Source: a virus (lineage: Duplodnaviria; Caudoviricetes). Taken from it: a DNA stretch of 54,673 nt. Shown here piece after piece: positions 1 through 54,673 of the stretch. Below the pieces are notes generated by a model. The model did no database searches. It was not told the origin of the DNA and worked only from the letters and a program-made list of their open reading frames with translations. Numbering within the stretch: the stretch's first letter is position 1; every line of letters starts with the position of its first letter. The translations under genes were made by a program, and so were the position numbers. Where the stretch lies: positions 1 to 54,673 of IMG/VR virus record IMGVR_UViG_3300009026_000012; one strand, 5' to 3'.

Positions 1-15
1 GGGGCGAACCTAAAC
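1..15. repeat. Terminal direct overlap, left copy (GGGGCGAACCTAAAC)
   Basis: Identical to 54659..54673; implies a circularisable, complete genome. Confidence 0.9.
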
Positions 16-184
16 GCCGGGCTAGGGGGTGTGCTCCGGAGAACCTATTTTTTTCTGGGGGGCTGCAGGGCACGCCCCACGCGGGCCGTAGCCGCTTCGT
101 GGGGGCGTTGTGGATGCTCTAGGTGTTGGCGGGTGCGCCATGTAGAAACGTGCTAGGAGGGGCTAATATGGGGGCTGTACGAGG

Positions 185-922
185 TTAGCGATTTTGGAAA
201 ATATTCTGTCTATCTATCTGTTTGAGGAGGGCGCGCCGGTACATTTCTGGGGCGCGCGGCACGGTCTTGTGTATGGCTGGCTCTAGTGTGGGGGTGCTGG
301 GTATGCGTATGGTGTCGTGGCTTAGGTCCTGCACCATGCGTACCTGTACGCCTCTGCGCCCCCCCTTGCCCCTGCGCTTGGCCTTGCCACGCACTGAGAA
401 TAGGCCACGCCGTGCGCCTAGGTCCATGAATACGAACGAGCGCCCAGCCCCTCCCCTATTGGCGTCTATGGCAGCGGCTACGGTGGCGGCGTTGCGGGCC
501 TTACGGGGTAGCCTGCGCTGTCTGGGGGTAAGTTTGATATTAGCCACCCGGTACGATCTACGGACCATACGCTTAGCGCTGCCCGCTATACGGGCCTCTT
601 TGGTGGGGATAGCAACGCCGTGCCGGCCTTTCTTGCGTTCAACCTTGCCGAATTCTTGGTCTTTCATGTATGACGCTGTGCTGCCCACTGTCGACGTGGG
701 GCGCGCTACGCTGCCCCGCTCTACCTGTATTGAACGCTTTGTAAATTGATTACGGAGCACGAAGCGCTTTTGTATTTCACCTTGCCAAGCGTTGCGCAAA
801 TCGAAGGCTATGCGGACGTTTCCATCGGCCACAGCGTAGGGGACGGCTTTCTTGTAGAGCCTCTCAAGTTGGCCTTGCAATTGGTCGAGGTTGCGCATGT
901 CTAAGCGGGCGGATTCATTCAT
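185..922 (-). CDS. Basic phage protein, possibly virion morphogenesis/tail-completion (gpZ/HK97 gp10-like)
   Basis: 245-aa Arg/Lys-rich ORF transcribed toward the putative cos; product assignment is weak inference. Confidence 0.45.
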   Translation of the reverse strand: MNESARLDMRNLDQLQGQLERLYKKAVPYAVADGNVRIAFDLRNAWQGEIQKRFVLRNQFTKRSIQVERGSVARPTSTVGSTASYMKDQEFGKVERKKGRHGVAIPTKEARIAGSAKRMVRRSYRVANIKLTPRQRRLPRKARNAATVAAAIDANRGGAGRSFVFMDLGARRGLFSVRGKAKRRGKGGRRGVQVRMVQDLSHDTIRIPSTPTLEPAIHKTVPRAPEMYRRALLKQIDRQNIFQNR

Positions 923-970
923 GTGGGGAGAATATCACGCCGGCCACAATCGCGGCAAATTTTAAGAAAA

Positions 971-1297
971 ACGTCACTTCTCACTAAAAGTCCAACGCTC
1001 TGAGAATAGTACCCCCCATGGTAGAAAGTGCTCTTCAAGCGGCTACAAGAGAAAAACAGAGCTTTATTATGTTATAAAATTTATAGATATATATTTAATG
1101 ACGTGGTGACGTAGCCCTACTGGCGCTAAGGCTGCGGGCCGTCACAAGCTAAAAAGAAGTGACGTAGAAGTGACGTTTTAGGGGGATAAGTGACGTAAAC
1201 GAAAAGCGGAAGCGGCTACAAGCGGCTCCACGCCGCTACAAGCGGCTACAAGAAAGAGGGGTATGATTTACGTCACTTCTCTAAATACTAATGACGT
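971..1297. promoter_or_regulatory. Putative replication origin (iterons plus AT-rich tract)
   Basis: AGAAGTGACGT at 1155-1165 and 1166-1176, inverted at 971-981 and 1270-1280; partial copies near 1099, 1106, 1188; AAGCGGCTACAAG at 1037, 1210, 1240; AT-rich tract ~1063-1098; directly downstream of the primase-helicase. Confidence 0.6.
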
Positions 1298-3654
1298 TTT
1301 GGTAGGGCGTGAATATTGAGCACATTTGAGGGGGTTTCGGAGGCGTCTTCTCCGAATGTTTCGAGGTCTCCGGCGATGCACCGAAGCCCCACAAAACCGT
1401 GGTGAGATCCGTCTACTCGGCGGTACTTTATCGGGCTTAACGGACCCACCCCCAGAGCGTCTTTTAACTTAGGTATGAACTTGCGGCGGCCTTCTACTCT
1501 GTCGCTTTCCAGCCACAGGCAATAATCACTATACACGGCCTCGCTGCTACACCTCGCACCGGGCTCTATGACGAGGCGCTCACGTATAAACGCTGCTAGG
1601 GGGTTGTAGCTGTCTAGCATGTCGTTGAGGAGGGGGGCGCACGCGTCGGGCTGGGTGAACTTGAGGGCTCGGGCATTGGTGAGGCCTGCCATGGCCCACG
1701 TGATGATTCCTTGCATTTCGGGCACTAGCTTGTGTTCAAAGAGGTGGAGGTCTTCGCTACCTATGTGAGACTTATCGAAGAGCAAAGGCACGAAACGAGA
1801 CCCCAGCGCCCCCGTGTGGTCGCCTAGGTCGGGTATTGAGTTCCCAGCTAGAACCATACGGGTGTTTAGTTTGACGTCCATGCGGCCGTGCTGGAGCTTG
1901 TGAGCGATCATTTCATCGCCGCCGCTGATCTTCTTAATAGCTTGGCTTATTCGTGCGGCATCCCATGCGTGGATCTTCTGCGGGACATCGCCCTCAAAGA
2001 GTACGGAGGCGTGCTGCACCATGTAGATATAGTTAGGCTCTTTTAATTGGGTGAAGTCTAGGGCTTTGAATGCCTGCGGACCTATGAGCACCTTCAAAAG
2101 GCGGCCTATGGTGCCTTTGCCAGCACGTCCCGGGCCTTTGAGAAACACCACTTTTTGCGGCTCTATGCTCGGGCTTATGCAATAACAAATGATCTCTTTT
2201 AGTAGCTGGATTCTCTCCGGGTCGTTGCTAAAGCACTCCCCGACGAACGCGTCCCAGTGGGGGCACGTGGCGTGCGGGTCCCAGTCAAAAGGGAGCATAT
2301 GTGTGGTTAGGTAGTTCTTACCGTGCGGAAGTAGCTCGAATGTGTACAGGCATAGCACGCCATTAGTGAATATGATCTTGTTATCCAGCGGGCCGAAGTG
2401 CTGCGGGCTATGGCACTGCACCCGGAGCGCCTCCAGTGTGCCGTTAACTAGCGCCATGTTGAGCGGAAAGTCCCCGGCGAACATGTCGCCCATGAGGTGC
2501 TTGATCAGGGAGCCGTTATCCTCGAAGCGCTCCCACACCTTGCCACTGTATGCGTAGAAGCTAATCCCGTCGTGTACGAGGGTGCCGCCCGGGTAGTGGC
2601 GGTTAAGATATAAAAGGGCGTTGTATACGTGCTCATTTTTGACGTAGCCATGCTCGCTAATCTCCGCCTCTCGTTTCTCTTTTTTCTCTGTCGCGGGTTC
2701 GCCTTTCATAGGCTCTAAGCCGGTGCTGTAGAGGCAGATATCTTTACCATCGGCAAGACGTCGAGCCTTCACCGCTTCACACGCTCGCACTATTTCGCCG
2801 TAGCCGAGCCGGTCCCACTTATGGTCCGCCCATTTTTCCATGGATTGTATGAGCTGTCCGCTCTCAAGTATGCGGAGCATTCGCCTTTGGTCGTAGCCGG
2901 TGTGTAGGGCTAGGGTGCCTAGGTACTGGCTCACGGCTTCACTATGAAAGCCTTCGGGCACGTCACCCCGGTGCAAATCCATGAACGTATGCTCCCCGGT
3001 GCCGAGGAGCTTCATACGCTGGTATCGATTTTTGGCGATCTTTTCGAGTAGGACGTCGTCATCCGTGGGACCATTCCATTCAGGGATAGGGCCGTCGGTA
3101 AGGTCTTCTAGCTCGTAGTGGCTCTGTGTGTTGACGTTGCCCGGGCCTAAAAGCCCGTAGTCTGTGAGAAATTGGAGCGCCTGTGGGGTGCAATCCAGTA
3201 GCGTGCCGTCCCCTTGGACCCACTCCTCTGTCATACGAATAAAGCGCGCCGTACCCTCCCCGGCACCCGTGTAGAACTCTAGGCCGTACTCTTTCGAGCG
3301 GTTCCTGTGCTCCGGCAAGGCGGACAAATCGCACCACATATAAATATGATAGCCGTCCCCACTCGTGGAGCGCTCGGCGGGTGTACCGGGGAAGCGTGCG
3401 AAGAGGTCGGCCACGATTGCAGGGCGTTGGGAGGCGTGGTCGATATCAAGGCACACTAAGCCGTGCCCGTTGAGCACAGGCCCAAAACCCGCTACGCCCG
3501 GGGCGGTTGTTAGAGCCTTGGCGGTTTTGTAGTCGTATTGGTTCTCGGGGAGCTGCCACTTATCGAAGGGCGCGCCGCCTATGCCGCAGGGGGCTTTTTT
3601 TGCGTTGCACGTAAAATATTTTACACCAAGGTACGACCAATCGAAGGCACTCAC
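1288..3654 (-). CDS. Primase-polymerase/SF3 (D5/P4-like) helicase
   Basis: N-terminal AEP motifs LVCLDIDH and ERSTSGDGYHIY; D5_N-like FTNGVL...HGKNYLT...FDWDP; Walker A GPGRAGKGT. Start moved to GTG 3654, which overlaps the upstream stop (GTGA). Confidence 0.9.
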   Translation of the reverse strand: MSAFDWSYLGVKYFTCNAKKAPCGIGGAPFDKWQLPENQYDYKTAKALTTAPGVAGFGPVLNGHGLVCLDIDHASQRPAIVADLFARFPGTPAERSTSGDGYHIYMWCDLSALPEHRNRSKEYGLEFYTGAGEGTARFIRMTEEWVQGDGTLLDCTPQALQFLTDYGLLGPGNVNTQSHYELEDLTDGPIPEWNGPTDDDVLLEKIAKNRYQRMKLLGTGEHTFMDLHRGDVPEGFHSEAVSQYLGTLALHTGYDQRRMLRILESGQLIQSMEKWADHKWDRLGYGEIVRACEAVKARRLADGKDICLYSTGLEPMKGEPATEKKEKREAEISEHGYVKNEHVYNALLYLNRHYPGGTLVHDGISFYAYSGKVWERFEDNGSLIKHLMGDMFAGDFPLNMALVNGTLEALRVQCHSPQHFGPLDNKIIFTNGVLCLYTFELLPHGKNYLTTHMLPFDWDPHATCPHWDAFVGECFSNDPERIQLLKEIICYCISPSIEPQKVVFLKGPGRAGKGTIGRLLKVLIGPQAFKALDFTQLKEPNYIYMVQHASVLFEGDVPQKIHAWDAARISQAIKKISGGDEMIAHKLQHGRMDVKLNTRMVLAGNSIPDLGDHTGALGSRFVPLLFDKSHIGSEDLHLFEHKLVPEMQGIITWAMAGLTNARALKFTQPDACAPLLNDMLDSYNPLAAFIRERLVIEPGARCSSEAVYSDYCLWLESDRVEGRRKFIPKLKDALGVGPLSPIKYRRVDGSHHGFVGLRCIAGDLETFGEDASETPSNVLNIHALPKRH

Positions 3655-4076
3655 CCGCCCACCTTCGAAACAGGACGAAGGCCTATAAGCGGATAGGGGA
3701 GAACGTCTAGGCCGCGATTGTAGCCCCAGAGGTACTGGAACCACGCGTAAGCGAAGGCTGTCAAAGAGCTGTACGAAATTAGCAGGATGGGGGGGCGCGT
3801 TGTACAGTAGGCGACCAGCCCCTCCCCGTCTATTTCTAAGTGGGACACTTTGCTCATGGGTAGGTCTTCTGGCTCGGCGATAGAGGCCCCCGACAAGATA
3901 ACATCCTCGCGCACGCGGGAGGCTACGAACTCGTTCTCCGAGTTGGTGCGGTGCACGAGTTCGCATAGCACTAGGACTCTACGTAGGTCCATTTTAGTGA
4001 GGGGGGAGTCTGGGTCGAGAGGCGCCGAGGCGTTAAAATCTTCTAATTTTAGGGGTCGGTATTCTGGGCCAGTCAT
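3651..4076 (-). CDS. Hypothetical protein
   Basis: ATG 4076 preceded by GGAG; stop overlaps the primase start. Confidence 0.65.
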   Translation of the reverse strand: MTGPEYRPLKLEDFNASAPLDPDSPLTKMDLRRVLVLCELVHRTNSENEFVASRVREDVILSGASIAEPEDLPMSKVSHLEIDGEGLVAYCTTRPPILLISYSSLTAFAYAWFQYLWGYNRGLDVLPYPLIGLRPVSKVGG

Positions 4077-4117
4077 GGCAAGGGTCTCCGTTTTTGTTGT
4101 CTCCCGGTATTTATTAG

Positions 4118-4186
4118 AAATAGCTCCCCGGCTGATCCGATGCAACAAGGCCGGGAGTAGGCGCAAACATCACCGGGGAGCTATTT
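4118..4186 (-). promoter_or_regulatory. Long hairpin in the 5' leader of the primase operon
   Basis: Perfect 14-bp inverted repeat AAATAGCTCCCCGG (4118-4131) / CCGGGGAGCTATTT (4173-4186). Confidence 0.65.
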
Positions 4187-4192
4187 GTATGG

Positions 4193-4221
4193 ATTGTAGG
4201 ACGTCTTGGCCGCGCCGTCAA
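4193..4221 (-). promoter_or_regulatory. Sigma70-type promoter
   Basis: TTGACG-17 bp-TACAAT on the minus strand. Confidence 0.65.
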
Positions 4222-4228
4222 TCCGGCA

Positions 4229-4369
4229 TTAGGTCCGCATTGCTGCGAAGCAGTAAATCGCAGCGGATATAAAAAACGTGTATGAGACCATTCCGCTTGT
4301 GATGGTGCCCGTATAAATAAAAAGTAGGCAAGATAAGGCAAACATAGTGCGTTTTTTAATGTTGTCCAT
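4229..4369 (-). CDS. Small putative membrane protein (46 aa)
   Basis: Hand translation MDNIKKRTMFALSCLLFIYTGTITSGMVSYTFFISAAIYCFAAMRT; hydrophobic; not in the ORF track. Confidence 0.45.
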   Translation of the reverse strand: MDNIKKRTMFALSCLLFIYTGTITSGMVSYTFFISAAIYCFAAMRT

Positions 4370-4432
4370 GGGTCTTGTTCCTTGTTTCACAAACACATCG
4401 ATAAAGAGACCTAAAGGCTCGTGATCTTTTTG

Positions 4433-4618
4433 TTATATTTCAATCTCCACCATCTGGACGCCATCATCACCGCCGTAAGTTTCACACCAAGCGACGGCAA
4501 GTGTTGATCCACATGTAGCTTCTCCGTTAAGGGCGGTCAGCGCGTCACCCCTATCAGTGAACACCACACCCTCAACCGAGCCGTCAATCATCGTCTTTTT
4601 AATCAAATAAGCCTTCAT
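4433..4618 (-). CDS. Hypothetical protein
   Basis: 61-aa ORF with GGAG RBS in an AT-richer segment. Confidence 0.65.
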   Translation of the reverse strand: MKAYLIKKTMIDGSVEGVVFTDRGDALTALNGEATCGSTLAVAWCETYGGDDGVQMVEIEI

Positions 4619-4626
4619 ACCTTCTC

Positions 4627-4878
4627 CTACTTGGCTATGCTGGGTGGGTTTTGCTCTTTGACTCTGCTCTTGTCAACATATCTAATTCTTTTATGGCTAT
4701 CGGTTCCCTGCCAATACATTCGTCCGAAAACAACTATTTTTAACTTACCTGTTCTCGTCTCTTTAATGGGGATACATTTCATGGCGTAGGTTTTTCTTGA
4801 TTTTCCTATACAGTGACTGCACATCAGCTTATGCGTGGCGCACTCAGCATCGTATTCGGCAAACTCTGATTCCTTCAT
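4627..4878 (-). CDS. Hypothetical protein
   Basis: 83-aa ORF, GGGGAG RBS, tight packing. Confidence 0.65.
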   Translation of the reverse strand: MKESEFAEYDAECATHKLMCSHCIGKSRKTYAMKCIPIKETRTGKLKIVVFGRMYWQGTDSHKRIRYVDKSRVKEQNPPSIAK

Positions 4879-5163
4879 CTATCTCCCCTTATCTACGCTG
4901 GGTGGGTTAATATCAACAACATGAATCTTACAATATTTCTTTTCTGGCATATTCGTATAGCCAAAAGCTTTTGCGTAATAGTGGGTTCGATTTATTGCGT
5001 CTCTTGCAGACTTTCTGTCTGAAAAAACTGTTCTGTTATAGCCTTCATTCGGCCAAGCAAGAATTCCATCAAGCGGAAGCTTATCGTCATCGCTTTTCTC
5101 GATACAAAGCACCATCTCGTAGTCTTCACAAGTCTCAACAACTATAAAACCCCTGTTCACCAT
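4879..5163 (-). CDS. Hypothetical protein
   Basis: 94-aa ORF abutting its neighbours. Confidence 0.65.
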   Translation of the reverse strand: MVNRGFIVVETCEDYEMVLCIEKSDDDKLPLDGILAWPNEGYNRTVFSDRKSARDAINRTHYYAKAFGYTNMPEKKYCKIHVVDINPPSVDKGR

Positions 5164-5164
5164 C

Positions 5165-5395
5165 TTAGGGGCTCCCTTTAATTTGTCGGGGGTTAACGCG
5201 CCGACACGCTCGCCAGATATCCCGACAGGCTTGGCATGTTATTTGCTTATGTGTGGTCGGCACGGTGGACATTCCGAGTTTTTCATCCCCACCATCCATC
5301 CCGCATACCGTGTCGTATGTACCCCGGTGCGTAGCGATGTGGTTGTCGAGCTCTCCGTCGGCCACAATGGCTATGGTTGATCTAGGCATGTTCAT
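5165..5395 (-). CDS. Hypothetical protein, possibly Zn-binding
   Basis: H...CG...TCQAC pattern; ATGA overlap. Confidence 0.6.
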   Translation of the reverse strand: MNMPRSTIAIVADGELDNHIATHRGTYDTVCGMDGGDEKLGMSTVPTTHKQITCQACRDIWRACRRVNPRQIKGSP

Positions 5396-5649
5396 CCCTC
5401 GCTGCTTTTCTTAGCCGGGCAAAAGTGCAACCCCGCGCTACGGCCAAACAAGGCACCGCACTGGCACCGCTTACCACCCCCAGAAAGGGACCATACGTAT
5501 GCTTTTACCTCCTCCATGCAGAAAGGGCAGTCGAACCAGATAACCCGGCTAGAGGGAGGCTCTACGGCGTCGCTGTGCACGGTGTAAAGCCGGCGCTCCA
5601 CCTTGTCGGGGTTTTGCGCGGCATACTCAAAGCTCATTTTTTTGGGCAT
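5392..5649 (-). CDS. Zn-ribbon hypothetical protein
   Basis: CPFC...CQCG; GAGGAGG RBS. Confidence 0.65.
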   Translation of the reverse strand: MPKKMSFEYAAQNPDKVERRLYTVHSDAVEPPSSRVIWFDCPFCMEEVKAYVWSLSGGGKRCQCGALFGRSAGLHFCPAKKSSEG

Positions 5650-5957
5650 ACGTCCTCCTCTAAAGCATCGCCCACACGGCGGTGGAGCTCAGCCTTCCAT
5701 TTTCGGCTAATATGTTCCGCCACGGCCACGGGGGTGGGGGTTCCGCCGTTTAGGTCTGCGTAGTCTTGGCTAGAAAGGTTCTCTAGTAGCTTGTAGCTCC
5801 CTCTACTACTCCGGAAAAGCCCCACCAACATGAGCCCCGGCAAGTTAGACGGGGAGGTTAGGCCCAGTTGCCCGTACCCCATATTTTTGCTCACTCGCGC
5901 GAGGATCTCCCCCGCGTTGCGGTAGTCCTCGTATCCTCCTGTTATTGTTCTGGGCAT
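5634..5957 (-). CDS. Hypothetical protein
   Basis: Start moved to MPRTITGG with GGGAGG RBS. Confidence 0.55.
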   Translation of the reverse strand: MPRTITGGYEDYRNAGEILARVSKNMGYGQLGLTSPSNLPGLMLVGLFRSSRGSYKLLENLSSQDYADLNGGTPTPVAVAEHISRKWKAELHRRVGDALEEDVCPKK

Positions 5958-6235
5958 ACGTAAGCCTCCCACAGGATGGTGCAAACGACCCTCCAAAAAC
6001 TTAGCGTTATAGTTATGGGGCGCGTTGGCCCCTCCCCTATGCCTATCCAGCCGGCGCGCTTCCATTCCTCCAAGAGCGAGCCCTCCCTCCGGCTCACCAT
6101 GGAGCGGTCTAGCTGTTTGCTGTTTAACATGAGGTGTTGCACGTAAGGCATGAGCCGAAGCTCTTCGAGGGTTATCTCGCGCCCCAGCTTGGCGACGGCG
6201 ATAGCTTGTATCTCTTTCGTTAACTGTCCGCGCAT
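5942..6235 (-). CDS. Hypothetical protein
   Basis: Start moved to MRGQLTK with GGAGGT RBS. Confidence 0.65.
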   Translation of the reverse strand: MRGQLTKEIQAIAVAKLGREITLEELRLMPYVQHLMLNSKQLDRSMVSRREGSLLEEWKRAGWIGIGEGPTRPITITLSFWRVVCTILWEAYVCPEQ

Positions 6236-6281
6236 GGCGCACCTCCGATAAAAAAGTCCCCCGTCCGTGGGGGTGTGAGTG

Positions 6282-6461
6282 TTATATGTAGTTGCGCTTG
6301 GAGCGTAGAGAGAGGTGATTCTCCCGGGCCTCAATCGTCGAGCGGGTAGGGCTGCGCCCAGCTATGCGCTCGGGGTAACACCCTTGTAGGATGTTTTGGC
6401 GGTTAACTTCGGCGGCGCGTTGGCCCAGTCTGTAGGGTTTATTTTTCTTGGACTTGCTCAT
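6282..6461 (-). CDS. Small basic hypothetical protein
   Basis: MSKSKKNK start with AGGAGGT RBS. Confidence 0.55.
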   Translation of the reverse strand: MSKSKKNKPYRLGQRAAEVNRQNILQGCYPERIAGRSPTRSTIEARENHLSLRSKRNYI

Positions 6462-6473
6462 GGTGTACACCTC

Positions 6474-6653
6474 CTAGGTGTGGTTGGGTTCGGCAATCGA
6501 GAAGCGTATCTCCGGGACCAAGTCCCCCGCCTCGTTCCGGACGTAAGTAGCGCTAATTTCGCGGATGGCTTCATGTGTGCGCCAATCTAGGCCCTCTAGG
6601 GCAGTTTTAACCCCTAAGCCTAAGTCTAACGCGGTCTCTTTATTAACTCCCAT
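6474..6653 (-). CDS. Hypothetical protein (first gene after promoter module 1)
   Basis: ATG follows the repeat-encoded GGGAGCACGACA. Confidence 0.65.
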   Translation of the reverse strand: MGVNKETALDLGLGVKTALEGLDWRTHEAIREISATYVRNEAGDLVPEIRFSIAEPNHT

Positions 6654-6741
6654 TGTCGTGCTCCCGTTTCGTTGTTGTTGGGAGTATTGTACTCTTGTTG
6701 GCGGTAGTGTCAACAAGTATTTTACAATCTTTTTTGATCGG
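6654..6741 (-). promoter_or_regulatory. Repeated promoter/leader/RBS module, copy 1
   Basis: A-rich upstream tract, TTGACA (6713-6708), 16 bp, TACAAT (6691-6686), leader CAACAACAACGAAACGGGAG. Confidence 0.85.
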
Positions 6742-7210
6742 TATATATGCCCGGGTCGTACATGTCGAGGGTGCCGAGCTTCGTCGCGGAAGGCTCGAAC
6801 GTCTTCGGCACTCCGTTCTCTAGCATGTAGAAGATACGCTTAGCGGCGCCCCTTGGGGTGTTGTCCTCCTCCGCCCATCGCGACTCAAAACACCACTCCC
6901 ACACGGGCTCGTACACCCTAGCTCCGAAAAACACCTTGCTGTACCGGTCCCACGTGAGCCCGTCGAGGTCGTCCCCGTTACCTATGCCCGCTGCAGGGCC
7001 ATGCCCTAGCGCACACGCCACGGTGCCGCAACCCTCATACCCGTCGTTGTAGGCGGAAAGCACCCCGTTTGCCGTGCTGTTACCTTGGGCGAAATAGTAC
7101 TCCATATCGAAGTGGGTATAGTCCTCGGGCAAGTCCCATAAGTAGCGGGCTAGCTTTAAAAGGTTCTCTTTGTGCGTGTCGGTTAGCTGTAGCTCGAACT
7201 TAGTAGACAT
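6722..7210 (-). CDS. CGTVAC-motif protein, paralog 1
   Basis: Shares ENLLKLARYLWDLPE, FDME, GCGTVACAxGHGPAAG and DNTPRGAAKRIFYMLE with 10810..11229 and 17854..18264. Confidence 0.85.
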   Translation of the reverse strand: MSTKFELQLTDTHKENLLKLARYLWDLPEDYTHFDMEYYFAQGNSTANGVLSAYNDGYEGCGTVACALGHGPAAGIGNGDDLDGLTWDRYSKVFFGARVYEPVWEWCFESRWAEEDNTPRGAAKRIFYMLENGVPKTFEPSATKLGTLDMYDPGIYTDQKRL

Positions 7211-7592
7211 CGACGGCCTCCAGTGTTTTGGTTTTCATGTTAAAGCGGCACGTATATTGCACGGACTCCCAGCGCCCGCCCAACGTCTTGAACTCTACGT
7301 CCCCCCCACCGATAAAAAATGCCCCCTTAGCCCAGCTCACCTCTCTAACGAAAGTAGGCTCTAGTGCGCCCACCCACCGCGCGCCGAATTTTGCGCGGGC
7401 TTCGACTTGGACGAAGCACTCGCGGTCGGCACCCGAGGAGGTGAAGGCCTCCAGAACGTGCACCGGGTGGAGCTCGTCTACCAATGTGGCCGAACCTGTC
7501 ACCCCCGAAAGGGCGAGCACTACCACTAAGCCGAGGAGGCAGCACGGACCGGCAAAATCGCCTAGGCCCATAAATCTATATTTAGCTATCAT
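7200..7592 (-). CDS. Hypothetical protein with N-terminal hydrophobic segment
   Basis: LLGLVVVLALSG segment; overlaps neighbours. Confidence 0.55.
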   Translation of the reverse strand: MIAKYRFMGLGDFAGPCCLLGLVVVLALSGVTGSATLVDELHPVHVLEAFTSSGADRECFVQVEARAKFGARWVGALEPTFVREVSWAKGAFFIGGGDVEFKTLGGRWESVQYTCRFNMKTKTLEAVDVY

Positions 7593-7821
7593 TGGTAAGT
7601 ACCGTGTTGTCTGTTATGCGTGTGATTAGCGGGGGGGCTTCGGCCAAACGTACGCGCTTAGGAGCCCCGTAGGCCTCCGCCGCTGCTTCGTTACGGATTG
7701 CGAGGCATTCCATTAGATTGCCCGTCATAACGCACCGAGCGCCGTCGTAGACGCCGTGCGAGCAACTAGGCCCGCGCATTTCTTCGACGGGCAGGGGTCG
7801 TACTTCGTATAGGTATCTCAT
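7582..7821 (-). CDS. Hypothetical protein
   Basis: 79-aa ORF, GGAGG RBS, ATGA overlap. Confidence 0.6.
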   Translation of the reverse strand: MRYLYEVRPLPVEEMRGPSCSHGVYDGARCVMTGNLMECLAIRNEAAAEAYGAPKRVRLAEAPPLITRITDNTVLTNDS

Positions 7822-8069
7822 TGGCCCACCTCCACTAGGTTGAAGTCTGACTCATCGAAACACACTAAGGTGGGCGCGCCCGTTGTCGTGTGGTCCCCCG
7901 AGATCTCATATAAGTAGGTAAACTCGGCGGCGCCTTTGTGCGTGACTCGGGCCTTTGCGGCCACATCGTTGGCCCACGCTTTTACGCGGTGCGGCTCTTT
8001 AAGGTGCCGCCCCATGTAGTCCTCTAGGCTACGCACCCCGCTAGGGCTCAAACCTTGTATTTGTTTCAT
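7818..8069 (-). CDS. Hypothetical protein
   Basis: Start moved to MKQIQG with GGAG RBS. Confidence 0.55.
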   Translation of the reverse strand: MKQIQGLSPSGVRSLEDYMGRHLKEPHRVKAWANDVAAKARVTHKGAAEFTYLYEISGDHTTTGAPTLVCFDESDFNLVEVGQ

Positions 8070-8226
8070 CGTTTGCGTTCTCCGTTTTCTTGTTTTGATG
8101 TTCGGCCACAGCGGCGAGAAATAGGTCCGCGTGGAGCTCTTCGCGGAACCCGGCGACGACTCGGCCATCTTCGTAGATGAACCAGCCCCCGCCCCCGCGC
8201 TGCTTATTTAAAGAACGCGCCACCAT
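8041..8226 (-). CDS. Hypothetical protein
   Basis: 61-aa ORF in packed operon. Confidence 0.5.
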   Translation of the reverse strand: MVARSLNKQRGGGGWFIYEDGRVVAGFREELHADLFLAAVAEHQNKKTENANDETNTRFEP

Positions 8227-8375
8227 CCTGCGCGCTCCCCGATAAGTACGTCGCTAGGCTTAACCAAAAGGCCTATGTTTTCCACGGCCTCCTCAAAGGA
8301 CTGGAGTAGCTCTATGTCGAACACTGCTAGCTCGCCGGTGTTTTCGGTTGGTACTGTTATCGTCATAGTTGTCAT
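8208..8375 (-). CDS. Small hypothetical protein (55 aa; first gene after module 2)
   Basis: Hand translation MTTMTITVPTENTGELAVFDIELLQSFEEAVENIGLLVKPSDVLIGERAGWWRVL after the repeat RBS. Confidence 0.6.
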   Translation of the reverse strand: MTTMTITVPTENTGELAVFDIELLQSFEEAVENIGLLVKPSDVLIGERAGWWRVL

Positions 8376-8380
8376 TTTTT

Positions 8381-8821
8381 CTACTCCCGTTTCGTTGTTG
8401 TTGGAGCTATTATACCGTTGTTGGCGGGAGTGTCAACAAGTATTTTACAATCTTTTTTGATTGCGCCCACCCCCAATATGGCCGCCACTTCTCGGAGCTG
8501 CTCTACGCTAGGCGTGTCTTTTCGGTTGCCCGGCCACGAGTGTATGTACAGTTTAGTGCGCACGGCGTTGGCGATGAGCTTCGACTCTTCGTACTCTTGG
8601 TAGTCTTGCTCGTTCGCAAAAATCTGGTAGTTTGACGAGTAGCCCCACTTAGGCACCCACGAGGATATGTGCACCGGCACCGGCTCGGCACCTATACCGC
8701 GCTGCAGGTAAAAAAACTTAGTCCCTACTTTGTGTACTTCTATCGGCCCCGTAATGTGCTCGAATCCGGGCGCCCCGACGATGTAGAGGGTCTCCCCTTC
8801 TTTCGGCCTGTATGGTCTCAT
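8381..8821 (-). CDS. Hypothetical protein whose C-terminus reads through module 2
   Basis: 146-aa ORF; last ~26 codons are the promoter repeat. Confidence 0.6.
   Translation of the reverse strand: MRPYRPKEGETLYIVGAPGFEHITGPIEVHKVGTKFFYLQRGIGAEPVPVHISSWVPKWGYSSNYQIFANEQDYQEYEESKLIANAVRTKLYIHSWPGNRKDTPSVEQLREVAAILGVGAIKKDCKILVDTPANNGIIAPTTTKRE
8384..8461 (-). promoter_or_regulatory. Repeated promoter/leader/RBS module, copy 2
   Basis: TTGACA (8436-8431), 16 bp, TATAAT (8414-8409), same leader. Confidence 0.85.
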
Positions 8822-8973
8822 TGGTAAAGCCCTCTTATAAGATCCGCGTACACCCGGCCTCTAGGCCTAAAAGCGCGCTGTCTGCGGGTCGTGCGTGTTA
8901 TGTCGTTTTGTCGGGGGGTCATGGCCGCGTGCTGCTTTCGGTACGCTTTGCGCAGCTCTAGTACGTCATTCAT
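8818..8973 (-). CDS. Small basic hypothetical protein (51 aa)
   Basis: Hand translation MNDVLELRKAYRK...RGLYQ; overlaps both neighbours. Confidence 0.5.
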   Translation of the reverse strand: MNDVLELRKAYRKQHAAMTPRQNDITRTTRRQRAFRPRGRVYADLIRGLYQ

Positions 8974-9223
8974 GGCTATAAACTCCTTCGATTGTTATCG
9001 GGCGGGCTTGTGAAAGTCTGAGGCTCACCTCGTCGTGTACGGCGACCACCTCGACGGAGTACCCGTAGGGCAGACGAAGCCCGGCGAGCGCGTCCCCCAT
9101 TTCGGCCATTGCCCGGCGCGTTCCCCCGAGGCGTTGCGCTATTAGGGCGTAGCACTCCCGTGCCTCCCGTCGGCAATTTATACAGCCGCCGTACAGTATC
9201 TTGCCGTGGTGACATGTAGGCAT
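8966..9223 (-). CDS. Hypothetical protein
   Basis: 85-aa ORF, TAATG coupling, N-terminal CHH/CINC. Confidence 0.55.
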   Translation of the reverse strand: MPTCHHGKILYGGCINCRREARECYALIAQRLGGTRRAMAEMGDALAGLRLPYGYSVEVVAVHDEVSLRLSQARPITIEGVYSHE

Positions 9224-10002
9224 TAGCTCCCCCCCGCGTGTGCGGCTAAGTGGAGAAGGGCGTCTTTATATTCCTTCCATAGTTCAAGCGCGCCGTCGTC
9301 CATTTCGGCGATAACTTCGTCGGAGAGAGTCCGCCATTGGTCGAGGGTATGAACTTGGCACCCTACGCGCATCGTGTTAGGGGTGATCGTTACTGTCCAC
9401 GGAAAGCCCGTTAGAACTACTGGATTTTTTTCTAAAACGTCCCCGCTGACCTGCGCGGTGCCGTAGACCCACGCGTCCCCGCTGACCCGCGCGTCCCCGC
9501 AGACCTGCGCGTTACCGTAGACCCGCGCGTTACCGTAGACCTGCGCGTCCCCGCTGACCTGCGCGTCCCCGCTGACCCGCGCGTCCCCGCAGACCTGCGC
9601 GTTACCGTAGACCCGCGCGTTACCGTAGACCTGCGCGGTGCCGTAGACCTGCGCGTCCCCGCAGACCCACGCGTCCCCGCGAACCCACGCGTCCCCGCTG
9701 ACCTGCGCGTCCCCGTAGACCCGCGCGGTGCCGTAGACCTGCGCGTCCCCGCTGACCTGCGCGTCCCCGCTGACCTGCGCGTCCCCGCTGACCTGCGCGC
9801 CCCCGCTGACCTGCGCGCCCCCGCTGACCTGCGCGTTACCGTAGACCCACGCGTTACCGTAATGGGTCAGGTTCTCCATAGACTCCACCCATCCGCCTAA
9901 CTCGCCTTCTTTCACGTTAGCGAAGTCGATGCACGCGCGAATTCGGTGCAGGATCTTGCCAACGTGCTCTTTGGTTTCTTCTGTTAGCTCATACTTTTGC
10001 AT
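9223..10002 (-). CDS. Hexapeptide-repeat (left-handed beta-helix-like) protein
   Basis: MQKYELT...GELGGWVE N-terminus, >20 AxVxG[DN] repeats, C-terminal RVGCQVH domain; start moved to 10002. Confidence 0.8.
   Translation of the reverse strand: MQKYELTEETKEHVGKILHRIRACIDFANVKEGELGGWVESMENLTHYGNAWVYGNAQVSGGAQVSGGAQVSGDAQVSGDAQVSGDAQVYGTARVYGDAQVSGDAWVRGDAWVCGDAQVYGTAQVYGNARVYGNAQVCGDARVSGDAQVSGDAQVYGNARVYGNAQVCGDARVSGDAWVYGTAQVSGDVLEKNPVVLTGFPWTVTITPNTMRVGCQVHTLDQWRTLSDEVIAEMDDGALELWKEYKDALLHLAAHAGGS
9440..9860. repeat. Degenerate 18-bp coding tandem repeats
   Basis: Units such as gacctgcgcgtccccgct; boundaries approximate. Confidence 0.85.
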
Positions 10003-10172
10003 TAGCTCCCCCCCAGTATTGCTATTAAAAAACTCAATAAGGCGGCATAGCACGCCACAACAACGAGCGCAAACACCCCTAGCGCCCCCCTCTTGCTCAG
10101 CCCTCGCACCCGGCTGCCTGTGCCCAGCGTGAGAGCGGCGAACAGTACCAGCACCCCCACCACGGCTAACAT
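10002..10172 (-). CDS. Small two-TM membrane protein (56 aa)
   Basis: Hand translation MLAVVGVLVLFAALTLGTGSRVRGLSKRGALGVFALVVVACYAALLSFLIAILGGS; TAATG coupling. Confidence 0.55.
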   Translation of the reverse strand: MLAVVGVLVLFAALTLGTGSRVRGLSKRGALGVFALVVVACYAALLSFLIAILGGS

Positions 10173-10390
10173 GAGTTCACCAAGCGGATAGCTTCGCCCG
10201 GCCCTAACACGTGGCCGGTCTCCTCTTCAAAGGCGTGGACCACGGCGAAAAGGGCCGCCGGGCTTTGGTCGTCCAACGGTACGAAGGCCGTCACTTTTTG
10301 GGATATCTTAATCCGTAGGGGGTCGGTTAGCCGGACCTTCGCGCGCGCCTCCACTTTTCCCAAAAAGCAGAGCACTTGGTAGGTGTTCAT
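10166..10390 (-). CDS. Hypothetical protein
   Basis: 74-aa ORF, ATGA overlap. Confidence 0.55.
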   Translation of the reverse strand: MNTYQVLCFLGKVEARAKVRLTDPLRIKISQKVTAFVPLDDQSPAALFAVVHAFEEETGHVLGPGEAIRLVNSC

Positions 10391-10569
10391 GTTGCTAGCT
10401 GAGCGCGAGCCCAGCGGTGTGCGGCGGGTTTACGGGCGAACTTCCGAACGCCTAGGACCTGCTCCTCGCCACTACTGTGCAATCGCACAAAGGTGGCACG
10501 GATCTTGCCGTCGTTTTTGGATATCTTAACCACCTTAGTTTGAGTGGCTTTTCTTAATACTTCCCACAT
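10387..10569 (-). CDS. Small basic protein resembling 18277..18450
   Basis: Shared IS.N.DG....VR....GEE.V....F....AA pattern. Confidence 0.6.
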   Translation of the reverse strand: MWEVLRKATQTKVVKISKNDGKIRATFVRLHSSGEEQVLGVRKFARKPAAHRWARAQLAT

Positions 10570-10571
10570 GG

Positions 10572-10739
10572 CTACGCTCTCCAGAGATCCGCCTCGGCCT
10601 TACATTGGCCTAGCTTCTCTTCGTCGCCAATGCTGTGGAAGTGCTCCAAGCGTTGGCATAGGTTAAAAATTGCTTTTTGTTCGCGGGCGGTTTTAGACGC
10701 CGCTAAGGTTCTGAGTTCCGCGATTACTGAATATGGCAT
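10572..10739 (-). CDS. Hypothetical protein (first gene after module 3)
   Basis: MPYSVIAE start after the repeat RBS. Confidence 0.65.
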   Translation of the reverse strand: MPYSVIAELRTLAASKTAREQKAIFNLCQRLEHFHSIGDEEKLGQCKAEADLWRA

Positions 10740-10748
10740 TTTTTTCTG

Positions 10749-10829
10749 CTCCCGTTTCGTTGTTGTTGAGCTCATTGTACTATTGTTGGCGGGAGTGTCA
10801 ACAACTATTTTACAATCTTTTTTGATCGG
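10749..10829 (-). promoter_or_regulatory. Repeated promoter/leader/RBS module, copy 3
   Basis: TTGACA (10801-10796), 16 bp, TACAAT (10779-10774). Confidence 0.85.
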
Positions 10830-11229
10830 CATAAATATCTGGGGTCCAGCCGCTCCGTGGGGACCTGCGCTCCAGCATGTAGAAGATACGCTTAGCGGCA
10901 CCCCTTGGGGTGTTGTCTTTCTGGCGCCAAGTATCCGAAAAGCACCAAAGCCATTCAGTGGAGTGCCCCGGAAGGCCGAAAGCCTCTAGGGAGTACGAAT
11001 ACCACCCGGCCACGTTGTCGGATGGCTTAACCCCCGCAGCAGGGCCGTGGCCCAGCGCACACGCTACGGTGCCACAGCCCCCGGGTCTTTGTGCGTTTTG
11101 CGGGGGGCAGTGCCCTATAGGGTCCGGTCCATCGAAAAAGGTCTCCATATCGAAGTGGGTATAGTCCTCGGGCAAGTCCCACAAATAGCGGGCTAGCTTT
11201 AAAAGGTTCTCTCTGTGCTTTGCTTCCAT
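10810..11229 (-). CDS. CGTVAC-motif protein, paralog 2
   Basis: Same conserved blocks as paralogs 1 and 3; AGGAG RBS. Confidence 0.85.
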   Translation of the reverse strand: MEAKHRENLLKLARYLWDLPEDYTHFDMETFFDGPDPIGHCPPQNAQRPGGCGTVACALGHGPAAGVKPSDNVAGWYSYSLEAFGLPGHSTEWLWCFSDTWRQKDNTPRGAAKRIFYMLERRSPRSGWTPDIYADQKRL

Positions 11230-11247
11230 TGTCTTGCTCCTGTTTCG

Positions 11248-11463
11248 TTAGTAGCGCACCATAGGCGCGCCTAAAAAGTTGACGATATCCCCGCGCACTT
11301 TCACCCGTAGGAGCCCGCGCATACGGAGCCGCTGCAGTTCGCGCAACGCTTGCCCCTTCGCAGCCCGCTCTATGAGAGTGTGGCCGGTATCCTCAATCGG
11401 TTGGAACGCCCGTTCCACTTTACGCGATATAGGCCCCCCGAATTTTAGCTCCTCGTTTATCAT
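11248..11463 (-). CDS. Hypothetical protein
   Basis: Start moved to MINEELK; ATGA overlap. Confidence 0.5.
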   Translation of the reverse strand: MINEELKFGGPISRKVERAFQPIEDTGHTLIERAAKGQALRELQRLRMRGLLRVKVRGDIVNFLGAPMVRY

Positions 11464-11726
11464 GCTGGGCCCCCCGCCATCAGCCACAGTTGTGTTAAAA
11501 GCTCGTTTGCGGGTTGCCGCTGCATACTGCGGAACACCCGCCCGTCCAGCCTCCACACGATACTCTCGTCGCGGGTGTCCGCGCTTCTAGCTCCCGGCGG
11601 CGTGTTGTCGGGGTGGAGCGCTCGGCTCCAGAAAAGCGCCTCGCATTTTCGGACGAAAGCCGCCGCCCTACTGGACCCCGGGGATATGCCCTCGATACGG
11701 ATCTCTAGGTCTCTTAAGTGTGCCAT
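11460..11726 (-). CDS. Hypothetical protein
   Basis: 88-aa ORF, GGGAGG RBS. Confidence 0.6.
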   Translation of the reverse strand: MAHLRDLEIRIEGISPGSSRAAAFVRKCEALFWSRALHPDNTPPGARSADTRDESIVWRLDGRVFRSMQRQPANELLTQLWLMAGGPA

Positions 11727-11747
11727 TGTCCCCCTCCCGGGGCGCGA

Positions 11748-11996
11748 CTAGCGCGCTATTGCTTGGGCTAAGTATTTAAAAAAGTGCATGACGTCCCCGT
11801 TCTTAAAATCAATCATTACTAGGGTTTTTCTGATCTGGTCTTGTTCGTGCTTTGGAGCTATAAGGATGTGCTCTACGACCGTTTCTAGTGTCATAAAATT
11901 AGTCCCGCTAGGGCCTTCTACGATGATCTCCGAGCCCATGCTTATGCCGTCCTTCTCTTCGATCAAGTTATTTAGGTATGTAGAAATGTTGCTCAT
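11748..11996 (-). CDS. Hypothetical protein (first gene after module 4)
   Basis: MSNISTYL start after the repeat RBS. Confidence 0.7.
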   Translation of the reverse strand: MSNISTYLNNLIEEKDGISMGSEIIVEGPSGTNFMTLETVVEHILIAPKHEQDQIRKTLVMIDFKNGDVMHFFKYLAQAIAR

Positions 11997-12068
11997 TGTC
12001 GTGCTCCCGTTTCGTTGTTGTTGAGCCCATTGTACTCTTGTTGGCGGTAGTGTCAACAACTATTTTAC
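11997..12068 (-). promoter_or_regulatory. Repeated promoter/leader/RBS module, copy 4
   Basis: TTGACA (12056-12051), 16 bp, TACAAT (12034-12029). Confidence 0.85.
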
Positions 12069-12424
12069 TCTGGCACGTAAAGTTTGTCGTGCGGCGGGAG
12101 TAGGAGCTCTCCGTTCTCGTCAACCTCAATAAGGAACAGCTGGTCCTTTTCGGTAAACGCCGCACGTATTCGGAGGATCTTTTCGTGTGTCGTGGGGGTG
12201 AAGCTAAATACTCTTAGCGTCTTGGTCTCGCGAAAACGGCCGCCCCCTATGTGCTCTAGCATGTATATGCCTAGAGTATACCGACGGGCCTCCATTTTCG
12301 CTAAGTCCGCCTTTAGTGCTGCGATCTCAGCGAGTAGGGCCGTGGTCTCCCGGTCGTGTCTTTCTATCATTTTGAAAAGTTCCGCTTCGTTCTCTTTCAC
12401 TAACTTAACTATTTGGTCTTGCAT
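12065..12424 (-). CDS. Hypothetical protein with N-terminal coiled coil (single-gene cassette between modules 5 and 4)
   Basis: MQDQIVKL start after the repeat RBS; its TAA lies within module 4. Confidence 0.7.
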   Translation of the reverse strand: MQDQIVKLVKENEAELFKMIERHDRETTALLAEIAALKADLAKMEARRYTLGIYMLEHIGGGRFRETKTLRVFSFTPTTHEKILRIRAAFTEKDQLFLIEVDENGELLLPPHDKLYVPE

Positions 12425-12431
12425 GGCCTTG

Positions 12432-12497
12432 CTCCCGTTTCGTTGTTGTTGAGTTAATTGTACTCTTGTTGGCGGGGGTGTCAACAAGTATTTTACA
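12432..12497 (-). promoter_or_regulatory. Repeated promoter/leader/RBS module, copy 5
   Basis: TTGACA (12484-12479), 16 bp, TACAAT (12462-12457). Confidence 0.85.
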
Positions 12498-12558
12498 GTG
12501 TTAAAGCCGAGCCACAGGCTCCCTCCCCGCAGTTAAGCGGCGTCTAGTGAGTAAGGAC

Positions 12559-12598
12559 ATTGTACTCTTGTTGGCGGTGGTGTCAACAAATATTTTAC
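12559..12598 (-). promoter_or_regulatory. Repeated promoter module, copy 6 (no leader/RBS)
   Basis: TTGACA (12586-12581), 16 bp, TACAAT (12564-12559). Confidence 0.8.
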
Positions 12599-12604
12599 GC
12601 ACAT

Positions 12605-12634
12605 AAAAAAAGCGGCTTTTTAGGGCCGCCTTTT
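12605..12634 (-). terminator. Intrinsic terminator
   Basis: Minus strand AGGCGGC-CCTAAAAA-GCCGCTT followed by T run, just downstream of 12654..13079. Confidence 0.75.
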
Positions 12635-12653
12635 CGTCGTTCCCCGCAGGGTG

Positions 12654-13079
12654 CTACCTGTTGCGCAGGTAGGCCACTATTGCGGTTATGAGCTCCACGA
12701 CGGGAAACCCCCAACGAACGCCGATATAGTAAACCCATGCGCGAGTCTTGCCCATGCCATAGCGGCGAGCGGTGTCTCTCATAATGCGGTCATATATGCG
12801 ACGGTTCGAACGAGGCAAGATACCAAGCTCCATGAGCTGGTATAACCCATCATGGACGCCGGAACCTTCTAGGAACTGGTCGTCCGGGACGTAGTTCGCC
12901 CCGTTCCACGCGTAGCGTGGCGCGAGCATGATTTGCTTAGGCGTTACGTATACGAACTCGTTACCCGCTGCCTCCAGCCCGTGAGGGAGGGGGTTCTCGG
13001 ATAGCGTTACCCGGAAAGGCTTGTCTATAATCAAATAACGGTACTTTCCAGACTGTAGTTGTAAGCGTAAAGGCTGCAT
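12654..13079 (-). CDS. DUF1353-like protein
   Basis: Y.WNGA...S.VHD.LY...D...RA..YY.GVR.G pattern. Confidence 0.6.
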   Translation of the reverse strand: MQPLRLQLQSGKYRYLIIDKPFRVTLSENPLPHGLEAAGNEFVYVTPKQIMLAPRYAWNGANYVPDDQFLEGSGVHDGLYQLMELGILPRSNRRIYDRIMRDTARRYGMGKTRAWVYYIGVRWGFPVVELITAIVAYLRNR

Positions 13080-13080
13080 G

Positions 13081-13875
13081 TTACTGCTCTCGGTTGTGCG
13101 GACTTAACTGCCTAGGGCTTCCCCCGCCATTGTGGGGGGCCATGTGCCCTAAGCGCTCCGCCGCTTCATTGTGCACGAACCCGGCACACGTTGTCCATAG
13201 CTCGTCATTACCCTCTGCACTTTCCACGTACTTGTGGAGCTCCATGCAAATGAAGGCCATGTCCGCTCGATAACGGACACGGTCTTGAGTATTGCGGTCC
13301 TCCAGCTTTTCAACCTCGAACCTCATAGCACGGTCTACCCGGCGCCCGGAGCGGAAAAAATCCCAAGGAATAGCTACGCCTAGCTGCACGGAGTTAGTGC
13401 GGCCTAGGACGTCGTTGTCATCCGTTTGGCCCTGTACGTAAAAAGTGCTTATGCTCTTACTCGCCGAGCCTACCCGGGTCTCGCCAAAGCGAACCCCCCG
13501 GAACTGAGTGCGCTCGATGTGGTTGACTACATTTCTATTTGACGTGTCAACAGTAGCCCCGCGCATAGTGGAAAGATCAATATCATTGTTGACGCTAGGG
13601 GCGTCGATATCAATGCCCACGTTAGCCACAGAATTACCGCTATTATTGACTTCCGAGGCTCCTCCAGCACCCCCCGCGCCACCCAGCGCCGTAGCGTTAG
13701 ACAGTGCTCCCGCACTAGCGTTAGAACTGGAATTTGAATTCGCAATAGCTTGGACATCGATATCGGTCTCCTCTTTAGGCTCCGGGCAATTGCCGTGATG
13801 CTGGCACCCAGTAGCGTGGGTTAGCCCTGCGAAGCAGAGCGCAAAAAGTAAAGTAAAAATGTGTAGCAGTTTCAT
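13081..13875 (-). CDS. Putative exported protein
   Basis: Signal-peptide-like MKLLHIFTLLFALCFAGLTHA; Ser/Asn/Gly-rich linker. Confidence 0.6.
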   Translation of the reverse strand: MKLLHIFTLLFALCFAGLTHATGCQHHGNCPEPKEETDIDVQAIANSNSSSNASAGALSNATALGGAGGAGGASEVNNSGNSVANVGIDIDAPSVNNDIDLSTMRGATVDTSNRNVVNHIERTQFRGVRFGETRVGSASKSISTFYVQGQTDDNDVLGRTNSVQLGVAIPWDFFRSGRRVDRAMRFEVEKLEDRNTQDRVRYRADMAFICMELHKYVESAEGNDELWTTCAGFVHNEAAERLGHMAPHNGGGSPRQLSPHNREQ

Positions 13876-13890
13876 GGTTGTAGTCCTTTT

Positions 13891-14193
13891 TTAGTGTGTT
13901 TTGTTAGCGCGTTGTGCGGTGCATCTTGGGCAGTCGCAAAGCTCCGCGTTGCGTATTAGTTCCGCGAGGAGCTCCCCGGGCGTGGTGGCCTTTTTCTCCG
14001 GCTCTGGAGGTTTGGCCGCTTCGCGTATCTGCTCTGCGGCCTTTTCTAGCGCGAGTACGAGTGCGCGCTCCCCCCCGACGGCTATCACGTCCGCAAGGAG
14101 CCTGCTGTCTATCTGCATTTCTAGCCCTAGCTCTATGCCGCCTCTTTCCACCTTCGAGGAGGTTCGTTTGATCTCTAAAATTGTGTTGCCCAT
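13891..14193 (-). CDS. Hypothetical protein with C-terminal CDCPRC
   Basis: MGNTILE start after CAACAAGAACGGGAG, a degenerate copy of the repeat leader. Confidence 0.65.
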   Translation of the reverse strand: MGNTILEIKRTSSKVERGGIELGLEMQIDSRLLADVIAVGGERALVLALEKAAEQIREAAKPPEPEKKATTPGELLAELIRNAELCDCPRCTAQRANKTH

Positions 14194-14228
14194 GGTGTTG
14201 CTCCCGTTCTTGTTGGTTGGTTGAAAAC

Positions 14229-14768
14229 TTAGTCCCCGCTCCTCACGGCTCTGGGGGTGCTGCGTAACGACACGCCCCGGGCGGCGAACCACCAAGAGAA
14301 AGCCATAACGGCGAGAAATATAATTTGGTGCGTGGTGTATGAGTAGAGCGTCATTAGCTCGGCCACAGGTAGGGATGTGACACCCCCGACGAGTCGGCCT
14401 ATAACGAAGTGTATCCAAAAGGCATACCCTACAGATATCACGGTTAACAGTGGGCGGACCCATGACTTAGCCGCGTCCATTTTGCTACCGCCGTCCGTTA
14501 GGGATGCGACGAAGCCCTCCGCCTCTTTTAGATCAATGGCGACGTTTCCCTCGGCCTCGGCTAGGTCGATGTTTTTATCCACCATCAAAACTTGCTGTTG
14601 ATGCTCTAGCGCTAGCTCTTGGAGATCTAGGGCGCGCATAGCGGCTTTGTGATCGTTGTCTATTTTACGTTGGCGCGAGTCCTGCCACTTTGTGACAATC
14701 CCGCAGGCGCCTCCTATGATGGCCCCAAAGCCACCCGTCCCCATGAGGGACATGATTGTGTCCAGCAT
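14229..14768 (-). CDS. Putative holin (3-TM/GTA-holin-like)
   Basis: N-terminal Gly-rich TM, coiled coil, SWVRPLLT TM and C-terminal WWFxxR motif. Confidence 0.6.
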   Translation of the reverse strand: MLDTIMSLMGTGGFGAIIGGACGIVTKWQDSRQRKIDNDHKAAMRALDLQELALEHQQQVLMVDKNIDLAEAEGNVAIDLKEAEGFVASLTDGGSKMDAAKSWVRPLLTVISVGYAFWIHFVIGRLVGGVTSLPVAELMTLYSYTTHQIIFLAVMAFSWWFAARGVSLRSTPRAVRSGD

Positions 14769-14769
14769 A

Positions 14770-15180
14770 TTAGTGTTCTCCGCTTTGCGTATGTGAGGGG
14801 GCCGCTTGTATGGGCCTGCAGTGCCCACAGCCCGGCGTTTCCATTCTAGGGGTCCAGCACTTAGAGCACACACCGTCGGCATCCCACAGCCCCGGGAATA
14901 GCTCCGGGTTATACGGGAAGCCAGCATCCCCTTCGGAAGCTATTCGGAGCGCCACGCACGCCACCTGAATGGCTTCGGCTCGGACGCTTAGGTCCGTGGC
15001 GCCCTTTTCGGGCTCGTGTTTTTGGTGGAGTAGCGCCTGTGCCAACTCCCCAACCTCCTCGGCTAGGGCGGCTAGCAAGTCCTCGTTTTTTGGGAATTTG
15101 GCCCTAGCTAGGCCCAACTCCCTAAAAAGATCGACCGCCGCTAATTGTGTTAAGCGCTCCAGCTTTTTACTTTCTGGCAT
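14770..15180 (-). CDS. MazG-like nucleotide pyrophosphohydrolase with C-terminal Cys motifs
   Basis: LAEEVGELAQAL...EAIQVACVALRI (ExxE...ExxQ). Confidence 0.65.
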   Translation of the reverse strand: MPESKKLERLTQLAAVDLFRELGLARAKFPKNEDLLAALAEEVGELAQALLHQKHEPEKGATDLSVRAEAIQVACVALRIASEGDAGFPYNPELFPGLWDADGVCSKCWTPRMETPGCGHCRPIQAAPSHTQSGEH

Positions 15181-15181
15181 A

Positions 15182-15586
15182 TCAATGTTCTCCGAAGATA
15201 TTCAACTCGAAAGGCCCGCGAGCGGATAGCTCTCGGAGTTTTACTAGGGCGGACATGCTACTCAAAACCGCCGCCGCGCCCCCCAATTTTCCGGGCCTAA
15301 GCCCTACAAGTATGCACCCCTTAGTATGTTCTACTAGGTTACCGTTGTGGACGAGAATACCCCCCCTATCCGGTACGGCTAAAATGTGCCAAACATCCCG
15401 ATACTTACCGGAAGCGCTGGACTTGATAAAAACCGCTTGGTACTTCCCGGCGGGTATACACGAAACATTGCGCGCGTTGTCTTTCCATGGGCGCTCCAGC
15501 GTGTACAGGACCTCTCCCCCAATGAAGAGGGCCCCACGCGTGTAGCTGGGGCAGCCTGCGTACCTAAGAAGTGACGCTTTTAGCAT
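15182..15586 (-). CDS. DUF5675-family protein, candidate endolysin
   Basis: TLERPW..N....SCIPAG.Y...ILVH.GN....T.GCILVG. Confidence 0.75.
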   Translation of the reverse strand: MLKASLLRYAGCPSYTRGALFIGGEVLYTLERPWKDNARNVSCIPAGKYQAVFIKSSASGKYRDVWHILAVPDRGGILVHNGNLVEHTKGCILVGLRPGKLGGAAAVLSSMSALVKLRELSARGPFELNIFGEH

Positions 15587-15974
15587 CGTCCGCCTCGGCC
15601 TTTTCTGCGGCTTTTAGCGCTTTCCGGTAGTGTGTTAGAGCATTAGATAAGGTCTGCACATCCGCGCGGGTGGCGTCTAAAGCCTCCCGGTTACGCGCCA
15701 CGGCGTCGGAGAGCGCATCCTTAGCCATGTAGGGAGCGTTATACTCCGCCACGTGGTTGCGGATGGCTTCGTCTAGCGCCGCCCTAACGCTGGGGAAGTC
15801 CTTAGACTTGGCGTGTTGGTCCGAATGTAGGACCTCTCCCCGGTGCACTAAAACGCCGCACGCTCCGCCCTCGGCCGCTTGGTCTTTGTGAAAGCGGAAC
15901 GCTTGCTCTAAAAAATCGAGGCGTATGCGGTCCTGCTGTAGTCGGTCTATCTCGTCTTGGCTTAATTGTTGCAT
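15564..15974 (-). CDS. Hypothetical protein
   Basis: 136-aa ORF, AGGAG RBS, DRIRLDFLE motif. Confidence 0.65.
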   Translation of the reverse strand: MQQLSQDEIDRLQQDRIRLDFLEQAFRFHKDQAAEGGACGVLVHRGEVLHSDQHAKSKDFPSVRAALDEAIRNHVAEYNAPYMAKDALSDAVARNREALDATRADVQTLSNALTHYRKALKAAEKAEADDAKSVTS

Positions 15975-15984
15975 GTGTTGGCTC

Positions 15985-16296
15985 CTAAAGCGCTCGCAAT
16001 ACGCGCGCGCGCAGTTTTGGGGGAATCGACTCTATAGCCGGGTGGCGCGTGGCTATTGCCTCGGCTAATACGGCTAGGTTCTCCTCCTCGATAGCGAACT
16101 CGACCACAGCGGTGCGGAGGCCGTCCATGTCGCCGAAATAGTGGTTTATGCTCCCGTTTGCGGCTTTGCTTTTCTCCGCCACGGTATTGCGTTTCATGTT
16201 CTGGAGCCCGACATTCTCCGCTAGTGCTAGCGCGGCCGTGAGTATCTCGCGGCTACGGGCTTCCGGTTTTAACCGTCGTATCTTTCGCTCGGTCAT
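15985..16296 (-). CDS. TetR-like HTH transcriptional regulator
   Basis: REILTAA..LA...G.....R..VA.......GSINHYF; start moved to MTERK. Confidence 0.75.
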   Translation of the reverse strand: MTERKIRRLKPEARSREILTAALALAENVGLQNMKRNTVAEKSKAANGSINHYFGDMDGLRTAVVEFAIEEENLAVLAEAIATRHPAIESIPPKLRARVLRAL

Positions 16297-16772
16297 GTTA
16301 CTTTTTCCCCTGTTGAGAATCTCGCGAGGCCCCCATGGGCCTGCGTTATTTCTAAAAATTTCTTTTGTGCCTTTTCCCGGGGGGTTCCCGTATAGACCCA
16401 CCCTTCCGGCTTAGTTTCCACCGCAGTGAATTGCCCGAAGAGCGCGCCCACCATGCCCGGCGTTACTACTATGGGGGTGATCCCTACTAAGTCGCTAGAC
16501 TTAACCACCGCGTTGACCTCTTTCGAGTCATTCGCGAGACCGTAGCGGATAAAATTGCCCCGGTTATCAGTACAGGCCCCCACATTGTTGCGCCATAATA
16601 CCCCACCATTGGCGGCGGCGTCAAGACGTACCCGCGCCGAGACGGCGGCCTCGCTTTTCCCCCGCGTATCGTGAGGCAGAGGGGGGCGATACCCGGCGCC
16701 GAGAATGTCGCGCAGAGCGTGAAGTGCTACGGGCGCCACGCCATACGCGGCGGCCCAATCCTCAAGAGACAT
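16293..16772 (-). CDS. VRR-NUC domain nuclease
   Basis: LWRNNVG...RYGL...SSDLVG...AVETK...QKKFL (PD-(D/E)xK); start moved to MSLEDW. Confidence 0.8.
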   Translation of the reverse strand: MSLEDWAAAYGVAPVALHALRDILGAGYRPPLPHDTRGKSEAAVSARVRLDAAANGGVLWRNNVGACTDNRGNFIRYGLANDSKEVNAVVKSSDLVGITPIVVTPGMVGALFGQFTAVETKPEGWVYTGTPREKAQKKFLEITQAHGGLARFSTGEKVT

Positions 16773-17325
16773 AAGGCTCCCTTCCCGCCTGCGCGCCAAA
16801 AACACAAGAGCGCTCCCAGTGAGGGTCCCCGGGTTTTTGAGCCCGATAGTACACCCGCTCCGCGTTCCACCCCTCACCCTCGGAACTTGACTCTAGCCAC
16901 GGAAAGCCTGTGCGTTCTGTTTTTAGCCACCCCCAGCCCTTCTCCACGCCGTCAACCGTAACCCGTGGCCGGTGTATGAATAAGGTCCAAGTCTCGGGCA
17001 CGGTTTTCACTATGCGGTGGAAAAGGTTGCTAGGTATCCGGCTAAACCACCGCACTGTCTGCCTCTCGTTAACCACCCCCAGCGCTCCAGAGAGCCCGGT
17101 AGTGACGTCCTGCTCATACTGCCCGGCGAGAACAAAGGAGCACGCGTTCCATGGGTGGTCGTGGGTCTCTTCGTCCCCGTCACACCCTACGAAGCGGTGG
17201 AGGTATACGCGAAACCCGAAGAGCTCGGCCACGAAGTAGCGCTCTAGGTACGGCTCCCCGGGGGAGCGTTGTATCAATCGGCACGGCATCCGGGCGGATA
17301 TTTTAAAAAGTATTTTTCTTAACAT
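16762..17325 (-). CDS. Cupin-like hypothetical protein
   Basis: YLHRF...D....HDHPW...S..L.G.Y...FHRI...WTLF. Confidence 0.6.
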   Translation of the reverse strand: MLRKILFKISARMPCRLIQRSPGEPYLERYFVAELFGFRVYLHRFVGCDGDEETHDHPWNACSFVLAGQYEQDVTTGLSGALGVVNERQTVRWFSRIPSNLFHRIVKTVPETWTLFIHRPRVTVDGVEKGWGWLKTERTGFPWLESSSEGEGWNAERVYYRAQKPGDPHWERSCVFGAQAGREPYVS

Positions 17326-17630
17326 TTTTCTATCTCCTTCAATAGTCGGCGCTCTTCGCGCCGTAGCTCTTTTGAGGCTATAACGGCCTGTTTGGCGTCA
17401 AACCTTACACGGTACAGTAGGCTCTCCAACCGTTGCCGGGTCTCTTCTGGCTCTTCTGGGACCACGGCGTAGAACTCCGCCTCCACGTCGCCGTGGCGCT
17501 CCCAAAGGCGTATCTTTGCGGACGGGTACTTCTCTAGCACTTTCGCTATCACCTCCGCCACATCGGCAAGGGCCGCCCCGTCGTCGAAAACTTCCCCGCC
17601 GGGTATCTCTAATATCTTATTCTGTCTCAT
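17319..17630 (-). CDS. Hypothetical protein
   Basis: 103-aa ORF overlapping neighbours. Confidence 0.6.
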   Translation of the reverse strand: MRQNKILEIPGGEVFDDGAALADVAEVIAKVLEKYPSAKIRLWERHGDVEAEFYAVVPEEPEETRQRLESLLYRVRFDAKQAVIASKELRREERRLLKEIEKC

Positions 17631-17850
17631 CTAGGGACTCCATCAATACGCGCAAATTCTCTGCGAGGAGCTCGGATTCGGTTCGGCACACCGGGTCGAA
17701 CTTCTCGTCCGCATCCCAATAGAACCCACACCGAGGGCACTCGCCCCCGCCTTGCGGCGTTGTTGTTTTTTGGCAAATTGGAGCGCTCGGCTTTCTCTGC
17801 GCCCTGCCTACACCTTGTACGTATACTTGCCCTTCGGTTGCTTTTATCAT
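17617..17850 (-). CDS. Small Cys-containing hypothetical protein
   Basis: C...ECPRCG..WD...C; GAGAGG RBS. Confidence 0.55.
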   Translation of the reverse strand: MIKATEGQVYVQGVGRAQRKPSAPICQKTTTPQGGGECPRCGFYWDADEKFDPVCRTESELLAENLRVLMESLDETE

Positions 17851-17853
17851 GTT

Positions 17854-18264
17854 CTAAAACCTCTCTTGGTTGGCGTAGCTTTCTAGGTTCCATACACTTG
17901 GGGGTGCGCCGTTCTCTAGCATGTAGAAGATACGCTTAGCGGCGCCCCTTGGGGTGTTGTCTTTCCGGCTCCATCGCGCGTCAAAACACCACTCCCACAC
18001 GGGATCGAGCACCCTAGCTCCGAAAGCCTCGGAGGTGTAGTGGCGCCACCCGACGTAGTCGGAGGGCTTAATCCCCGCCGCAGGCCCGTGCCCGACGGCA
18101 CACGCCACCGTGCCGCACCCCGTGGGCAGCTCTCCGCTCCTCGGGGGCCGGAGAGCCCCGGCCACGTTGAAATAGTATTCCATATCAAAATGGGCGTAGT
18201 TCTCTGGCAAGTCCCACAAATAGCGGGCTAGCTTTAAAAGGTTCTCTTTGTGTTTTGCTTCCAT
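17854..18264 (-). CDS. CGTVAC-motif protein, paralog 3
   Basis: Same conserved blocks; RBS GGGAGCACGACAATG identical to the repeat leaders. Confidence 0.85.
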   Translation of the reverse strand: MEAKHKENLLKLARYLWDLPENYAHFDMEYYFNVAGALRPPRSGELPTGCGTVACAVGHGPAAGIKPSDYVGWRHYTSEAFGARVLDPVWEWCFDARWSRKDNTPRGAAKRIFYMLENGAPPSVWNLESYANQERF

Positions 18265-18276
18265 TGTCGTGCTCCC

Positions 18277-18450
18277 CTAGTTAGAAATTTTTGCGATGTA
18301 CGCGGCGGTGGACTTCTCTGCAGCCTTACGGCTCGCAAAATGGCGGCCTTTGTAGCCGTGGGTTACGTTTTCTTCTCCGTCCCGGTCTACACGAACCACT
18401 AGGGCGTAGAAAGTGCCGTCTCTGTTTTCGCTTATTCGTGCTTCGTACAT
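18277..18450 (-). CDS. Small protein (57 aa; first gene after module 7)
   Basis: Hand translation MYEARISENRDGTFYALVVRVDRDGEENVTHGYKGRHFASRKAAEKSTAAYIAKISN. Confidence 0.7.
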   Translation of the reverse strand: MYEARISENRDGTFYALVVRVDRDGEENVTHGYKGRHFASRKAAEKSTAAYIAKISN

Positions 18451-18516
18451 TGTCGTGCTCCCGTTTCGTTGTTGTTGGAGCTATTGTATCATTGTTGGCG
18501 GAGGTGTCAACAACTA
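18451..18516 (-). promoter_or_regulatory. Repeated promoter/leader/RBS module, copy 7
   Basis: TTGACA (18510-18505), 16 bp, TACAAT (18488-18483); -35 contains the helicase stop. Confidence 0.85.
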
Positions 18517-20141
18517 TCCGCCCACCATTCGCCGATATATCTATTTATTTTTGTAGCCAGTTCGTTGGCCTCTTTCCGGGGTAGCGCCTGCGCACCCAGC
18601 ACATCAACGCCGAACCGAAGAAAAAATAGTTTCTGGGTCTCTCTAACAGATAGCCCCTCGCGGCTCTGCAGATACCCGGCCCACCACTTCATGGACTCGC
18701 GTAGAGACACTTGCGTGCTCATCTTGTCAGCGTGCCTGTTGAGGTTTGCGGCGTGTATGACGCGGTTCCCGTTGGGGCGGGGGAGCGCCTCGTTATCGGC
18801 CACAGCTGCCCGCATGATTGCGAGCTCTTCGGGGGTCAATTGCACGAGGTCGCCGTCTATCTGCTCTAGCAAGGCGGAGCCGCCAACCCCGGGCGGGCGT
18901 GTAGGCTCTGCGCCACAGTAAGGGCACTCTGTTCTAAAACGCTCATACGGCTTTGTGCACTCCGTACAATTGCGCAGGGGTATGGCGTCGCTGTTCGCAT
19001 TCGATCCGCGCCCGGAGAGGCTCCACTCGTGGGGGGCGTCGGGGAGTTGGTGCTTGGCTATGTTCCCCACGTGGTCGATAACTATCGCTAGCGCGCCGTT
19101 TTCTTTGGGCCTCAACACTCGCCCGAATTGCTGGCAATACAGGCTATAGGACTCCGTGGGGCGGCAAAAACTAACCACCTCCACGGCCGGTACGTCGTAC
19201 CCTTCCCCGAACAAATCCACGTTAACTAGCTGGAGTAGCTTGCCGCTTACTAAGTCGCGGGTCGCTTGCTCCCGCTCGTCGTCCGGCGTGTCCGCGTCGA
19301 CCGCTAAGGCCGGGACGCCCGCCGCTCTAAAATTTTCGGCTATTCTCTCGGCGGAGACCACACAATCCGCGAAGGTTATGCCGCGCTTCCCTTTTGCAAA
19401 GCGTAGGTAGGACTGCACCACGTCGCCCGTAATAGTGGATTTTTCCAGCGCTGTCTGTAGCTGCTTCCGGTTCCAATCCCCCGTACCACTGTCTTTTTTG
19501 ACTTTGGACAGGTCAAACGTGCTAACCGGGCAAAAAACCGTGTACTCTGCCAAGTGCCCGAGGTCTATCAGCTCGCGCATTGATGGCCCTAAGACCAATA
19601 CGTCGACTATCCCGTCATACGCACGCCCCAACCCTTTGCCGTCTCCCCTCTCCGGCGTGGCGGTTACGAGGAGACCGCGCGCATTGCTAAAGAAGTTAAA
19701 CGCCCTCCCCCATTTATTCTCTCGTAGAACGTGGTGCCCTTCGTCGATAACTACGAGCGATACTTGCGAAATCCATTCCCGGTAACGCTCCCGACGGTTT
19801 AAAAGGGTATCCACACCGGCCACGCCTATGGGGCTAGAGGCTCGATAGAAGCTCTCCCCAAGCTCCGCTATGTGCGCCCTTACGATCCTTTTTACGGTGT
19901 CCTTGGGGGCCACTATGCGATGGTGCACCCCCCAGCGGGCGAGGGTTAGGGATATCTGCCAGACGAGCTCCTTACGGTGGGCTATCGCTGCAGCTGCCCC
20001 CTTGTGGTCCCGTAGCATTTTAGAAAATAGCTGAGTCTTTCCCGAGCCCGTTGGCATTACCGGCATGACGTTGCGCGCTCCGGCGGCCCACGCGGCATGA
20101 ATGTCCGCCTCGGCGCGGGTCTGGTAGTTCCTTAATTGCAT
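18507..20141 (-). CDS. SF2 DEAD/DEAH-type DNA helicase with Zn finger
   Basis: LRNYQ, PTGSGKT, IDEGHH, TATPER, GEGYDVP, QQFGRVLR, CTEC...CPYCG. Confidence 0.92.
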   Translation of the reverse strand: MQLRNYQTRAEADIHAAWAAGARNVMPVMPTGSGKTQLFSKMLRDHKGAAAAIAHRKELVWQISLTLARWGVHHRIVAPKDTVKRIVRAHIAELGESFYRASSPIGVAGVDTLLNRRERYREWISQVSLVVIDEGHHVLRENKWGRAFNFFSNARGLLVTATPERGDGKGLGRAYDGIVDVLVLGPSMRELIDLGHLAEYTVFCPVSTFDLSKVKKDSGTGDWNRKQLQTALEKSTITGDVVQSYLRFAKGKRGITFADCVVSAERIAENFRAAGVPALAVDADTPDDEREQATRDLVSGKLLQLVNVDLFGEGYDVPAVEVVSFCRPTESYSLYCQQFGRVLRPKENGALAIVIDHVGNIAKHQLPDAPHEWSLSGRGSNANSDAIPLRNCTECTKPYERFRTECPYCGAEPTRPPGVGGSALLEQIDGDLVQLTPEELAIMRAAVADNEALPRPNGNRVIHAANLNRHADKMSTQVSLRESMKWWAGYLQSREGLSVRETQKLFFLRFGVDVLGAQALPRKEANELATKINRYIGEWWADSC

Positions 20142-20159
20142 TTTATTTTTTTAGCCTTG

Positions 20160-20202
20160 TTGACAGTCCCGCCATAGTAGGGTTTAATGGCCGCCACGTC
20201 AA
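20160..20202. promoter_or_regulatory. Overlapping oppositely oriented sigma70 promoters
   Basis: Plus: TTGACA 20160-20165, 17 bp, TTTAAT 20183-20188. Minus: TTGACG 20202-20197, 17 bp, TACTAT 20179-20174. Confidence 0.7.
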
Positions 20203-20224
20203 CCAAACTAAGGAAAAAATAGCC

Positions 20225-21040
20225 ATGTTTAGATTAGAGATCGAATACGCCGACGCTGAAGAGCTCCGCGCTTTTGCTACCGCCCTGAATACCATCGCGG
20301 CCGGCATAGAAGCGCCCGGGGCTGAGACCCCATTCTCCAGCTCTAAGGAAAGCGCGGGGGATTATGAATGCGCCCACCAATTTAAGGCCGTAGAGGAGCG
20401 GTCCGAGGACCGTATATCCGGAGGCACCACTGTAGGGCCCTTCTCGACGTCACTTTTTAACGGCGACGACGATAGCAGCGACGACGATAAGGTCGGGGCC
20501 GATGTTACCGGAATTCTAGCCAACGGCCTACCGTGGGACGCGCGTATCCACAGCGAGGGCCGAAAAACTCTCGCCAAAGCGCCGCACGGGTGGAAGTATC
20601 GCCGGTGCCCTAAAGAACACACCCCAGAGTCTTGGCAGGAGTACATTAATACGGTGGAAGCGGAGCTCACTAAAAGCGTAGCCGCCAACCCCCCGGCCGC
20701 TACTCTCGCGCCCACCGATGTGGTCGTCCAGACACCCGTAGAAACAGTATCGCCACCCGCCCAGCAGCAAGCCTACGTTTTGCCGGGCTCCGCTGGCACG
20801 CCATTGCCTACCGTGGAGAACTTAACCGCACAAGCGCAAAGTAACTACCCATACCCTGCGGACTTCGGGCAGTTTATGGGGGCCATGACTAACGCACTAA
20901 CCTCCGGCGGGGCGTCTTTCGAGAGCATTACGGCGGCCGCAGTACAGGCGGGCCTTACGGATGTTAACGGGCTGAGCGGGAGACCGGACTTAATACCGCA
21001 AGTCTGTGACATCCTGCGGGGTCAAGGCGTCCGAATATGA
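20225..21040 (+). CDS. Hypothetical replication-region protein
   Basis: 271 aa, AAGGA RBS, GLPWDARIHS motif, first gene of the plus-strand operon. Confidence 0.75.
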   Translation: MFRLEIEYADAEELRAFATALNTIAAGIEAPGAETPFSSSKESAGDYECAHQFKAVEERSEDRISGGTTVGPFSTSLFNGDDDSSDDDKVGADVTGILANGLPWDARIHSEGRKTLAKAPHGWKYRRCPKEHTPESWQEYINTVEAELTKSVAANPPAATLAPTDVVVQTPVETVSPPAQQQAYVLPGSAGTPLPTVENLTAQAQSNYPYPADFGQFMGAMTNALTSGGASFESITAAAVQAGLTDVNGLSGRPDLIPQVCDILRGQGVRI

Positions 21041-22206
21041 GCGAACACTCTATCCTCCCTCCCTCCGGGGCGGGGGACATTGTACGGTGCACCGGCGTGG
21101 TAAAAATGCGGCAAATGTTTCCTCCGTTAGAGGAGGAGACGGTAGAGTCTCGCGAGGGCGAGGCGTCGCATTGGGTCGCGGCCACGGAGTTGAACAGCTA
21201 CCGGAACCCGGACGCCGAGGTCCTAACCTGCGAGTCCCTTATAGGGGAGACCGCCCCCAATGGCGTGGTAATAACCGCAGAAATGGCCGAGGCGGCGCAC
21301 GAGTACACGATGGACGTGCACAAGGTCTCTAATACTATCGGCGGCCTTCGCAAAATGTTCGTAGAGCACAAGCTATACGCCCCACAAATCCACCCGCTAA
21401 ACTTCGGCACGTGCGATTGCTTCATCTTTGACCAAGAGCGCGGCGAGCTGTGGGTGTGGGACTATAAGTACGGCCACGATTATGTGAGCGAGTTCGATAA
21501 TTGGCAGCTAACAAACTACATCGCTGGCATCGTGCACCTATTCAAGATAGACGGCATCGCGGACCAACACATTCGGGTACACGTTAGGATCGCGCAGCCC
21601 CGCTGCTATTCTGCGGGGGGCATTATCCGCGAGGCTAACTTCTTACTCTCTGACTTTAGGGGGGATTTTAACTACCTTTCCGCCAAGTTCCACGAAGCGC
21701 TAAGCCCCGAGGCTAAAACAACAAGCGGCCCGCAGTGCCGCCACTGTTCGGCTAGGCACTCGTGTGGCACCGCTCGCAAGGCGGCAAGCGCTGCGATAGA
21801 CTACTCGGAGCACCCCGAGCCTCAAGCATTGGACGACGAAGCTATCGGCATAGAGCTGGCTTTTCTTCGTCGAGCGGCGGACGCTATTAAGTACCGGCTG
21901 GAGGGCTTAGAGGAGTTGGCGGATGTTCGCTCCCGTGCGGGCCACAGCATATACGGACACATGCGGGAGGCTAACAAGGGCCGCACCCACTGGAGCCGGC
22001 CTGCGCCGGAAGTCATTCTTTTGGGCAAGCTCATGGAGGTGGACCTAGCAAAACCTCCGGAGGCAATAACGCCCACACAAGCAACGAAAAAATTGTCTAA
22101 GGCGGGGAAAGATCCCTCCGTCATTAAGGCTTTTTCAACCTACGACACCGGCTCCAAGTTGGTGGCAATTAACAGCGATAAACTAAAGCGGAGATTTAAA
22201 ACATGA
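21037..22206 (+). CDS. Cas4-like/DUF2800 exonuclease
   Basis: HS.L.PS......C, FGTCD, WDYKYG, QL..Y, CRHC.....C. Confidence 0.85.
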   Translation: MSEHSILPPSGAGDIVRCTGVVKMRQMFPPLEEETVESREGEASHWVAATELNSYRNPDAEVLTCESLIGETAPNGVVITAEMAEAAHEYTMDVHKVSNTIGGLRKMFVEHKLYAPQIHPLNFGTCDCFIFDQERGELWVWDYKYGHDYVSEFDNWQLTNYIAGIVHLFKIDGIADQHIRVHVRIAQPRCYSAGGIIREANFLLSDFRGDFNYLSAKFHEALSPEAKTTSGPQCRHCSARHSCGTARKAASAAIDYSEHPEPQALDDEAIGIELAFLRRAADAIKYRLEGLEELADVRSRAGHSIYGHMREANKGRTHWSRPAPEVILLGKLMEVDLAKPPEAITPTQATKKLSKAGKDPSVIKAFSTYDTGSKLVAINSDKLKRRFKT

Positions 22207-22694
22207 ACCATAACCAAAGCTTAGAGCTAGAACTCCAAGAGGTCGCACGTAAGCACCTACCCGCCGCAATGGGGGCAGAGCTCGGCGAGTTCGTTAAGCG
22301 CGCCCGGAGCGACGCCGAAGAGGTCGAGGACCTAAAGACAGCAAACCGCGAGCTACACGGTACGCTCGACAAGACCAAGGAGGAGTTGGCGGCTTTAAAG
22401 GAGCAACTCCGGGCCTATAAGGACCTAGAGATACGGGAGGCCCAAGCGGAGGAAGCGCACAAGACCCTAGCATACGAGAAGCAAATTCTCGAACTCCGGG
22501 AAACCCATGCCCGCGAACGTGTCGAGGATCATAAGAACATGTTCGATAAGGTTTTTAAAAACGTGGCCGTTAAGCGCAATATCTTTGACCGTGGAAACAC
22601 TCCTATAGCCGTCCCCGGCGGACACGGGGGGGTGGGGCACGTACAGGAACACCCGTACAGTAAAAGCTACACCGAAGAAACAACCGAAGAGTAA
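22203..22694 (+). CDS. Coiled-coil hypothetical protein
   Basis: E/K/L heptad-rich 163-aa ORF. Confidence 0.7.
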   Translation: MNHNQSLELELQEVARKHLPAAMGAELGEFVKRARSDAEEVEDLKTANRELHGTLDKTKEELAALKEQLRAYKDLEIREAQAEEAHKTLAYEKQILELRETHARERVEDHKNMFDKVFKNVAVKRNIFDRGNTPIAVPGGHGGVGHVQEHPYSKSYTEETTEE

Positions 22695-22723
22695 AAAACA
22701 ACCCACTTACAGGACAAAACACT

Positions 22724-23584
22724 ATGACCGATATACTACTTCCACCGGGGCGCCTAGTAGGCGGCTCACTTTATAAGCCGAATACAACCAACTACGAAGG
22801 CGGCCCGCTTACCGATAAACACGGAAACCCGCGCTCTAGCTTTGACTTTTCCGTCGCTATCCCTAAAAACGGAGAGCGCCACTGGGCGGAGACACCGTGG
22901 GGCGCTCCTATCTGGGCCGAGGGAAACCAAGCTTTCCCGGGCGTAGCTAATCAAATGCCCGCTTTTAGCTGGAAAATTTCGGACGGCGATAGCACCATCC
23001 CCAACAAAAAGAACAATAAGCCATGCGACCGTGAAGGGTGGCCCGGCCATTGGGTTGTACATTTTTCTAGCTCTTTTAATCCTCTTATCGTGGACGATAA
23101 AAAGCAAGTTATTGCACAAGAGGACGCCGTTAAGCCCGGCTACTTCGTAGAAGTTGCTGGCTCTGTAACGAGCAATAAGAACCACCAAAACCCCGGCGTA
23201 TACATCAACCACGATGTTGTGTGCTTCCGTGCCTACGGCGAGGTTATCCAGTTGGGGGGCAGACAAGACGCGAGCGCGATAGCATTCGGGCAAGCGGCTC
23301 TACCTCCGGGCGCTCAAAGCACCCCCACGGCGAGCTCTACCCCTATCGGCGGGCACATGCCCCCGCCGGCTCAAGGGCAACCGCCTGCACAGCAGCAGTA
23401 CCAGCCGCCTGCACAGCAGCAGTACCAGCCGCCTGCACAGCAGCAGTACCAGCCGCCTGCACAGCACCAGTACCAGCCGCCTGCACAGCACCAGTACCAG
23501 CCGCCTGCACAGCAGCAGTACCAGCCGCCGGCTCAAGGGCAAACGCCTGCGCAAGGCGGCCCAGAGTTTCTCCACCAATCGTAA
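22724..23584 (+). CDS. Single-stranded DNA-binding protein (DUF2815-like) with Gln/Pro-rich tail
   Basis: WKI.DGD...G.PG.W...PG.FV...GVYIN; position between exonuclease and polymerase. Confidence 0.8.
   Translation: MTDILLPPGRLVGGSLYKPNTTNYEGGPLTDKHGNPRSSFDFSVAIPKNGERHWAETPWGAPIWAEGNQAFPGVANQMPAFSWKISDGDSTIPNKKNNKPCDREGWPGHWVVHFSSSFNPLIVDDKKQVIAQEDAVKPGYFVEVAGSVTSNKNHQNPGVYINHDVVCFRAYGEVIQLGGRQDASAIAFGQAALPPGAQSTPTASSTPIGGHMPPPAQGQPPAQQQYQPPAQQQYQPPAQQQYQPPAQHQYQPPAQHQYQPPAQQQYQPPAQGQTPAQGGPEFLHQS
23381..23524 (+). repeat. Six tandem 24-bp repeats (PPAQ[QH]QYQ)
   Basis: ccgcctgcacagca(g/c)cagtaccag x6, flanked by ccgccggctcaagggcaa on both sides. Confidence 0.95.
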
Positions 23585-23598
23585 CCCGTAGTACTTTC

Positions 23599-23626
23599 GG
23601 GGGTGCTATATGCGCCCCCTTTTTTT
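23599..23626 (+). terminator. Intrinsic terminator between SSB and polymerase
   Basis: GGGGGTGC-TATAT-GCGCCCCC followed by T7. Confidence 0.75.
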
Positions 23627-23647
23627 GTCTGTAGGAAAGAGGTGCAC

Positions 23648-25939
23648 ATGCACGAATTAATGGCAGGCCAACGCGTGCGCGCGGCGGCGGGGTTCTCCAC
23701 TATCATGGCGGACATGGACTTCGAGACCAAGAGCTCGGCGGGGTACGACTTCGACGAGGACCTTAACAAGTGGGTCCCGCTCAACGGTTCGCCTCCGTAC
23801 GGGCTCCCGGCGGTGGGAGCTGCCAAGTACGCGGAACACCACGACACCGAAGTCCTGTGTCTGTGGTATGACTTGAAAGAGGGAAAAGGCCCTAGGTATT
23901 GGGCGCCCGGCTTGCCCCTTCCCGTCGATCTGTTCGAGCACATGCAAAAAGGACTACCAATAGAGGCCCATAACACCCTTTTCGAGTTTTGGATATGGCT
24001 AAAAGTGTGCGTGGTCAAGTATGGGTGGCCCGTCCCGGACCTCTCCGCATTCCGCTGCTCCATGGCTAAGTGTATGGCTTTCTCGGTCCCCGCGAAGCTC
24101 GGCAACGCCGGGAAAATACTGCGCCTAGACATCCAAAAAGACAAGATAGGGGAGAACCTTATACGCCGGTACTCTATGCCCAAAAAGCCCACTAAGAACG
24201 ACCCGGCGCGCTGGCATCTACTACAGGACAATCCGGCGGACGCCGGGGCCATGTCGCTGTATTGTCTAGGGGATATACGAAGCGAGGCGGCCCTCTCTCA
24301 AAGGCTCCCGGATCTACAACCACGGGAGCTTGAGCTCTTTAAGCTGGATCTCGCGATAAACGTACGCGGCGTCTACGTCGATAAAAAAACGCTGGATTCT
24401 ATGGGGGAGATACTTCGGCAAGCCATCGACCTATACGAGCCTCTTATCGCTGAGTACTCCGGAGTCCCTACTATGAGGCTTAACACCCTCAAAGAGATGG
24501 CCGCTTGGTTGCTTACTCAAGGGGTCCCGGCGGACGCGGCGCGCACTGACACCGGACAGCTCAAACTAGGCGCCGACGAGGTCGAGACTTTACTAGAGGC
24601 CACCACACTAACACCGGCCGCCCGCAAGGTTCTGGAGCTCCGCCGGGACCTAGGCGGTAACGCCGTCAAAAAAATTAAAGCCATCGAGCTCCGGCTAACG
24701 GCGGACAATCGCCTACATGACCTTTTCGCATTTTGTGGGGCGGATAGGTCTGGCCGTTTCTCTGGGCGCGGACCGCAGCCGCAAAACCTCCCAGCCAAAG
24801 GCCCCAAGGTGAAGCAGTGCGACCCAGTAAACGGATGCGGCCGACACTACGGCCGACACCGCCACACCTGCCCGTGGTGTGGCACCCCCGAACAATGGGC
24901 CTCTGTGGTCGACTGGGGCCCGGAGGCAGTGAATGACGCCGCGCAGTGCATCCAGACCAACAAGCTCGCCGTCGTAGAGCAAGCTTTCGGCGACCCCCTA
25001 GAGATACTAAAAGGGTCCCTACGGGGGCTTTTCAGCGCTGCCCCGGGGCATAGGCTACTATGTTCGGACTATTCCGCTATTGAGGCCGTGGTGCTTGCTA
25101 TGCTTGCGCGCGAGCAATGGCGCATCGATGTTTTTAGGACCCACGGGAAGATCTACGAGAAGGCCGTCGCAGACATCACGGGCATACCCTTCGCCGACGT
25201 AATGGCCGTCCCGGGGTACGACATCACCCAACCAGAATGGTGGAAGCAAAAAGCCACCGGGCCCGACCATCCAGACCGCAAAAAAGTGGGCAAGGTCTCC
25301 GAGTTGGCTAGTGGGTATCAAGGCAGCGTGGGGGCTTGGAAAGCTTTCGGCGCGGATGAGTTTATGGACGACGACCAGATCCTAGCAGCGGTACGCAAGT
25401 GGCGCGCGGCTAGCCCCAGCATTGTGGCTTTTTGGTATGACTTAGAGCGCGCCGCTATGGAAGCGATAAGGAACCCCGGAACCTTTCACCGGGTCAACGA
25501 TGTGGGCTACGGCGTTTTTGAGGATGTGCTCTACTGTCGGCTCCCCTCCGGCCGGTTCTTACACTACCACCAACCACGGGTAGAAATGCGCGAGAAGTTC
25601 GGGAAAATGCGCCCGGCGCTCACGTACTGGGGGAACAATAGCGACTATAAAAAAGGCCCTAAAGGTTGGCTTAAACTGGACACCTACGGGGGGAAGCTGT
25701 GCGAGAATATCACCCAAGCGGTGGCACGAGACATCCTAGCCAACGCCATGCTAAACCTAGAGGCCGCAGGCTACCCTATAGTGCTGCACGTACATGATGA
25801 GATCGTCTCCGAAGTTCCGGAGGGTTGGGGGTGTATCGAGGAGTTTGAGCGAATTATGAACCGAATGCCTTCATGGGCGGCCGACTACCCCATCAAGTGC
25901 GCAGGGGGCTGGGTCGGCGCCCGTTATCGTAAGGATTAG
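23648..25939 (+). CDS. Family A DNA polymerase with 3'-5' exonuclease
   Basis: DFET, HN..FE, YC..D, SGRFSG...QNLP, DYSAIE, K...L...Y, HVHDE; start moved to ATG 23648 after GAGGTG. Confidence 0.93.
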   Translation: MHELMAGQRVRAAAGFSTIMADMDFETKSSAGYDFDEDLNKWVPLNGSPPYGLPAVGAAKYAEHHDTEVLCLWYDLKEGKGPRYWAPGLPLPVDLFEHMQKGLPIEAHNTLFEFWIWLKVCVVKYGWPVPDLSAFRCSMAKCMAFSVPAKLGNAGKILRLDIQKDKIGENLIRRYSMPKKPTKNDPARWHLLQDNPADAGAMSLYCLGDIRSEAALSQRLPDLQPRELELFKLDLAINVRGVYVDKKTLDSMGEILRQAIDLYEPLIAEYSGVPTMRLNTLKEMAAWLLTQGVPADAARTDTGQLKLGADEVETLLEATTLTPAARKVLELRRDLGGNAVKKIKAIELRLTADNRLHDLFAFCGADRSGRFSGRGPQPQNLPAKGPKVKQCDPVNGCGRHYGRHRHTCPWCGTPEQWASVVDWGPEAVNDAAQCIQTNKLAVVEQAFGDPLEILKGSLRGLFSAAPGHRLLCSDYSAIEAVVLAMLAREQWRIDVFRTHGKIYEKAVADITGIPFADVMAVPGYDITQPEWWKQKATGPDHPDRKKVGKVSELASGYQGSVGAWKAFGADEFMDDDQILAAVRKWRAASPSIVAFWYDLERAAMEAIRNPGTFHRVNDVGYGVFEDVLYCRLPSGRFLHYHQPRVEMREKFGKMRPALTYWGNNSDYKKGPKGWLKLDTYGGKLCENITQAVARDILANAMLNLEAAGYPIVLHVHDEIVSEVPEGWGCIEEFERIMNRMPSWAADYPIKCAGGWVGARYRKD

Positions 25940-27990
25940 ACCTCCCACCCTACCAAGTACATATAGATAACCGCGTCGGGGCGTGCGGCACTCCACCGCA
26001 TCCTGAACCTCCCCGTCCCGTCCGCGTGTAGGGGGATGGTTACTTGGTCCACCCCGCTAAACGTGTGGGTTAAGCCCACCGTGTCCGGCCGGCCATCATA
26101 CAAGTATGACACTATATCCGAAGTCGCCGGGCCCGACGATCCGGGGGCCGCGTATACGTACAGCGAAGCCGTCGGGTCTCCGGGCTGCAGTGTTAGCGCG
26201 TATTGAATCCGCACTTTTATAGCCGTAACCCCTACAGGGATGTTGTCCATAGCGGTCCATATCACGTCCGAAGGGGACCCGGTACGGCCTACGCTTCGGT
26301 TCGCGTTGAATGTTAACTCAGAGTGTACGAATAGTGCCGGGTTCGGCGCCCCCACCGAGGTTGGGAAGTATCCAACGTTCCCCCCGCTCCCCGCCGGGAA
26401 CGTGTGAAACCCTTTAGAGCCTCCCGCGTCTGTGCCGTAGTATTTGTTCCCCCCGGGGGAGGTAACATCCCCGGCGAGCTGGAGTGTACGGCTAGCCGCG
26501 ATGCTACCACCGCCGGTTAACGATCCCGTGGTCGATATCGACACCGCGCTATGGTCCACGTTTCTAGCATGTGCCGTGTCTAGCGCGAGGTTGCCGCTCG
26601 TCGATACGTTTCCGGATATTCCAGTTATCCCGGCCACGTTGGTGACTGTCCCCGCGTTGCTCGTGGCTCCGTCCGCTACGTTTAGCAGCGTGCGCACCTC
26701 CGCAGCCGTTAGAGCTGCCGCAGGCCCAACCCCGGCGGAGACCCTCCCTAATAGAACGCCCGCCGCGAAGTCTTGCATTTTTGCCAATGTGACGGCCTTA
26801 GCGGCGATGGTGAGCGCGCTCGCCCCGGTAACGTCTCCGGTGTGGGTTGCGTTGGTCTCTTTCAAGGTGTTAGCCGCGACGGCGGTGTCCGCCGATATAG
26901 CGGCGCCTAGCCCGCCTATGTCCGCCGCTACAAGTGTTACGGCGCCCGTTTTACCTGCAACGCTTGCCACTGGGGCGGAGGTTAAGTACCGCCCGTCTAG
27001 GCTCTCCACCACATCCGGGCCACCGGATTGCGAAAGCGTTAGGTCCCCCGTTCCCGTGTCGAATAGGGCAGAGCTAACCACAGACCCCGCGCCTATGCCC
27101 GCAAGGTCGGAGGTTGTTAGGGCGCGCTCAAAGGCGGACCCTCTCCAGATCTCTACGCCGTCGCCCGGGGTAGTGCTCGTAACCAGAGTTGCCACCCCGG
27201 CGTGGTGTATCTTCGTTTGCCCGTCTATCACAGATAGCGCGGGCTTTACCGCCCCGGCGGCGTCTTTATACTCGAACAGGAAACCGCCACCCCTCGCCAT
27301 ATTTTGCACTAAGTACCGCAGGGGGTTGCTGGCATCCGAGAAACCCATCACAGCGGCCACGTCTCCGGTAGCGTTTAGCAGTCTTTGTACGGTCGACTGC
27401 CCGGCCGTTACGCCGTCGGCGGGGTCGTTGGCACTGCTTCCCAGTATATCCACGCCCTCCGGCCCGGTGCGCAGTACCGTGCGGTCCGTTGCTGGGCTGC
27501 GTAGTTCGGCCTCCCCGTTAGAGTCCGCCGTAGCCCAAAGGCGTAGCGCTCCGGCGTCGTTACGTACGCCGAGCTGCATAAGCCCGCCCGCTTGGTATGA
27601 CTGAATTTTGAAAATTTTCTCGACGGACGGGTCGAACCCGATATCCGCTACGGTTTGGCCCACGCCGTTGGCTAGCCGAATAAGCGCGTCTTGTGAGATC
27701 ACCGGGTCGGGGTCCGCAGGGTCACTCACCCCCGTGCCACGGACGAGCGCGCCCGTACTCGTGGCCGACACTTTTAGCCCGTTTTCGTACAAGCCCTGCG
27801 ACGCCTCTACAATCGCCGCCTGCAGCGCCGTAGCGCCCATCCCGGAGGAGCCGGGGTCGAAGGGGAGGGCGTCTGTAATATCCTGCGCAACCGCTGGGCC
27901 TCCTAATAGGACGTAAAAAAGGTCGTTAAGATCTTGCATAGTCTCGGCGGTTATGACCGTGACCTCGGACGTGTAGGTGGTGTTAGACAT
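25936..27990 (-). CDS. Tail fibre / receptor-binding protein
   Basis: 684 aa Gly/Ala/Thr-rich, VASVAGKTGAVTL repeat motif, last gene of the tail operon; stop overlaps the convergent polymerase stop. Confidence 0.7.
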   Translation of the reverse strand: MSNTTYTSEVTVITAETMQDLNDLFYVLLGGPAVAQDITDALPFDPGSSGMGATALQAAIVEASQGLYENGLKVSATSTGALVRGTGVSDPADPDPVISQDALIRLANGVGQTVADIGFDPSVEKIFKIQSYQAGGLMQLGVRNDAGALRLWATADSNGEAELRSPATDRTVLRTGPEGVDILGSSANDPADGVTAGQSTVQRLLNATGDVAAVMGFSDASNPLRYLVQNMARGGGFLFEYKDAAGAVKPALSVIDGQTKIHHAGVATLVTSTTPGDGVEIWRGSAFERALTTSDLAGIGAGSVVSSALFDTGTGDLTLSQSGGPDVVESLDGRYLTSAPVASVAGKTGAVTLVAADIGGLGAAISADTAVAANTLKETNATHTGDVTGASALTIAAKAVTLAKMQDFAAGVLLGRVSAGVGPAAALTAAEVRTLLNVADGATSNAGTVTNVAGITGISGNVSTSGNLALDTAHARNVDHSAVSISTTGSLTGGGSIAASRTLQLAGDVTSPGGNKYYGTDAGGSKGFHTFPAGSGGNVGYFPTSVGAPNPALFVHSELTFNANRSVGRTGSPSDVIWTAMDNIPVGVTAIKVRIQYALTLQPGDPTASLYVYAAPGSSGPATSDIVSYLYDGRPDTVGLTHTFSGVDQVTIPLHADGTGRFRMRWSAARPDAVIYMYLVGWEV

Positions 27991-27993
27991 GGT

Positions 27994-28896
27994 CTAGTAT
28001 CCTATCGCTAGATAAGCTATGCCGCTAGCGAGCACGGAGACCCCGTACCCATCAACACTAGCGGAGAAATTGGCGGCCGTTAGCCCGGTAAGGAAAGGGA
28101 CCCCCCGGCCGCCAACGCCCTGTAAAAATACTTGAAACGCCCCCACAGGAAACCCGCCGGAGTGGAACGTGTGGGATATGCTCGCCGTAGACCCGCCCGT
28201 AATAGTAGGCGCGCCCGTACGGCCCCATAGAGCCCTAAGACCGCCGGGCAAGACCATATACCCGTTAGAAAGTTGTTGCCCTGTAAAAGCGTTGTACAGC
28301 GCATCCGGTGTGACCGCGCGGTCGGTTATGCCTAGCCCGTTACGGTCCACGACGTGGGACCCGTCGGCGTACTTGGTTAAGCCTACCGCCCCGGTGGTGG
28401 GTGTTAGTGTATTTAGTTTAGCTTGCAGCCCCGCCGGTGTGACTGCCAGCGTAGTGCTAATCCCGTCCACGGAGTTGTTATTCGTGGCCGTCTGTATTAG
28501 GCCCTTACGGGTTGTTGATGATGTTAGGGCCGCCAACCCTAGGGGCGTGATAACCCGGTCGTTAATCGCTGGGTTCACAGCCTCCGCCGCTGTGGCTAGC
28601 TCCGATCTACCGGCCACGAGGGTGGTAGCTATGGGGACCGCCGCGTCGGCTTGAATGATCGCTTTTAAGGCGTCCTTTATTTGAGACACGCCAACGGTCT
28701 CCGGGCTATTGCTCGGCACTATGCCAGCCTCGACCATCAACGACTGAAAAAAGCCGTTAATGTCGTTTAAAAAAGCGCGCTCTATTGGGGTGCCGTCTAC
28801 CGCCACCCCGGACGAGTCGTTCCTAAAAGCGCCGTACGTATAGTCGGGGCCCGGCGCTTCCACGTTAGGGGTATAGGTTAGGTCTAAGTTGATCAT
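27994..28896 (-). CDS. Tail fibre protein
   Basis: Y.YG...N...DGTP N-terminus, ATT..AG...LAT..E...VITP repeats, C-terminal GY..LPGGL...WG. Confidence 0.8.
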   Translation of the reverse strand: MINLDLTYTPNVEAPGPDYTYGAFRNDSSGVAVDGTPIERAFLNDINGFFQSLMVEAGIVPSNSPETVGVSQIKDALKAIIQADAAVPIATTLVAGRSELATAAEAVNPAINDRVITPLGLAALTSSTTRKGLIQTATNNNSVDGISTTLAVTPAGLQAKLNTLTPTTGAVGLTKYADGSHVVDRNGLGITDRAVTPDALYNAFTGQQLSNGYMVLPGGLRALWGRTGAPTITGGSTASISHTFHSGGFPVGAFQVFLQGVGGRGVPFLTGLTAANFSASVDGYGVSVLASGIAYLAIGY

Positions 28897-28897
28897 A

Positions 28898-29596
28898 CTA
28901 GGCAAACTCCACTATAGCCCCTATCCACAAGTGGGTGGGGCAGATTTTAAGGCATAGGGCTATAAATTCATCTTTACGAGCCGGGGGCACTGTAGCGGGA
29001 TTCGGAAAAGTTTGCCCCCCCACGTACATGAAAAAAGGCCAAGTATCTGGGTCCGTTGGTATCGCCGGGAACAAGTCCCCCGGGTTCCCTGTTACGTTGG
29101 TGAGTGCGAAACCTATAAGGCCTTGGAAGTTTCCGCTACGAGCCTCTACACTCCCGGAGCGTATTATCCCGCTACGAGCTTCGAAAAAAGCCGTTACGCT
29201 CCCGCCCCGTAGCACAGCGTTAGGGTTACGCACGGTGTTGCTGTTAGCAGCATCAAAGGACTCGTGTACGTATACGTCAAACCCTGCGCCTCTGAGCACG
29301 TTCTGGATATACCATGGGGATTGCCCCCCCGTCGCTTTCCATGCGGCGTCTAGTCTGTCCCGTCGCTTCTGCTCCACTGTTACGCTGGGGGGTAGGGCGA
29401 ACTGGTCCTCCCAAAGGTCTAGCTTTCGGGTGTACTGCGGGAACATGTCCCCGTAAATGTCGTCGAAATTGGCGCGCATGGTGTCCGCGAATCTCGCTAA
29501 GCCTACGAAAAAACTCCGGAGAGGCTTCTCGATAGTTATCTTAAAAGCACGGCCACGGGGGAGTAGGTGCTTAAATATCCGGAGAAAGAGCTCCAT
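28898..29596 (-). CDS. Baseplate wedge protein (Mu gp48/YmfQ-like)
   Basis: LLPRGRAF, L..WE..F.L, GGQS..YI, ICPTH. Confidence 0.8.
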   Translation of the reverse strand: MELFLRIFKHLLPRGRAFKITIEKPLRSFFVGLARFADTMRANFDDIYGDMFPQYTRKLDLWEDQFALPPSVTVEQKRRDRLDAAWKATGGQSPWYIQNVLRGAGFDVYVHESFDAANSNTVRNPNAVLRGGSVTAFFEARSGIIRSGSVEARSGNFQGLIGFALTNVTGNPGDLFPAIPTDPDTWPFFMYVGGQTFPNPATVPPARKDEFIALCLKICPTHLWIGAIVEFA

Positions 29597-30810
29597 TAGG
29601 AGAACACCACGCCGGTGCCCACAAGCTTGGCTTTTGTCCCCGCCGCTAACGTGTGACTCTCCAAAGGAGTGCCTACGCCGTTAACCGAAAAAGTGGCGGT
29701 GGTAAAACTCCCGCCGGCCGCCGTGACGATATCCTCTATAAGCCCGATAAGCGCGGACCGCGTTATCCGCTCCCGGCGTCGTCCCACAGTTAGCCCGGCG
29801 ATATAGGGCTCGGCGCTTAGGAAAAACTCCCGTACTGCGGTGTTTATGTCTGTTTGTGTCTGTCCTAGGTTGGCAACGCCCGCTAACCCTGTCACGGATA
29901 CGTCAAAAGTAACCCGCGATATCGCTAGCGGCTCCACTAGAGCGCTGATCTGTCGGCGCGTAGCGAGCCCAGACTGGTCTAGGTTTATCGATTCGCCTAC
30001 GGCCGTGAGCTGCGCCGTGGTCGGTATCCCGTCCGGATCTCCGGAGCTCGCCACGGTGGCCTCGCAGTACACGTTAACTTTTCCGGGGATCACCGGGTCC
30101 GTGTACGGGTAGGCGTTGATTATGCCGGGGACCTCTTCGGCCCATTGCTCATAGTCTGCAGTGGCTCCGCCCTGCGGCCTTTTCTGGAATCTGTCGAGAA
30201 CGCGCTGTCTGTAAATGTCCTCTTTCTCGCCGTCGGCGCCTGTGACGAGCACAGCCGTGACGGTGGCGTCCCCTGATATCTCTCCTATGGGCTTAACAAA
30301 CGATAGCACGTCCCCTGCTTCTAGGTTCCCTTGGGAGCCCGCGCCCTGCGTGCCGCTGGAGTCCGATACCGCGCGAATGTCAACGGCTACGGAGGCCGCA
30401 TTCAATAGCACCACCCCCAAGGTCACGTACGTAACCCCGGTCGAAGCGCTAACGAGTTGACTCCCGGAGGCTAGATAGCCGGTTTGCTGTGTAACTGGAA
30501 CGGCCACGGTAAGCTCTGCCTGTGTCGCCGCTCCCGGGGTGCCGACCCCAACCAGCACGCCGAGCTCTATCAGTGGGGTGATAACTCGCCCGTTGATCGT
30601 CGTAGGTTTGAAGCTCGCCGTCCGTACAAATTGCTGCAGCGCGTTGTACCCCCCGTAGTTAAAGAGGAGCTTAGCAATAGCGCCCACGGCTTTAGATATA
30701 ACGGACGTGAAGGCCTTCGGAAGTAGTGGGACGGACTCGTTGAGCTCCGCCTGTAGCATATTCGATACTATCGAGGTGAGCTCTGCGGTCGTGGGGTTTT
30801 GTTGGCTCAT
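29596..30810 (-). CDS. Baseplate J/Mu gp47-like protein
   Basis: G..GNL, GAD.E....YR.R......PQGG...DY..WA..VPG. Confidence 0.88.
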   Translation of the reverse strand: MSQQNPTTAELTSIVSNMLQAELNESVPLLPKAFTSVISKAVGAIAKLLFNYGGYNALQQFVRTASFKPTTINGRVITPLIELGVLVGVGTPGAATQAELTVAVPVTQQTGYLASGSQLVSASTGVTYVTLGVVLLNAASVAVDIRAVSDSSGTQGAGSQGNLEAGDVLSFVKPIGEISGDATVTAVLVTGADGEKEDIYRQRVLDRFQKRPQGGATADYEQWAEEVPGIINAYPYTDPVIPGKVNVYCEATVASSGDPDGIPTTAQLTAVGESINLDQSGLATRRQISALVEPLAISRVTFDVSVTGLAGVANLGQTQTDINTAVREFFLSAEPYIAGLTVGRRRERITRSALIGLIEDIVTAAGGSFTTATFSVNGVGTPLESHTLAAGTKAKLVGTGVVFS

Positions 30811-31247
30811 TCTACGGCTTTCCAATTCTCTATGTATGAAAAACGGGACTCTATCCCGTTGGCGGATACGTCTACCAAAAACTCCAACGCTCGCGCGTCC
30901 ACGGGGACCACTTCGACCGCTATAGTATCAGCGATTCCCAGCTCTTTAAACACCCGCAAATCGCGGGTAGCGGCGTCCGCTAACAGCCGCAGGGAGTTTG
31001 CGACTTTGGGGAGCCCTCCCATTAGGTATTGGGTCTCGCTTCGTAGCTTTTCGTGCTCGGTCGTGGCGAGCTTATTCCCCCACCATTCCTTGGACCTGTC
31101 GCCCCGCCCGCTGTCGTCTTCATTCCCACCAAATAAGCAGAGATAGGCTAGCGTTTCTAGCCCGAAAGTCATTTCTACGCTACCGCCACGGAGGGATAGG
31201 TCGCCCCCGTCGTCGGTATGCACCATTAAAACGTCACCACCCACCAT
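30807..31247 (-). CDS. Baseplate protein (Mu gp46-like)
   Basis: LET..YL.LF, WWGN motif; synteny. Confidence 0.75.
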   Translation of the reverse strand: MVGGDVLMVHTDDGGDLSLRGGSVEMTFGLETLAYLCLFGGNEDDSGRGDRSKEWWGNKLATTEHEKLRSETQYLMGGLPKVANSLRLLADAATRDLRVFKELGIADTIAVEVVPVDARALEFLVDVSANGIESRFSYIENWKAVE

Positions 31248-31258
31248 ACAAAAAACTC

Positions 31259-31876
31259 CTAGTTATTGCCCGCCGTAGGCCCGGGAGCGCTTGACCCGCC
31301 CGTGATATTGTGGTCGTGGCCGTCGATCTCTTTCCCGTTCAATATTAAACTGTTAGGAAAAACCGCCGCACCTGTGGGGGATATCGTAACCCCGTTAGCC
31401 TCGAAAGTCCCGCCCGCCTGCAGCTCAAAACTACCGCTTGCGTTGGTTGCTTTGAAGCTCCCGTCCGCTTTGTGCTCTGCCACCCCCCCGGCGTTCGTGC
31501 TGCTAGACCGTCCGTCCGGGTCTAACGTAATGTTCCCGGAGCTATTGAACAGGGAGATAGTGCCGTCGTCTTTAAGGTGGGCCTCGGCCACGGTGGTGCC
31601 TTCTGAGTCCCTCGAATACACCCGAGCTTCCCCCGGTTTTGTTAGGTCCACATTCTTAGGGTCGATGAACCCGAAGCACTCCAGCCGCCCGGAGGTGTCT
31701 GTCCGAGCCATGAGCGCGAAGTCCCCGGGCAAGGGGTTGCCGTCGTACCCCGGGGGAAGCCACACGCTACGGGGGCGGCGGTTGTCTCCGTTCCCTAGGT
31801 CTACCTTAATCTCCGTAAGTAGGACGTCGCCGTCCGCGACGCGCGATACGCTTAGCACTTTTCCAACTATAACCAT
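31259..31876 (-). CDS. Baseplate spike (Mu gp45/gpV-like)
   Basis: PG....P..GD, PGE..VYS, terminal H-x-H (GHDH). Confidence 0.8.
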   Translation of the reverse strand: MVIVGKVLSVSRVADGDVLLTEIKVDLGNGDNRRPRSVWLPPGYDGNPLPGDFALMARTDTSGRLECFGFIDPKNVDLTKPGEARVYSRDSEGTTVAEAHLKDDGTISLFNSSGNITLDPDGRSSSTNAGGVAEHKADGSFKATNASGSFELQAGGTFEANGVTISPTGAAVFPNSLILNGKEIDGHDHNITGGSSAPGPTAGNN

Positions 31877-33117
31877 GGTAACGTCTTCGGCATTTTGCCG
31901 CTAAGGGACTCGGGGAGTACGAGCTCTAGCTCGGCCTCTTCGGTGTCTTTTGTTTGGTTTAATGCGACGCTTCGGACTAAGAGCTCAGTCTCTTTGTAGA
32001 CCATGGCCTCCGGCGCTAGCAAGGTCACTGTCGTATTAGGAGACCACAGCGCACCCTTTGGGTCTAGCCACCCGGGGACGCTCACGCTATAAGTCACCAC
32101 GTTAGCGAACATACGCCCGGCCATAGCCTCTACGGCTGTTTTCAGATCTCCGCCGGAAGTATCGCCGGCCTGAAAAACAAACGGCCTATGTACCCCTCTT
32201 AAAAAAGGGTTGTTTACTGTGTAGCTCCCTGCTTCAAAGTCTGTGCTGTGGCTTTGTAGTCCGGTCACGTCGCTGTAGAATTCCTGCTCCTTAAAAGTGG
32301 GGGAGACCCTCTCCACGCTGGGGGTGCCGTCTACTAACCTCGCCACGGGGTTGCCGGGCGCCACCGGGGTGAACACCTTACAATCCCCCGCCGGGGTGTT
32401 GGTTAGCATTATGTTGCGCTGTTTGGCTAGGCGTATTAGAAAAGGGAGTACCTTGTCCTTAGCTTCTAACGCCACCCTCTTAAACTTAGGGCCGCCGCTG
32501 CCTGACACCTCTAAACCGAACCCGTAGGGCTCTATAAGCGCCCGAGCTATGTCCGCAAAGCTCTGCCCGTCGTAGTCCAACGGAAACGAAGAGCTAGAGG
32601 CGGTGCAATCGTTTAGCACGGCGGGGGTGGAGTAAGCCGTCACAACCACGGTAGAGCTCTCTGGGGTCGTCAAGGGGGAAGCCCCCACGATATTGCCGCG
32701 AAAGCGCTCCCGCCCTCCTATGAAAAGGGTCACAGGGGTGTAGCACATCGGGTAAACTTTTTTCCTGAATAGGCTATTGTTGGAGTCAAAGGTCGCCGTA
32801 AATTCTAGGGTGCTGAACACGTCGACACTGTCCTCCACAAGTACGGAGGTCCAGAAACGAAAGACCTCTCCGTCTATCGAGAGCGAGGCCTCGGTAGGGG
32901 AGGCGGACTCCACTGTGGTGGCGGGGGCCCGCGTTGTTCTCGGCGGGATTGTAAGCACTACGCCGGGGAGTATCTGCAGAGGGTCGCCGCTGGGGCCCCC
33001 CAACAAGACGGAAGGGTTAGCCTGTCTTAGCACGCCTTGTCGACTCTCTACGCCGTAGACTTTTCTGCTAACCTTTTCGAACGTGTCGCCGGGGACCGTG
33101 GTATAGGTTCTGCTCAT
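31867..33117 (-). CDS. Baseplate hub (Mu gp44-like) with N-terminal LysM-like domain
   Basis: YTT.PGDT...S.K.YG...ANP; W..V.V, LW.PN motifs; synteny. Confidence 0.8.
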   Translation of the reverse strand: MSRTYTTVPGDTFEKVSRKVYGVESRQGVLRQANPSVLLGGPSGDPLQILPGVVLTIPPRTTRAPATTVESASPTEASLSIDGEVFRFWTSVLVEDSVDVFSTLEFTATFDSNNSLFRKKVYPMCYTPVTLFIGGRERFRGNIVGASPLTTPESSTVVVTAYSTPAVLNDCTASSSSFPLDYDGQSFADIARALIEPYGFGLEVSGSGGPKFKRVALEAKDKVLPFLIRLAKQRNIMLTNTPAGDCKVFTPVAPGNPVARLVDGTPSVERVSPTFKEQEFYSDVTGLQSHSTDFEAGSYTVNNPFLRGVHRPFVFQAGDTSGGDLKTAVEAMAGRMFANVVTYSVSVPGWLDPKGALWSPNTTVTLLAPEAMVYKETELLVRSVALNQTKDTEEAELELVLPESLSGKMPKTLPWL

Positions 33118-34358
33118 ACGTAGTACACTATTCTTTTACCTGCAGGGAGCTCCAATATCTCCGCCCCGGACAGGTCGTTCGTGTCCATTAAGAAGAGGAG
33201 GCTGTCGTCCACGTCTCCGTAGAGCTCCGCCGCTAGGTCCAACGCGGTGCGGGGGGACACTAGCGTTATGTTTCGCTCTTGGGCTAGGTTAAACGAGATC
33301 TTGACCAGCTGCCCGGCACTGCGCGAGACCGTTTTCAGTAGGGGCGTGTGGGCCTCCCCCGTGTCTATGAGGCCTAGCGCCGCGTGGTTGTCGTCTCTCC
33401 ATGAGGAGACGGAATCGAACAGCTCTAGCACCCCGTTTGCAGCTGCTAGCGCCTCGGGCTTACTTTTAAAAGACCCATTTACCGAAGAAAGCGCCGCCGC
33501 CGAAGTAGCGCCGGAAGCGAAAAGGCTCGCCGCCCTGAAATCGTTCGCCGTGGTGTTCCCATTCCCTTTAGTACGGACCGCCCCGTCTCCGTAGTAGATG
33601 GATTCGGCCAAGTTTTGGTAGGCGTTAAGCTGCGCTTTAATGTCCGCCGCTGCCAGTGCGGGGGCCTGTATCAATTGCAAAGTCTGAAAACCCAACGTAA
33701 GCGGGTCGTCTATAAGCACGTCTATGCCGTTATATATCGAGTCTCTTATCTCGTTAAAGTCCCGCGCTACCTCGTCTCGGCCGTCTGCTAAAGGCTGGAG
33801 CACGGCCACGGTGTTATTAAGCAAGGCCTTGTATGATTCAAGAAAAGCGAAGCGCTCGCTAGGGGCCTCTATAATCACCCTCTCGTCTAGCTCTTCGGAG
33901 GCGGCGGCGTTAAAGGTCTCCACGTCGTTGCGGACTACCTGCCCCCCGTCGGGTTCGACCAGCGGGAACAGGGACTCTATGGTCTCCATGAAACCTATTT
34001 GTAGGGTTACTTGGTTGGCCCCCTCTACCATTGGGTCGGTACGTGTAACCGTACCCAGCGGGGTGGCTTTTAGAATCCCGTGCCTAGGGTGCTCCAGCGT
34101 TCCGAAATCCTGCACTGCGAGACTCGCTTCGAAGGCGTCCGCCTCTAGGTCGCAATCATCGCCGGAGAAAAAAACTAGCATAGGAATAATCCTAGGACCT
34201 AGCCCTCTTTTCTGGACGTACGCGCCGTCTACGTTGGGGAACTCGAAAGCCGTCCCCCGGTGTTCTGTGCTAGAGGTTAGCTCTTTAAAAGGCAAAACGG
34301 TCCGCAGGCCGTTGGGGTCCGTATATGCCGCCTCCCTTATTCGATCACTCCACGCCAT
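33114..34358 (-). CDS. DNA circularisation protein (Mu gp43/gpN-like)
   Basis: MAW.DR.REA, FEFP..DG..V...G, GTL.HP..G; C-terminal LA.ELYGD. Confidence 0.82.
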   Translation of the reverse strand: MAWSDRIREAAYTDPNGLRTVLPFKELTSSTEHRGTAFEFPNVDGAYVQKRGLGPRIIPMLVFFSGDDCDLEADAFEASLAVQDFGTLEHPRHGILKATPLGTVTRTDPMVEGANQVTLQIGFMETIESLFPLVEPDGGQVVRNDVETFNAAASEELDERVIIEAPSERFAFLESYKALLNNTVAVLQPLADGRDEVARDFNEIRDSIYNGIDVLIDDPLTLGFQTLQLIQAPALAAADIKAQLNAYQNLAESIYYGDGAVRTKGNGNTTANDFRAASLFASGATSAAALSSVNGSFKSKPEALAAANGVLELFDSVSSWRDDNHAALGLIDTGEAHTPLLKTVSRSAGQLVKISFNLAQERNITLVSPRTALDLAAELYGDVDDSLLFLMDTNDLSGAEILELPAGKRIVYYV

Positions 34359-35953
34359 TACATTGCCCCCGAAGGTTGTAGCGTTATTCTGCTACGCCCG
34401 CCTGCAGAGCCTCTGCGGCGTTTTAATTCCACGTTATCCGTGGCGCCAGAGATTACGAGCTCCGAAGTCTCTCGGCTCTCGGATATGCTGCGGGCGACGG
34501 CTTGCTCCGGAGATACCACCCCGCTGGCTTCGGATCGCTGAGACCTCCGCCGCGTCGTGTTGTCCTCCATGGGGGTGCCGCCGCCGGCCACGTAGTCGAT
34601 AGCTTTACGCACCCAATCAGGTATGAGCCCTTGGACTACGCGGGCGAGCGCTTTCGCGCCGGTCGTTATTTTGTCCCACATCTTCACAAAGAATGAGGAT
34701 ATAGGCTCCCAGTGCTTGCGCACCATGTTAGCCGCGCCTATGAGCATTCCTATAGGCCCCATCAAAAATAGCACATTACTGAGCCCGGAGTCCGCGAAGG
34801 ACATAAATGCCGCTTTTGCTTTGTCCCACCATATAATCACGGCCCCCACGGCGACGCCGAGAGCAACAAAGCCGAGAACCATAAGCCCTAGGGGGTTCAT
34901 CGCCATAACGATGTTTACCGCCGTCATTACGATTATAAACGCCTTGAGGACCGCCATAAGGCCCACAAACCACGCGATAGCCTTAGCGATGGTGGCGCCG
35001 TGTTCCTTAATGAATCTTATCGATGTTTTTAGCCCTTCGACGAAGCCGTCCACCCACTGAGTGACTAGGGCCTCGTTTGCGGAGAGCCACGCGGAGGCCG
35101 TATCCGTGGCCGTTATCATATACTCCACCAACTGCTTAACGTGCGGGGCTAGCTTCTTACCGATACCGTCGGAAACGCCTAGGATCTTATCCGTTAGCGT
35201 GTTCCATCGCCCGGTCAACGTAAGCGAGGCTTTTGTCATAGTGTCGTGGAAAGTGGCCCCCTCTTTGGTGAGCTCTTTCATAGCGGCTAGCACCATTTTG
35301 AACGACACCTCCCCACGCGAGGCCATTTCGAAAACCTCCGCTTGGGTGGTTTTGCTCATCTTAGCAATTACCGAAACCAAGGGGACGCCCGCCGTAGTAA
35401 ATTGGCGTAAGTCTTTAGACATGGCTTTCCCGTTCGCGGATATCTCGGCGAAGTTTATCGATAGGTTGCGGAAGCTCTCGGCATCGCCTGATGTAAGATC
35501 CCCTAGTAGCCGCATTGTGGGGATTACGCTGTCTTTAGTAGCGGCCCCCATGGCGAGGAGGATCTTAGCGGACGCGGCCACGTGTCTAAATGCAAAGGGG
35601 GTACTTTCCGCCTCCCTTTTCAGTTTCTCTACCATTTCGGCGGCGCCTTCCGCGCTGCCCATCAAAGGCTCGAACCCGGTGCGGGCGTTTTCAAACATGC
35701 TAAAAGCTTTTACCACCCCCACTACGGCACCCGTGAGCAAACCTAAGCCCCCTATGGCGAGGCGTTTTAAGTTTTGGCCGGTTAGGCCTATGGTGCGGGC
35801 GAACTTATTAAACCGCCTATTAAGGCGGTCTATGTGTCGAGAGGATACGCGGGAGAACTTGTTCATTCTCGCTTGCATACGCGAAAGCGGTCGGGAGATC
35901 TTATCGACCCCGATCACATCGGCGAATAGGGAGAACCTTCTGCTATTCATCAC
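34358..35953 (-). CDS. Tape measure protein
   Basis: A..TPF....V, L.D...G, NP.G repeats, helical Ala-rich. Confidence 0.85.
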   Translation of the reverse strand: MMNSRRFSLFADVIGVDKISRPLSRMQARMNKFSRVSSRHIDRLNRRFNKFARTIGLTGQNLKRLAIGGLGLLTGAVVGVVKAFSMFENARTGFEPLMGSAEGAAEMVEKLKREAESTPFAFRHVAASAKILLAMGAATKDSVIPTMRLLGDLTSGDAESFRNLSINFAEISANGKAMSKDLRQFTTAGVPLVSVIAKMSKTTQAEVFEMASRGEVSFKMVLAAMKELTKEGATFHDTMTKASLTLTGRWNTLTDKILGVSDGIGKKLAPHVKQLVEYMITATDTASAWLSANEALVTQWVDGFVEGLKTSIRFIKEHGATIAKAIAWFVGLMAVLKAFIIVMTAVNIVMAMNPLGLMVLGFVALGVAVGAVIIWWDKAKAAFMSFADSGLSNVLFLMGPIGMLIGAANMVRKHWEPISSFFVKMWDKITTGAKALARVVQGLIPDWVRKAIDYVAGGGTPMEDNTTRRRSQRSEASGVVSPEQAVARSISESRETSELVISGATDNVELKRRRGSAGGRSRITLQPSGAM

Positions 35954-36188
35954 GGGGCCTTGTTAGTTCGCGCAACTCGGGGCGCAAATAGTCGTAGAAC
36001 ATTTGCACCTCTGCAATGGTCAAGGTCCTAGGGTCCGGGAGGTTCCGGTACATTCGGCACACCTGTACAAATTGCTCCATAAGAACATTGTACATCGAGT
36101 GCGCTTTCACAAAGTCCCCGCTGTCCTCGTCGCGCGTAAAGTCTTGAGTATCGGAGCCACTACGTACTAGGGTAGTGACTACCGGGAG
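35943..36188 (-). CDS. Tail assembly chaperone, -1 frameshift extension (G-T type)
   Basis: Slippery T TTT TTC at 36194-36188; -1 frame is open to 35943. Confidence 0.65.
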   Translation of the reverse strand, partial: LPVVTTLVRSGSDTQDFTRDEDSGDFVKAHSMYNVLMEQFVQVCRMYRNLPDPRTLTIAEVQMFYDYLRPELRELTRPRDE

Positions 36189-36685
36189 AAAAAAACGCTC
36201 GCTACCTCCACGCAAAAATTACCGTCCGCGATCTCCATATTAGCGAACGTCTTAGGCGGTAGCCCTGTGACGGCACCCGCGAAGGCTTGCATTTTTTTCA
36301 TGTTTTGGCCTTCTTTGTACTGGTCTAGCTGCATCATCACATTGAATTTTGGTTTTTTAAAAACAACCGTTTCTAAGCTCGCCATGCTGCCCGGCACGAG
36401 GTCGAACTCCAGTGTATTCTCATCCTCAAGTACGCGGAAACGCCCCCGCAGTATCTCGCGGCATACTTTTCGCTCCAGCTCGTCGAAGCCCTGCTTAGTG
36501 TCCGCGTCCATGAATTCGCGGTCCGTGTCAACGTCCCACATTCGCATGAATGCCGCGAACTCGGCCTTAGCCAGCTCCACGGCAGCGTGTTTGCGCTCTG
36601 CTTCGCTCGGTTTTTTTCGTTCTGGCTTAACGGCCTTAGTTGTCACTGTATTGTCTTGCGTATCGTTGCTCATTTGTGCCCCCAT
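36179..36685 (-). CDS. Tail assembly chaperone
   Basis: Between tube and TMP; ends VFFSR at the slippery site; start may be 36673. Confidence 0.75.
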   Translation of the reverse strand: MGAQMSNDTQDNTVTTKAVKPERKKPSEAERKHAAVELAKAEFAAFMRMWDVDTDREFMDADTKQGFDELERKVCREILRGRFRVLEDENTLEFDLVPGSMASLETVVFKKPKFNVMMQLDQYKEGQNMKKMQAFAGAVTGLPPKTFANMEIADGNFCVEVASVFFSR

Positions 36686-36702
36686 CGGACAAGTTAAAAA
36701 AA

Positions 36703-36834
36703 TGGTTGACGCGGAAGGATTCGAACCTACCTACAGCCGGTAGACCTAGGGAAGGTTGACCCGGCCAGCGGATTGGGGGCGGCGCTATGTTGGGTAAACT
36801 CGCCCCGCTTGCCTAACCACTCGGCCACGCGTCA
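36703..36834 (-). ncRNA. tRNA-like RNA with expanded anticodon loop and variable arm (identity unassignable)
   Basis: Acceptor TGACGCG/CGCGTCA plus ACCA; D arm GCC-GAGTGGTTA-GGC; T arm GTAGG-TTCGAAT-CCTTC; 132 nt. Confidence 0.8.
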
Positions 36835-36842
36835 TTGAATCG

Positions 36843-37232
36843 TTATTGCGGCTCTAGTTGTCCCGGGCCTTCTAGGTCGATAGTGGCGGAAGCGCTCGCG
36901 CTGCCTTGCACTATCTCGCCGACTATCTGCCCCGAGCCTTGGTATATCACCCCAGACCCGTAGGTTATGCCGACACTGAAAAAGTCGTTACGGTCTGCTA
37001 GTTCCTGTAGGTATTCTTGGTCGCCCTGCGCGTCGTCGATAACCACCGCAACGCCTGCGAGCCGCCACCCCTTACGGGTTTTTATTAGGCGGGCCGTCTT
37101 GCCGTCGCCATTCATGGCGACCTCGTTCTCCCAACCGCCTTTCCTTCGGTTGGCCTCGGCGTCGCCTGTTACGGCGAGCGTTCTACCCGAGAGCGTAATG
37201 CTCTCAATACTTCCACCTATCGCGGTTGACAT
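36843..37232 (-). CDS. Tail tube protein
   Basis: 129-aa beta-rich ORF directly after the sheath. Confidence 0.75.
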   Translation of the reverse strand: MSTAIGGSIESITLSGRTLAVTGDAEANRRKGGWENEVAMNGDGKTARLIKTRKGWRLAGVAVVIDDAQGDQEYLQELADRNDFFSVGITYGSGVIYQGSGQIVGEIVQGSASASATIDLEGPGQLEPQ

Positions 37233-37243
37233 CGGTTTGCCCC

Positions 37244-38740
37244 TTATTGGTCAAGTAGCTGCGCTTGCCCGAAATAAAACGAGAAGAGCAAGTCTATGGA
37301 GAATATGTTCGCATTACCCACAAGCGTGATAGGGAGGACCATGTCGAGCCTTTTCGGGTTCTGGTCGTTCACTGAGGCCTGTATGGTCGCATTCGTGGCT
37401 TTTACGTCGGTAAGTATCGCCTGTAGCCCCAACTGAGTGCACATATCTGCGGCCTCAATTTTAGCCGTTCGCGGGAACTTAGCCGTACGGTTGGTCGTGT
37501 ACTCGCCGTCTTTCATCAATGGCGCACCATCCCACTCCGCATTGTTAAAGCGGCGGTCTAGGTTGTACAGCACGTTTTGAATTTTAACGATATCCACAAC
37601 ATAACGGAACTCCGGGTTAGGGTTCGCGTCTGGGTGGTAGAACGTGACCACATCCTTAATAAAGATTATTCCGTCTCGGCTTTCCACAGAGCTAGAGCCG
37701 TCTTTGATCGCGGCGTCGCGGGCTGTGTAGTCCCACTGCTCCGAATCTAAGCCCGGCGCTATGCCTGTGGCTTGTAGGCTGCCATAGTCGTGCGGCGGGT
37801 TGCTGTTCGCCATAGCCACGATGCGCGCTAACTGTCTAGCCGCGACCACGAAGGGCAAATCCAGAGACCCCGGGGCGGGTAGCTGCCCGTTGATCTTGTC
37901 GTACTTACGGACGGCCGAGACCGCGCACGCTAGCGTACGGTTTGCGATGGTGTTCCCGGTAAAGCAGACATAAGGCTTACGCGTCAACGCACCCCAGCGG
38001 CCGTCTCCGTGAGCCTGAATCTTATCCAGCGTGGTGGTGTCTGATATCTCGAAACAATTCAAGAGCATGGACTCCCACACGTCGCCCATTTGCGCGAGCG
38101 CCGGAGAGATATCGGGATTAATAAGCCCCCCCGCTGGTTGCGTAATCGCGAAGGTGATCCCGTTAGAGGGGCCCACCACTTTAATTTTTAGGCCGTTGCT
38201 ACTCGTGCCTTTCCACTTAGCCGTGAGCGTGGCCGTATTGGAGCCGGACGTAGCTGTCATAGGCATTTCAATGATAGCGTTTACCGCTTGCGCGATACGT
38301 GCATCCAGTGCCGTGCCCAGTTCCCCAGCGGAGATAACAAAACTCTCGCTTCGGATCTCGTTCACTTCGACGTAGTAGGCTCCGCTAACTGTTTGGGTTC
38401 CTACGGCTGAAATAGAGCCCACAGCGGCCACGGAGGAGGCTGCGGCTTGCATAGGGTAGATGGTCATAGGAATGGCGCCTATGCCGTCCCGGTTCTCAGG
38501 GAGTAGCTGCATAGCTGCCAAGTGTAACGGGCTGCCATAGCCGTACGTACTGCCAACCTCTCGCGCGCTAGTGTATTGCGCCTTGGTGCTGGAGTACGAG
38601 GACCCGGTAGAACCTTGGCCGAATACGGCGACCCGTTGGGGCAAGAACACTACCTGATCGTTATTTTTACTGCCCGGGGAGGTGGATATACCCACCGTCC
38701 GCGCGCGGTTGCTTTCTGGTACTGCGGCGCTTATGCCCAT
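37244..38740 (-). CDS. Tail sheath protein (Mu gpL-like)
   Basis: YGYGSPLH, LTAKWKG...N, VTFYHP, N.QNPKRLD. Confidence 0.88.
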   Translation of the reverse strand: MGISAAVPESNRARTVGISTSPGSKNNDQVVFLPQRVAVFGQGSTGSSYSSTKAQYTSAREVGSTYGYGSPLHLAAMQLLPENRDGIGAIPMTIYPMQAAASSVAAVGSISAVGTQTVSGAYYVEVNEIRSESFVISAGELGTALDARIAQAVNAIIEMPMTATSGSNTATLTAKWKGTSSNGLKIKVVGPSNGITFAITQPAGGLINPDISPALAQMGDVWESMLLNCFEISDTTTLDKIQAHGDGRWGALTRKPYVCFTGNTIANRTLACAVSAVRKYDKINGQLPAPGSLDLPFVVAARQLARIVAMANSNPPHDYGSLQATGIAPGLDSEQWDYTARDAAIKDGSSSVESRDGIIFIKDVVTFYHPDANPNPEFRYVVDIVKIQNVLYNLDRRFNNAEWDGAPLMKDGEYTTNRTAKFPRTAKIEAADMCTQLGLQAILTDVKATNATIQASVNDQNPKRLDMVLPITLVGNANIFSIDLLFSFYFGQAQLLDQ

Positions 38741-38754
38741 GTGTCAATTCCTCG

Positions 38755-38931
38755 CTATACGTTAACGTCTACTATGGCTATGTCTACAATGGCCCGCCCT
38801 ACTATCGCAGTGGGAACCGTTGGGGGTGGTTCTATCGCGGGCTTTCTAAATTTACGCTGTGAAGCCCCTAAAAGTCTGCTATCGAATTCTACCAGTCGGG
38901 CTTTTTTTGGCCCGCTGTCCTTAACCGCCAT
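38755..38931 (-). CDS. Small hypothetical protein
   Basis: MAVKDSG start overlapping the upstream gene end. Confidence 0.4.
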   Translation of the reverse strand: MAVKDSGPKKARLVEFDSRLLGASQRKFRKPAIEPPPTVPTAIVGRAIVDIAIVDVNV

Positions 38932-39598
38932 AGTTGAACCTCGATTGTGCCAGTATTGCCCCATCACTTGCACGCAATATATCTACGCGGAAGTCGCAGA
39001 GCGGATTCTCTGGAGCGTCCGGGGCGAATTCAAAGAATGCCGCCTCAAACCTAACCCTAGCCGCTATAGCATGGACCGCAGAGTCCCCGTTGTTTTGGGG
39101 CTCGCTCATAGTAATGCTAGCAACCCATTGCCTTTGCACGGCTCCTACGGGGAGTCCTAGGCCTTTATTTATGGGGGAGTCTAAAACAACCCGCACAAAC
39201 TTAGCTATTTTTTGCGCCGCCTTTGCGGCCGCTTCGTCCCCGGGTACATGTGTAGAGTCTGCGCCGTCTTGGCTAACTCCGTACCCGACCACGTCTATGT
39301 TAAACGCTCCGCCGGTTGCCTGTTTGCCGAATTTTTGGCTTTTCGAGATATCGAAGGCGCTGCCCTCATACCAGACATTTATTGCCGCGACGGGGCGGTC
39401 TGAATCTTGCATAAAAAATTGGAGAGGGTTCGCCCTCTCTTGGTACACCCGGACGTCCCACTCTTCGGGGGGGACCCCTGCGACCTCGCAAAGCCTTTTC
39501 TGTTCCTGCACATTCTGGGCGAGTATAACCGTAAGCGCATCACGCACTTTCTCGGAAGTATCTGCCTCAAATAGTAGGGCCGGTAGTACGGGCATCAC
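38921..39598 (-). CDS. Putative tail terminator/neck protein
   Basis: Synteny before the sheath; V.VY.ER..P...INVW pattern. Confidence 0.6.
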   Translation of the reverse strand: MMPVLPALLFEADTSEKVRDALTVILAQNVQEQKRLCEVAGVPPEEWDVRVYQERANPLQFFMQDSDRPVAAINVWYEGSAFDISKSQKFGKQATGGAFNIDVVGYGVSQDGADSTHVPGDEAAAKAAQKIAKFVRVVLDSPINKGLGLPVGAVQRQWVASITMSEPQNNGDSAVHAIAARVRFEAAFFEFAPDAPENPLCDFRVDILRASDGAILAQSRFNYGG

Positions 39599-39971
39599 GG
39601 TATAGCTCTAGCTTACAGTCGACCCGGTTAAGTGTTCTATCCGGCTCGCCTTTAGTGACCTTAAAAATGTGGCTTATGCCGTTAACGTCGGCGAATTCTA
39701 ACAACCACGGTTTTTTCAATTGGCTTGGTTGGTTCCTAGGGAAGTCCATGCCCTTGTCTTGTAGTGCCTTCATGCTGAGCGCTGCAGATACATTGCGGCC
39801 CGAAATCGAGAGCCCTGTCTCTGGGTCGATAGACGTTGACACATCCGTAGTCCAGCCTCGAAAAACCCCCGAGTTTCCCTCGGGGTCCGTGACTCTTATC
39901 TCTACAGTGTTGCCGTCTACGTCGGAGAGTATGAAGTCCGAATCTTGGGCCGCAATGTCTCGCAAGCTCAC
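39567..39971 (-). CDS. Putative head-closure protein (FII-like)
   Basis: Synteny; beta-rich, EPD near the C-terminus. Confidence 0.55.
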   Translation of the reverse strand: MSLRDIAAQDSDFILSDVDGNTVEIRVTDPEGNSGVFRGWTTDVSTSIDPETGLSISGRNVSAALSMKALQDKGMDFPRNQPSQLKKPWLLEFADVNGISHIFKVTKGEPDRTLNRVDCKLELYRDARTTGPTI

Positions 39972-39979
39972 TACCGTGG

Positions 39980-40276
39980 CTACGCTTTGTCGTCTTTCTT
40001 GTCGACTCGGCCGTCCATTTCGTCCGCGCTAGACGTAGGCGTGGTGTCGTCCTCCGCCGCAGAGGCCGCCGCTTTCTTGGCCTTAACGGCCTTAGCGTAG
40101 GTGCTCTCTGCGCAAAGGAAACCTTTAGATTTTAAAAGCTTAAAAGTCTCCTCTACGTCCTTTTCATCCATGCCGTTAAGCATGGCCGTGGTGAACTCCT
40201 CGCCGGGGCCTTTGACGTCCCCGTCTTTTGAAGTCACAGACTTGCCAAGTGCTACTACTGTTTTATCTGCTGCCAT
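39980..40276 (-). CDS. Hypothetical protein (lambda FI position)
   Basis: Follows the capsid gene; K/A/D-rich tail. Confidence 0.6.
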   Translation of the reverse strand: MAADKTVVALGKSVTSKDGDVKGPGEEFTTAMLNGMDEKDVEETFKLLKSKGFLCAESTYAKAVKAKKAAASAAEDDTTPTSSADEMDGRVDKKDDKA

Positions 40277-40280
40277 GGGA

Positions 40281-41375
40281 TTAAATCTCCGTGTCTAAGC
40301 AGCCAAAACCATCAATCTGCACAGGCAGAAGAAGAGTTCGGCTTTCTAGTTCGCCTATGACTTGCTTACCGTTAGGCGTGCAGTATAGGTTAGGTGTGAC
40401 GTCGAAGTTCCCCCCCGCCGCCGTTGAAGTCAATCGGCCCGGCATGATCGATGCAATGCGAGGATCTGGTCCGATTGGGTGCGGAACGCGCGCAGACACA
40501 CGGTCTAGGCGTGTTTGGGTCGATAACATAACGACTTTATCGTCCGCGATGTACTTCGTAGGTGCGCCCGTGTTCGGGTGGTCATACGTATCTGGATATG
40601 TCCACAGTTCAAACTCGTAAGTATCTACTGTGATCCGGCCGTAACGTGTAGCGCCCGATCTCGCCGAAATTTGAGGGGCAATAGTGCCAACCTCATAACG
40701 GCGGTTGTCTAAGAACTCCTTAACGGAGGTGTCTTTCAACAAATTACGGAGAGCGCTACGTCCCAAGATAATCACGTCCGGCTCTACTTTGCCGTCTTTA
40801 CGGATAACTTCGGCAAGGCTGCCTAGGTCGTTGATCTTATCACTAGCGCCGTTACTCCAGTTAGTGCCCACGGTCGGGAAGTGCGTAGCTTTTGGCTTAA
40901 AATCCAAGTCAAAGCGGACCGCGTCGTCCTTGTCCGTTAGCGAGAGCTTTCCAGTTTGCAAGATCTGCGCCGCCTGTAGCTCTACACCCCGGACGATCTT
41001 GTCATTGATCACGCTGTAACCTTTGACCATGTACGCCATTAGTTGCGCAGCGTACGGCCGCGCAGCTGCGGAGAAAGGATCTACCCCTACCATGCGCTCT
41101 AAAAGGTCGTTAACGTCGAAAGATACACCCTCTCCGTACTGCGGAGGCTCGAACTCTTTCGTAGTGAAGATATCAAGATCGTTAAAGTTAACGCCCGACC
41201 CGCGTGCCACAACTACGGCCACGGCTTCACCAAAGCGCTGAATATCTAACGCCACCATTTTGCTGTTGCTTGCTCCGCCCGGCTTTAAGGTAAAAAACCG
41301 TTGTAGGAACATGTTAGGGCTGCGACGTTGCTCGAACATCTGCATCCAACCCTCTCTAAATGATTGTACTGACAT
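40281..41375 (-). CDS. Major capsid protein (lambda gpE-type)
   Basis: FL..FF, F.PP, I.R..E..AAQ.L.TG, W......I.DL, YI.D.KV. Confidence 0.88.
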   Translation of the reverse strand: MSVQSFREGWMQMFEQRRSPNMFLQRFFTLKPGGASNSKMVALDIQRFGEAVAVVVARGSGVNFNDLDIFTTKEFEPPQYGEGVSFDVNDLLERMVGVDPFSAAARPYAAQLMAYMVKGYSVINDKIVRGVELQAAQILQTGKLSLTDKDDAVRFDLDFKPKATHFPTVGTNWSNGASDKINDLGSLAEVIRKDGKVEPDVIILGRSALRNLLKDTSVKEFLDNRRYEVGTIAPQISARSGATRYGRITVDTYEFELWTYPDTYDHPNTGAPTKYIADDKVVMLSTQTRLDRVSARVPHPIGPDPRIASIMPGRLTSTAAGGNFDVTPNLYCTPNGKQVIGELESRTLLLPVQIDGFGCLDTEI

Positions 41376-41386
41376 ATTCGAACTCC

Positions 41387-41782
41387 TTACTCGTTGTCGT
41401 AGCTGGCTAGCTGCGCAATGTTAGGCTCGGTTAAGAGGCCCATACTACGCAAAGAGTCCGCTAATGCTGGGGAGACGGGTGTTACGCCGCCATGAATGAC
41501 AAGCCCGCTACGGTCAAAACTACCGCTAATTATCGGGCGGATAGCTCTGTCGCCTAAAGCCGTGAATACCTGCTCCTCGGCTAACACCGCGACCGGGTTC
41601 TCTGAGCCATCGGAGGCAGCGGAGTCATAATGGGTTAACTTTCCGCCCGTCGTGATTCTGCCTAGGATAGTGCCGGCCAGATAAGTAACGGCTCCCGCCG
41701 CGCTTAGTGTGTCATCTTGGCGAGTATCGCCGAAAAACACAAACCCCCGTGGGGCGTTTTTTGTAATTTCCATAGTAGACAT
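41387..41782 (-). CDS. Head decoration protein (gpD-like)
   Basis: GTILG....GKL..YD..A.DGSE.P.AVL. Confidence 0.85.
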   Translation of the reverse strand: MSTMEITKNAPRGFVFFGDTRQDDTLSAAGAVTYLAGTILGRITTGGKLTHYDSAASDGSENPVAVLAEEQVFTALGDRAIRPIISGSFDRSGLVIHGGVTPVSPALADSLRSMGLLTEPNIAQLASYDNE

Positions 41783-43008
41783 TAGTGAGACGCCTCCATG
41801 TTAACGCCCAATTCATTAGCAGCGAGGGCGAGCACTTCGTTATGTGCCGCATCTTCGTCCGCTTGAGCTGTGGTTGATCCGGTAGCGGCTTGGGCATTAG
41901 AGGCGCCATTCGCGCCCGCTCCTACCTCGGCGTCTTCATCGACGCGGGCTTGTAGATTGCTCTTACTCATGGCCGCCTTAATGCTGTTAGCGATAACAGC
42001 GTCGTTAATAGGGTCCCCTTTTGAAATGGCACTATGGGCAGCTTCAAAGCTCCCCGCCATTTCGCCGTAGGTTAGGTGTGCACTGACTCGGGTGCGCTCG
42101 CTTTGCACGCCCTCGTCATAGCCTTGGCTCCGTAACGTCGCGCACAACGCTGGTTGCTCGGCTAGTAGCTCTTCTAAGGTCATCTTGATAGCTCCAGTTA
42201 GTTGGCCGCCGTTACTGGCGGTTATTTTTTTGGGGGTTTTTTTCGCGCGGGCCGGAGCCTCTGCGACGGTATCTATCAACCCCCGTTTTACCGCTTCGCC
42301 CGCGAGCAGTACCGCCCCGCGCCCGAAATCGGAATTTACTACGGCCACGGTGGTGCCGCGTCCGCTTGCTATTGCATCCGCAAAAAGCTCGTGTGTTTGA
42401 TCTACGAAAGCTTGGATCGATTCTCGCCCGCCCTCTGTCTCTGGGTCTGGGGCTTTTAGGGGGGCCTCTGTGCTAGTGATCACCACGCGGTCCTCGCGCA
42501 TCTTGGCGACGTCCGCACGCACCCCAACGCTACCGATCTGGTCGGCCCTACTAGAGGCCTCTATCGTGTCTGCCTGAGCTCCGAGGCCAAAGGCCGCCGA
42601 GGCCATAACGCCACGTACAAGGGCTTTTGTTGGCTTTGTGATAGCTGCTAAGGCGTCTATAGCTTCGAATAGTCCGTCCGTCGAGCCTCCGGGGCTGGAT
42701 ATGTGGAACTCCACGTCCGAGACTTTTGGGTCTGCTTCGGCTGTAAGTGCCGCGTCGACGATATCCGCGTAGGTGGTATTTCCGCCACCAAAAAGGAACG
42801 CAAAAAAATCCGGCTGGGGTGTAAGAACCCCGGCGATGGTTATCAGTCCGGTAGAACCTTCGCGGCTGTACGCCCTAGAGTTTCCGCCGGGGCCTGAACG
42901 CTCGCGGCACTCTAGGGCGTAGGCGGCTTGTTGTTCCGCGCTAACCGCCGAGGCCCGTATCATCGGGTCCTCAAAGGTGCTGCGTAGGGTGTCTGTTAGT
43001 AGCCACAT
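41782..43008 (-). CDS. S49-family prohead protease with C-terminal scaffold region
   Basis: SSPGG, ASAA, GSVGV, A...GLID; internal GGAG plus ATG at 42183 could start a Nu3-like scaffold. Confidence 0.88.
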   Translation of the reverse strand: MWLLTDTLRSTFEDPMIRASAVSAEQQAAYALECRERSGPGGNSRAYSREGSTGLITIAGVLTPQPDFFAFLFGGGNTTYADIVDAALTAEADPKVSDVEFHISSPGGSTDGLFEAIDALAAITKPTKALVRGVMASAAFGLGAQADTIEASSRADQIGSVGVRADVAKMREDRVVITSTEAPLKAPDPETEGGRESIQAFVDQTHELFADAIASGRGTTVAVVNSDFGRGAVLLAGEAVKRGLIDTVAEAPARAKKTPKKITASNGGQLTGAIKMTLEELLAEQPALCATLRSQGYDEGVQSERTRVSAHLTYGEMAGSFEAAHSAISKGDPINDAVIANSIKAAMSKSNLQARVDEDAEVGAGANGASNAQAATGSTTAQADEDAAHNEVLALAANELGVNMEASH

Positions 43009-43038
43009 AGTGCTATTTTCCTATAGGTTGCTTGCATA

Positions 43039-44748
43039 TTACATGCCCACCTCGCGCTCGTCTAGTAAATCTACTACGAGCTCCTCTACGGCTTCTAGGC
43101 TAGACCCGGCCGTCGGCGCATCTTGGGGGGTCTCTGGGGTTGCCACGAATTCTTGCTCGAACTCTCGGAGCTCCCGATCCGCGTCTATAATTAGCTTGTT
43201 CTCCCGCTTTCTTTGCTGCAGCACGGTGGAGAATTTCATGCCTGTAACTTCGCGAGAGGCCCGCGTATATGTAATGAGTTTCCTGTCCAGTAGCTCCCCG
43301 TAGCCTTTGCCCTGCTTAACGATATCCGCCGCCACTTTAATGGCGCCCGCCCAATCTGCAGAAGTCCAAGCCTCGTACACGTAAAAATCCCCCCCAGCGA
43401 CCACGGAGGCCTCAAATTTAGGGGCGCTTACGTCGCCGCGCATAACGCTAGCTATAAGCCATTCTTCGTATACTGGCTGGTTTACGTTTCCGGCTTGCAT
43501 CTCTCGAATAGGCTGCAGGTATATTTTTAACTCGTTAATCTCGGCCTGAGAGGCCGCAAAATTGGCGGTAAAAGCTAATTTTAAGATGGTGGGGGGCAGT
43601 TCGTTAGCCCACGCCATGGCGTGAATTATTGCATTTTCAAAGGTGCCGAACTCTTCGCCCTGCCCGCTGGCGTTATGGAAGTTGGGCTTTTCCCCTTTCT
43701 GGAGGCGCTGCATAACCATGCCGGGTATGTTGCCCACTCTAGTTTGAGCGACTCCGCTAGTATCCGCGCCGGTGTCCTTTAAGGACGACCTCTTCAACGC
43801 TCCCGCAGTATATGGGGCTGTGGGCGGCGTGTTTTCTTCTTGGGATATGAACAGCGCCAGTATGGAGTTAATTAAGGCCTTTCTTTGTGTGCTGTCCCTG
43901 TATCGATCTAGCTCTTTTAGGGACTGGAGGACGAGAGCCAGCATGGGGGTGCCGCGCACGTCTCCGATACGCTGCTCCGTTCCGTACACCAACCAAGAGA
44001 CCCGGCGCCCTGTGCGGGTTGTACATGCGGGGATTCTTTTCACCGTGGTGTCGTCGTCTTGTTTGACCCAGTGCGCCACAACCCGGCCGGAGGAATCCTG
44101 CTCCACTCCGTGCGTTATGGTGTGGCCGGTGGCTAATGTGTCCAGAGCCTCCAGAGGCGTGACCACCTTGTCCGCCCCGATAACTTGTACCATGGGGAGG
44201 CGGGTCTTAGCTGAGTATCGCATGACGACCAAAACGTCGCCCATAATTAGCGCCTCTCGGCGTATCATGCGCTCTAGCTCCATCATGTTGTGCTTTTGGT
44301 AAAAATCTACTAAGGAGGCCTTTTTTGACCACATCCCGTAGAGCTTCTCTACCTTGTCGGACCATTCATATTGCTGATCCTCCGAGAGCCCCAGTATGCT
44401 AATTTCGGGGGTTGCCTCTAATTTTAGCCCGGTGTTGATCTCGTTAGTGATTAAACGCCGTATTAAGCCTCGCGCGTACAGGTTGTCCGTGAACAGCATG
44501 TTAGACCGGGCCCGGAGGGTCTCGTAGTCCATTTCGTACACGTGCGTGTCGCCGAATCCCCCGGGGAACTTCTCGCCGTCCCAACTCCCCGAAAATCCGC
44601 CGCCCGATATCTCGGAGCCGTCGAGGTTTAACCCATACGCGGCAAGCGCGGGGATAAGCACCTCACGCGCGGCGGTCTCTCGGACTGCGTGCATGTCCTC
44701 CGGCGGCGAGCTCTGGCGCTTTTTAAAAGGGTTTAAGGTGAAGTTCAA
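43039..44748 (-). CDS. Portal protein (lambda gpB family)
   Basis: LRARS..L..DN..A.G, GVE.D..GR.VA.W, RGTP.L, NFAAS. Confidence 0.9.
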   Translation of the reverse strand: MNFTLNPFKKRQSSPPEDMHAVRETAAREVLIPALAAYGLNLDGSEISGGGFSGSWDGEKFPGGFGDTHVYEMDYETLRARSNMLFTDNLYARGLIRRLITNEINTGLKLEATPEISILGLSEDQQYEWSDKVEKLYGMWSKKASLVDFYQKHNMMELERMIRREALIMGDVLVVMRYSAKTRLPMVQVIGADKVVTPLEALDTLATGHTITHGVEQDSSGRVVAHWVKQDDDTTVKRIPACTTRTGRRVSWLVYGTEQRIGDVRGTPMLALVLQSLKELDRYRDSTQRKALINSILALFISQEENTPPTAPYTAGALKRSSLKDTGADTSGVAQTRVGNIPGMVMQRLQKGEKPNFHNASGQGEEFGTFENAIIHAMAWANELPPTILKLAFTANFAASQAEINELKIYLQPIREMQAGNVNQPVYEEWLIASVMRGDVSAPKFEASVVAGGDFYVYEAWTSADWAGAIKVAADIVKQGKGYGELLDRKLITYTRASREVTGMKFSTVLQQRKRENKLIIDADRELREFEQEFVATPETPQDAPTAGSSLEAVEELVVDLLDEREVGM

Positions 44749-45008
44749 AAGGCAGGCCCCGCATAGACGACCACATCGGCACCGCCGACGCCACAGCGGG
44801 CCTCTAGCACTGCTATGCGGTTGAGGAGCTTGTCCTCGTAGTCTGTTAAGACTACAAGGTTTTGTTTTGTCACTACCTGCCTGCCTTGGACCGTGTCCAT
44901 GGTGTAGCTCTGCAGGTTGCCCACGATTAGCGCCTCTATTGCGGCGCTTATAGGCGCTAGCCGAGCACGGTATCTTGCGAGCTGGTCTATGTCTGTTTGG
45001 GTTGGCAT
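44745..45008 (-). CDS. Head-to-tail joining protein (gpW-like)
   Basis: Small helical ORF with QSYT..T..G...VT immediately before the portal. Confidence 0.65.
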   Translation of the reverse strand: MPTQTDIDQLARYRARLAPISAAIEALIVGNLQSYTMDTVQGRQVVTKQNLVVLTDYEDKLLNRIAVLEARCGVGGADVVVYAGPAF

Positions 45009-45349
45009 TATAGCTCTATAACCTCAATTTCTACACTACGCTCCAGCACTCCGGCTGTAGCTCCGGAGCCGAAAGCCACGCGATTAGTGAACAGGTACAC
45101 CCCCGGGGGGGCTCCAGCACAAGAGACGCGCACTTGTGTGACTTCGTGGAACACTCCGCCGGAGGCGTTTTTAAAATCCACACTAAAGGCCTCTTCTAGG
45201 GAGGTCCATTCGACCGGCAAGGTCCAAACGCTATCTGTTATTTGCGCGCCGTTTATCTGCGCGTCCCAAACGAAGCGAACCCAGCCGATATCTCTACTAT
45301 CCCACCCCTCACGGAAGCGCGGGACTGTCCGGCCATTGTGAGCGAGCAT
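45008..45349 (-). CDS. Putative fibre adaptor protein
   Basis: F.W.....G..I..S.W...G.Y..TN......LERS..I.V resembles phage fibre-tail adaptor proteins. Confidence 0.5.
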   Translation of the reverse strand: MLAHNGRTVPRFREGWDSRDIGWVRFVWDAQINGAQITDSVWTLPVEWTSLEEAFSVDFKNASGGVFHEVTQVRVSCAGAPPGVYLFTNRVAFGSGATAGVLERSVEIEVIEL

Positions 45350-45711
45350 TAGATCGGATCTCTAAACTCGATATTCCAGCTCGGTATCGTAACCGTACCG
45401 TTGATCGTTAGGGCCTGCAGTGCGCACGTAGTTCCGTGAAGCAAGTCCGTGGCGTCATCTAGCACCAAGTGGGTAGCGTCTCCGCTAGCCGTAATAGGTA
45501 CGTTGGTTTTTATGGGCGTAGACGTTTTGCGCCCTGAGACGTCGCCGTTAGCCTTGGTAAACTCCCCGGAGGCCACTACTACGGAGGCCAAAGTCATGGC
45601 CGCGAGCTCGGACAGGTTCGTCGGTTGCCCGGTGCAAACGCTTAAACGCGTGGCCGTAGCTATTTTGTCTAGTGGCGTGTCTAGCACTACGTCCGCCGTG
45701 AATTTTGCCAT
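45349..45711 (-). CDS. Putative virion structural protein
   Basis: 120-aa beta-rich, SG.ATH..L motif seen in phage fibre-associated proteins; strong RBS. Confidence 0.55.
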   Translation of the reverse strand: MAKFTADVVLDTPLDKIATATRLSVCTGQPTNLSELAAMTLASVVVASGEFTKANGDVSGRKTSTPIKTNVPITASGDATHLVLDDATDLLHGTTCALQALTINGTVTIPSWNIEFRDPI

Positions 45712-45810
45712 AGGGGAATTCCTCTACTTATGTGTGGGTGACGTCGCTAGGCCGCAGCACAATATGCCCCGGAGCTTCGTCGGTGTTTAGTGGTGTGGGT
45801 TTTTCTTCGC

Positions 45811-46728
45811 TCAAAATATGCCCCTTTCTTGTCGGGTTTTCAGCACGTTAACAACGAACTCGCTACGCTCGGACCCTATGTACAGGGTGAAGCCTTCGTC
45901 CAATACATAACTCTCCAGCCCTAGGGCCTCGGCTATCTCACTGTTGTGGGTTACATTTTCGGCCTCCAGAGCGATATTGTAGTTAAGATTCCCTAAAATT
46001 GCATCTTGCACCCAATGCGCGCAGCCGTCAACCACGAGGGTGTAGTTAAACTCTACCGGGGGCAGTGTTACCGGGCCGGCATCCGCCGACACGTGCGCCG
46101 CGTCGTTGGGCACTAAGATATACCCTAACCCCAGCGCGGGGACCGTCACCGAGCGCAATACATGCGCCGCGCCGGAGGGGTTTAGCGTGTTTTGTTGCGT
46201 AAGTGCCGAAGCCTCCGCCGCCGACACGTGCGCCGCGCCGGAGGGGTTTAGCGTGTTTTGTTGCGTAAGTGCCGAAGCCTCCGCCGCCGACACGTGCGCC
46301 GCGCCGGAGGGGGCGAGGGAGTACGTGTCGAAAGTGAGGGCCACCTGAGTGGCGCCCGAATAGTGCGCCGCGCCGTTAGGCCCTAGCACGTAGTTTTGCT
46401 GCACTTCTGAGGTGTCTATGTCCTGCGCGTGGTACGCGTCCTCGCCCGTCAAAGAGAAAGAAACCGTACCTATGAAAACCGGAGCCGCTGCAGATCCGTG
46501 CCACGCCCCGCTAGGCGCTAAAATTTGAGAGGTGAAAAGCCCCACAGGGTCGGCGGTGGCTATGTGCGCCGCGTCGGAAGGGCTTAGCCCAACCACTGCG
46601 GAAAGCGTTGGAGCTTCGGAGGCGGAAGTATGCGCCGCGCCATCGATAACTAGCACCGCGTCCGGGTCCACTTGAGGGTCCCGGAATATCAGCGCCCCAC
46701 CTATCTGCGGGTCGTGAAAAAAGAGCAT
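45811..46728 (-). CDS. Fibre-like protein with ~22-aa LxPxxAAH repeats
   Basis: About 10 degenerate repeats, each with a conserved His. Confidence 0.65.
   Translation of the reverse strand: MLFFHDPQIGGALIFRDPQVDPDAVLVIDGAAHTSASEAPTLSAVVGLSPSDAAHIATADPVGLFTSQILAPSGAWHGSAAAPVFIGTVSFSLTGEDAYHAQDIDTSEVQQNYVLGPNGAAHYSGATQVALTFDTYSLAPSGAAHVSAAEASALTQQNTLNPSGAAHVSAAEASALTQQNTLNPSGAAHVLRSVTVPALGLGYILVPNDAAHVSADAGPVTLPPVEFNYTLVVDGCAHWVQDAILGNLNYNIALEAENVTHNSEIAEALGLESYVLDEGFTLYIGSERSEFVVNVLKTRQERGIF
46163..46312. repeat. 66-bp tandem duplication (~2.3 copies)
   Basis: Units start at 46163, 46229 and 46295; encode PSGAAHVSAAEASALTQQNTLN. Confidence 0.9.
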
Positions 46729-47090
46729 TAAGCCCCCTTAGCAGTGGCCACAATGGCTATGGGGCCGAAGCCTAGACCGTCCGATATCTTACGGCACGAA
46801 ACGTAAGCGGTATCTCCTACGTTCAACGCCGGGACGTCGACCCGCGCGAGTAGTCCGGAGGCGTCGGTATTATGGGAGGCGGAGTAGTATACGCTAGCAC
46901 CTCCGGCGTTCCGGATAGATATCTCTATTCCTGTGGCGCTGGCGTATATCGCACCGCTAACGCTTTGCGAACGGCACACCCCCAGCGTATCAAGGGCGAG
47001 TTCCACGACGGGAGCCCCGCTCGAATAGGGGACGGAGGGGTCCCGCAATAACGTGGCCCCCGACACCCTAGGATTATGAAGATAGGCCAC
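46728..47090 (-). CDS. Small protein sharing domains with both neighbours
   Basis: N-terminus like 45811..46728; C-terminus like the end of 47090..49288. Confidence 0.7.
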   Translation of the reverse strand: MAYLHNPRVSGATLLRDPSVPYSSGAPVVELALDTLGVCRSQSVSGAIYASATGIEISIRNAGGASVYYSASHNTDASGLLARVDVPALNVGDTAYVSCRKISDGLGFGPIAIVATAKGA

Positions 47091-49288
47091 TAGGGGGCGC
47101 TCCCGTTAGTTACTAGCATTTGTATGGGGCCGAACCCCACACCGCTAGAGGTCCTTGCTCCGGACACCCATACGGTATCCCCCACGCTCATAGAGGGCAC
47201 GGGTACGGCGCTCAATCGCCCGGAGCCGTTGGTAGCCGCGACGGCCGAGAAATACAAAACTGCGCCGGCTACGTCCTGCACTGTGATCCTAAGATCTGAG
47301 ATACTGGCAAAAAGTACGCCGCTCGCGTCGTTCTCTCGTAAGGGGTCCAGAGTAGACAGATCAACCACGGGGGTTATGAGCTCCAAGACGTTGACCCCTA
47401 CCGGGTAGTTAACCGCCGCGTTGACGGTGTCGTCGGCTACAAAAGTGACCTCATACACGTTGTCGACGTTGGCGTCTAGGGGCGTGTCGTATACTTTCGC
47501 CGCTAATGTAGTGACCCACAGGTCCCCGGACGGATTGGTCGGAGCCGTGAAGAGTCCCGCGTCTGCCCCGGATAGTGTGGGGGTCTGCCCGTCTAGGTTG
47601 GATATGTTAACGGATACGTTCGCCGCATTGCCCTCGACTACGTCCACCGAAGTGGCGCCGGTTATGATCGGGGCCGCGTTGCCCGCGACGGGCGCTAATA
47701 GCGTGACCGTCATCGTAGGCCCGATAGTGCCGTCCGGCGCTATTAGGTACGTGTCGAATGTCTGGTCCACTGTGACGGCGGGGTCCACTGTGAAAGTGGC
47801 GTCCGCTAGCACATTGACCGCGCCCCCGGTAGAGGTTAACGCGTCGTACACGGCCTGCGTTCCGTCCGTATAGGTCCCAGAGCCACCGCTGTAGAGGAGT
47901 ATAGAGGGGCCCCCATCGATCCAGCCGTCTACGCCCCCCTCCACGGGTTCTATAGTGCTGTTCGTGATCGGGTCGCCTACGCCTCGGGTGAATTTAAAAC
48001 CTAGGTGATAGACCTCCGCCGTGTCTGGGTAGTCGGACCCTGAGACCCATTGCTCTGCGGGGGTTAGCCCGTCCGCTAGGTCGGTAAAATCTTGGTCTGC
48101 GGGCTCCGCGAAAGTGAGCGCCGCCGCCGTCGTTGCGACTGCGTTCTCCGTGAGAACTAAGTCGTACAGGTCTACGCCGTGCTGTAGCGGAACGGTGAGA
48201 GGTACGGCCGCGTCTAAAGTGTACGCGTTGGCCCCGGTGGAAGCCAGATTCGATAATGTTAGAGACACCCCTCCGAAAGTGAGCGAAAAGTCCCCGATAA
48301 CAAGCCCGTCCGCGCTGGCGTCAGATATCACTAAGCCTATAATGTCGGTGCCCCTTGTTAAAGACGCGGGGGCTATCATAGAGATTGTCGCAGGCGCCGC
48401 GCCGAGATCCCAAATAGCGCCGAGGTCCGAACCGTCCAACGCCGCACCAATTACAGGGGCGCCCGCTTTGAGCGTGAAATCCGCCGCAGGGTCGACAAAT
48501 ACGTCCGAAGCCAATAAGTTGAACTGGTTGTTAACCCCGGTTGACCCGGGTATAGAGGCTCCGGAAATCCCGTTATAGTCAGAGGCCGGGTCAAAGTCCT
48601 CTGAGTACATGGATGTGCCAAAAACGAGACTATTCGTCAGTAGAGTGTTGCCCCCACCCCCCGCACGCACATAAGTACAGTCTATAAAGGTCATGTGGTC
48701 GATAGTGCAGACATTAGAGTTACCCTTCCGGTAGCCCCCGGTAGCAGCCTGCTTTAAGCCGACTAAAACCCCGTTGCTTATACTGCCCGCATCAATCTGG
48801 TACACGCCTCCGAGCTCAGGGCGTCCGCCGGGCGTCCAATCCACTATGTGGAAGTTTCGCAGCCCCGATCCTAGGCCGCTCATACTTATAGGCGTCCGTG
48901 TCTGCGTGCCCGCATCTAGCTGTATTCTCAAGTCCTTGGCACCGTTCTCGCCCCTCATTTTTAGGTATGGGCGGGACAAGGTTATCGTAGAGCTGGTAGT
49001 CGCCGCTATCTCCGCTAGGGTGGGGGTGAAGGCGGCCACACGTTTAAAAACTACCGTGATGTTGCCGTCGACATGCGCCGAGCCGCCACCGCCCGAGACA
49101 TTCATCGGGGCGAACGGCGTAGCGTCGTCCTGCTCCGCATAAATAAAGTTCTCCCCGTAGTTGCTGCTGGCTACGTCGAAGTTTGGGTCTATGGCTACAA
49201 TGGCGTTGTAGGCTGCGGTTAGGGTCGCGTATACGTTACCTGAACCCGCGCCCGCCCCGCTGCTTCGTACTATATACTCGACGGCCAT
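47090..49288 (-). CDS. Large adhesin-like protein (beta-helix-like N-terminus, cadherin/Ig-like domain)
   Basis: FVDPAADFTLKAGAP.IGA..DGSDLGA beta-helix cap; N.AP.IT....V.EG...Y..P.D.N.DNVYEV cadherin-like motif. Confidence 0.65.
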   Translation of the reverse strand: MAVEYIVRSSGAGAGSGNVYATLTAAYNAIVAIDPNFDVASSNYGENFIYAEQDDATPFAPMNVSGGGGSAHVDGNITVVFKRVAAFTPTLAEIAATTSSTITLSRPYLKMRGENGAKDLRIQLDAGTQTRTPISMSGLGSGLRNFHIVDWTPGGRPELGGVYQIDAGSISNGVLVGLKQAATGGYRKGNSNVCTIDHMTFIDCTYVRAGGGGNTLLTNSLVFGTSMYSEDFDPASDYNGISGASIPGSTGVNNQFNLLASDVFVDPAADFTLKAGAPVIGAALDGSDLGAIWDLGAAPATISMIAPASLTRGTDIIGLVISDASADGLVIGDFSLTFGGVSLTLSNLASTGANAYTLDAAVPLTVPLQHGVDLYDLVLTENAVATTAAALTFAEPADQDFTDLADGLTPAEQWVSGSDYPDTAEVYHLGFKFTRGVGDPITNSTIEPVEGGVDGWIDGGPSILLYSGGSGTYTDGTQAVYDALTSTGGAVNVLADATFTVDPAVTVDQTFDTYLIAPDGTIGPTMTVTLLAPVAGNAAPIITGATSVDVVEGNAANVSVNISNLDGQTPTLSGADAGLFTAPTNPSGDLWVTTLAAKVYDTPLDANVDNVYEVTFVADDTVNAAVNYPVGVNVLELITPVVDLSTLDPLRENDASGVLFASISDLRITVQDVAGAVLYFSAVAATNGSGRLSAVPVPSMSVGDTVWVSGARTSSGVGFGPIQMLVTNGSAP

Positions 49289-49579
49289 CTAGTTAACCCC
49301 TGCTATTTTGCGGTTTTTGAACATGTCGCGCCCGGCCATATCGTTGACGGCCTTACGCGCTTTTTTAAACTGTCGACGAGCCACCAAGGCGTACACCTCC
49401 GCGCGCAGCTGGTGCGACACCGGATTATTCTTAACAATAGAGTCCACCGCCGTCAGTATCGAGGAGCGGGCTATCTTGTCGTTTTCCTTTCGTTCGCTAT
49501 CTTGGAACTCCGCGAAGTCCTTCGCGTTCTCAATGGCGCGTTTTTGCGCCGCTGTTAGGTATACGTCTGCTTTTTTCAT
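49289..49579 (-). CDS. Small basic hypothetical protein
   Basis: 96-aa ORF in packed operon. Confidence 0.6.
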   Translation of the reverse strand: MKKADVYLTAAQKRAIENAKDFAEFQDSERKENDKIARSSILTAVDSIVKNNPVSHQLRAEVYALVARRQFKKARKAVNDMAGRDMFKNRKIAGVN

Positions 49580-49582
49580 AAT

Positions 49583-51070
49583 TTACGCCGCTACTTGGGC
49601 ATTGCCCCAAGTGTCCCAGTTATCGGGCAACTCGTACACGAACACCTCGGAATGCCCGAGAGTGCCGCCCCAGTTGCTAGAAATGTAAAGCCTGTTCCCG
49701 TGCATATTTACGGCGACGGGGCCCTCATCGCGGTAGCTGCCCGCGTATCGGTTGTTGGTGGACCCTATAGGTATGACCACTTGGCCCGCGCCGGCGATCA
49801 TTTGCATCATAAAGATACCGTCAACCGCGTACCCGGTGTCGTAGGCCGGACTATCTATGTTCGAATACGTACCTAGTAGCGCCCAGCCGGGGCGGGAGGG
49901 AGGCATTTTCCCGTAGTGGAACCCGTTAACCCACCCCTGCTCCGCGTGGCTCCCTATGATTAGGGGGGCCGCGTACGTTGGGCCTGTGCCGTCCGCTGCA
50001 ATAGCGTCCAGCATATCGGTGCGGTTGTTCTGGCTAACAAAGCACAGCTTACCGTCCAGCCTGTAGGCCCATCCGCTATGGGTCTCGCCGACGGATATCT
50101 TAACCGGGGTTGTGGTTGCGTAGTCGAAATCTACGGGCCACGCGTGCGCCCCATCGTACCACGTCCCGATCCACGCTATGCCATTGCCTCCGTAGGCACT
50201 ATCGTCCCACTTGCGGCCGTGGTGCATGATGAACTTAGTACCATCCGGGGACATTTCGACCATGTTAGGCCGATAGGTGAAAGTAGTCCGCCCAACCTCT
50301 CCCGCTAGGTTCGTGCCCGCTAAGTCATCGGGCACCAACGTGTGAACGGTGTCGGTGTACATGTTGTAGTGGATGTATTTATCGACCACGTAGGTGGAGC
50401 CGTTATAGTGCGCCGCCATCCAAGCCCAGTGCCCTGAGTTGTTCGAGCTGTCGCCCTCCACATCGTTATAGATCAACGTAGAGGAGGGGCTAGTCGCCGC
50501 GAAATCTCGGACCAATTCAGGCACGGGCGTGCGTACGTCCGGGATCTTATAAAATCCGGTCCCGTATCGATAATAGGCTGTATAGGGGTAGTTTCCGCTT
50601 AGGTCGAAGCGTACTTCGTGGTTTTCTCCGATGGTCGCGCCGTTCGTGTGCACCAACTGTGCCAAAACGGTGCCGGAGGTGCGGTTCGACACCCATGAGG
50701 AGGCGGAATTGTCGCCAAAGCTAAGAAATAGGTCCCCGTTAGTGTTCTCCGGGGTGTATCTGGAGTAAACAATATAAGCGTTAGACGTGCCCGCGAGCTC
50801 CGAGGCGTCCGTCAATCGGGTAACGCGTACGCCGTTGGACATGACGCGCGTTTCCATCTTGGCCGGAACGCTACCGCCGAGCTCCCAGCTTTGCCGGGTT
50901 TTTCCTACCGCTAGGTTGTTGGTTACTAGCGAATTCGGCGACGCTGGGTACGGCACCTCGGACCCCCCCGTCGGGGGCGGGGTCGCGCCTAGAGGTAGGG
51001 CGCTATTAAATATTAAACCGCTCGCGAAAAGCGCGGTATTTACGGTTTTGACGTTTGGTAGTGTGATCAT
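49583..51070 (-). CDS. Putative beta-propeller protein
   Basis: GVRVTRLTD...YSRY...N.NG, MSPDGTKF, HSGW, VN..GNRL...SNW; OGL/TolB-like blade motifs. Confidence 0.55.
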   Translation of the reverse strand: MITLPNVKTVNTALFASGLIFNSALPLGATPPPTGGSEVPYPASPNSLVTNNLAVGKTRQSWELGGSVPAKMETRVMSNGVRVTRLTDASELAGTSNAYIVYSRYTPENTNGDLFLSFGDNSASSWVSNRTSGTVLAQLVHTNGATIGENHEVRFDLSGNYPYTAYYRYGTGFYKIPDVRTPVPELVRDFAATSPSSTLIYNDVEGDSSNNSGHWAWMAAHYNGSTYVVDKYIHYNMYTDTVHTLVPDDLAGTNLAGEVGRTTFTYRPNMVEMSPDGTKFIMHHGRKWDDSAYGGNGIAWIGTWYDGAHAWPVDFDYATTTPVKISVGETHSGWAYRLDGKLCFVSQNNRTDMLDAIAADGTGPTYAAPLIIGSHAEQGWVNGFHYGKMPPSRPGWALLGTYSNIDSPAYDTGYAVDGIFMMQMIAGAGQVVIPIGSTNNRYAGSYRDEGPVAVNMHGNRLYISSNWGGTLGHSEVFVYELPDNWDTWGNAQVAA

Positions 51071-51423
51071 TTGGAGGACCCTTGGTTCGCGATGCTTCGA
51101 TCTAGCGCGCTCTTTCTTTCGAGTAGCTCTTCTAGGCGCCGCTGTTCGTAGAGTGTTAGTTCTCTTTTGCCTTTGAGCTCTCTTATGTCTGCCTTCACGT
51201 CGCTACGCTCCACCACCCAACTAAGGCGGCTTATGGATTTTCGTATCCCGTCCCGGTCGTGGTCGGCGTCATCTACCCGCGACTCCATTCGCTTTATGTT
51301 GTCTGCTAGAGCGAAATTGCTATAGGGCCACGTGGTGTTGAGTAGCGCAATAATGGAGAGTAGCGCGGTTGCATAGGCCCCCCATTTTAATAGGTTTGGT
51401 GTTCCCGCTGGTTCTGGAGTCAT
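51067..51423 (-). CDS. Single-TM plus coiled-coil protein
   Basis: WGAYATALLSIIALL followed by a charged heptad region. Confidence 0.6.
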   Translation of the reverse strand: MTPEPAGTPNLLKWGAYATALLSIIALLNTTWPYSNFALADNIKRMESRVDDADHDRDGIRKSISRLSWVVERSDVKADIRELKGKRELTLYEQRRLEELLERKSALDRSIANQGSSK

Positions 51424-51465
51424 GCAAGCGCGCCTTATGGAGTTCGGTGTCCTGTAGTCTAGTGG

Positions 51466-53472
51466 CTAATCCTCCGCACTGTCAAACCAAAACATGCCCT
51501 CCTCCAGCTCTGTATAGGCTACATCGAGCTCCACTACCTCCATTTCGAGAAGGCGGAGGCAAACATCCGCGACTACCATGTCGTACCCCGCGCAGCAATA
51601 CACAAGCAAATCCCACCCCTCGTTAGGGGCGTTACCCCCGCCGGGGCGATACCACTCGAACCCGACACGCTGCCCGGTTCGAGCGTTTACCACTTCGCGC
51701 TTATACTCCTTACACAACTCGTCGAAAAAACGGTCCGTAAATTCCTGCGGGAAGTTTAAATGGTTCAACCCCAAGGCACCGGAGTCCGGCCTCTCCCGGC
51801 GCAACGCGCTAGCACACCGATCTTTGTACAAGTCGACCACGATGTTATACCCGGTCGTCCCTAGTTTAGATACGAAGGGTTGAAACTCCTTGACTACGGC
51901 ATTCTTTTGGGGGGTGGCCCGTCCCATGATGGGGAACACGCCCGCCGCATAAGGGGCAGAGAACCCGTACGCTAGATCTGAGTTGTACCCCGCATCAATC
52001 AACGATATGGCGATAGGGTACACTTTGCCGTCGTCGCTCGCGTACTGCTTTGTATCAATCATTTTTTTAAGCTCCACCCACGGCTCATTGTCCAGCGATG
52101 TGCAATCCCCCTCTATTACCCGGTGTTCTATGCCGTAGCCTATACGATTGTGCCCCATACCCATGACTAGCACGTCCAAGTGGGACTTGTGCACGTCCAC
52201 CGCCAAAGTGAGCGCGTATATGGGGTGGCCCGTCTCTTCTATCGCCAATTTGTTGGGGACCATCTTCTCGTGGTACTCCATGCGGCGGTGCAGCTGGACG
52301 CGCTGCTTACTGAGTTTCTCCCCCACGGCACGATACGGGGAGCCTAGGACGTTATTGTAGAATTGTTGGTGTAGTTCTAGGTCTTTGACGCGGTTCGCTG
52401 TCGGATCATAGCTCCGTAGGTACTTGATAACCTGCTTATCCCAGCTCTCAAAACTCGAATAGTAGGCCGGGGTATGGTAGCTGCGGTGGTTTTGCTGGTC
52501 CGGGTCGGCCGTAGGCTCCCACGCGCAGTGCCTCCCGCCATCCCTGTACCAGTACGATACGTCCGCATGGCGGTGCTCGTGCTGGCAAAACTTGCACAGG
52601 TAACGGGTAGACCCCGGAACCAATAACCCGGCGGAAGTGGTTTTCCACCGCATCCCCCACGCGTTGCCCGTTTTCCTGTCGACCCCGTCCCATTTAAGGG
52701 ACTGGTACTTCCCGCACCCCTTGCACGGAACCATGTAGAGGCGCCGGTCCCCCGACAAAAACCCCTCGTTGATAGGGCTTGGGTCCAGTAGGGGGGTGGA
52801 GATCCGAAATATTTTTCTACGATGCTCGTACGTGGTCGTCCTGTCTTCGGCAAGGGCGCCGGGCTTCCCGTCTTTACCTGCCCGGGTAGCGTAGGAATCG
52901 ATCTCATCCTCTAGTAAAACCATGATAGAAGTAGAGCGGAGCTTCCCTGGGGAATTCGCCCCGAATGTTAGCAAAAAACCCCCGCCTAGCCATTCGATAG
53001 AGGACTCTTTTAGCCCCGTTTTTCGAGGGTTCCTACTGTCGTTAGACTGTATTAGGTGGTAGAGGTCCGAGTGCTCTAGCATGGGAATGATGTATTTTTC
53101 GACCCGAAGCTTAACGAGATCCGCGTCGGTAGACATTAGCATCATAGGCGCGTCTTTCACGTGCTCGATGTAGTAGCCTATGCCATTTTCGAGCACCCCC
53201 ACCGTGGCGCCGATCTGTACACCCTTCATGTAGTCGACAATCTCCACCGGGGAGTATGGGCTCAAACAATCCACTATCTCCCGGAGGAAAGGCGCCGCCT
53301 CATACCGGTAAAAGCCCGGGCGCGCTGTGACGTGGGGGGGCAGGTAGCGCGTTTTTTCCGCCCAGTCGCTAGGTTGTATTTTTTCGTGGAGGGTGGGGAG
53401 CGCGAGAATTTGCGAGATCATCCAGTCCCGCTCCCTCGTCCGCTGGTCCCCGCTGGTAAAATTAACAGCCAC
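51466..53472 (-). CDS. Terminase large subunit (lambda GpA family)
   Basis: KGVQIGAT, LLEDEID, ISTP, VPCKGCG, LAVDVH, IDAGY, NE.WD..VY. Confidence 0.93.
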   Translation of the reverse strand: MAVNFTSGDQRTRERDWMISQILALPTLHEKIQPSDWAEKTRYLPPHVTARPGFYRYEAAPFLREIVDCLSPYSPVEIVDYMKGVQIGATVGVLENGIGYYIEHVKDAPMMLMSTDADLVKLRVEKYIIPMLEHSDLYHLIQSNDSRNPRKTGLKESSIEWLGGGFLLTFGANSPGKLRSTSIMVLLEDEIDSYATRAGKDGKPGALAEDRTTTYEHRRKIFRISTPLLDPSPINEGFLSGDRRLYMVPCKGCGKYQSLKWDGVDRKTGNAWGMRWKTTSAGLLVPGSTRYLCKFCQHEHRHADVSYWYRDGGRHCAWEPTADPDQQNHRSYHTPAYYSSFESWDKQVIKYLRSYDPTANRVKDLELHQQFYNNVLGSPYRAVGEKLSKQRVQLHRRMEYHEKMVPNKLAIEETGHPIYALTLAVDVHKSHLDVLVMGMGHNRIGYGIEHRVIEGDCTSLDNEPWVELKKMIDTKQYASDDGKVYPIAISLIDAGYNSDLAYGFSAPYAAGVFPIMGRATPQKNAVVKEFQPFVSKLGTTGYNIVVDLYKDRCASALRRERPDSGALGLNHLNFPQEFTDRFFDELCKEYKREVVNARTGQRVGFEWYRPGGGNAPNEGWDLLVYCCAGYDMVVADVCLRLLEMEVVELDVAYTELEEGMFWFDSAED

Positions 53473-53737
53473 GAGGTTCCTCGCTGTTGCTGTCGTCGTA
53501 GATCTCTAGTTTGGTTTTGTACTCGGGGTGAGACTGGTCAGCCGCTATGCGCTCGGCGTTGTCTTTCGACCATTCGCGGATCTGGCGTTTTACCCGGCCC
53601 ATTAGGTGCGTGGGCAGCGTTAGCGGGTAGTAGAAATTCCCTTCGTAATAGTACAGCGTCCACACCGCCCCTTTAGCGGTGGACCACCCGGGCACCGGGA
53701 GCCGGCCGCTGTCTATCAAAATGCTTGCACCGCTCAT
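53462..53737 (-). CDS. Hypothetical protein between the terminase subunits
   Basis: 91-aa ORF overlapping both neighbours. Confidence 0.6.
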   Translation of the reverse strand: MSGASILIDSGRLPVPGWSTAKGAVWTLYYYEGNFYYPLTLPTHLMGRVKRQIREWSKDNAERIAADQSHPEYKTKLEIYDDSNSEEPRGC

Positions 53738-54561
53738 TGTTCCAACTCCTTTAATTTTTGCACGGCGGATTGTTGCGCCTGTGCTAGCTGGCTGCTTATC
53801 GCGTCGTGGACGGCGAGCTCCATGTCAACAATGCTAGCGCCACTCTCGACTAATTGCTTTAAGTGCACGGCTATGGCCTTGGGGGTGTCTGTGAGTAGGC
53901 GCTTTTGCGTAACCCCTAGGAGCCCAAAAAAGTGCGATTGTACGAAAGACTTGCTAATACTACGCCCCTCGACCTCTTCGGATTTTAGTTGTTTTTGCCG
54001 GATATCTTCTATCGACTTCCGGGCGTCTAGTAGCGTTTTAAACTGGGGGAGGGTGCCGAATTTTAAAATAATGTCCTCTAACGGCATCCGCAAATAGGGC
54101 CGGACGTGCTCGTCGATAATCGCGAGCGAGGAGGCGGGGGGTTCGTACTGCGTGTCGGCCACGTTGGTGGGCGGTATCTCCGCCGGGGGGGTCCGTCTAG
54201 CGCCCGCCTGCTCCTCGACCGGGGCCACTGTCCCCACGTCAATGCCTTGCAGCGCCATCATGTCCACCAACTTAGTGGCGCGGTTGTGCCCCACCTTCGT
54301 GGCCTTTCTCACCACGTGCGTACTGATAACCCCCGCCACCCGGCACGCTTCCACAGCGTCTAGGTATAGAGGGTCTTGGGCGTTTTTACCGCGTAGGTTG
54401 TCTAGGCGCTGCTTCCACTTCTCGACTAGCGGGTGGGCTAGGTCGATCTTCTTACCGATCAAAGCGGAGCGAAGCTCCCCTTGTATCAGTCTGGTTACTT
54501 GGCTAGGCAAAACGTCGTGGAGCCGCCCGAATTCGGCCTTAGAAACGAGTTGTACAGTCAT
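53734..54561 (-). CDS. Terminase small subunit (Nu1-like)
   Basis: N-terminal wHTH SKAEF.R...V....VT, coiled coil; first gene after the putative cos. Confidence 0.75.
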   Translation of the reverse strand: MTVQLVSKAEFGRLHDVLPSQVTRLIQGELRSALIGKKIDLAHPLVEKWKQRLDNLRGKNAQDPLYLDAVEACRVAGVISTHVVRKATKVGHNRATKLVDMMALQGIDVGTVAPVEEQAGARRTPPAEIPPTNVADTQYEPPASSLAIIDEHVRPYLRMPLEDIILKFGTLPQFKTLLDARKSIEDIRQKQLKSEEVEGRSISKSFVQSHFFGLLGVTQKRLLTDTPKAIAVHLKQLVESGASIVDMELAVHDAISSQLAQAQQSAVQKLKELEQ

Positions 54562-54658
54562 GGGGGAGGAGTGTACCCCCGAATCCTGTACGCGTACAGC
54601 CTAAAGCCGCTAGGGGTGAAATTTTGGGAAAAAAATCAGTGAGTCACAAATAGTCGCG

Positions 54659-54673
54659 GGGGCGAACCTAAAC
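54659..54673. repeat. Terminal direct overlap, right copy
   Basis: Identical to 1..15. Confidence 0.9.

Follow-up and report, generated by a model that had tools for sequence, protein, structure and literature searches.

The window analysed here, 54,673 nt long and equal to the whole virus record, is the complete 54.7-kb genome of a lytic marine myovirus in which a 14.5-kb interval of about 43 small genes, mostly ORFans, separates the helicase from the primase. This interval is punctuated by seven near-identical promoter-bearing repeats, raising the question of whether they are only a family of co-regulated promoters, whether they have also been joints at which the region was rebuilt, or whether they delimit, as the initial annotation proposed, a recombinase-free, integron-like array of accessory gene cassettes. 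On balance, we consider it probable, by a little, that the repeats are early promoters, composites of the PeSL type known from T4-like phages, that also served as recombination joints. No close relative of the phage was found in the sequence collections searched, the best terminase matches being at most 44% identical and coming from phages of 42-53 kb.

Seven promoter modules between helicase and primase

The core pattern TTGACAC-N3-CGCCAACAA-N3-TAYAAT is present in seven exact copies. All belong to the minus strand, the whole record having 0 copies on the other strand, and a reversed-pattern control gave 0. A search with TTGACACNNNCGCCAACAANNNTAYAAT allowing up to 3 mismatches returned 7 matches, each of them exact and on the minus strand, and the shuffle control gave a match in 0/100 shuffles. 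The modules, 75-90 nt in length, are the seven best sigma-70 matches between positions 3500 and 21000 (one at 12/12, six at 11/12), and their spacer measures 16 nt in 7/7. In six modules an invariant 19-nt leader, AACAACAACGAAACGGGAG, leads into a ribosome-binding site and then a start codon; the remaining copy, at 12559, is promoter only and lies 102 nt upstream of m5, the two forming a tandem promoter pair (Table 1). On the seven copies, their spacer and the promoter-only copy the initial annotation was right, its positions being the low-coordinate (start-codon) ends of the modules, and the upstream TAA does fall at the same repeat position in copies 1, 3 and 4, although it is paralogs that precede copies 1 and 3. 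It passed over the strand, a 22-bp palindrome, two half-modules and a related plus-strand promoter.

Table 1. Coordinates of the modules and associated features in the window.
Feature	Position	Strand	-35 to -10	Description
m7	18448..18513	-	18510-18483	palindrome, -35, -10, leader, ribosome-binding site and ATG of g1; helicase stop TGA within the -35 hexamer; GTAAAATA box missing
m6	12559..12598	-	12586-12559	promoter and palindrome only; no leader, no ORF
m5	12422..12496	-	12484-12457	full module; heads g15 (12065-12424), the sole single-gene unit
m4	11994..12068	-	12056-12029	full module; heads g16; g15 TAA stop in GTAAAATA box
m3	10737..10825	-	10801-10774	long type; upstream extension ATCAAAAAAGATTGTAA encodes the C-terminus DQKRL-stop of paralog g19
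m2	8373..8460	-	8436-8409	long type; sole copy with TATAAT -10 box
m1	6651..6737	-	6713-6686	long type; heads g34; g33 TAA stop in GTAAAATA box
Related promoter TTGTTGACAGTCCCGCCA...TTTAAT	20160..20191 (~20163)	+		without right palindrome arm; before the plus-strand replication operon
Half-module GGGAGCACGACAATG	18262..18276	-		15/15 match with m1, m4 and m7; lies directly ahead of paralog g2
Half-module CGAAACAGGAGCAAGACAATG	11227..11247	-		19/21 identical to the same stretch of m1/m4/m7 (counted by eye); directly before paralog g19
Paralog A copy g2	17854..18264	-		136 aa; family mostly viral, no known function
Paralog A copy g19	10810..11229	-		139 aa; immediately upstream of m3
Paralog A copy g33	6722..7210	-		162 aa; immediately upstream of m1
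g7	15985..16296	-		103 aa; TetR-type helix-turn-helix; encoded in the first unit
g27	8381..8821	-		ProQ C-terminal-like domain (Pfam match to residues 1-116 of 146)
Terminator-like hairpin with T-run	12603..12632	-		ends the m7 unit; just upstream of m6
Terminator-like hairpin CCCCCACGGACGGGGG with T-run	6258..6273	-		after g35; probable end of the m6/m5-to-m1 unit
Exonuclease	21037-22206	+		general recombination function of the phage
Gp2.5-like ssDNA-binding/annealing protein	22724-23584	+		general recombination function of the phage
Exonuclease and Gp2.5-like protein, joint span	21037..23584	+		

Conserved blocks and transcription units

[quoted passage not shown] Neither arm (10 nt left, 9 nt right) has a substitution in any of the 7/7 copies, nor has the 19-nt leader in 6/6; the conserved blocks match the promoter elements, the translation-start elements and the palindrome. 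Free variation is found at the centre of the palindrome (2-3 nt), on either side of the -10 box (3 nt before it, 6 nt after it) and in the 7-9-nt gap from ribosome-binding site to ATG. Because positions between the conserved blocks vary in this way, the likeness of the copies is maintained by function, not by recent copying.

Seven co-regulated early promoters that share an operator and a translation start, and are alike through function alone, would show the same restriction of conservation to functional blocks, and we give this explanation an appreciable chance, well short of even. It supposes that copy number grew by segmental duplication of a unit made of a promoter and an A gene (Table 1), that the repeats have no gene-moving role, and that nearby rearrangements are no more than phage early regions ordinarily undergo. 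It is favoured by the skeleton TTGAC..GCCA..TAYAAT, which recurs outside the modules in the non-cassette promoter of the window's plus-strand replication operon and in a tandem pair of promoters in L010, a distant relative.

The organisation of the units also favours it. What were initially called cassettes are for the most part operons, with between 2 and 14 genes each, g15 being the sole single-gene unit, and some of the genes are conserved core. In an all-against-all BLASTP of the 43 early ORFs, the six genes directly after modules showed no similarity to one another, in agreement with the different cargo noted initially. Family searches gave no match for most cargo genes, and the host-takeover or anti-defence roles suggested for them are conjectural. 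The cargo had also been called accessory, a description that does not suit the g6 nuclease and the TetR-like g7: both are kept beside the helicase in distant relatives and are therefore not accessory. The region does vary between relatives, a point on the side of rebuilding: when the early proteins were compared with 8 helicase-relative loci, 1/43 matched (g6), in 3/8 loci. The whole array is bounded by only two terminator-like sites, and among the modules only m6 is preceded by one.

Recombination footprints at and beside the repeats

The region bears footprints of past recombination events. The variable blocks are mosaic among modules, with 9/19 split pairs incompatible: m1 and m4 share TAC+GAG, m2 and m7 share AGCTCC, m1, m4 and m7 share CACGACA, and a long upstream extension is common to m1, m2 and m3. 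Such incongruent sharing of 6-7-nt blocks is left unexplained by a simple duplication tree, and thus counts against promoters alike through function alone. So do the two half-modules, which consist of ribosome-binding site, spacer and ATG only: the one before g2 matches a piece of m7, so that g1 has direct repeats of this piece on both sides; the one before g19 is close to the same stretch of the modules, so that g16-g18 lie between a module leader and a half-copy.

Different joints are seen elsewhere. The g27 ORF spans the whole of m2, which encodes its last ~30 residues, and stops at a TAG that falls after the ribosome-binding site but before the ATG; ahead of m2, a 17-nt A-gene tail is fused, out of frame, to g27. 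Since this junction lies in the A-gene tail and not in the module core, it was an illegitimate event rather than module-by-module exchange. The three A paralogs are 65-72% identical in nucleotide sequence, yet share exact runs of 39-53 nt. They also have tracts that lack synonymous changes, whereas the invariant CGTVACAxGHGPAAG motif is full of them, and the tracts look like gene conversion.

Homologs in other sequences bear on the question from both sides. A metagenome protein, P0003, joins a g2/g19-type N-terminus to the body of g33 (g33 from residue 13 on is identical to it at 150/150 positions), a chimera that speaks against promoters without a gene-moving role; it lies, however, on a contig of 1059 bp and may have arisen in assembly, through a 32-nt exact repeat (length counted by eye). 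The same layout is seen in L054, a phage contig that is independent of the window: it has an array of 7 A-family copies and four conserved ~70-nt intergenic modules, one of which is followed directly by an unrelated gene that has been inserted ahead of an A gene, again at odds with functional likeness alone. In L055, A-family genes are repeated in tandem with a period of 404-416 nt without intergenic modules, which favours amplification independent of the repeats. Further support for promoters alone comes from the wide divergence of the variable positions, because of which the modules are not being homogenised often; exact identity between modules spans only 10-33 nt over 20 pairs, the m5-m6 pair having been dropped from this comparison because its extraction windows overlapped.

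Three marine metagenome runs, with word shares of 0.99, 0.84 and 0.25, yielded Logan contigs identical to the window except for a single base difference. They contained no deletion joints or structural variants, and none of the excision, duplication or swapping between modules suggested in the initial annotation was observed in them. This result, which also favours promoters alone, is weak evidence against variants, because contigs break at repeats and lose rare variants.

Taken together, the internal footprints of the region agree with earlier recombination within the repeats or next to them. Both these repeats and the associated A-family paralog would have acted as joints for homologous and illegitimate recombination rebuilding the region, the likely machinery being the Gp2.5-like annealing protein and the exonuclease that the phage itself encodes. 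The array is thus recombinase-free in the sense that it has no site-specific enzyme, but not in the sense of lacking recombination functions.

Transcription and the role of the palindrome

As recombination joints that are also promoters, the seven repeats would be read by host sigma-70 RNA polymerase and would fire early. Each full module comprises an A-rich UP-like stretch holding the TAA of the upstream gene, a consensus -35 box, the palindrome and the -10 box. The invariant C/A-rich leader, whose first position is close to the presumed transcription start, comes next, and a GGGAG ribosome-binding site precedes the ATG. Together they would split the helicase-to-primase interval into two transcription units, the first running from m7 to the terminator-like hairpin at ~12610, and the second starting at the tandem m6/m5 pair, re-boosted at m4, m3, m2 and m1, and ending at the hairpin at ~6265.

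Repeated phage promoters may be bound by a single repressor, for example a TetR-family protein acting on palindromic operators that overlap the -35 and -10 boxes. The modules resemble this arrangement in having the palindrome over the -35 box and spacer of each copy and a TetR-type protein, g7, encoded in the first unit. We tentatively regard the palindrome as the operator of a dimeric regulator, for which the conserved g7 is the sole recognisable candidate and may be the binder; we put this at somewhat less than even chances. Protein g7 differs from known examples in that its 103 residues are about half the length of the matched solved TetR chains (187-251 residues). Against the g7 link, a recurring palindrome was seen, among the three nearest relatives fetched, only in the two L010 promoters.

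Alternatively, the palindrome could work as a structural stem-loop, either attenuating or insulating transcription, as has been suggested of PeSLs, or serving as intrinsic terminator of antisense plus-strand transcripts that enter the early region, which we consider unlikely. A hairpin does form in 7/7 copies, more stably on the antisense than on the sense strand (-9.6 to -15.4 vs -6.3 to -11.5 kcal/mol), and in 6/7 copies the RNA of the plus strand folds into a stem of 9-10 bp that includes G-U pairs and is closed by a 4-nt loop, with UAUUUUAC coming after it; a consensus scan listed these six as terminator-like. [quoted passage not shown] Against this, the called genes from 185 to 20141 are all on the minus strand, leaving no obvious plus-strand transcription to stop, and comparison with shuffles gives modest z-scores (-0.3 to -3.8 sense, -0.6 to -3.4 antisense). 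On the sense strand, a stem of 6-7 pairs encloses a large loop and the U-run is missing, and because it is missing, the terminator role of PeSLs is not supported as such for the module hairpin. Both 9-10-nt arms are, furthermore, invariant without compensatory change, which fits protein recognition better than pairing.

That the palindromes are attC-comparable sites of a site-specific cassette system with an unrecognised phage recombinase is highly improbable: an identical imperfect palindrome, foldable as a single strand, is present in 7/7 modules and several large phage proteins have no family match, but no tyrosine recombinase matched in the genome (the same search was positive in 14/14 control genomes), no recombinase family was found among the phage proteins scanned, each unit retains its own promoter, and the junctions (half-modules, A-gene tail and paralog chimera) all lie outside the palindrome. 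The integron-like label is therefore not upheld. The array does recall integrons, in that gene units of one orientation follow each other with a repeated element, palindromic in part, between them, and differs from them in having neither an IntI-type recombinase nor attI, in placing a promoter and ribosome-binding site at each unit where integrons have a single Pc promoter, and in the position of its exchange footprints.

Discussion

The closest parallel is with the PeSLs of T4-like phages. In the sections of Arbiol et al. (2010, PMC2839356) on which we rely, a PeSL consists of the stop codon of the preceding gene, set in AT-rich sequence, of sigma-70 -35 and -10 boxes with a stem-loop containing G-T pairs, most often between them, and then a Shine-Dalgarno sequence and ATG, ~100 bp in total and located in ORFan-rich regions. 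The modules contain every one of these parts, in the same order, which bears out the comparison made in the initial annotation. They likewise recur many times in an ORFan-rich region beside replication genes, accompanied by degraded half copies comparable to the 'half' PeSLs that, in the corresponding part of Comeau et al. (2014, PMC4122927), are reported near indels, and in both cases exchange is expected through general recombination functions of the phage and not an integrase.

The modules differ from the PeSLs, as there described, in several respects. The phage is an uncultivated 54.7-kb marine myovirus and not T4-like; one identical 22-bp palindrome occupies a fixed position, PeSL stem-loops being variable and often GGGG/CCCC; the hairpin folds better antisense; the spacer is 16 nt against 17; and the leader is invariant over 19 nt, with units mostly being operons. 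The likeness is known here from anatomy and sequence footprints, not from indels between relatives or mini-circles.

Two other systems share part of this design. Morons, which the same T4-like study contrasts with PeSLs and describes, in the text used, as a gene with its own promoter and terminator added to a phage genome (PMC2839356), resemble the present units as small accessory genes with a strong promoter of their own between conserved genes, but on that account lack a conserved flanking repeat, which here recurs seven times, and the array as a whole has only its two bounding terminator-like sites. Haloarchaeal virus HGTV-1 has a promoter box with an inverted repeat before most ORFs of one arm, and its authors, in the passages considered, read these PeSL-like motifs as a regulatory and shuffling element outside the T4-likes (PMC3950731). 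Compared by description only, the two share a conserved promoter box with an inverted repeat ahead of ORFs, and differ in that the HGTV-1 promoter is of the archaeal TATA type and its host belongs to another domain.

The modules of this phage are thus a new example of a known PeSL-type design, closely resembling the T4-like cassettes. PeSL circles were detectable at ~1 in 10^5 virions in the data cited from that work (PMC2839356), and by analogy cassette excision and exchange may be continuing in this phage.

Seven Promoter Modules in the Helicase-Primase Interval

All seven modules lie within the helicase-primase interval, in which every gene from helicase to primase is on the minus strand. 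The core pattern is present in the genome in seven copies (m1 to m7, numbered by rising coordinate), all of them exact, with no further copy, and it appeared in none of 100 shuffles; the repeat array is real and non-random, as the initial annotation had it with its seven near-identical promoter modules, to whose description the minus strand has to be added. These modules are the seven highest-scoring sigma-70 matches between positions 3500 and 21000 (11-12 of 12), and each has TTGACA, TACAAT or TATAAT and the 16-nt spacer previously attributed to them all. A promoter role of the modules is very likely. Successive start-to-start distances are 1723, 2365, 1255, 428, 102 and 5924 nt.

Upstream of the -35 box, an A/T-rich block (GTAAAATA) is conserved in six of the seven modules, and the TAA within it terminates g33, g19 and g15 (early ORFs, numbered from the helicase side) at the same module position, in agreement with the shared stop position annotated for copies 1, 3 and 4 (3/7). 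In m7 the helicase stop codon falls inside the -35 box, and in m2 the upstream ORF reads through the module. Modules m1, m2 and m3 have an additional 17-21 nt upstream in common (ATCAAAAAAGATTGTAA). The blocks TTGTTGACAC and CGCCAACAA, the latter preceded by an invariant C, are conserved in 7/7 modules, as is TAYAAT. A 19-nt leader, AACAACAACGAAACGGGAG, is exact in six modules (6/6) and is followed, after 7-9 nt, by the ATG of an open reading frame, so that GGGAG, 7-9 nt and ATG stand at the 3' end of 6/7 modules. The exception, m6, lacks these elements, has neither leader nor ORF and precedes m5 by 102 nt, which agrees with its earlier description as promoter-only. Transcription typically starts about 7 nt after the -10 box; this standard spacing would place the start of the invariant leader at about +1.

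The freely varying positions are 2 nt at the centre, 3 nt before the -10 box, 6 nt after it and the 7-9 nt before the ATG. With the exception of the right palindrome arm, the conserved blocks all correspond to promoter or translation-start elements of known type. Because the positions between blocks have diverged, the likeness of the modules is maintained by selection, not by recent copying.

Searches of IMG/VR for the exact core with its -10 box and for the leader pattern each returned no locus. With a looser -35/spacer pattern, 36 loci were obtained, each a single match without tblastx similarity to the window, and the palindrome pattern gave 38 loci in metagenome contigs, all without a -10 box or leader and in unrelated coding sequence. 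Chance matches excepted, the module is absent from the IMG/VR and metagenome scans.

Probable Transcription Units and Related Promoters

Terminator-like hairpins with T-runs are located just before m6 and after g35, and none was found between the m5, m4, m3, m2 and m1 subunits. As read from this layout, the first transcription unit likely runs from m7 through g1-g14, and the second likely comprises m6 and m5 with g15, m4 with g16-g19, m3 with g20-g27, m2 with g28-g33 and m1 with g34-g35; g15 is the sole single-gene unit. The genes after the six full modules are mutually unrelated, consistent with the different cargo ascribed to each copy.

A related promoter without the right arm, in the opposite orientation, heads the replication operon. 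In the interval between this operon and the helicase gene, two promoter-like sites stand face to face: the plus-strand one resembles the modules and would serve the replication operon, and the minus-strand one, TTGACG-17-TACTAT, would serve the helicase. In L010, a locus of a distant relative (helicase identity 40%), two promoters in tandem, separated by 125 nt, share the skeleton TTGAC..GCCA..TAYAAT and have an inverted repeat of their own. The promoter type therefore predates the array.

Coordinates and assignments of features in the window
Feature	Coordinates	Strand	Remarks
Record ends	1-15, 54659-54673		identical: GGGGCGAACCTAAAC
Non-coding region	922-1290		between primase and minor tail gene
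Primase	1288-3966	(-)	
Terminator-like hairpin	6258-6273		with T-run, after g35
g24	9223-10002	(-)	259 aa, ~24 hexapeptide (18-nt) repeats; YdcK beta-solenoid repeat and bactofilin matches
m6	12586-12559	(-)	promoter only
Terminator-like hairpin	~12603-12632		with T-run, just before m6
Helicase	18507-20141	(-)	
Facing promoter-like sites	20160-20205		
Related promoter	~20163	(+)	no right arm
Exonuclease	21037-22206	(+)	
Gp2.5-like ssDNA-binding/annealing protein	22724-23584	(+)	
24-nt repeats	23354-23569	(+)	seven
DNA polymerase	23603-25939	(+)	
tRNA-like sequence	36690-36830	(-)	between tail tube gene and next ORF
Four ORFs	45811-51070	(-)	terminase-portal interval
FtsK-gamma gene	53734-54561	(-)	
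g5			matches PHROG labelled cysteine dioxygenase
g6			nuclease
g9			DUF5675
g27			ProQ C-terminal-like domain

Genome Setting and Relatives

The window is a complete virus record (54,673 bp; CheckV completeness 100%) whose virion genes form a contractile-tail set of sheath, tube, baseplate, tape measure, portal, protease, major head protein and large terminase. The exonuclease, Gp2.5-like protein, primase, helicase and DNA polymerase are the phage's own replication set. Its terminase is at most 44% identical (tblastn) to those of 42-53-kb Acinetobacter, Vibrio, Shewanella and Aeromonas phages, and among the IMG/VR records available the closest helicases show no more than 45% identity; no repeat array comparable to that of the window was found in three helicase-relative loci (L008, L009 and L011), and a fourth, L010, has nothing beyond its tandem promoter pair. 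Megablast of positions 6000-19000 against the phage collection gave no match, and neither did Rfam at the gathering level on the whole window. Near-identical DNA is present in three marine metagenome runs, with no RNA run among the holders listed. Logan contigs of these runs, which end at the repeats and are blind to rare deletion forms, contain no joints and one base difference; this only difference, at position 9682, falls in the g24 region.

Several other features were observed along the genome. The identical 15-nt ends make it probable that the 'linear' record closes into a circle or has a short terminal repeat. Of the 13 ACGTCAC copies in the window (~5 expected window-wide), 6 fall in the non-coding region beside the primase gene, which also has repeated CTTGTAGCCGCTT units and an AT-rich tract and looks like an iteron-type replication origin. 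The tRNA-like sequence was negative in Rfam and in ARAGORN at default settings; with introns allowed and a lowered threshold, ARAGORN makes a weak call of tRNA-Arg(TCT) with an oddly placed 58-nt insertion. The 24-nt repeats near the C-terminus of the Gp2.5-like protein encode QPPAQQQY-like units (frame read by eye). The four ORFs of the terminase-portal interval (305, 120, 732 and 495 aa; three of them large) are without PHROG or Pfam match. The FtsK-gamma gene encodes a protein with an FtsK-gamma winged-helix domain that matches a PHROG labelled FtsK/SpoIIIE-like, and lies upstream of the large terminase gene with one 91-aa ORF in between.

Cargo Genes

The early ORFs of the helicase-primase interval are rich in ORFans: PHROG matches at E<=0.001 are lacking for 30 of 43, and Pfam matches at the thresholds applied for 37. 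Compared with eight helicase-relative loci, a single early protein of the 43 was matched, g6, in three loci, and the g6 homolog is followed in two relatives by a TetR_N-like frame (one above the Pfam cut-off, one below), as g6 is by g7. By these matches, g6 and g7 belong to the conserved neighbourhood of the helicase and are not accessory cargo, so that the initial annotation's term accessory region does not suit these two genes.

Recombination Footprints

The variable positions of the modules are combined in several ways: m1 and m4 are alike in the centre and in the triplet before the -10 box, m2 and m7 in the 6-mer after it, m1, m4 and m7 in the 7-mer before the ATG, and m1, m2 and m3 in the long upstream extension, and 9 of 19 pairs of variable-block splits are incompatible with one tree. 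Because identity of whole 6-7-mers by chance is unlikely, segments appear to have been exchanged among modules. Half-modules are found before g2 (GGGAGCACGACAATG, 15/15 identical) and before g19 (CGAAACAGGAGCAAGACAATG), so that g1 and the block g16-g18 are each bounded by direct repeats of the module's 3' part.

Module m2 is preceded by the same 17 nt as the tail of the A-family genes described below, with no A gene ahead; they are joined out of frame to g27, whose Pfam domain stops at residue 116. The final ~30 residues of g27 come from promoter DNA, up to a TAG between the m2 ribosome-binding site and the ATG. The junction ahead of m2 is illegitimate, not module-to-module.

Exact identity between modules spans 10-33 nt in 20 pairs (the m5-m6 pair, whose extraction windows overlapped, was excluded), a short stretch for host RecA to act on. 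For the T4 system, less than 50 bp is enough according to the sections of PMC2839356 that treat it, and the Gp2.5-like protein here may likewise work on less than 50 bp. Past recombination at and beside the repeats is visible in the sequence; active integron-like cassette exchange is to be read as an analogy.

A-Family Paralogs

The three members of the A family in the window (g2, g19 and g33) share 53-62% amino-acid identity. In m1 and m3, the upstream extension is the 3' end of an A gene, encoding Y-x-D-Q-K-R-L-stop, an ending also found in g2 and, as the variant YANQERL, in P0004, an A-family protein from another contig. The paralogs are 65-72% identical in nucleotide sequence, yet they have exact runs of 39-53 nt in common; some tracts are without synonymous change, and the invariant motif CGTVACAxGHGPAAG is rich in synonymous changes. 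Such tracts are the pattern expected of gene conversion, here putatively between copies 4-11 kb apart. On a separate 1059-bp contig, the 154-aa protein P0003 joins the MEAK start of g2 and g19 to a body 150/150 identical to g33. It may be a natural recombinant, produced by an ~11 kb deletion or by a short conversion, or else a chimera that assembly created across a shared stretch of 32 nt.

The A family occurs widely across phage contigs, with 138 proteins at E <= 0.001 and 44 IMG/VR loci. No match was found in Pfam, PHROG or NCBIfam, and Atlas matches were to unnamed clusters alone, mostly viral. A tree of 26 A-family proteins places g2, g19 and g33 in one supported clade (98/94) with P0003, P0004 and P0024, and leaves the mutual closest kinship of the three paralogs unsettled within that clade. 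Two other phage contigs also carry arrays: L055 has six tandem A copies with a period of 404-416 nt (5140-7650), and L054 has seven (4190-7670), among which four conserved promoter-like intergenic modules of ~70 nt were found. One of these four precedes an unrelated 101-aa gene inserted ahead of an A gene, the same layout as m7-g1-g2.

The Palindrome and a Candidate Regulator

The segment TTGTTGACAC-NN-CCGCCAACAA constitutes a 22-bp near-palindrome confined to the modules (seven found vs 0.05 expected). Folded as plus-strand RNA, it has a stem of 9-10 bp, two G-U pairs included, closed by a 4-nt loop (-9.6 to -15.4 kcal/mol); the sense-strand fold is weaker (6-7-bp stem, -6.3 to -11.5 kcal/mol), and no U-run was found after the sense-strand hairpin. 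These folds hold in 6/7 modules, m7 preferring an alternative one.

The palindrome could be an operator, instead of or besides a stem-loop. The TetR_N helix-turn-helix protein of a TetR-type repressor/operator pair has a counterpart in g7, whose score against PF00440 is 27.2 bits (cut-off 24) and which also matches the BetI N-terminal region (E 6e-8) and eight TetR-type chains of solved structure (E 0.002-0.009). A search for homologs of similar length gave g7 alone, and its single-sequence AlphaFold model was poor (mean pLDDT 56). The notion that g7 and g8 are a split TetR gene was unsupported; g8 had no match in any library searched. Within the early region, g7 is the only recognisable candidate for sequence-specific binding of the palindrome.

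Comparison with Known Systems

The integron-like character proposed in the initial annotation did not hold: the genome has no match to the tyrosine recombinase family of IntI (PF00589), for which a control search was positive in 14/14 genomes, and each unit has its own consensus promoter and ribosome-binding site, in contrast to promoterless cassettes on one common promoter.

The likeness to the promoter-early stem-loop (PeSL) cassettes of T4-like phages, also proposed there, proved sounder, since the modules agree with PeSL parts in order and content. They combine a near-consensus sigma-70 early promoter, an A/T-rich upstream stretch with a stop codon, a promoter stem-loop with G-T pairs, and a Shine-Dalgarno sequence and start codon at the 3' end, and they are concentrated in a variable ORFan-rich region, the conserved g6 and g7 notwithstanding. 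In the portions of Arbiol et al. (PMC2839356) that bear on these elements, the PeSL stem-loop lies most often between -35 and -10, with G-T pairs, and mapped crossovers fall between the -10 box and the ATG, the same stretch in which the half-modules and block switches fall here. The half-modules are also comparable to the degraded half-PeSLs that passages of Comeau et al. (PMC4122927) place near indels, and PeSL-like motifs have been proposed, in a part of PMC3950731, for the haloarchaeal virus HGTV-1. Unlike PeSLs, the modules belong to a phage outside the T4-like myoviruses that define their scope (54.7-kb genome, terminase <=44% identical), and have a 16-nt spacer, an invariant leader, operon-sized units and one palindrome, the same and in the same place in every copy, with the stronger fold on the antisense strand and no U-run on the sense strand. 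On balance, PeSL-type early promoter cassettes are the best reading of the array.

In a more elaborate scheme, which we consider quite improbable, phage proteins would recognise the palindrome and the 19-nt leader: g7 would bind the DNA, and the ProQ-like g27 might bind the leader RNA. Both the timing of early expression and the guidance of the annealing/exonuclease system to these places would fall to these proteins. The modules would then be a self-contained, promoter-borne form of cassette exchange outside the T4-like phages with an A-family gene as default cargo, and other marine phages, that of L054 for example, would do likewise with modules of another sequence.

PeSL-type cassettes are among the few concrete mechanisms proposed for the turnover of early ORFans in lytic phages, and the early ORFan pool is the source of many anti-defence genes. 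To our knowledge, such cassettes have so far been documented almost solely in T4-like phages. The array described here contributes an example and no new principle. Given a host or a synthetic reporter, its small size and uniformity (seven modules that have a palindrome and a leader in common, and a marker paralog in three copies) would make it handy for the measurement of module-to-module exchange and for asking whether the stem-loop is an operator. The same part-by-part anatomy in an unrelated 55-kb marine myovirus, together with the analogous array of a second contig, suggests that the design is recurrent and not a peculiarity of T4.

Follow-up and report, generated by a model that had tools for sequence, protein, structure and literature searches.

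Promoter-early stem-loop (PeSL) cassettes are described as flanking ORFan genes in the hyperplastic regions of T4-type phages, and the passages on these cassettes report exchange at the cassettes themselves rather than conversion tracts within the genes that they flank (PMC2839356, PMC4122927). The window analysed here, a complete 54,673-bp (54.7-kb) marine myovirus record, carries cassettes of similar makeup in its early region and, interspersed with them, three paralogous genes that are mosaics of one another. Targets of diversity-generating retroelements and antigenic-variation cassettes likewise combine a conserved scaffold with a few variable segments and exchange segments between copies. 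The window genes share these features. However, no reverse transcriptase or template repeat was found among the ORFs scanned, all three copies are complete and served by promoters, unlike the silent donors of antigenic variation, and exchange homogenizes the framework rather than varying the loops.

Seven minus-strand, near-consensus sigma-70 promoters (11–12 of 12 consensus matches) lie within a 97-nt repeat family at 6659–6755, 8382–8478 (12 of 12 matches), 10747–10843, 12002–12098, 12430–12526, 18456–18552 and, as a 41-nt core, 12558–12598. As in PeSL cassettes, the units are repeated, an upstream stop lies in an A/T-rich stretch before the near-consensus promoter, an inverted repeat overlaps the −35 hexamer and the spacer, and a Shine–Dalgarno sequence and start codon follow; the surrounding genes are small and of unknown function. 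The cassette at 6659–6755 comprises an A/T-rich stretch with the stop of copy 1, the inverted repeat, a −35 TTGACA (6713) and a −10 TACAAT (6686), with the next gene's Shine–Dalgarno sequence and ATG at 6651–6664. The cassette at 10747–10843 contains the stop of copy 2 (−35 at 10801, −10 ending at 10774), and that at 18456–18552 is located upstream of the copy 3 unit (−35 at 18510, −10 ending at 18483). In contrast to PeSL elements, the stem loops are short, with weak folding energies of −6 to −11.5 kcal/mol (two of the seven fold better than all 200 shuffles), and are without a T-run on the transcribed strand. The phage itself also differs from those described with PeSL elements: it is a myovirus of 54.7 kb, its terminase shares no more than 44 % identity with that of any cultured phage, and the listed best terminase hits are not T4-type.

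The three ORFs reported in an initial annotation are all present and intact on the minus strand, at 6722–7210 (copy 1; 162 aa, pI 4.7), 10810–11229 (copy 2; 139 aa) and 17854–18264 (copy 3; 136 aa). They align over their full length with pairwise identities of 57–68 %, depending on the pair and the span, which confirms them as paralogs; no further copies exist in the record. Copy 1 has an N-terminal extension of 8 residues and a C-terminal insertion of 12 residues in the alignment. Its final 11 codons and stop fall within the cassette at 6659–6755, as does the 3′ end of copy 2 within that at 10747–10843. The two stops (6722–6724 and 10810–10812) are thus inside the 97-nt repeat, as the initial annotation had noted, 9 nt upstream of the −35 hexamers. 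Copies 1 and 2 are identical at their C-terminal ends; exchange between the genes was rejected as the source, because the shared promoter cassette accounts for the identity. Copies 2 and 3 start with cassette-type ribosome-binding regions (11227–11240 and 18262–18275), copy 3 being the second gene downstream of the promoter at 18510. Five occurrences of GGAGCA[AC]GACAATG were counted where 0.05 would be expected: three are at cassette ends, and one each at the start of copy 2 and of copy 3. Cassette pieces therefore flank the paralogs, forming the 3′ end in copies 1 and 2 and the ribosome-binding region in copies 2 and 3, as expected if cassettes are points of recombination, which suggests that the gene may have spread inside the genome as a cassette-flanked unit.

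Within the genes, the longest exact runs were reproduced as 53, 39 and 42 nt. Copies 1 and 3 are identical over 53 nt (6813–6865 and 17909–17961, encoding DNTPRGAAKRIFYMLENG), the putative DNTP...YMLENG conversion tract; copies 1 and 2 over 39 nt (7100–7138 and 11143–11181, covering WDLPEDYTHFDME); and copies 2 and 3 over 42 nt (11171–11212 and 18206–18247, covering ENLLKLARYLWDL), all on the minus strand. Three segments (following FDME, following GPAAG and preceding the C-terminus), described earlier as differing in both sequence and length, do so in the alignment, and a fourth, short divergent segment is found ahead of WxWCF in copy 2. As had been claimed, which two copies are closest changes along the gene. 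Over all ungapped columns, 140 informative sites form 62 runs of site pattern, against 91.9±5.4 in 20,000 permutations (p=5e-5), and for the longest concordant runs p is 1e-4 (copies 1 and 3), 8.5e-4 (copies 1 and 2) and 0.014 (copies 2 and 3). The signal is weaker without the variable columns (p=0.0008 for framework columns plus variable segment V3, p=0.021 for strict framework columns) and absent from the 24 third-position sites taken alone (p=0.63). Its main basis is thus the clustering of differences that change amino acids, together with regional dS contrasts from few codons.

Regional dS between copies ranges from 0 to about 1.2. It is 0 for copies 1 and 3 in the DNTP block and in V3, and 0.90–1.25 for all pairs in the CGTVAC block. 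Near-identity at silent sites, asserted for the shared blocks in general, thus applies to the DNTP and N-terminal blocks but not to the CGTVAC block: among degenerate codons for invariant residues, all three copies use the same codon at 13/15 positions in the DNTP block, 13/19 in the N-terminal block and 5/15 in the CGTVAC block (Fisher p=0.0078, DNTP versus CGTVAC). Across 65 genes of other phages, cells with the same residue share the copy 3 codon in only 31–38 % of cases in the three main blocks and in 46 % in a fourth block of five codons, so there is no nucleotide constraint across the family. Short-tract gene conversion would best account for both the pair switching and the dS range. The same mosaicism is seen in two unrelated phages, at p≤0.001 in 23/35 triplets of a seven-copy tandem array (L004) and in 4/10 triplets of another tandem array (L005); a further multi-copy phage (L018) gave no signal in this test (p=0.19). 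Together, the runs tests, dS contrasts and parallel cases support the recombination proposed between copies. The tracts end at the loops, so that the framework is homogenized and the loops are kept distinct between copies.

The reading that we favour, with moderate confidence, joins these observations: maintained paralogs, mosaic through gene conversion, encoding a metal-centred, dimeric, host-directed early protein. The copies would be duplicates of long standing (dS is near 1 in the CGTVAC block) and belong to a large, unnamed, mostly phage-borne family. Tracts of a few tens of nt would since have been copied from one paralog to another by homologous recombination, giving genes whose nearest relative changes along their length. 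Judging from gene presence, the phage's own exonuclease (phrog_69; 21037–22206, plus strand) and Gp2.5-like ssDNA-binding and annealing protein (phrog_7011; 22724–23584, plus strand), both PHROGs matches, probably carry out such short-homology exchange. The setting would be a plastic early region in which cassettes of strong promoter, inverted repeat and ribosome-binding site work like PeSL cassettes.

Three other origins were weighed. Three sequences are too few to distinguish conversion within the genome from exchange with other phages, and we consider it improbable, but worth weighing, that the mosaics arose by exchange with homologs of co-infecting phages, or by separate acquisition and cassette shuffling. 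The family is carried on unrelated backbones (the window terminase is missing from 5/5 other family-bearing records tested, and among neighbouring genes none is conserved, the best non-family cluster occurring in 6/59 loci), cassette pieces flank the genes, and swapping through PeSL cassettes has been documented for T4-type phages (PMC2839356, PMC4122927). However, the near-identical blocks are common to copies of one genome, while the closest outside homolog is 49–50 % identical to each window copy and the codons used in those blocks differ in other phages. The three copies also group in a quick tree, weakly (SH-aLRT 15; 83 with P0011 and 84 with P0004). False mosaics made by an assembler that swapped repeat segments are very unlikely, even though the record is a metagenome assembly and contigs from public runs break exactly where the shared blocks lie (6680/6836, 7129/7145, 11172/11183, 17932/17938 and 18235, among others). 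Usual read lengths exceed 53 nt, the upper limit of the exact shared runs, and an intragenic mosaic requires paired mis-joins without genome rearrangement. A second run, which belongs to a different study, has contigs without a mismatch over 10328–11121 and 16617–17938 (parts of copies 2 and 3), and the tandem arrays with the same mosaicism come from two other assemblies. A diversity-generating retroelement or a site-specific cassette-switching system, as a source of programmed diversification, shares with the window only the general picture of constant scaffold and variable segments and is barely credible: no reverse transcriptase or recombinase was found among 32 large ORFs compared with PHROGs and 44 ORFs compared with Pfam, and the variable segments are unalignable and of unequal length, unlike template/variable repeat pairs. 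Contigs of public runs also show no joints, a weak argument since contigs drop rare variants.

The family proteins are small (about 140 aa), cytoplasmic and helical. A constant framework with a Cys/His core had been proposed, and in the family alignment C-x4-C-x3-H is present in 220/221 members, with framework segments of fixed length. C50, C55 and H59 are all retained in 220 members, D102 in 220, R111 in 221, Y76 in 218 and N8 in 218, and the three window copies keep every invariant residue. The variable segments span 9–39, 7–36 and 3–22 residues across the family. An AlphaFold2 model built on copy 3 is all-helical (pLDDT 86, pTM 0.83), and is least confident in the Cys motif region and loop V1 (pLDDT 57–73; residues 49–52 below 50). 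The claim of variable loops holds for three discrete segments plus a tail; the model shows two of these segments as loops and the third as a mixture of loop and helix. Cys55 and His59, four residues apart, lie at the start of and inside a short helix. At least four divergent groups, with 29–35 % mutual identity, include natural fusions of two domains. In these fusions the first domain retains C-x4-C-x3-H and the Arg and loses the DNTP motif and the Tyr; a model of one, shallow at eight sequences, reached pTM 0.73.

Selection on the framework is purifying in all pairs, with dN of 0–0.05 against dS of 0.17–1.25 in the N-terminal, CGTVAC and DNTP blocks. The words 'hypervariable' and 'diversifying', used earlier in the sense of positive selection, are not supported: dN/dS in the variable segments of the window is about 1 or lower with dS saturated, and pooled pN/pS in L004 is 0.90, 1.22 and 0.76 for V1, V2 and V3. 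These values fit relaxed constraint equally well, and they bear on a plainer explanation: an ordinary multigene family without diversification, with unconstrained loops or linkers, redundant or dosage copies and passive conversion. The same segments are length-variable in all 221 aligned members, V1 is modelled with low pLDDT, and 37/50 family-bearing viral records have a single match. We regard this explanation as rather doubtful, given that the three copies keep all invariants under strong framework purifying selection, that arrays of up to 7 and 6 differently looped copies are maintained in other phages, and that conversion tracts halt at the loops, which stay distinct. Our best guess at function is the metal-centred, dimeric, host-directed early protein. 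The Cys/Cys/His(/Asp) set may hold a metal ion, most likely zinc; in sequence, the three length-variable segments and variable tail flank the near-invariant polar centre; and the fusions and the shallow two-domain model hint at a dimer as the functional unit. Such a protein would act early on a host component, with loops lending each paralog its own specificity; as the loops are completely different, each copy may have its own target. Within this reading, a protein that binds or inhibits a host or defence factor is our tentative choice, and a small enzyme is possible, at slightly lower confidence, with a share left for some other role. In an enzyme, Cys/Cys/His/Asp/Arg/Tyr/Asn would form a catalytic (thiol or metal) centre acting on a small molecule, nucleic acid or protein, with loops that tune substrate choice or are irrelevant. 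Seven near-invariant polar residues among 221 members exceed the need of a purely structural metal site, and the fusion domains resemble an active and degenerate pair. Against an enzyme, profile, sequence and fold searches found no similarity to enzyme families, no cofactor-binding motif was seen, and a Cys and His four residues apart are spaced better for metal chelation than for a catalytic dyad. An enzyme, taken as an explanation in its own right, is a minority possibility.

The family is large, with 1176 hits in one search and 3121 clusters at 50 % identity in another. It is mostly viral (Atlas clusters 81–100 % viral), with 59 viral loci and, in a pattern-limited scan of species-representative genomes, 11 bacterial loci. 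No match was found in Pfam, NCBIfam or PADLOC, and a PDB fold search gave no convincing match. With these negative searches and no conserved partner gene, the anti-defence binder or ligand sponge suggested in the initial annotation gained no support. The sole library family with any signal is phrog_889 (PHROGs v4, unknown function), which is not named in the literature searched. It is matched by 15/54 family members scanned (best E 7.5e-5) and, weakly and partially, by copy 3 (residues 21–59, E 0.061; E 0.0011 within the genome); copies 1 and 2 have no match at E≤1. Annotated neighbours elsewhere are early, recombination or regulatory genes (YqaJ, ERF, AAA_24, HTH_39, MazG and NAPRTase), with 22 of 150 scanned neighbours having any Pfam hit. 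Gp147 and gp149 of Agrobacterium phage OLIVR5 and a protein of Synechococcus phage BUCT-ZZ01 are true family members by tblastn, with 41 % and 44 % identity to copy 3 for the two phages (82–85 % coverage; E 2e-15 and 5e-20). Both are 150-kb phages of other families, and their members are all annotated as hypothetical. The two OLIVR5 copies are located about 0.8 kb apart.

Three open reading frames of one family are present in the window at the positions given in the initial annotation, all on the minus strand: copy 1 at 6722–7210 (162 aa), copy 2 at 10810–11229 (139 aa) and copy 3 at 17854–18264 (136 aa). A genome search returned these three copies in total, and copy 3 as a protein query recovered all of them with E values of 3.6e-99, 1.5e-56 and 8.8e-53. 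Aligned end to end, the copies are 57–68 % identical, depending on the pair and span. The longest exact nucleotide runs are 53 nt between copies 1 and 3, 39 nt between copies 1 and 2 and 42 nt between copies 2 and 3, identical to the figures first reported. Likewise, V1 (following FDME), V2 (following GPAAG) and the segment that precedes the C-terminus are indeed unalignable among the copies. A fourth short segment, V3, which precedes WxWCF, is common to copies 1 and 3 and different in copy 2. Residues N8, C50-x4-C55-x3-H59, Y76, D102 and R111 (numbered according to copy 3) are invariant across all three copies.

The closest pair of copies switches along the gene. Exactly two of the three copies agree at 140 sites. 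Along these, the identity of the agreeing pair gives 62 runs, compared with 91.9 ± 5.4 in 20 000 permutations (p=5e-5), which bears out the switching described from inspection. The longest concordant runs gave p=1e-4 for copies 1 and 3, p=8.5e-4 for copies 1 and 2 and p=0.014 for copies 2 and 3. The signal was weaker when the test was restricted to the framework plus V3 (p=0.0008, 62 sites) or to the strict framework (p=0.021, 45 sites), and it disappeared at third positions taken by themselves (p=0.63, 24 sites). Synonymous divergence differs by region: dS is 0.90–1.25 for every pair in the conserved block around CGTVAC, 0–0.22 in the DNTP block, 0.17 between copies 1 and 2 in the N-terminal block, and 0 between copies 1 and 3 in V3. 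At degenerate invariant positions, a single codon is used in all three copies at 13 of 15 in the DNTP block vs 5 of 15 in the CGTVAC block (Fisher p=0.0078). Among 65 genes of other phages, only 31–38 % of same-residue cells across the three main blocks carry the copy 3 codon, as do 46 % in a fourth block, which has 5 codons. Since other phages share few of these codons, the silent-site identity is specific to the window genome and is not a family-wide nucleotide constraint.

The runs test, replicated in two further viral contigs, and the regional dS contrasts support the recombination or gene conversion between copies that the initial annotation had suspected. We conclude that the copies are old duplicates between which short tracts were copied later. 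An exonuclease and a Gp2.5-like annealing protein are both encoded by the window phage, and together they would perform this short-homology exchange. The two replicating contigs are L004 (15 281 bp), with a seven-copy tandem array in which 23 of 35 triplets reached p≤0.001, and L005 (132 380 bp), in which five of six copies were tested and 4 of 10 triplets reached this threshold. A three-copy phage, L018, gave no mosaic signal (p=0.19), and a triplet of a further contig, L009 (p=0.0005), was excluded on account of long spurious ORF extensions and a poor alignment. The arrays themselves run head-to-tail and are strongly mosaic, with 7 genes in L004 (4253–7665) and 6 in L005; whole V1 loops and C-terminal tails are common to differing pairs of copies.

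Mis-assembly is a potential source of such patterns, and contigs from public runs do break at the shared blocks, as expected for repeats longer than the assembler's word. An intragenic mosaic, however, needs paired mis-joins, and independent assemblies show mosaics too, so an assembly artefact is an unlikely explanation. Over parts of copies 2 and 3, a second run from another study has zero differing letters. Neither joints nor chimeric forms are present in the contigs of three marine runs, rare variants being invisible in contigs. The window is a clean small example in which framework blocks have been homogenised between dispersed paralogs and the loops are still distinct, replicated in two tandem arrays. 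Framework-only conversion between paralogs of this family, repeated in other phages, was not found in the literature searched.

The constant framework with variable loops, first described for the three copies, holds for the whole family. Among 221 aligned members the framework segments are fixed in length, while V1, V2 and V3 span 9–39, 7–36 and 3–22 residues. The proposed Cys/His core also holds, with C50, C55 and H59 occurring jointly, as C-x4-C-x3-H, in 220 of 221 members; D102 is present in 220, R111 in 221, and Y76 and N8 in 218 each. A third cysteine, C93, is present in only 153. As V1 stops at the first cysteine and V2 starts directly after the Cys/His segment, the ends of both loops should, judging from the sequence, adjoin the invariant centre. 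The nearest relatives of the window copies are each other, the best outside member being 49–50 % identical; in a quick tree the three cluster together with weak support. Their loops had no convincing counterpart among the family sequences compared (best E 0.004, for an 8-residue query) and therefore are not shared cassettes in this sample.

An AlphaFold2 model built from a 54-sequence alignment is all-helical and confident (pLDDT 86, pTM 0.83), with predicted helices at residues 3–18, 73–81, 88–94, 96–100 and 105–118 and lower confidence at residues 31–60. The comparison with known folds called for by the initial annotation was carried out with Foldseek and gave no convincing match in the PDB (best E 1.0); a sequence profile search of the PDB gave a best E of 0.89. 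Wide VIA-align searches reached Z 3.7 for the single domain (rmsd 3.7, 83 aligned residues) and Z 4.5 for a two-domain model (rmsd 3.3, 80 aligned), and a second look reached Z 2.7, all of them generic helical matches. For either model, the solved structures searched offer no resemblance beyond generic helical arrangements, which does not of itself prove a new fold. BFVD returned uncharacterised phage proteins only (best E 1.4e-3, TM 0.60), and matches from the ESM Atlas were viral clusters without names, the best score of its 'named' search being 0.78, with no family. AhpD/carboxymuconolactone decarboxylase-like proteins have a C-x2-C-x3-H motif and a helical fold; this lead had no support, with no consistent Pfam match and no such protein among the fold matches listed. 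The spacing here is C-x4-C-x3-H. A zinc anti-sigma motif likewise had no support in the Pfam scans or the fold matches listed.

Natural proteins made of two family domains fall into at least four divergent groups and include P0005, P0009, P0020, P0123, P0124, P0125, P0127 and the gene at 4212–4970 of L009. The first domain of the P0005 group is degenerate, having kept C-x4-C-x3-H and the Arg and lost the DNTP motif and the Tyr. A model of this fusion built from 8 sequences has a pTM of 0.73; together with the natural fusions, it hints that the working unit may be a dimer. All fusions found consist of the family's own domain repeated in tandem; in the search for fusions to known domains, the query for longer members gave one 327-aa protein, and 23 long members scanned had no Pfam match.

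The family is uncharacterised and absent from curated libraries. None of the three copies matched a Pfam, NCBIfam or PADLOC family at E≤1, the last being a library of anti-phage defence models. The sole PHROGs match, of copy 3, is phrog_889, which is of unknown function (E 0.061); it is weakly related to 15 of 54 family members, and no paper on it was found in the literature searched. Pfam at E≤10 gave nine unrelated single-member matches among the 54 members of the family alignment A3, none of them consistent. The A3 profile, whose rows 1–3 are copies 3, 2 and 1, was searched in other records and protein libraries (copy 2, as P0001, scores E 5.9e-47 against it). A profile of the three copies alone matched 1176 proteins at E≤0.001 among 8000 candidates scored; among the 120 matches listed none has a Pfam domain and the sole names are 'hypothetical'. 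An exhaustive profile search, clustered at 50 % identity, gave 3121 clusters at E≤0.001 and 2076 at E≤1e-10. A family of at least 3121 such clusters, mostly viral, has no Pfam, NCBIfam or PADLOC model; its confident predicted fold is without a convincing solved relative and its Cys/Cys/His/Asp/Arg/Tyr/Asn centre is almost invariant. Families this large in phage early regions are often host-takeover or counter-defence proteins, so that this one offers a clearly delimited subject for structural and functional study.

ESM Atlas clusters of the family are 81–100 % viral. All 50 of the viral records searched were positive, 37 with one match and 13 with two or more (7, 6, 4, 3, 3 and eight with 2, two of these doubles being split or partial matches). 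A pattern-limited scan of species-representative bacterial genomes gave 11 loci scattered over several phyla, and eight cultured-phage records match, every one annotated as hypothetical and one of them a phage of Synechococcus elongatus PCC 7942. Across 59 viral loci there is no conserved neighbour; the most frequent cluster outside the family is present in 6 of them. Of 175 flanking ORFs selected (199 before seven near-duplicate loci were dropped) 150 were scanned, and 22 of these had a Pfam match, mostly to early, recombination or regulatory genes. The window terminase is missing from five of five other family-bearing records tested. The lack of a conserved neighbour and of this terminase indicates that the gene travels between unrelated phages.

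Seven minus-strand sites in the window fit the sigma-70 consensus at 11–12 of 12 positions, all within a family of repeats of 41–97 nt. These cassettes, each a near-consensus predicted sigma-70 promoter, lie at 6659–6755, 8382–8478, 10747–10843, 12002–12098, 12430–12526, 12558–12598 and 18456–18552. Each module runs from an A/T-rich stretch through TTGACA, an inverted repeat (TTGTTGAC...GCCAACAA) and TACAAT to GGGAGCA.GACAATG. The inverted repeat is conserved and covers the -35 hexamer and spacer; it might just as well serve as the operator of a regulator. The stem folds at -6.3 to -11.5 kcal/mol, with 2 of 7 better than all 200 shuffles, and a T-run follows it on the opposite strand only, not on the transcribed strand. 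Copies 1 and 2 were said to end inside promoter modules, and both stop codons do fall in the A/T-rich stretch; this accounts for the identity of their final residues and of the DNA downstream. The ribosome-binding stretch GGAGCA[AC]GACAATG occurs 5 times vs 0.05 expected, three times at module ends (6651, 11994 and 18448) and twice at the starts of copies 2 and 3. Given these stop codons and starts, pieces of the module flank the paralogs.

T4-type phages already provide known cases of plastic early regions in which promoter cassettes accompany shuffled ORFans. The published description of promoter-early stem-loop (PeSL) cassettes gives their anatomy as an upstream stop codon in an A/T-rich region and a strong sigma-70-like promoter, with a stem-loop in variable position, followed by a Shine–Dalgarno sequence and start codon (PMC2839356). 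PeSL–PeSL recombination is described as shuffling the flanked small genes in these phages (PMC2839356, PMC4122927). In a PeSL cassette the stem-loop is stable and serves as a terminator or attenuator. The window modules are alike in being repeated near-consensus predicted sigma-70 promoters, with the stop codon of the upstream gene in the A/T-rich stretch and a Shine–Dalgarno sequence and the start codon of the next gene at the end. However, their stems are weak and lack a T-run on the transcribed strand, and they lie in a 54.7-kb genome that is not of T4 type, outside the hyperplastic T4-type location. By analogy, the region would resemble a PeSL region in its working but is not classed as one. 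PeSL-like promoter cassettes are now seen outside T4-type phages.

Strong purifying selection acts on the framework of all three copies (dN 0–0.05), so all three are likely functional. That the loops are hypervariable by positive selection is not demonstrated, since their dN/dS is about 1 or lower with dS saturated, and regional ratios are for that reason not decisive. In the seven-copy array of L004, pooled pN/pS is 0.90 for V1, 1.22 for V2 and 0.76 for V3 vs 0.10–0.22 for the framework. The variable-segment values are compatible with relaxed constraint or diversification alike. They accord with the main rival explanation, in which the loops simply lack constraint and the copies are redundant; set beside the constraint on every framework, we hold this to be unlikely. 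A target of a diversity-generating retroelement would require a reverse transcriptase together with a template repeat nearby; none of the 32 ORFs compared with PHROGs or the 44 compared with Pfam is a reverse transcriptase.

A multi-copy, cassette-flanked gene, placed in an early-region block by its position and possessing an invariant polar centre, is established, as is homogenisation of its framework by short conversion tracts with the loops remaining distinct. Beyond this, Cys50, Cys55, His59 and perhaps Asp102 would hold a metal, the protein would be dimeric and would act on a component of the host at an early stage of infection, and specificity would lie in the loops. Taken as a whole, this reading of mosaic conversion joined to a metal-centred dimer with specificity loops is the probable one. 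Within it, a binder or inhibitor is a tentative assignment and an enzyme an only slightly less likely one. No paper on phage tandem paralogs with an anti-defence role was found in the literature searched. Were target specificity to reside in the loops, the arrays would give phages a way, driven by recombination, to keep a panel of specificities. A bolder version, which we consider improbable, is a phage-encoded metal-centred dimeric recognition module whose three loops form the target-binding face and whose paralogs are reshuffled by short-tract conversion at the framework blocks. If this were true, several paralogs would be kept per phage, sometimes fused in tandem, and new loop combinations and homo- or heterodimers would arise fast, tracking variable host targets such as defence proteins. 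The system would then be a recombination-based counterpart of diversity-generating systems, with the promoter cassettes carrying the family between unrelated phages.

The record (54 673 bp) is rated complete by CheckV and encodes the gene set of a contractile-tail phage (tail sheath, baseplate, tape measure, portal and major head protein), as well as a large terminase, DNA polymerase, primase and helicase. Terminase identity to any cultured phage is at most 44 %, the best matches among those listed being Acinetobacter, Vibrio and Shewanella phages of 42–53 kb, and a 13-kb part of the window matched no cultured phage by megablast. The window sequence is present at no less than 99 % identity in three marine metagenome runs from three studies. 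The block at 4000–20 141 holds about 40 small minus-strand genes, almost all without a family. The 276-aa protein at 9223–10053 (minus strand) consists of about 20 copies of an 18-nt (6-residue) repeat and matches the YdcK beta-solenoid repeat and bactofilin in Pfam, along with phrog_7964 and phrog_5070, both of unknown function. The gene at 8381–8821 (minus strand) encodes a phage ProQ C-terminal-like domain (PF24203, residues 1–116); its frame is open through all of the cassette at 8382–8478, so promoter DNA supplies the codons for roughly the final 30 residues of the protein. Also on the minus strand are cysteine-dioxygenase-like (phrog_4786; 16762–17325), small TetR_N-domain (15985–16401) and DUF5675 (15182–15586) proteins, and a 136-aa ORF without a family (14770–15180). 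In the structural half, four large minus-strand ORFs of 305–732 aa (45811–46728, 47090–49288, 49583–51070 and 25936–27990) have no PHROG match at E≤1e-5 and no Pfam match at E≤1e-3. Beside the terminase, at 53734–54561 (minus strand), a 275-aa protein contains an FtsK gamma (DNA-recognition) domain and matches phrog_13700, 'FtsK/SpoIIIE-like'.

What the first reader, a model, noticed from the sequence alone, without database searches (positions are those of the whole stretch)
36703..36834. 132-nt tRNA-like RNA with a 33-nt anticodon loop and a very long variable arm inside the tail operon
Seen (minus strand): perfect 7-bp acceptor TGACGCG/CGCGTCA with discriminator A and encoded CCA; canonical D loop and TTCGAAT T loop (one T-T mismatch in the T stem). 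The AGCGG/CCGCT stem encloses 33 nt, including a GGCG/CGCC sub-hairpin and no canonical U33 loop. The variable arm is ~32 nt (GCCGG/CCGGC plus ACCT/AGGT). A T7 run follows. It fills almost the whole gap between tail tube and chaperone. Inference: not a decoding tRNA but a maintained tRNA mimic. It could be a decoy for anticodon nucleases or synthetases, or an RNase P/Z processing signal that steps down expression after the tube gene.
Basis: partly seen in the sequence, partly recalled or inferred. Interest (0 to 1): 0.8.

Follow-up and report, generated by a model that had tools for sequence, protein, structure and literature searches.

The report
tRNA-shaped leader before phage tail-chaperone gene
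A marine phage carries a non-decoding, tRNA-shaped RNA between its tail-tube and tail-chaperone genes, at the spot where most related phages carry a conserved, undescribed structured RNA that can pair with the chaperone gene's ribosome-binding site.

Summary
On the minus strand, 36834-36703 has a perfect 7-bp acceptor stem, ACCA, a D arm with the conserved tRNA bases, and a canonical T loop. A 33-nt loop replaces the anticodon loop, and the variable region is 36 nt. Standard ARAGORN and Rfam find nothing. Relaxed ARAGORN calls only this site in the window and none in 300 shuffles.

Context changes the reading. In 85 of 118 distinct relatives' tube-to-chaperone gaps there is a ~95-nt RNA, here called R1, which is not in Rfam 15. 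R1 has a 7-bp closing stem starting with G:C, a 5-bp hairpin abutting it, usually RCC(A), and a loop complementary to the chaperone RBS and to an upstream RBS look-alike. Covariation is strong. R1 stays with the chaperone gene when other DNA is inserted.

Two further relatives (L047, L169) carry a different tRNA-shaped element. It shows three compensatory stem changes and its own RBS complements.

The window's element is therefore most likely a tRNA-derived cis-regulatory or processing leader of the chaperone gene, not a decoder or a nuclease decoy. It has no close relatives. Its own 7-nt RBS complement is weak evidence, because 13% of shuffles do as well. No RNA data exist.

The parts
36843..37232 (-). 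tail tube gene (129 aa); stop codon TAA at 36845-36843
   Evidence: PHROG phrog_4699 tail tube, E 7e-34; ORF list
36703..36834 (-). 132-nt tRNA-shaped element (whole)
   Evidence: sequence. Relaxed ARAGORN makes its only call in the window here, and none in 300 shuffles
36828..36834 (-). acceptor stem, 5' strand (TGACGCG)
   Evidence: 7 of 7 pairs with 36707-36713. Kept in every fold
36811..36825 (-). D arm: 3-bp stem GCC/GGC and a 9-nt loop with GG
   Evidence: sequence; drawn by ARAGORN
36767..36809 (-). anticodon-like arm: stem AGCGG/CCGCT enclosing a 33-nt loop (36772-36804)
   Evidence: sequence; energies of the alternative folds
36801..36806 (-). internal G-rich RBS look-alike (GGGGCG) that can pair with CGCCCC at 36776-36781
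   Evidence: with acceptor, D and T arms enforced, the best fold uses this pairing (-45.2 against -41.8). Duplex energy -14.3. Inference
36774..36780 (-). C-rich segment GCCCCCA in the loop, perfectly complementary to TGGGGGC at the chaperone start
   Evidence: motif positions; duplex -16.4 kcal/mol. However, a complement this long arises in 269 of 2000 shuffles
36731..36766 (-). 36-nt variable region (GCCGG/CCGGC plus ACCT/AGGT)
   Evidence: sequence; fold
36714..36730 (-). T arm: GTAGG / TTCGAAT / CCTTC, with one U-U mismatch
36707..36713 (-). acceptor stem, 3' strand (CGCGTCA)
36703..36706 (-). discriminator A plus encoded CCA
   Evidence: The same ACCA follows the closing stem in 32 of 85 R1 elements
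36696..36702 (-). run of seven T (U7)
   Evidence: Not called as a terminator by the simple scan
36678..36684 (-). G-rich RBS-like motif TGGGGGC. It overlaps the first ATG (36685-36683) and lies 5 nt before the second in-frame ATG (36673-36671)
36179..36685 (-). tail-chaperone-position gene (168 aa from ATG 36685, 164 aa from ATG 36673)
   Evidence: phrog_4648, E 3e-15; ORF list. It holds the same position as annotated tail assembly chaperones in relatives

Best explanation
The element is a tRNA-derived, tRNA-shaped, non-decoding RNA. It is transcribed as part of the tail-operon mRNA between the tube and chaperone cistrons. It is this phage's version of a leader element that most related myophages keep in front of the tail-chaperone gene.

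Proposed working:

1. The intact tRNA top half (7-bp acceptor stem stacked on the T arm, D/T elbow, ACCA) gives a rigid, nuclease-resistant fold. It is also a likely substrate for tRNA-end enzymes: RNase P cutting at 36835/36834, and 3' trimming to the CCA. Such processing would separate the heavily used sheath-tube message from the chaperone and tape-measure message.
2. The enlarged 'anticodon' loop carries a C-rich segment (36780-36774). It can pair with the G-rich ribosome-binding site of the chaperone gene (36684-36678), which would turn translation off. Alternatively it can pair with an internal look-alike (36806-36801), which would leave translation on. Either way, chaperone output is set below tube output.

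What is shown and what is inferred:

- Shown: the tRNA-like anatomy, the position, the conserved structured RNA (R1) and its RBS pairing in relatives, and compensatory changes in a second tRNA-shaped form.
- Inferred: that the window's element works the same way, RNase P cleavage, and the direction of the switch.
For: **Anatomy beyond chance.**

**The same slot in relatives holds a conserved RNA.**
- The covariance model R1 hits 57 of 80 IMG/VR loci at E<0.01 and 59 of 80 metagenome loci.
- After removing duplicates it hits 85 of the 86 loci submitted. Those 86 were chosen from 118 distinct gap sequences. The 32 left out had no hit at E<0.01.
- It also hits 7 of 10 cultured gammaproteobacterial phages fetched.

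**R1 structure is supported by covariation (85 sequences).**
- Closing stem: 99% of cells paired, 7 of 7 pairs with changes on both sides.
- Loop-bearing stem: 97.6% paired. 3' hairpin: 95.8% paired.
- 0 of 500 shuffles reach the observed scores.
- Caveat: this alignment was fitted to the model. The independent MAFFT alignment gives the same picture.

**R1 is tRNA-minihelix-like.**
- First pair G:C in 81 of 85; base -1 is U in 45 of 85.
- 0 nt between the hairpin and the 3' strand in 83 of 85.
- 4-nt linker in 76 of 85.
- Tail: NCC directly after the modelled 7-bp stem in 49 of 85 (ACC 44, ACCA 32). By my tally, about 59 of 85 if an eighth pair or an extra base before the RCC is allowed.

**RBS logic in R1.** The loop pairs with the chaperone RBS in 83% of cells and with an upstream look-alike in 81%. 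These pairs were not part of the model.

**R1 travels with the chaperone gene.** When an ORF or a terminator is inserted after the tube gene, R1 stays at the chaperone start: L046, L061, L073, L157, L160, L171 and Acinetobacter phage Scuro.

**A second tRNA-shaped form exists in the same slot (L047, L169).**
- Found. The two align at 82% column identity.
- One compensatory change each in the acceptor, D and variable-arm stems. Of the 24 stem pairs counted, the only one lost is the outermost (10th) acceptor pair.
- Each has its own RBS complement. L047: duplex -22.2, matched by 1 of 2000 shuffles. L169: 8 nt, matched by 22 of 2000.

**The window has the same layout.** 7-bp closing stem, hairpin abutting the 3' strand, ACCA, A/U-rich spacer, G-rich RBS, and a 7-nt complement in the 'anticodon' loop.

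**Literature.** RNase P cleavage of a pseudoknot substrate depends on a 3' RCCA. I saw only the abstract of PMC12710915, in the listing.
Against: - The window's element is not recognised by the R1 model. The best score is 4.2 bits, E 0.6, and it lies off the element. Homology with R1 is therefore not shown, only the same position and layout.
- It is a singleton. There was no DNA match among phage records, no close relatives by tube or sheath protein (best sheath identity 52%), and no pattern match. There is no covariation test for its own helices.
- Its 7-nt RBS complement is matched or beaten in 269 of 2000 shuffles. Its duplex energy is ordinary, reached by 930 of 2000.
- The unconstrained MFE is not a cloverleaf.
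- In R1 the RBS look-alike lies upstream of the closing stem. In the window it would have to be internal.
- RCC(A) is not universal in R1: by my tally 13 of 85 have ACT. L169 lacks it.
- No RNA run holds the locus, so transcription, ends and processing are unobserved.
Confidence: 0.5

Rival explanations
1. It is a decaying tRNA gene. A class II tRNA gene, captured or once functional, suffered insertions in the anticodon loop and variable arm and is drifting. Its position in the gap is incidental.
For: - No detector accepts it as a tRNA.
- There is one mismatch in the T stem.
- It has no relatives that could show maintenance.
- The RBS complement may be chance.
- The phage has no other tRNA.
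Against: - All damage sits at the two loop tips, where it does not disturb the L-shape. The acceptor is 7 of 7, and U8, A14, G18, G19, A21 and the whole T loop are intact. Random decay would not spare these.
- The slot is a conserved site for structured RNA in relatives.
- Two relatives keep another tRNA-shaped element with compensatory changes.
- No relative has a normal tRNA here: default ARAGORN finds 0 tRNAs in 188 loci.
Confidence: 0.2
2. It is mainly a transcript-end element. The acceptor/T helix plus U7 acts as a leaky terminator or as a 3'-end stabiliser of the sheath-tube mRNA, with no role for the loop or the RBS.
For: - U7 lies directly after ACCA.
- A TTT run lies within 12 nt of the R1 stem in 46 of 85.
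- The nearest sheath relatives have a classical terminator right after the tube gene.
Against: - Four unpaired bases separate the stem from the U run, and the simple scan does not call it.
- 39 of 85 R1 elements lack a T run.
- In L073 and L046 a separate terminator precedes R1, so R1 does something else.
- R1 follows the chaperone gene, not the tube gene.
Confidence: 0.12
3. It is a trans-acting tRNA decoy. The excised RNA soaks up a host tRNA-targeting defence nuclease, a synthetase or another tRNA-binding factor.
For: - The tRNA top half and ACCA are intact.
- From recalled knowledge, class II synthetases for Leu and Ser do not need the anticodon.
Against: - There is no anticodon-loop mimic for an anticodon nuclease.
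- The location inside a late structural operon, and the conserved link of the equivalent elements to the chaperone RBS, point to cis control.
- The 40 largest of the 75 ORFs listed were scanned against Pfam. None matched a tRNA-repair, Ro60 or nuclease-inhibitor family.
Confidence: 0.08
4. It is a real tRNA whose insertions are removed by splicing, for example a class II tRNA with unusual introns.
For: Relaxed ARAGORN can draw a 74-nt tRNA with a 58-nt insertion.
Against: - That model needs a G.G mismatch in the anticodon stem, has G at position 33, and places the insertion at a non-canonical site.
- By my reading, removing any single contiguous segment from the 33-nt loop does not give a U33 loop.
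- 26-58 nt is far too short for a self-splicing group I intron, and Rfam finds no intron.
- From recalled knowledge, bacteria lack the bulge-helix-bulge endonuclease.
Confidence: 0.03

Closest known systems
Class II (long-variable-arm) bacterial tRNAs such as Tyr, Leu and Ser
   Same: 7-bp acceptor, A73-CCA end, 3-bp D stem with a GG-containing loop, canonical T loop, and a stem-forming variable region. Other contigs in the same marine samples match only the T arm and acceptor 3' half (36694-36730). From their 30-nt loose-end consensus I read them as Tyr- or Leu-type tRNA genes (this reading is my inference).
   Different: It has a 33-nt loop with no anticodon loop or U33, a 36-nt variable region, and a U1-A72 first pair. 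ARAGORN default and Rfam do not accept it.
R1, the conserved tube-to-chaperone leader RNA of related myophages (defined here; not in Rfam 15)
   Same: Same genomic slot and strand. Both have a 7-bp closing stem, a 5-bp hairpin abutting its 3' strand, ACCA, an A/U-rich spacer, and a purine-rich RBS with a complement in the internal loop.
   Different: R1 has no D arm, no T-loop sequence and no long variable arm. Its RBS look-alike lies upstream of the stem. The R1 model does not score the window's element.
tRNA-like structures at the 3' ends of plant RNA viruses, and tRNA-like RNase P sites in mRNAs (bacterial operon mRNAs, MALAT1 mascRNA, mitochondrial 'tRNA punctuation')
   Same: A tRNA-shaped module embedded in a longer RNA, with an acceptor/T minihelix and a CCA-type end that tRNA enzymes can recognise. 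This comparison is recalled knowledge. The dependence of RNase P cleavage on RCCA is from the abstract of PMC12710915.
   Different: This element is in a DNA phage, lies between two cistrons, and its 'anticodon' region is complementary to the next gene's RBS. No cleavage or charging has been tested.
E. coli thrS translational operator (a tRNA-Thr anticodon-arm mimic next to the RBS)
   Same: A tRNA mimic in an mRNA leader beside a ribosome-binding site that controls translation initiation (recalled knowledge).
   Different: The thrS operator mimics the anticodon arm and is read by its synthetase. Here the anticodon arm is the part that is not mimicked, and the top half is kept.
Engineered 'tRNA scaffold' RNAs (a foreign RNA inserted in the anticodon arm of a tRNA to make it stable and correctly processed)
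   Same: An intact acceptor/D/T frame with a foreign segment replacing the anticodon loop (recalled knowledge).
   Different: This is a natural element, and any function of the inserted segment is inferred only.

Membership tests
decoding tRNA | 7-bp acceptor stem with discriminator base and a CCA-compatible end | tested here: met
   7 of 7 pairs, then A plus CCA
decoding tRNA | D arm and T arm with the conserved elbow bases (G18 G19; T54 Psi55 C56 positions) | tested here: met
   GG in the D loop; GGTTCGAATCC present; one U-U mismatch in the T stem
decoding tRNA | 5-bp anticodon stem closing a 7-nt loop with U33 and an anticodon | tested here: not met
   33-nt loop. Removing one contiguous segment does not give a U33 loop (my reading). 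ARAGORN's alternative has G33 and a G.G mismatch
decoding tRNA | recognised by tRNA detectors | tested here: not met
   ARAGORN default 0 genes. Rfam, which includes the tRNA family, gives no hit at E<=10
R1 leader RNA (defined here) | significant score to the R1 covariance model | tested here: not met
   best 4.2 bits, E 0.6, filters off, not on the element
R1 leader RNA (defined here) | lies directly upstream of the tail-chaperone start, same strand | tested here: met
R1 leader RNA (defined here) | 7-bp closing stem, hairpin abutting its 3' strand, RCC(A) tail | tested here: met
   acceptor, T arm and ACCA; R1 statistics
R1 leader RNA (defined here) | internal loop complementary to the chaperone RBS | tested here: inconclusive
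   7-nt perfect complement present, but 269 of 2000 shuffles do as well
tmRNA | tRNA-like domain plus a tag reading frame, detected by ARAGORN -m | tested here: not met
   no tmRNA found; no Rfam hit
YrlA / bacterial Y RNA with tRNA-like domain | Rfam match, ends in the Ro-binding stem, and a neighbouring Ro60 (TROVE) gene | tested here: not met
   no Rfam hit. The 40 largest of the 75 ORFs listed were scanned and none matched TROVE. The ends here lie in the acceptor stem
tRNA with a group I intron | self-splicing intron of about 200 nt or more in the anticodon loop | tested here: not met
   insertions of 26-58 nt; no Rfam intron hit
phage attP derived from a tRNA gene | partial tRNA copy next to an integrase gene | tested here: not met
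   no tyrosine-integrase match in the record. Both halves of the tRNA shape are present, inside the tail operon
RNase P substrate / tRNA-like structure | cleavage at the 5' end of the acceptor stem; CCA repair or aminoacylation | not testable with these tools
   needs enzyme assays or RNA-end mapping; no RNA run holds the locus

The most novel reading that the evidence does not exclude
Marine myophages use a family of tRNA-shaped mRNA leaders in which the anticodon is replaced by an anti-RBS sequence. The host's own tRNA-processing enzymes (RNase P, CCA-end trimming) cut the tail-operon message at this module. That cut flips or releases an RBS-pairing loop, which fixes the tube-to-chaperone protein ratio. 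The window holds the most complete form, a full class II cloverleaf. It may be excised as a stable small RNA that presents the anti-RBS on a natural 'tRNA scaffold'. R1 is the stripped-down form without a D arm.
Probability: 0.3. Interest if true: 0.85.

Novelty: new variant of a known kind. Interest (0 to 1): 0.68.

Why it matters
If the reading is right, there are three consequences.

- Phages would set the ratio of tail proteins with a tRNA-shaped switch built into the mRNA. It would borrow the cell's tRNA-processing machinery and carry an anti-RBS where the anticodon should be. That would be a natural counterpart of engineered tRNA scaffolds and a new use of tRNA mimicry in DNA phages.
- Independently of the window's singleton, the work defines a widespread covarying RNA (R1) in front of tail-chaperone genes. 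It occurs in cultured Shewanella, Oceanospirillum, Aeromonas, Acinetobacter, Pseudoalteromonas and Vibrio phages. It is absent from Rfam 15 and unannotated in each of the 9 annotated GenBank records inspected (the tenth has no annotation at all). It can be tested directly at the bench.
- It warns annotators that tRNA-shaped elements which standard tRNA finders reject may be regulatory rather than junk.

Tried and rejected
- **Rfam.** No family matched in the window (gathering score, and E<=10 on the region) or in 12 R1-bearing loci.
- **Close relatives of the window's element.** None turned up. Searches: blastn against phage records, single-protein scans with tube and sheath, and an exact 21-nt pattern. 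The metagenome and genome scans gave relatives of at most 61% tube identity.
- **More L047/L169-type elements.**
  - A 16-nt pattern gave only L047 itself plus coding coincidences.
  - One degenerate pattern was mis-specified by me and found nothing.
  - A corrected 18-nt pattern gave 64 loci. Only L047's contig has the tube gene. Most of the rest have an ARAGORN tRNA call at or within about 120 nt of the match.
- **RNA evidence.** No RNA holder was listed for the locus. DNA contigs of two runs are identical to the window, so there are no natural variants to use.
- **Integration site.** Rejected: no integrase.
- **Leader peptide in R1.** An ATG follows the RBS look-alike in only 30 of 85, with inconsistent stops, so this is not a general feature.
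- **Coupling to tube-gene termination.** The distance from the stop codon to the look-alike is mostly 6-16 nt, but in 5 loci it is 76-544 nt, so coupling cannot be obligatory.
- **Earlier notes of this scan.** Nothing by place, sequence or words.
- **Literature.** Six full-text searches found no description of this element.
  - The IMG/VR structured-RNA catalogue (PMC10690425) does not mention tail genes in its main text (passages seen).
  - Its six searchable supplement files hold no match to the R1 core string. Three files could not be searched, so R1 may be among its unnamed candidates.
Full report
**Setting.** The window is a whole IMG/VR virus record of 54,673 bp, rated complete. On the minus strand lies a contractile-tail module:
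- sheath, 37244-38740
- tube, 36843-37232
- a 168-aa protein in the chaperone position, 36179-36685
- an overlapping 90-aa ORF
- tape measure, 34358-35953
- baseplate hub

I scanned the 40 largest of the 75 ORFs listed against Pfam. The rest of the genome shows lambda-type head genes, Mu-type baseplate genes, a family A polymerase and a D5-type primase. There is no integrase and no tRNA-repair or Ro60 gene among the scanned ORFs.

**The observation.**
The one correction is that the variable region is 36 nt, not ~32, when counted up to the T stem.
- The conserved tRNA bases of the D and T loops are present, so the 'elbow' of an L-shaped tRNA could form.
- ARAGORN with default settings and Rfam 15 reject the element.
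- ARAGORN with introns allowed and a lowered threshold calls it. That is its only call in the window, and it makes none in 300 shuffles. Its parse is different: a 74-nt tRNA with a 58-nt insertion, a G.G mismatch and G33.
- The T-loop 11-mer occurs once against 0.04 expected.
- The tRNA likeness is therefore real, but this is not a decoder by any simple excision.
- Energy folding does not favour a cloverleaf. The MFE is -54.9 kcal/mol. With acceptor, D and T arms enforced the best fold is -45.2, and in that fold the loop pairs GGGGCG with CGCCCC.

**Relatives carry a conserved RNA in the same gap.**
- The tube protein has hundreds of relatives at 52-65% identity.
- Profile-guided scans returned 80 IMG/VR loci, 80 metagenome loci and 7 MAG loci. 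tblastn found 40 cultured gammaproteobacterial phages.
- None of the 188 loci held has a tRNA by default ARAGORN.
- Most gaps of about 90-105 nt instead hold a conserved element. I aligned 41 of them and built the covariance model R1.
- R1 hits 57 of 80 IMG/VR loci at E<0.01 and 59 of 80 metagenome loci.
- Of 118 distinct gap sequences, I submitted 86 and 85 were hit at E<=0.001. The 32 left out had no hit at E<0.01.
- Among the 10 cultured phages I fetched, 7 were hit:

| Phage | R1 score (bits) |
|---|---|
| Shewanella SppYZU01 | 94 |
| Pseudoalteromonas PY6 | 40 |
| Oceanospirillum PD0307 | 37 |
| Vibrio 97.13 | 25 |
| Aeromonas AeroV_348 | 24 |
| Shewanella SFCi1 | 20 |
| Acinetobacter Scuro | 20 |

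- Nine of the 10 GenBank records carry annotation. Eight annotate nothing in the tube-to-chaperone gap. The Scuro record annotates only an inserted ORF, RBS features and a terminator, none of them under the R1 match. The Vibrio 97.13 record has no annotation at all.
- Rfam 15 has no match in 12 such loci.

**Anatomy of R1.** It consists of:
- a 7-bp closing stem;
- directly inside it, a 3-bp stem with an ~8-nt loop;
- a 4-nt linker;
- a 5-bp hairpin that abuts the 3' strand of the closing stem;
- a tail that is usually ACC(A);
- an A/U-rich spacer;
- a motif (commonly AUAGGGC) 8-10 nt before the chaperone AUG.

The ~8-nt loop is the complement of that motif. A second copy of the motif lies 5-8 nt upstream of the closing stem.

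Covariation on 85 sequences:

| Helix | Cells paired | Pairs changed on both sides |
|---|---|---|
| Closing stem | 99% | 7 of 7 |
| Loop-bearing stem | 97.6% | 3 of 3 |
| 3' hairpin | 95.8% | 5 of 5 |

No shuffle out of 500 reaches the observed scores, and slid controls fall to about 50% paired. That alignment is fitted to the model. The independent MAFFT alignment gives 96.9%, 95.9% and 90.4%.

The two loop pairings were not in the model. Loop with upstream copy is 81% paired. Loop with RBS is 83% paired. Register shifts in the alignment lower both figures. In variants the three sites change together, for example G-rich and C-rich versions in L003 and L027.

The tRNA-minihelix character is quantitative:
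- first pair G:C in 81 of 85;
- U at -1 in 45 of 85;
- 0 nt between hairpin and 3' strand in 83 of 85;
- a 4-nt linker in 76 of 85;
- NCC directly after the modelled 7-bp stem in 49 of 85 (ACC 44, ACCA 32), and by my tally about 59 of 85 if an eighth pair or an extra base before the RCC is allowed.

Against a pure tRNA-mimic reading, hairpin loops are not T-loops, 13 of 85 by my tally have ACT, and only 46 of 85 have a T run nearby.

**R1 belongs to the chaperone gene.**
- Where an ORF, a terminator or other DNA is inserted after the tube gene, R1 still ends at the chaperone AUG. This holds for L046, L061, L073, L157, L160, L171 and phage Scuro.
- In the nearest sheath relatives a classical terminator sits before R1. 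R1 is therefore a leader of the chaperone cistron rather than a tube-gene terminator.
- Some relatives have lost R1 but keep one copy of the motif before the AUG (L029, L034, L039).

**A second tRNA-shaped form.**
- L047 (IMG/VR) and L169 (a MAG contig) lack R1. In the same gap they hold a ~120-132-nt element with an 8-10-bp acceptor-like stem, a 4-bp D-like arm with GG, a long variable arm and a T arm. The T loop is canonical in L169 and has one extra base in L047.
- They are 82% identical by column.
- They differ by one compensatory change each in the acceptor extension (C-G to U-A), the D stem (U-A to C-G) and the variable-arm stem (U-A to C-G). Of the 24 stem pairs counted, the only one lost is the outermost (10th) acceptor pair.
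- Each has its own complement to its own RBS in the central region. L047: 8 pairs with a bulge, duplex -22.2 kcal/mol, matched by 1 of 2000 shuffles. L169: 8 nt perfect, matched by 22 of 2000.
- With only two sequences this is modest evidence. It does show that a tRNA-shaped, RBS-complementary element can be maintained in this slot.

**The window's element in this light.**
- It shares the slot, the strand and the layout: a 7-bp closing stem, a 5-bp hairpin abutting it, ACCA, an A/U-rich spacer and a G-rich RBS-like motif (36684-36678).
- That motif lies 5 nt before the second in-frame ATG (36673) and overlaps the first (36685).
- Its 33-nt loop holds a perfect 7-nt complement of that motif (36780-36774), and an internal G-rich partner (36806-36801) competes for it.
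- The R1 model does not score it, so common descent is not shown.
- The 7-nt complement alone is weak, since 269 of 2000 shuffles do as well.
- It has no close relatives, and its copies in two public runs are identical. Its own helices therefore cannot be tested by covariation.
- No RNA run holds it.

**Mechanism.**
- I commit to a cis-acting leader. The tRNA top half serves as a stable scaffold and a probable RNase P and CCA-end processing site. The remodelled 'anticodon' loop competes for the chaperone RBS, so chaperone and downstream genes are translated less than sheath and tube.
- For R1 a coherent model is that RNase P removes the upstream look-alike with the 5' leader, which frees the loop to close the RBS. 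This uses all conserved features, but it is inference.
- In the window the look-alike is internal, so the trigger would have to differ.
- The 3' RCCA dependence of RNase P on a pseudoknot substrate is from the abstract of PMC12710915. Other comparisons (thrS operator, plant-virus TLS, mascRNA, tRNA scaffolds, operon RNase P sites) are recalled.

**Novelty.**
- Six full-text searches found no description.
- The IMG/VR structured-RNA catalogue PMC10690425 does not mention tail genes in its main text. Its six searchable supplement files lack the R1 core string, but three files were not searchable.
- The window's element is a new variant of tRNA-like RNA, and R1 is an undescribed RNA family as far as these searches reach.

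**Verdict.** The nuclease-decoy idea has no support. Confidence in the cis-regulatory reading is 0.5. A decaying tRNA gene remains a serious rival at 0.2.

Noticed in passing
L016:2879-2981 and 84 other loci (alignment A3); cultured example L179:1582-1681 (Shewanella phage SppYZU01): R1 is a ~95-nt covarying pseudoknotted RNA in front of the tail-chaperone gene of many marine and freshwater myophages. It is absent from Rfam 15 and unannotated in the annotated GenBank records inspected.
   Followed up: yes
L047:2882-2998 and L169:1777-1908: A second tRNA-shaped element sits in the tube-to-chaperone gap. The two copies are homologous to each other, with three compensatory stem changes, and each has its own RBS complement.
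   Followed up: yes
alignment A3, the two bases before the R1 closing stem plus its first base: These three bases read ATG in 28 of 85, and GTG or TTG in 15 more, a few nt after the RBS look-alike. The short ORFs this opens are inconsistent in length. It could be a decoy start site.
   Followed up: partly
window 36671-36685 (-): The chaperone ORF has two in-frame ATGs 12 nt apart. The G-run that looks like the RBS overlaps the first and precedes the second by 5 nt, so the second (36673) is the likelier start.
   Followed up: partly
window 35943-36215 (-): A 90-aa ORF overlaps the end of the chaperone ORF by 37 nt, just before the tape measure gene. This arrangement is typical of frameshifted tail-chaperone pairs. 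The slippery site was not examined.
   Followed up: no
window 8381-8821 (-): A 146-aa protein matches Pfam Phage_ProQ_C_like (E 2e-11), a domain of an RNA-chaperone family. Any link to the tail-operon RNA is unknown.
   Followed up: no
L163:3887-4040 and L164:3887-4500: The nearest sheath relatives have a classical GC-hairpin terminator right after the tube gene, ahead of their R1 variant. In L164 about 500 nt of extra sequence separates the two. I did not examine whether it holds a gene.
   Followed up: partly
L190, L202, L203, L222, L227 (around position 560-760 of each): These unrelated IMG/VR contigs hold a ~150-nt element with a canonical T arm, an acceptor-like closing stem and a terminator. 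ARAGORN does not call it as a tRNA. It is another tRNA-shaped RNA of unknown role. L211, L212, L215 and L245 share a different one.
   Followed up: no
window 36694-36730: In the same marine runs, other short contigs match only the T arm and acceptor 3' half at 80-90% identity. Their flanks look like Tyr- or Leu-type tRNA genes, which hints at the kind of tRNA the element came from.
   Followed up: partly
L121:1879-2000 and L165:4147-4250: These relatives lack both R1 and a tRNA shape. They still have a long closing stem around a segment complementary to the purine-rich motif before the chaperone ATG (read by eye only).
   Followed up: no
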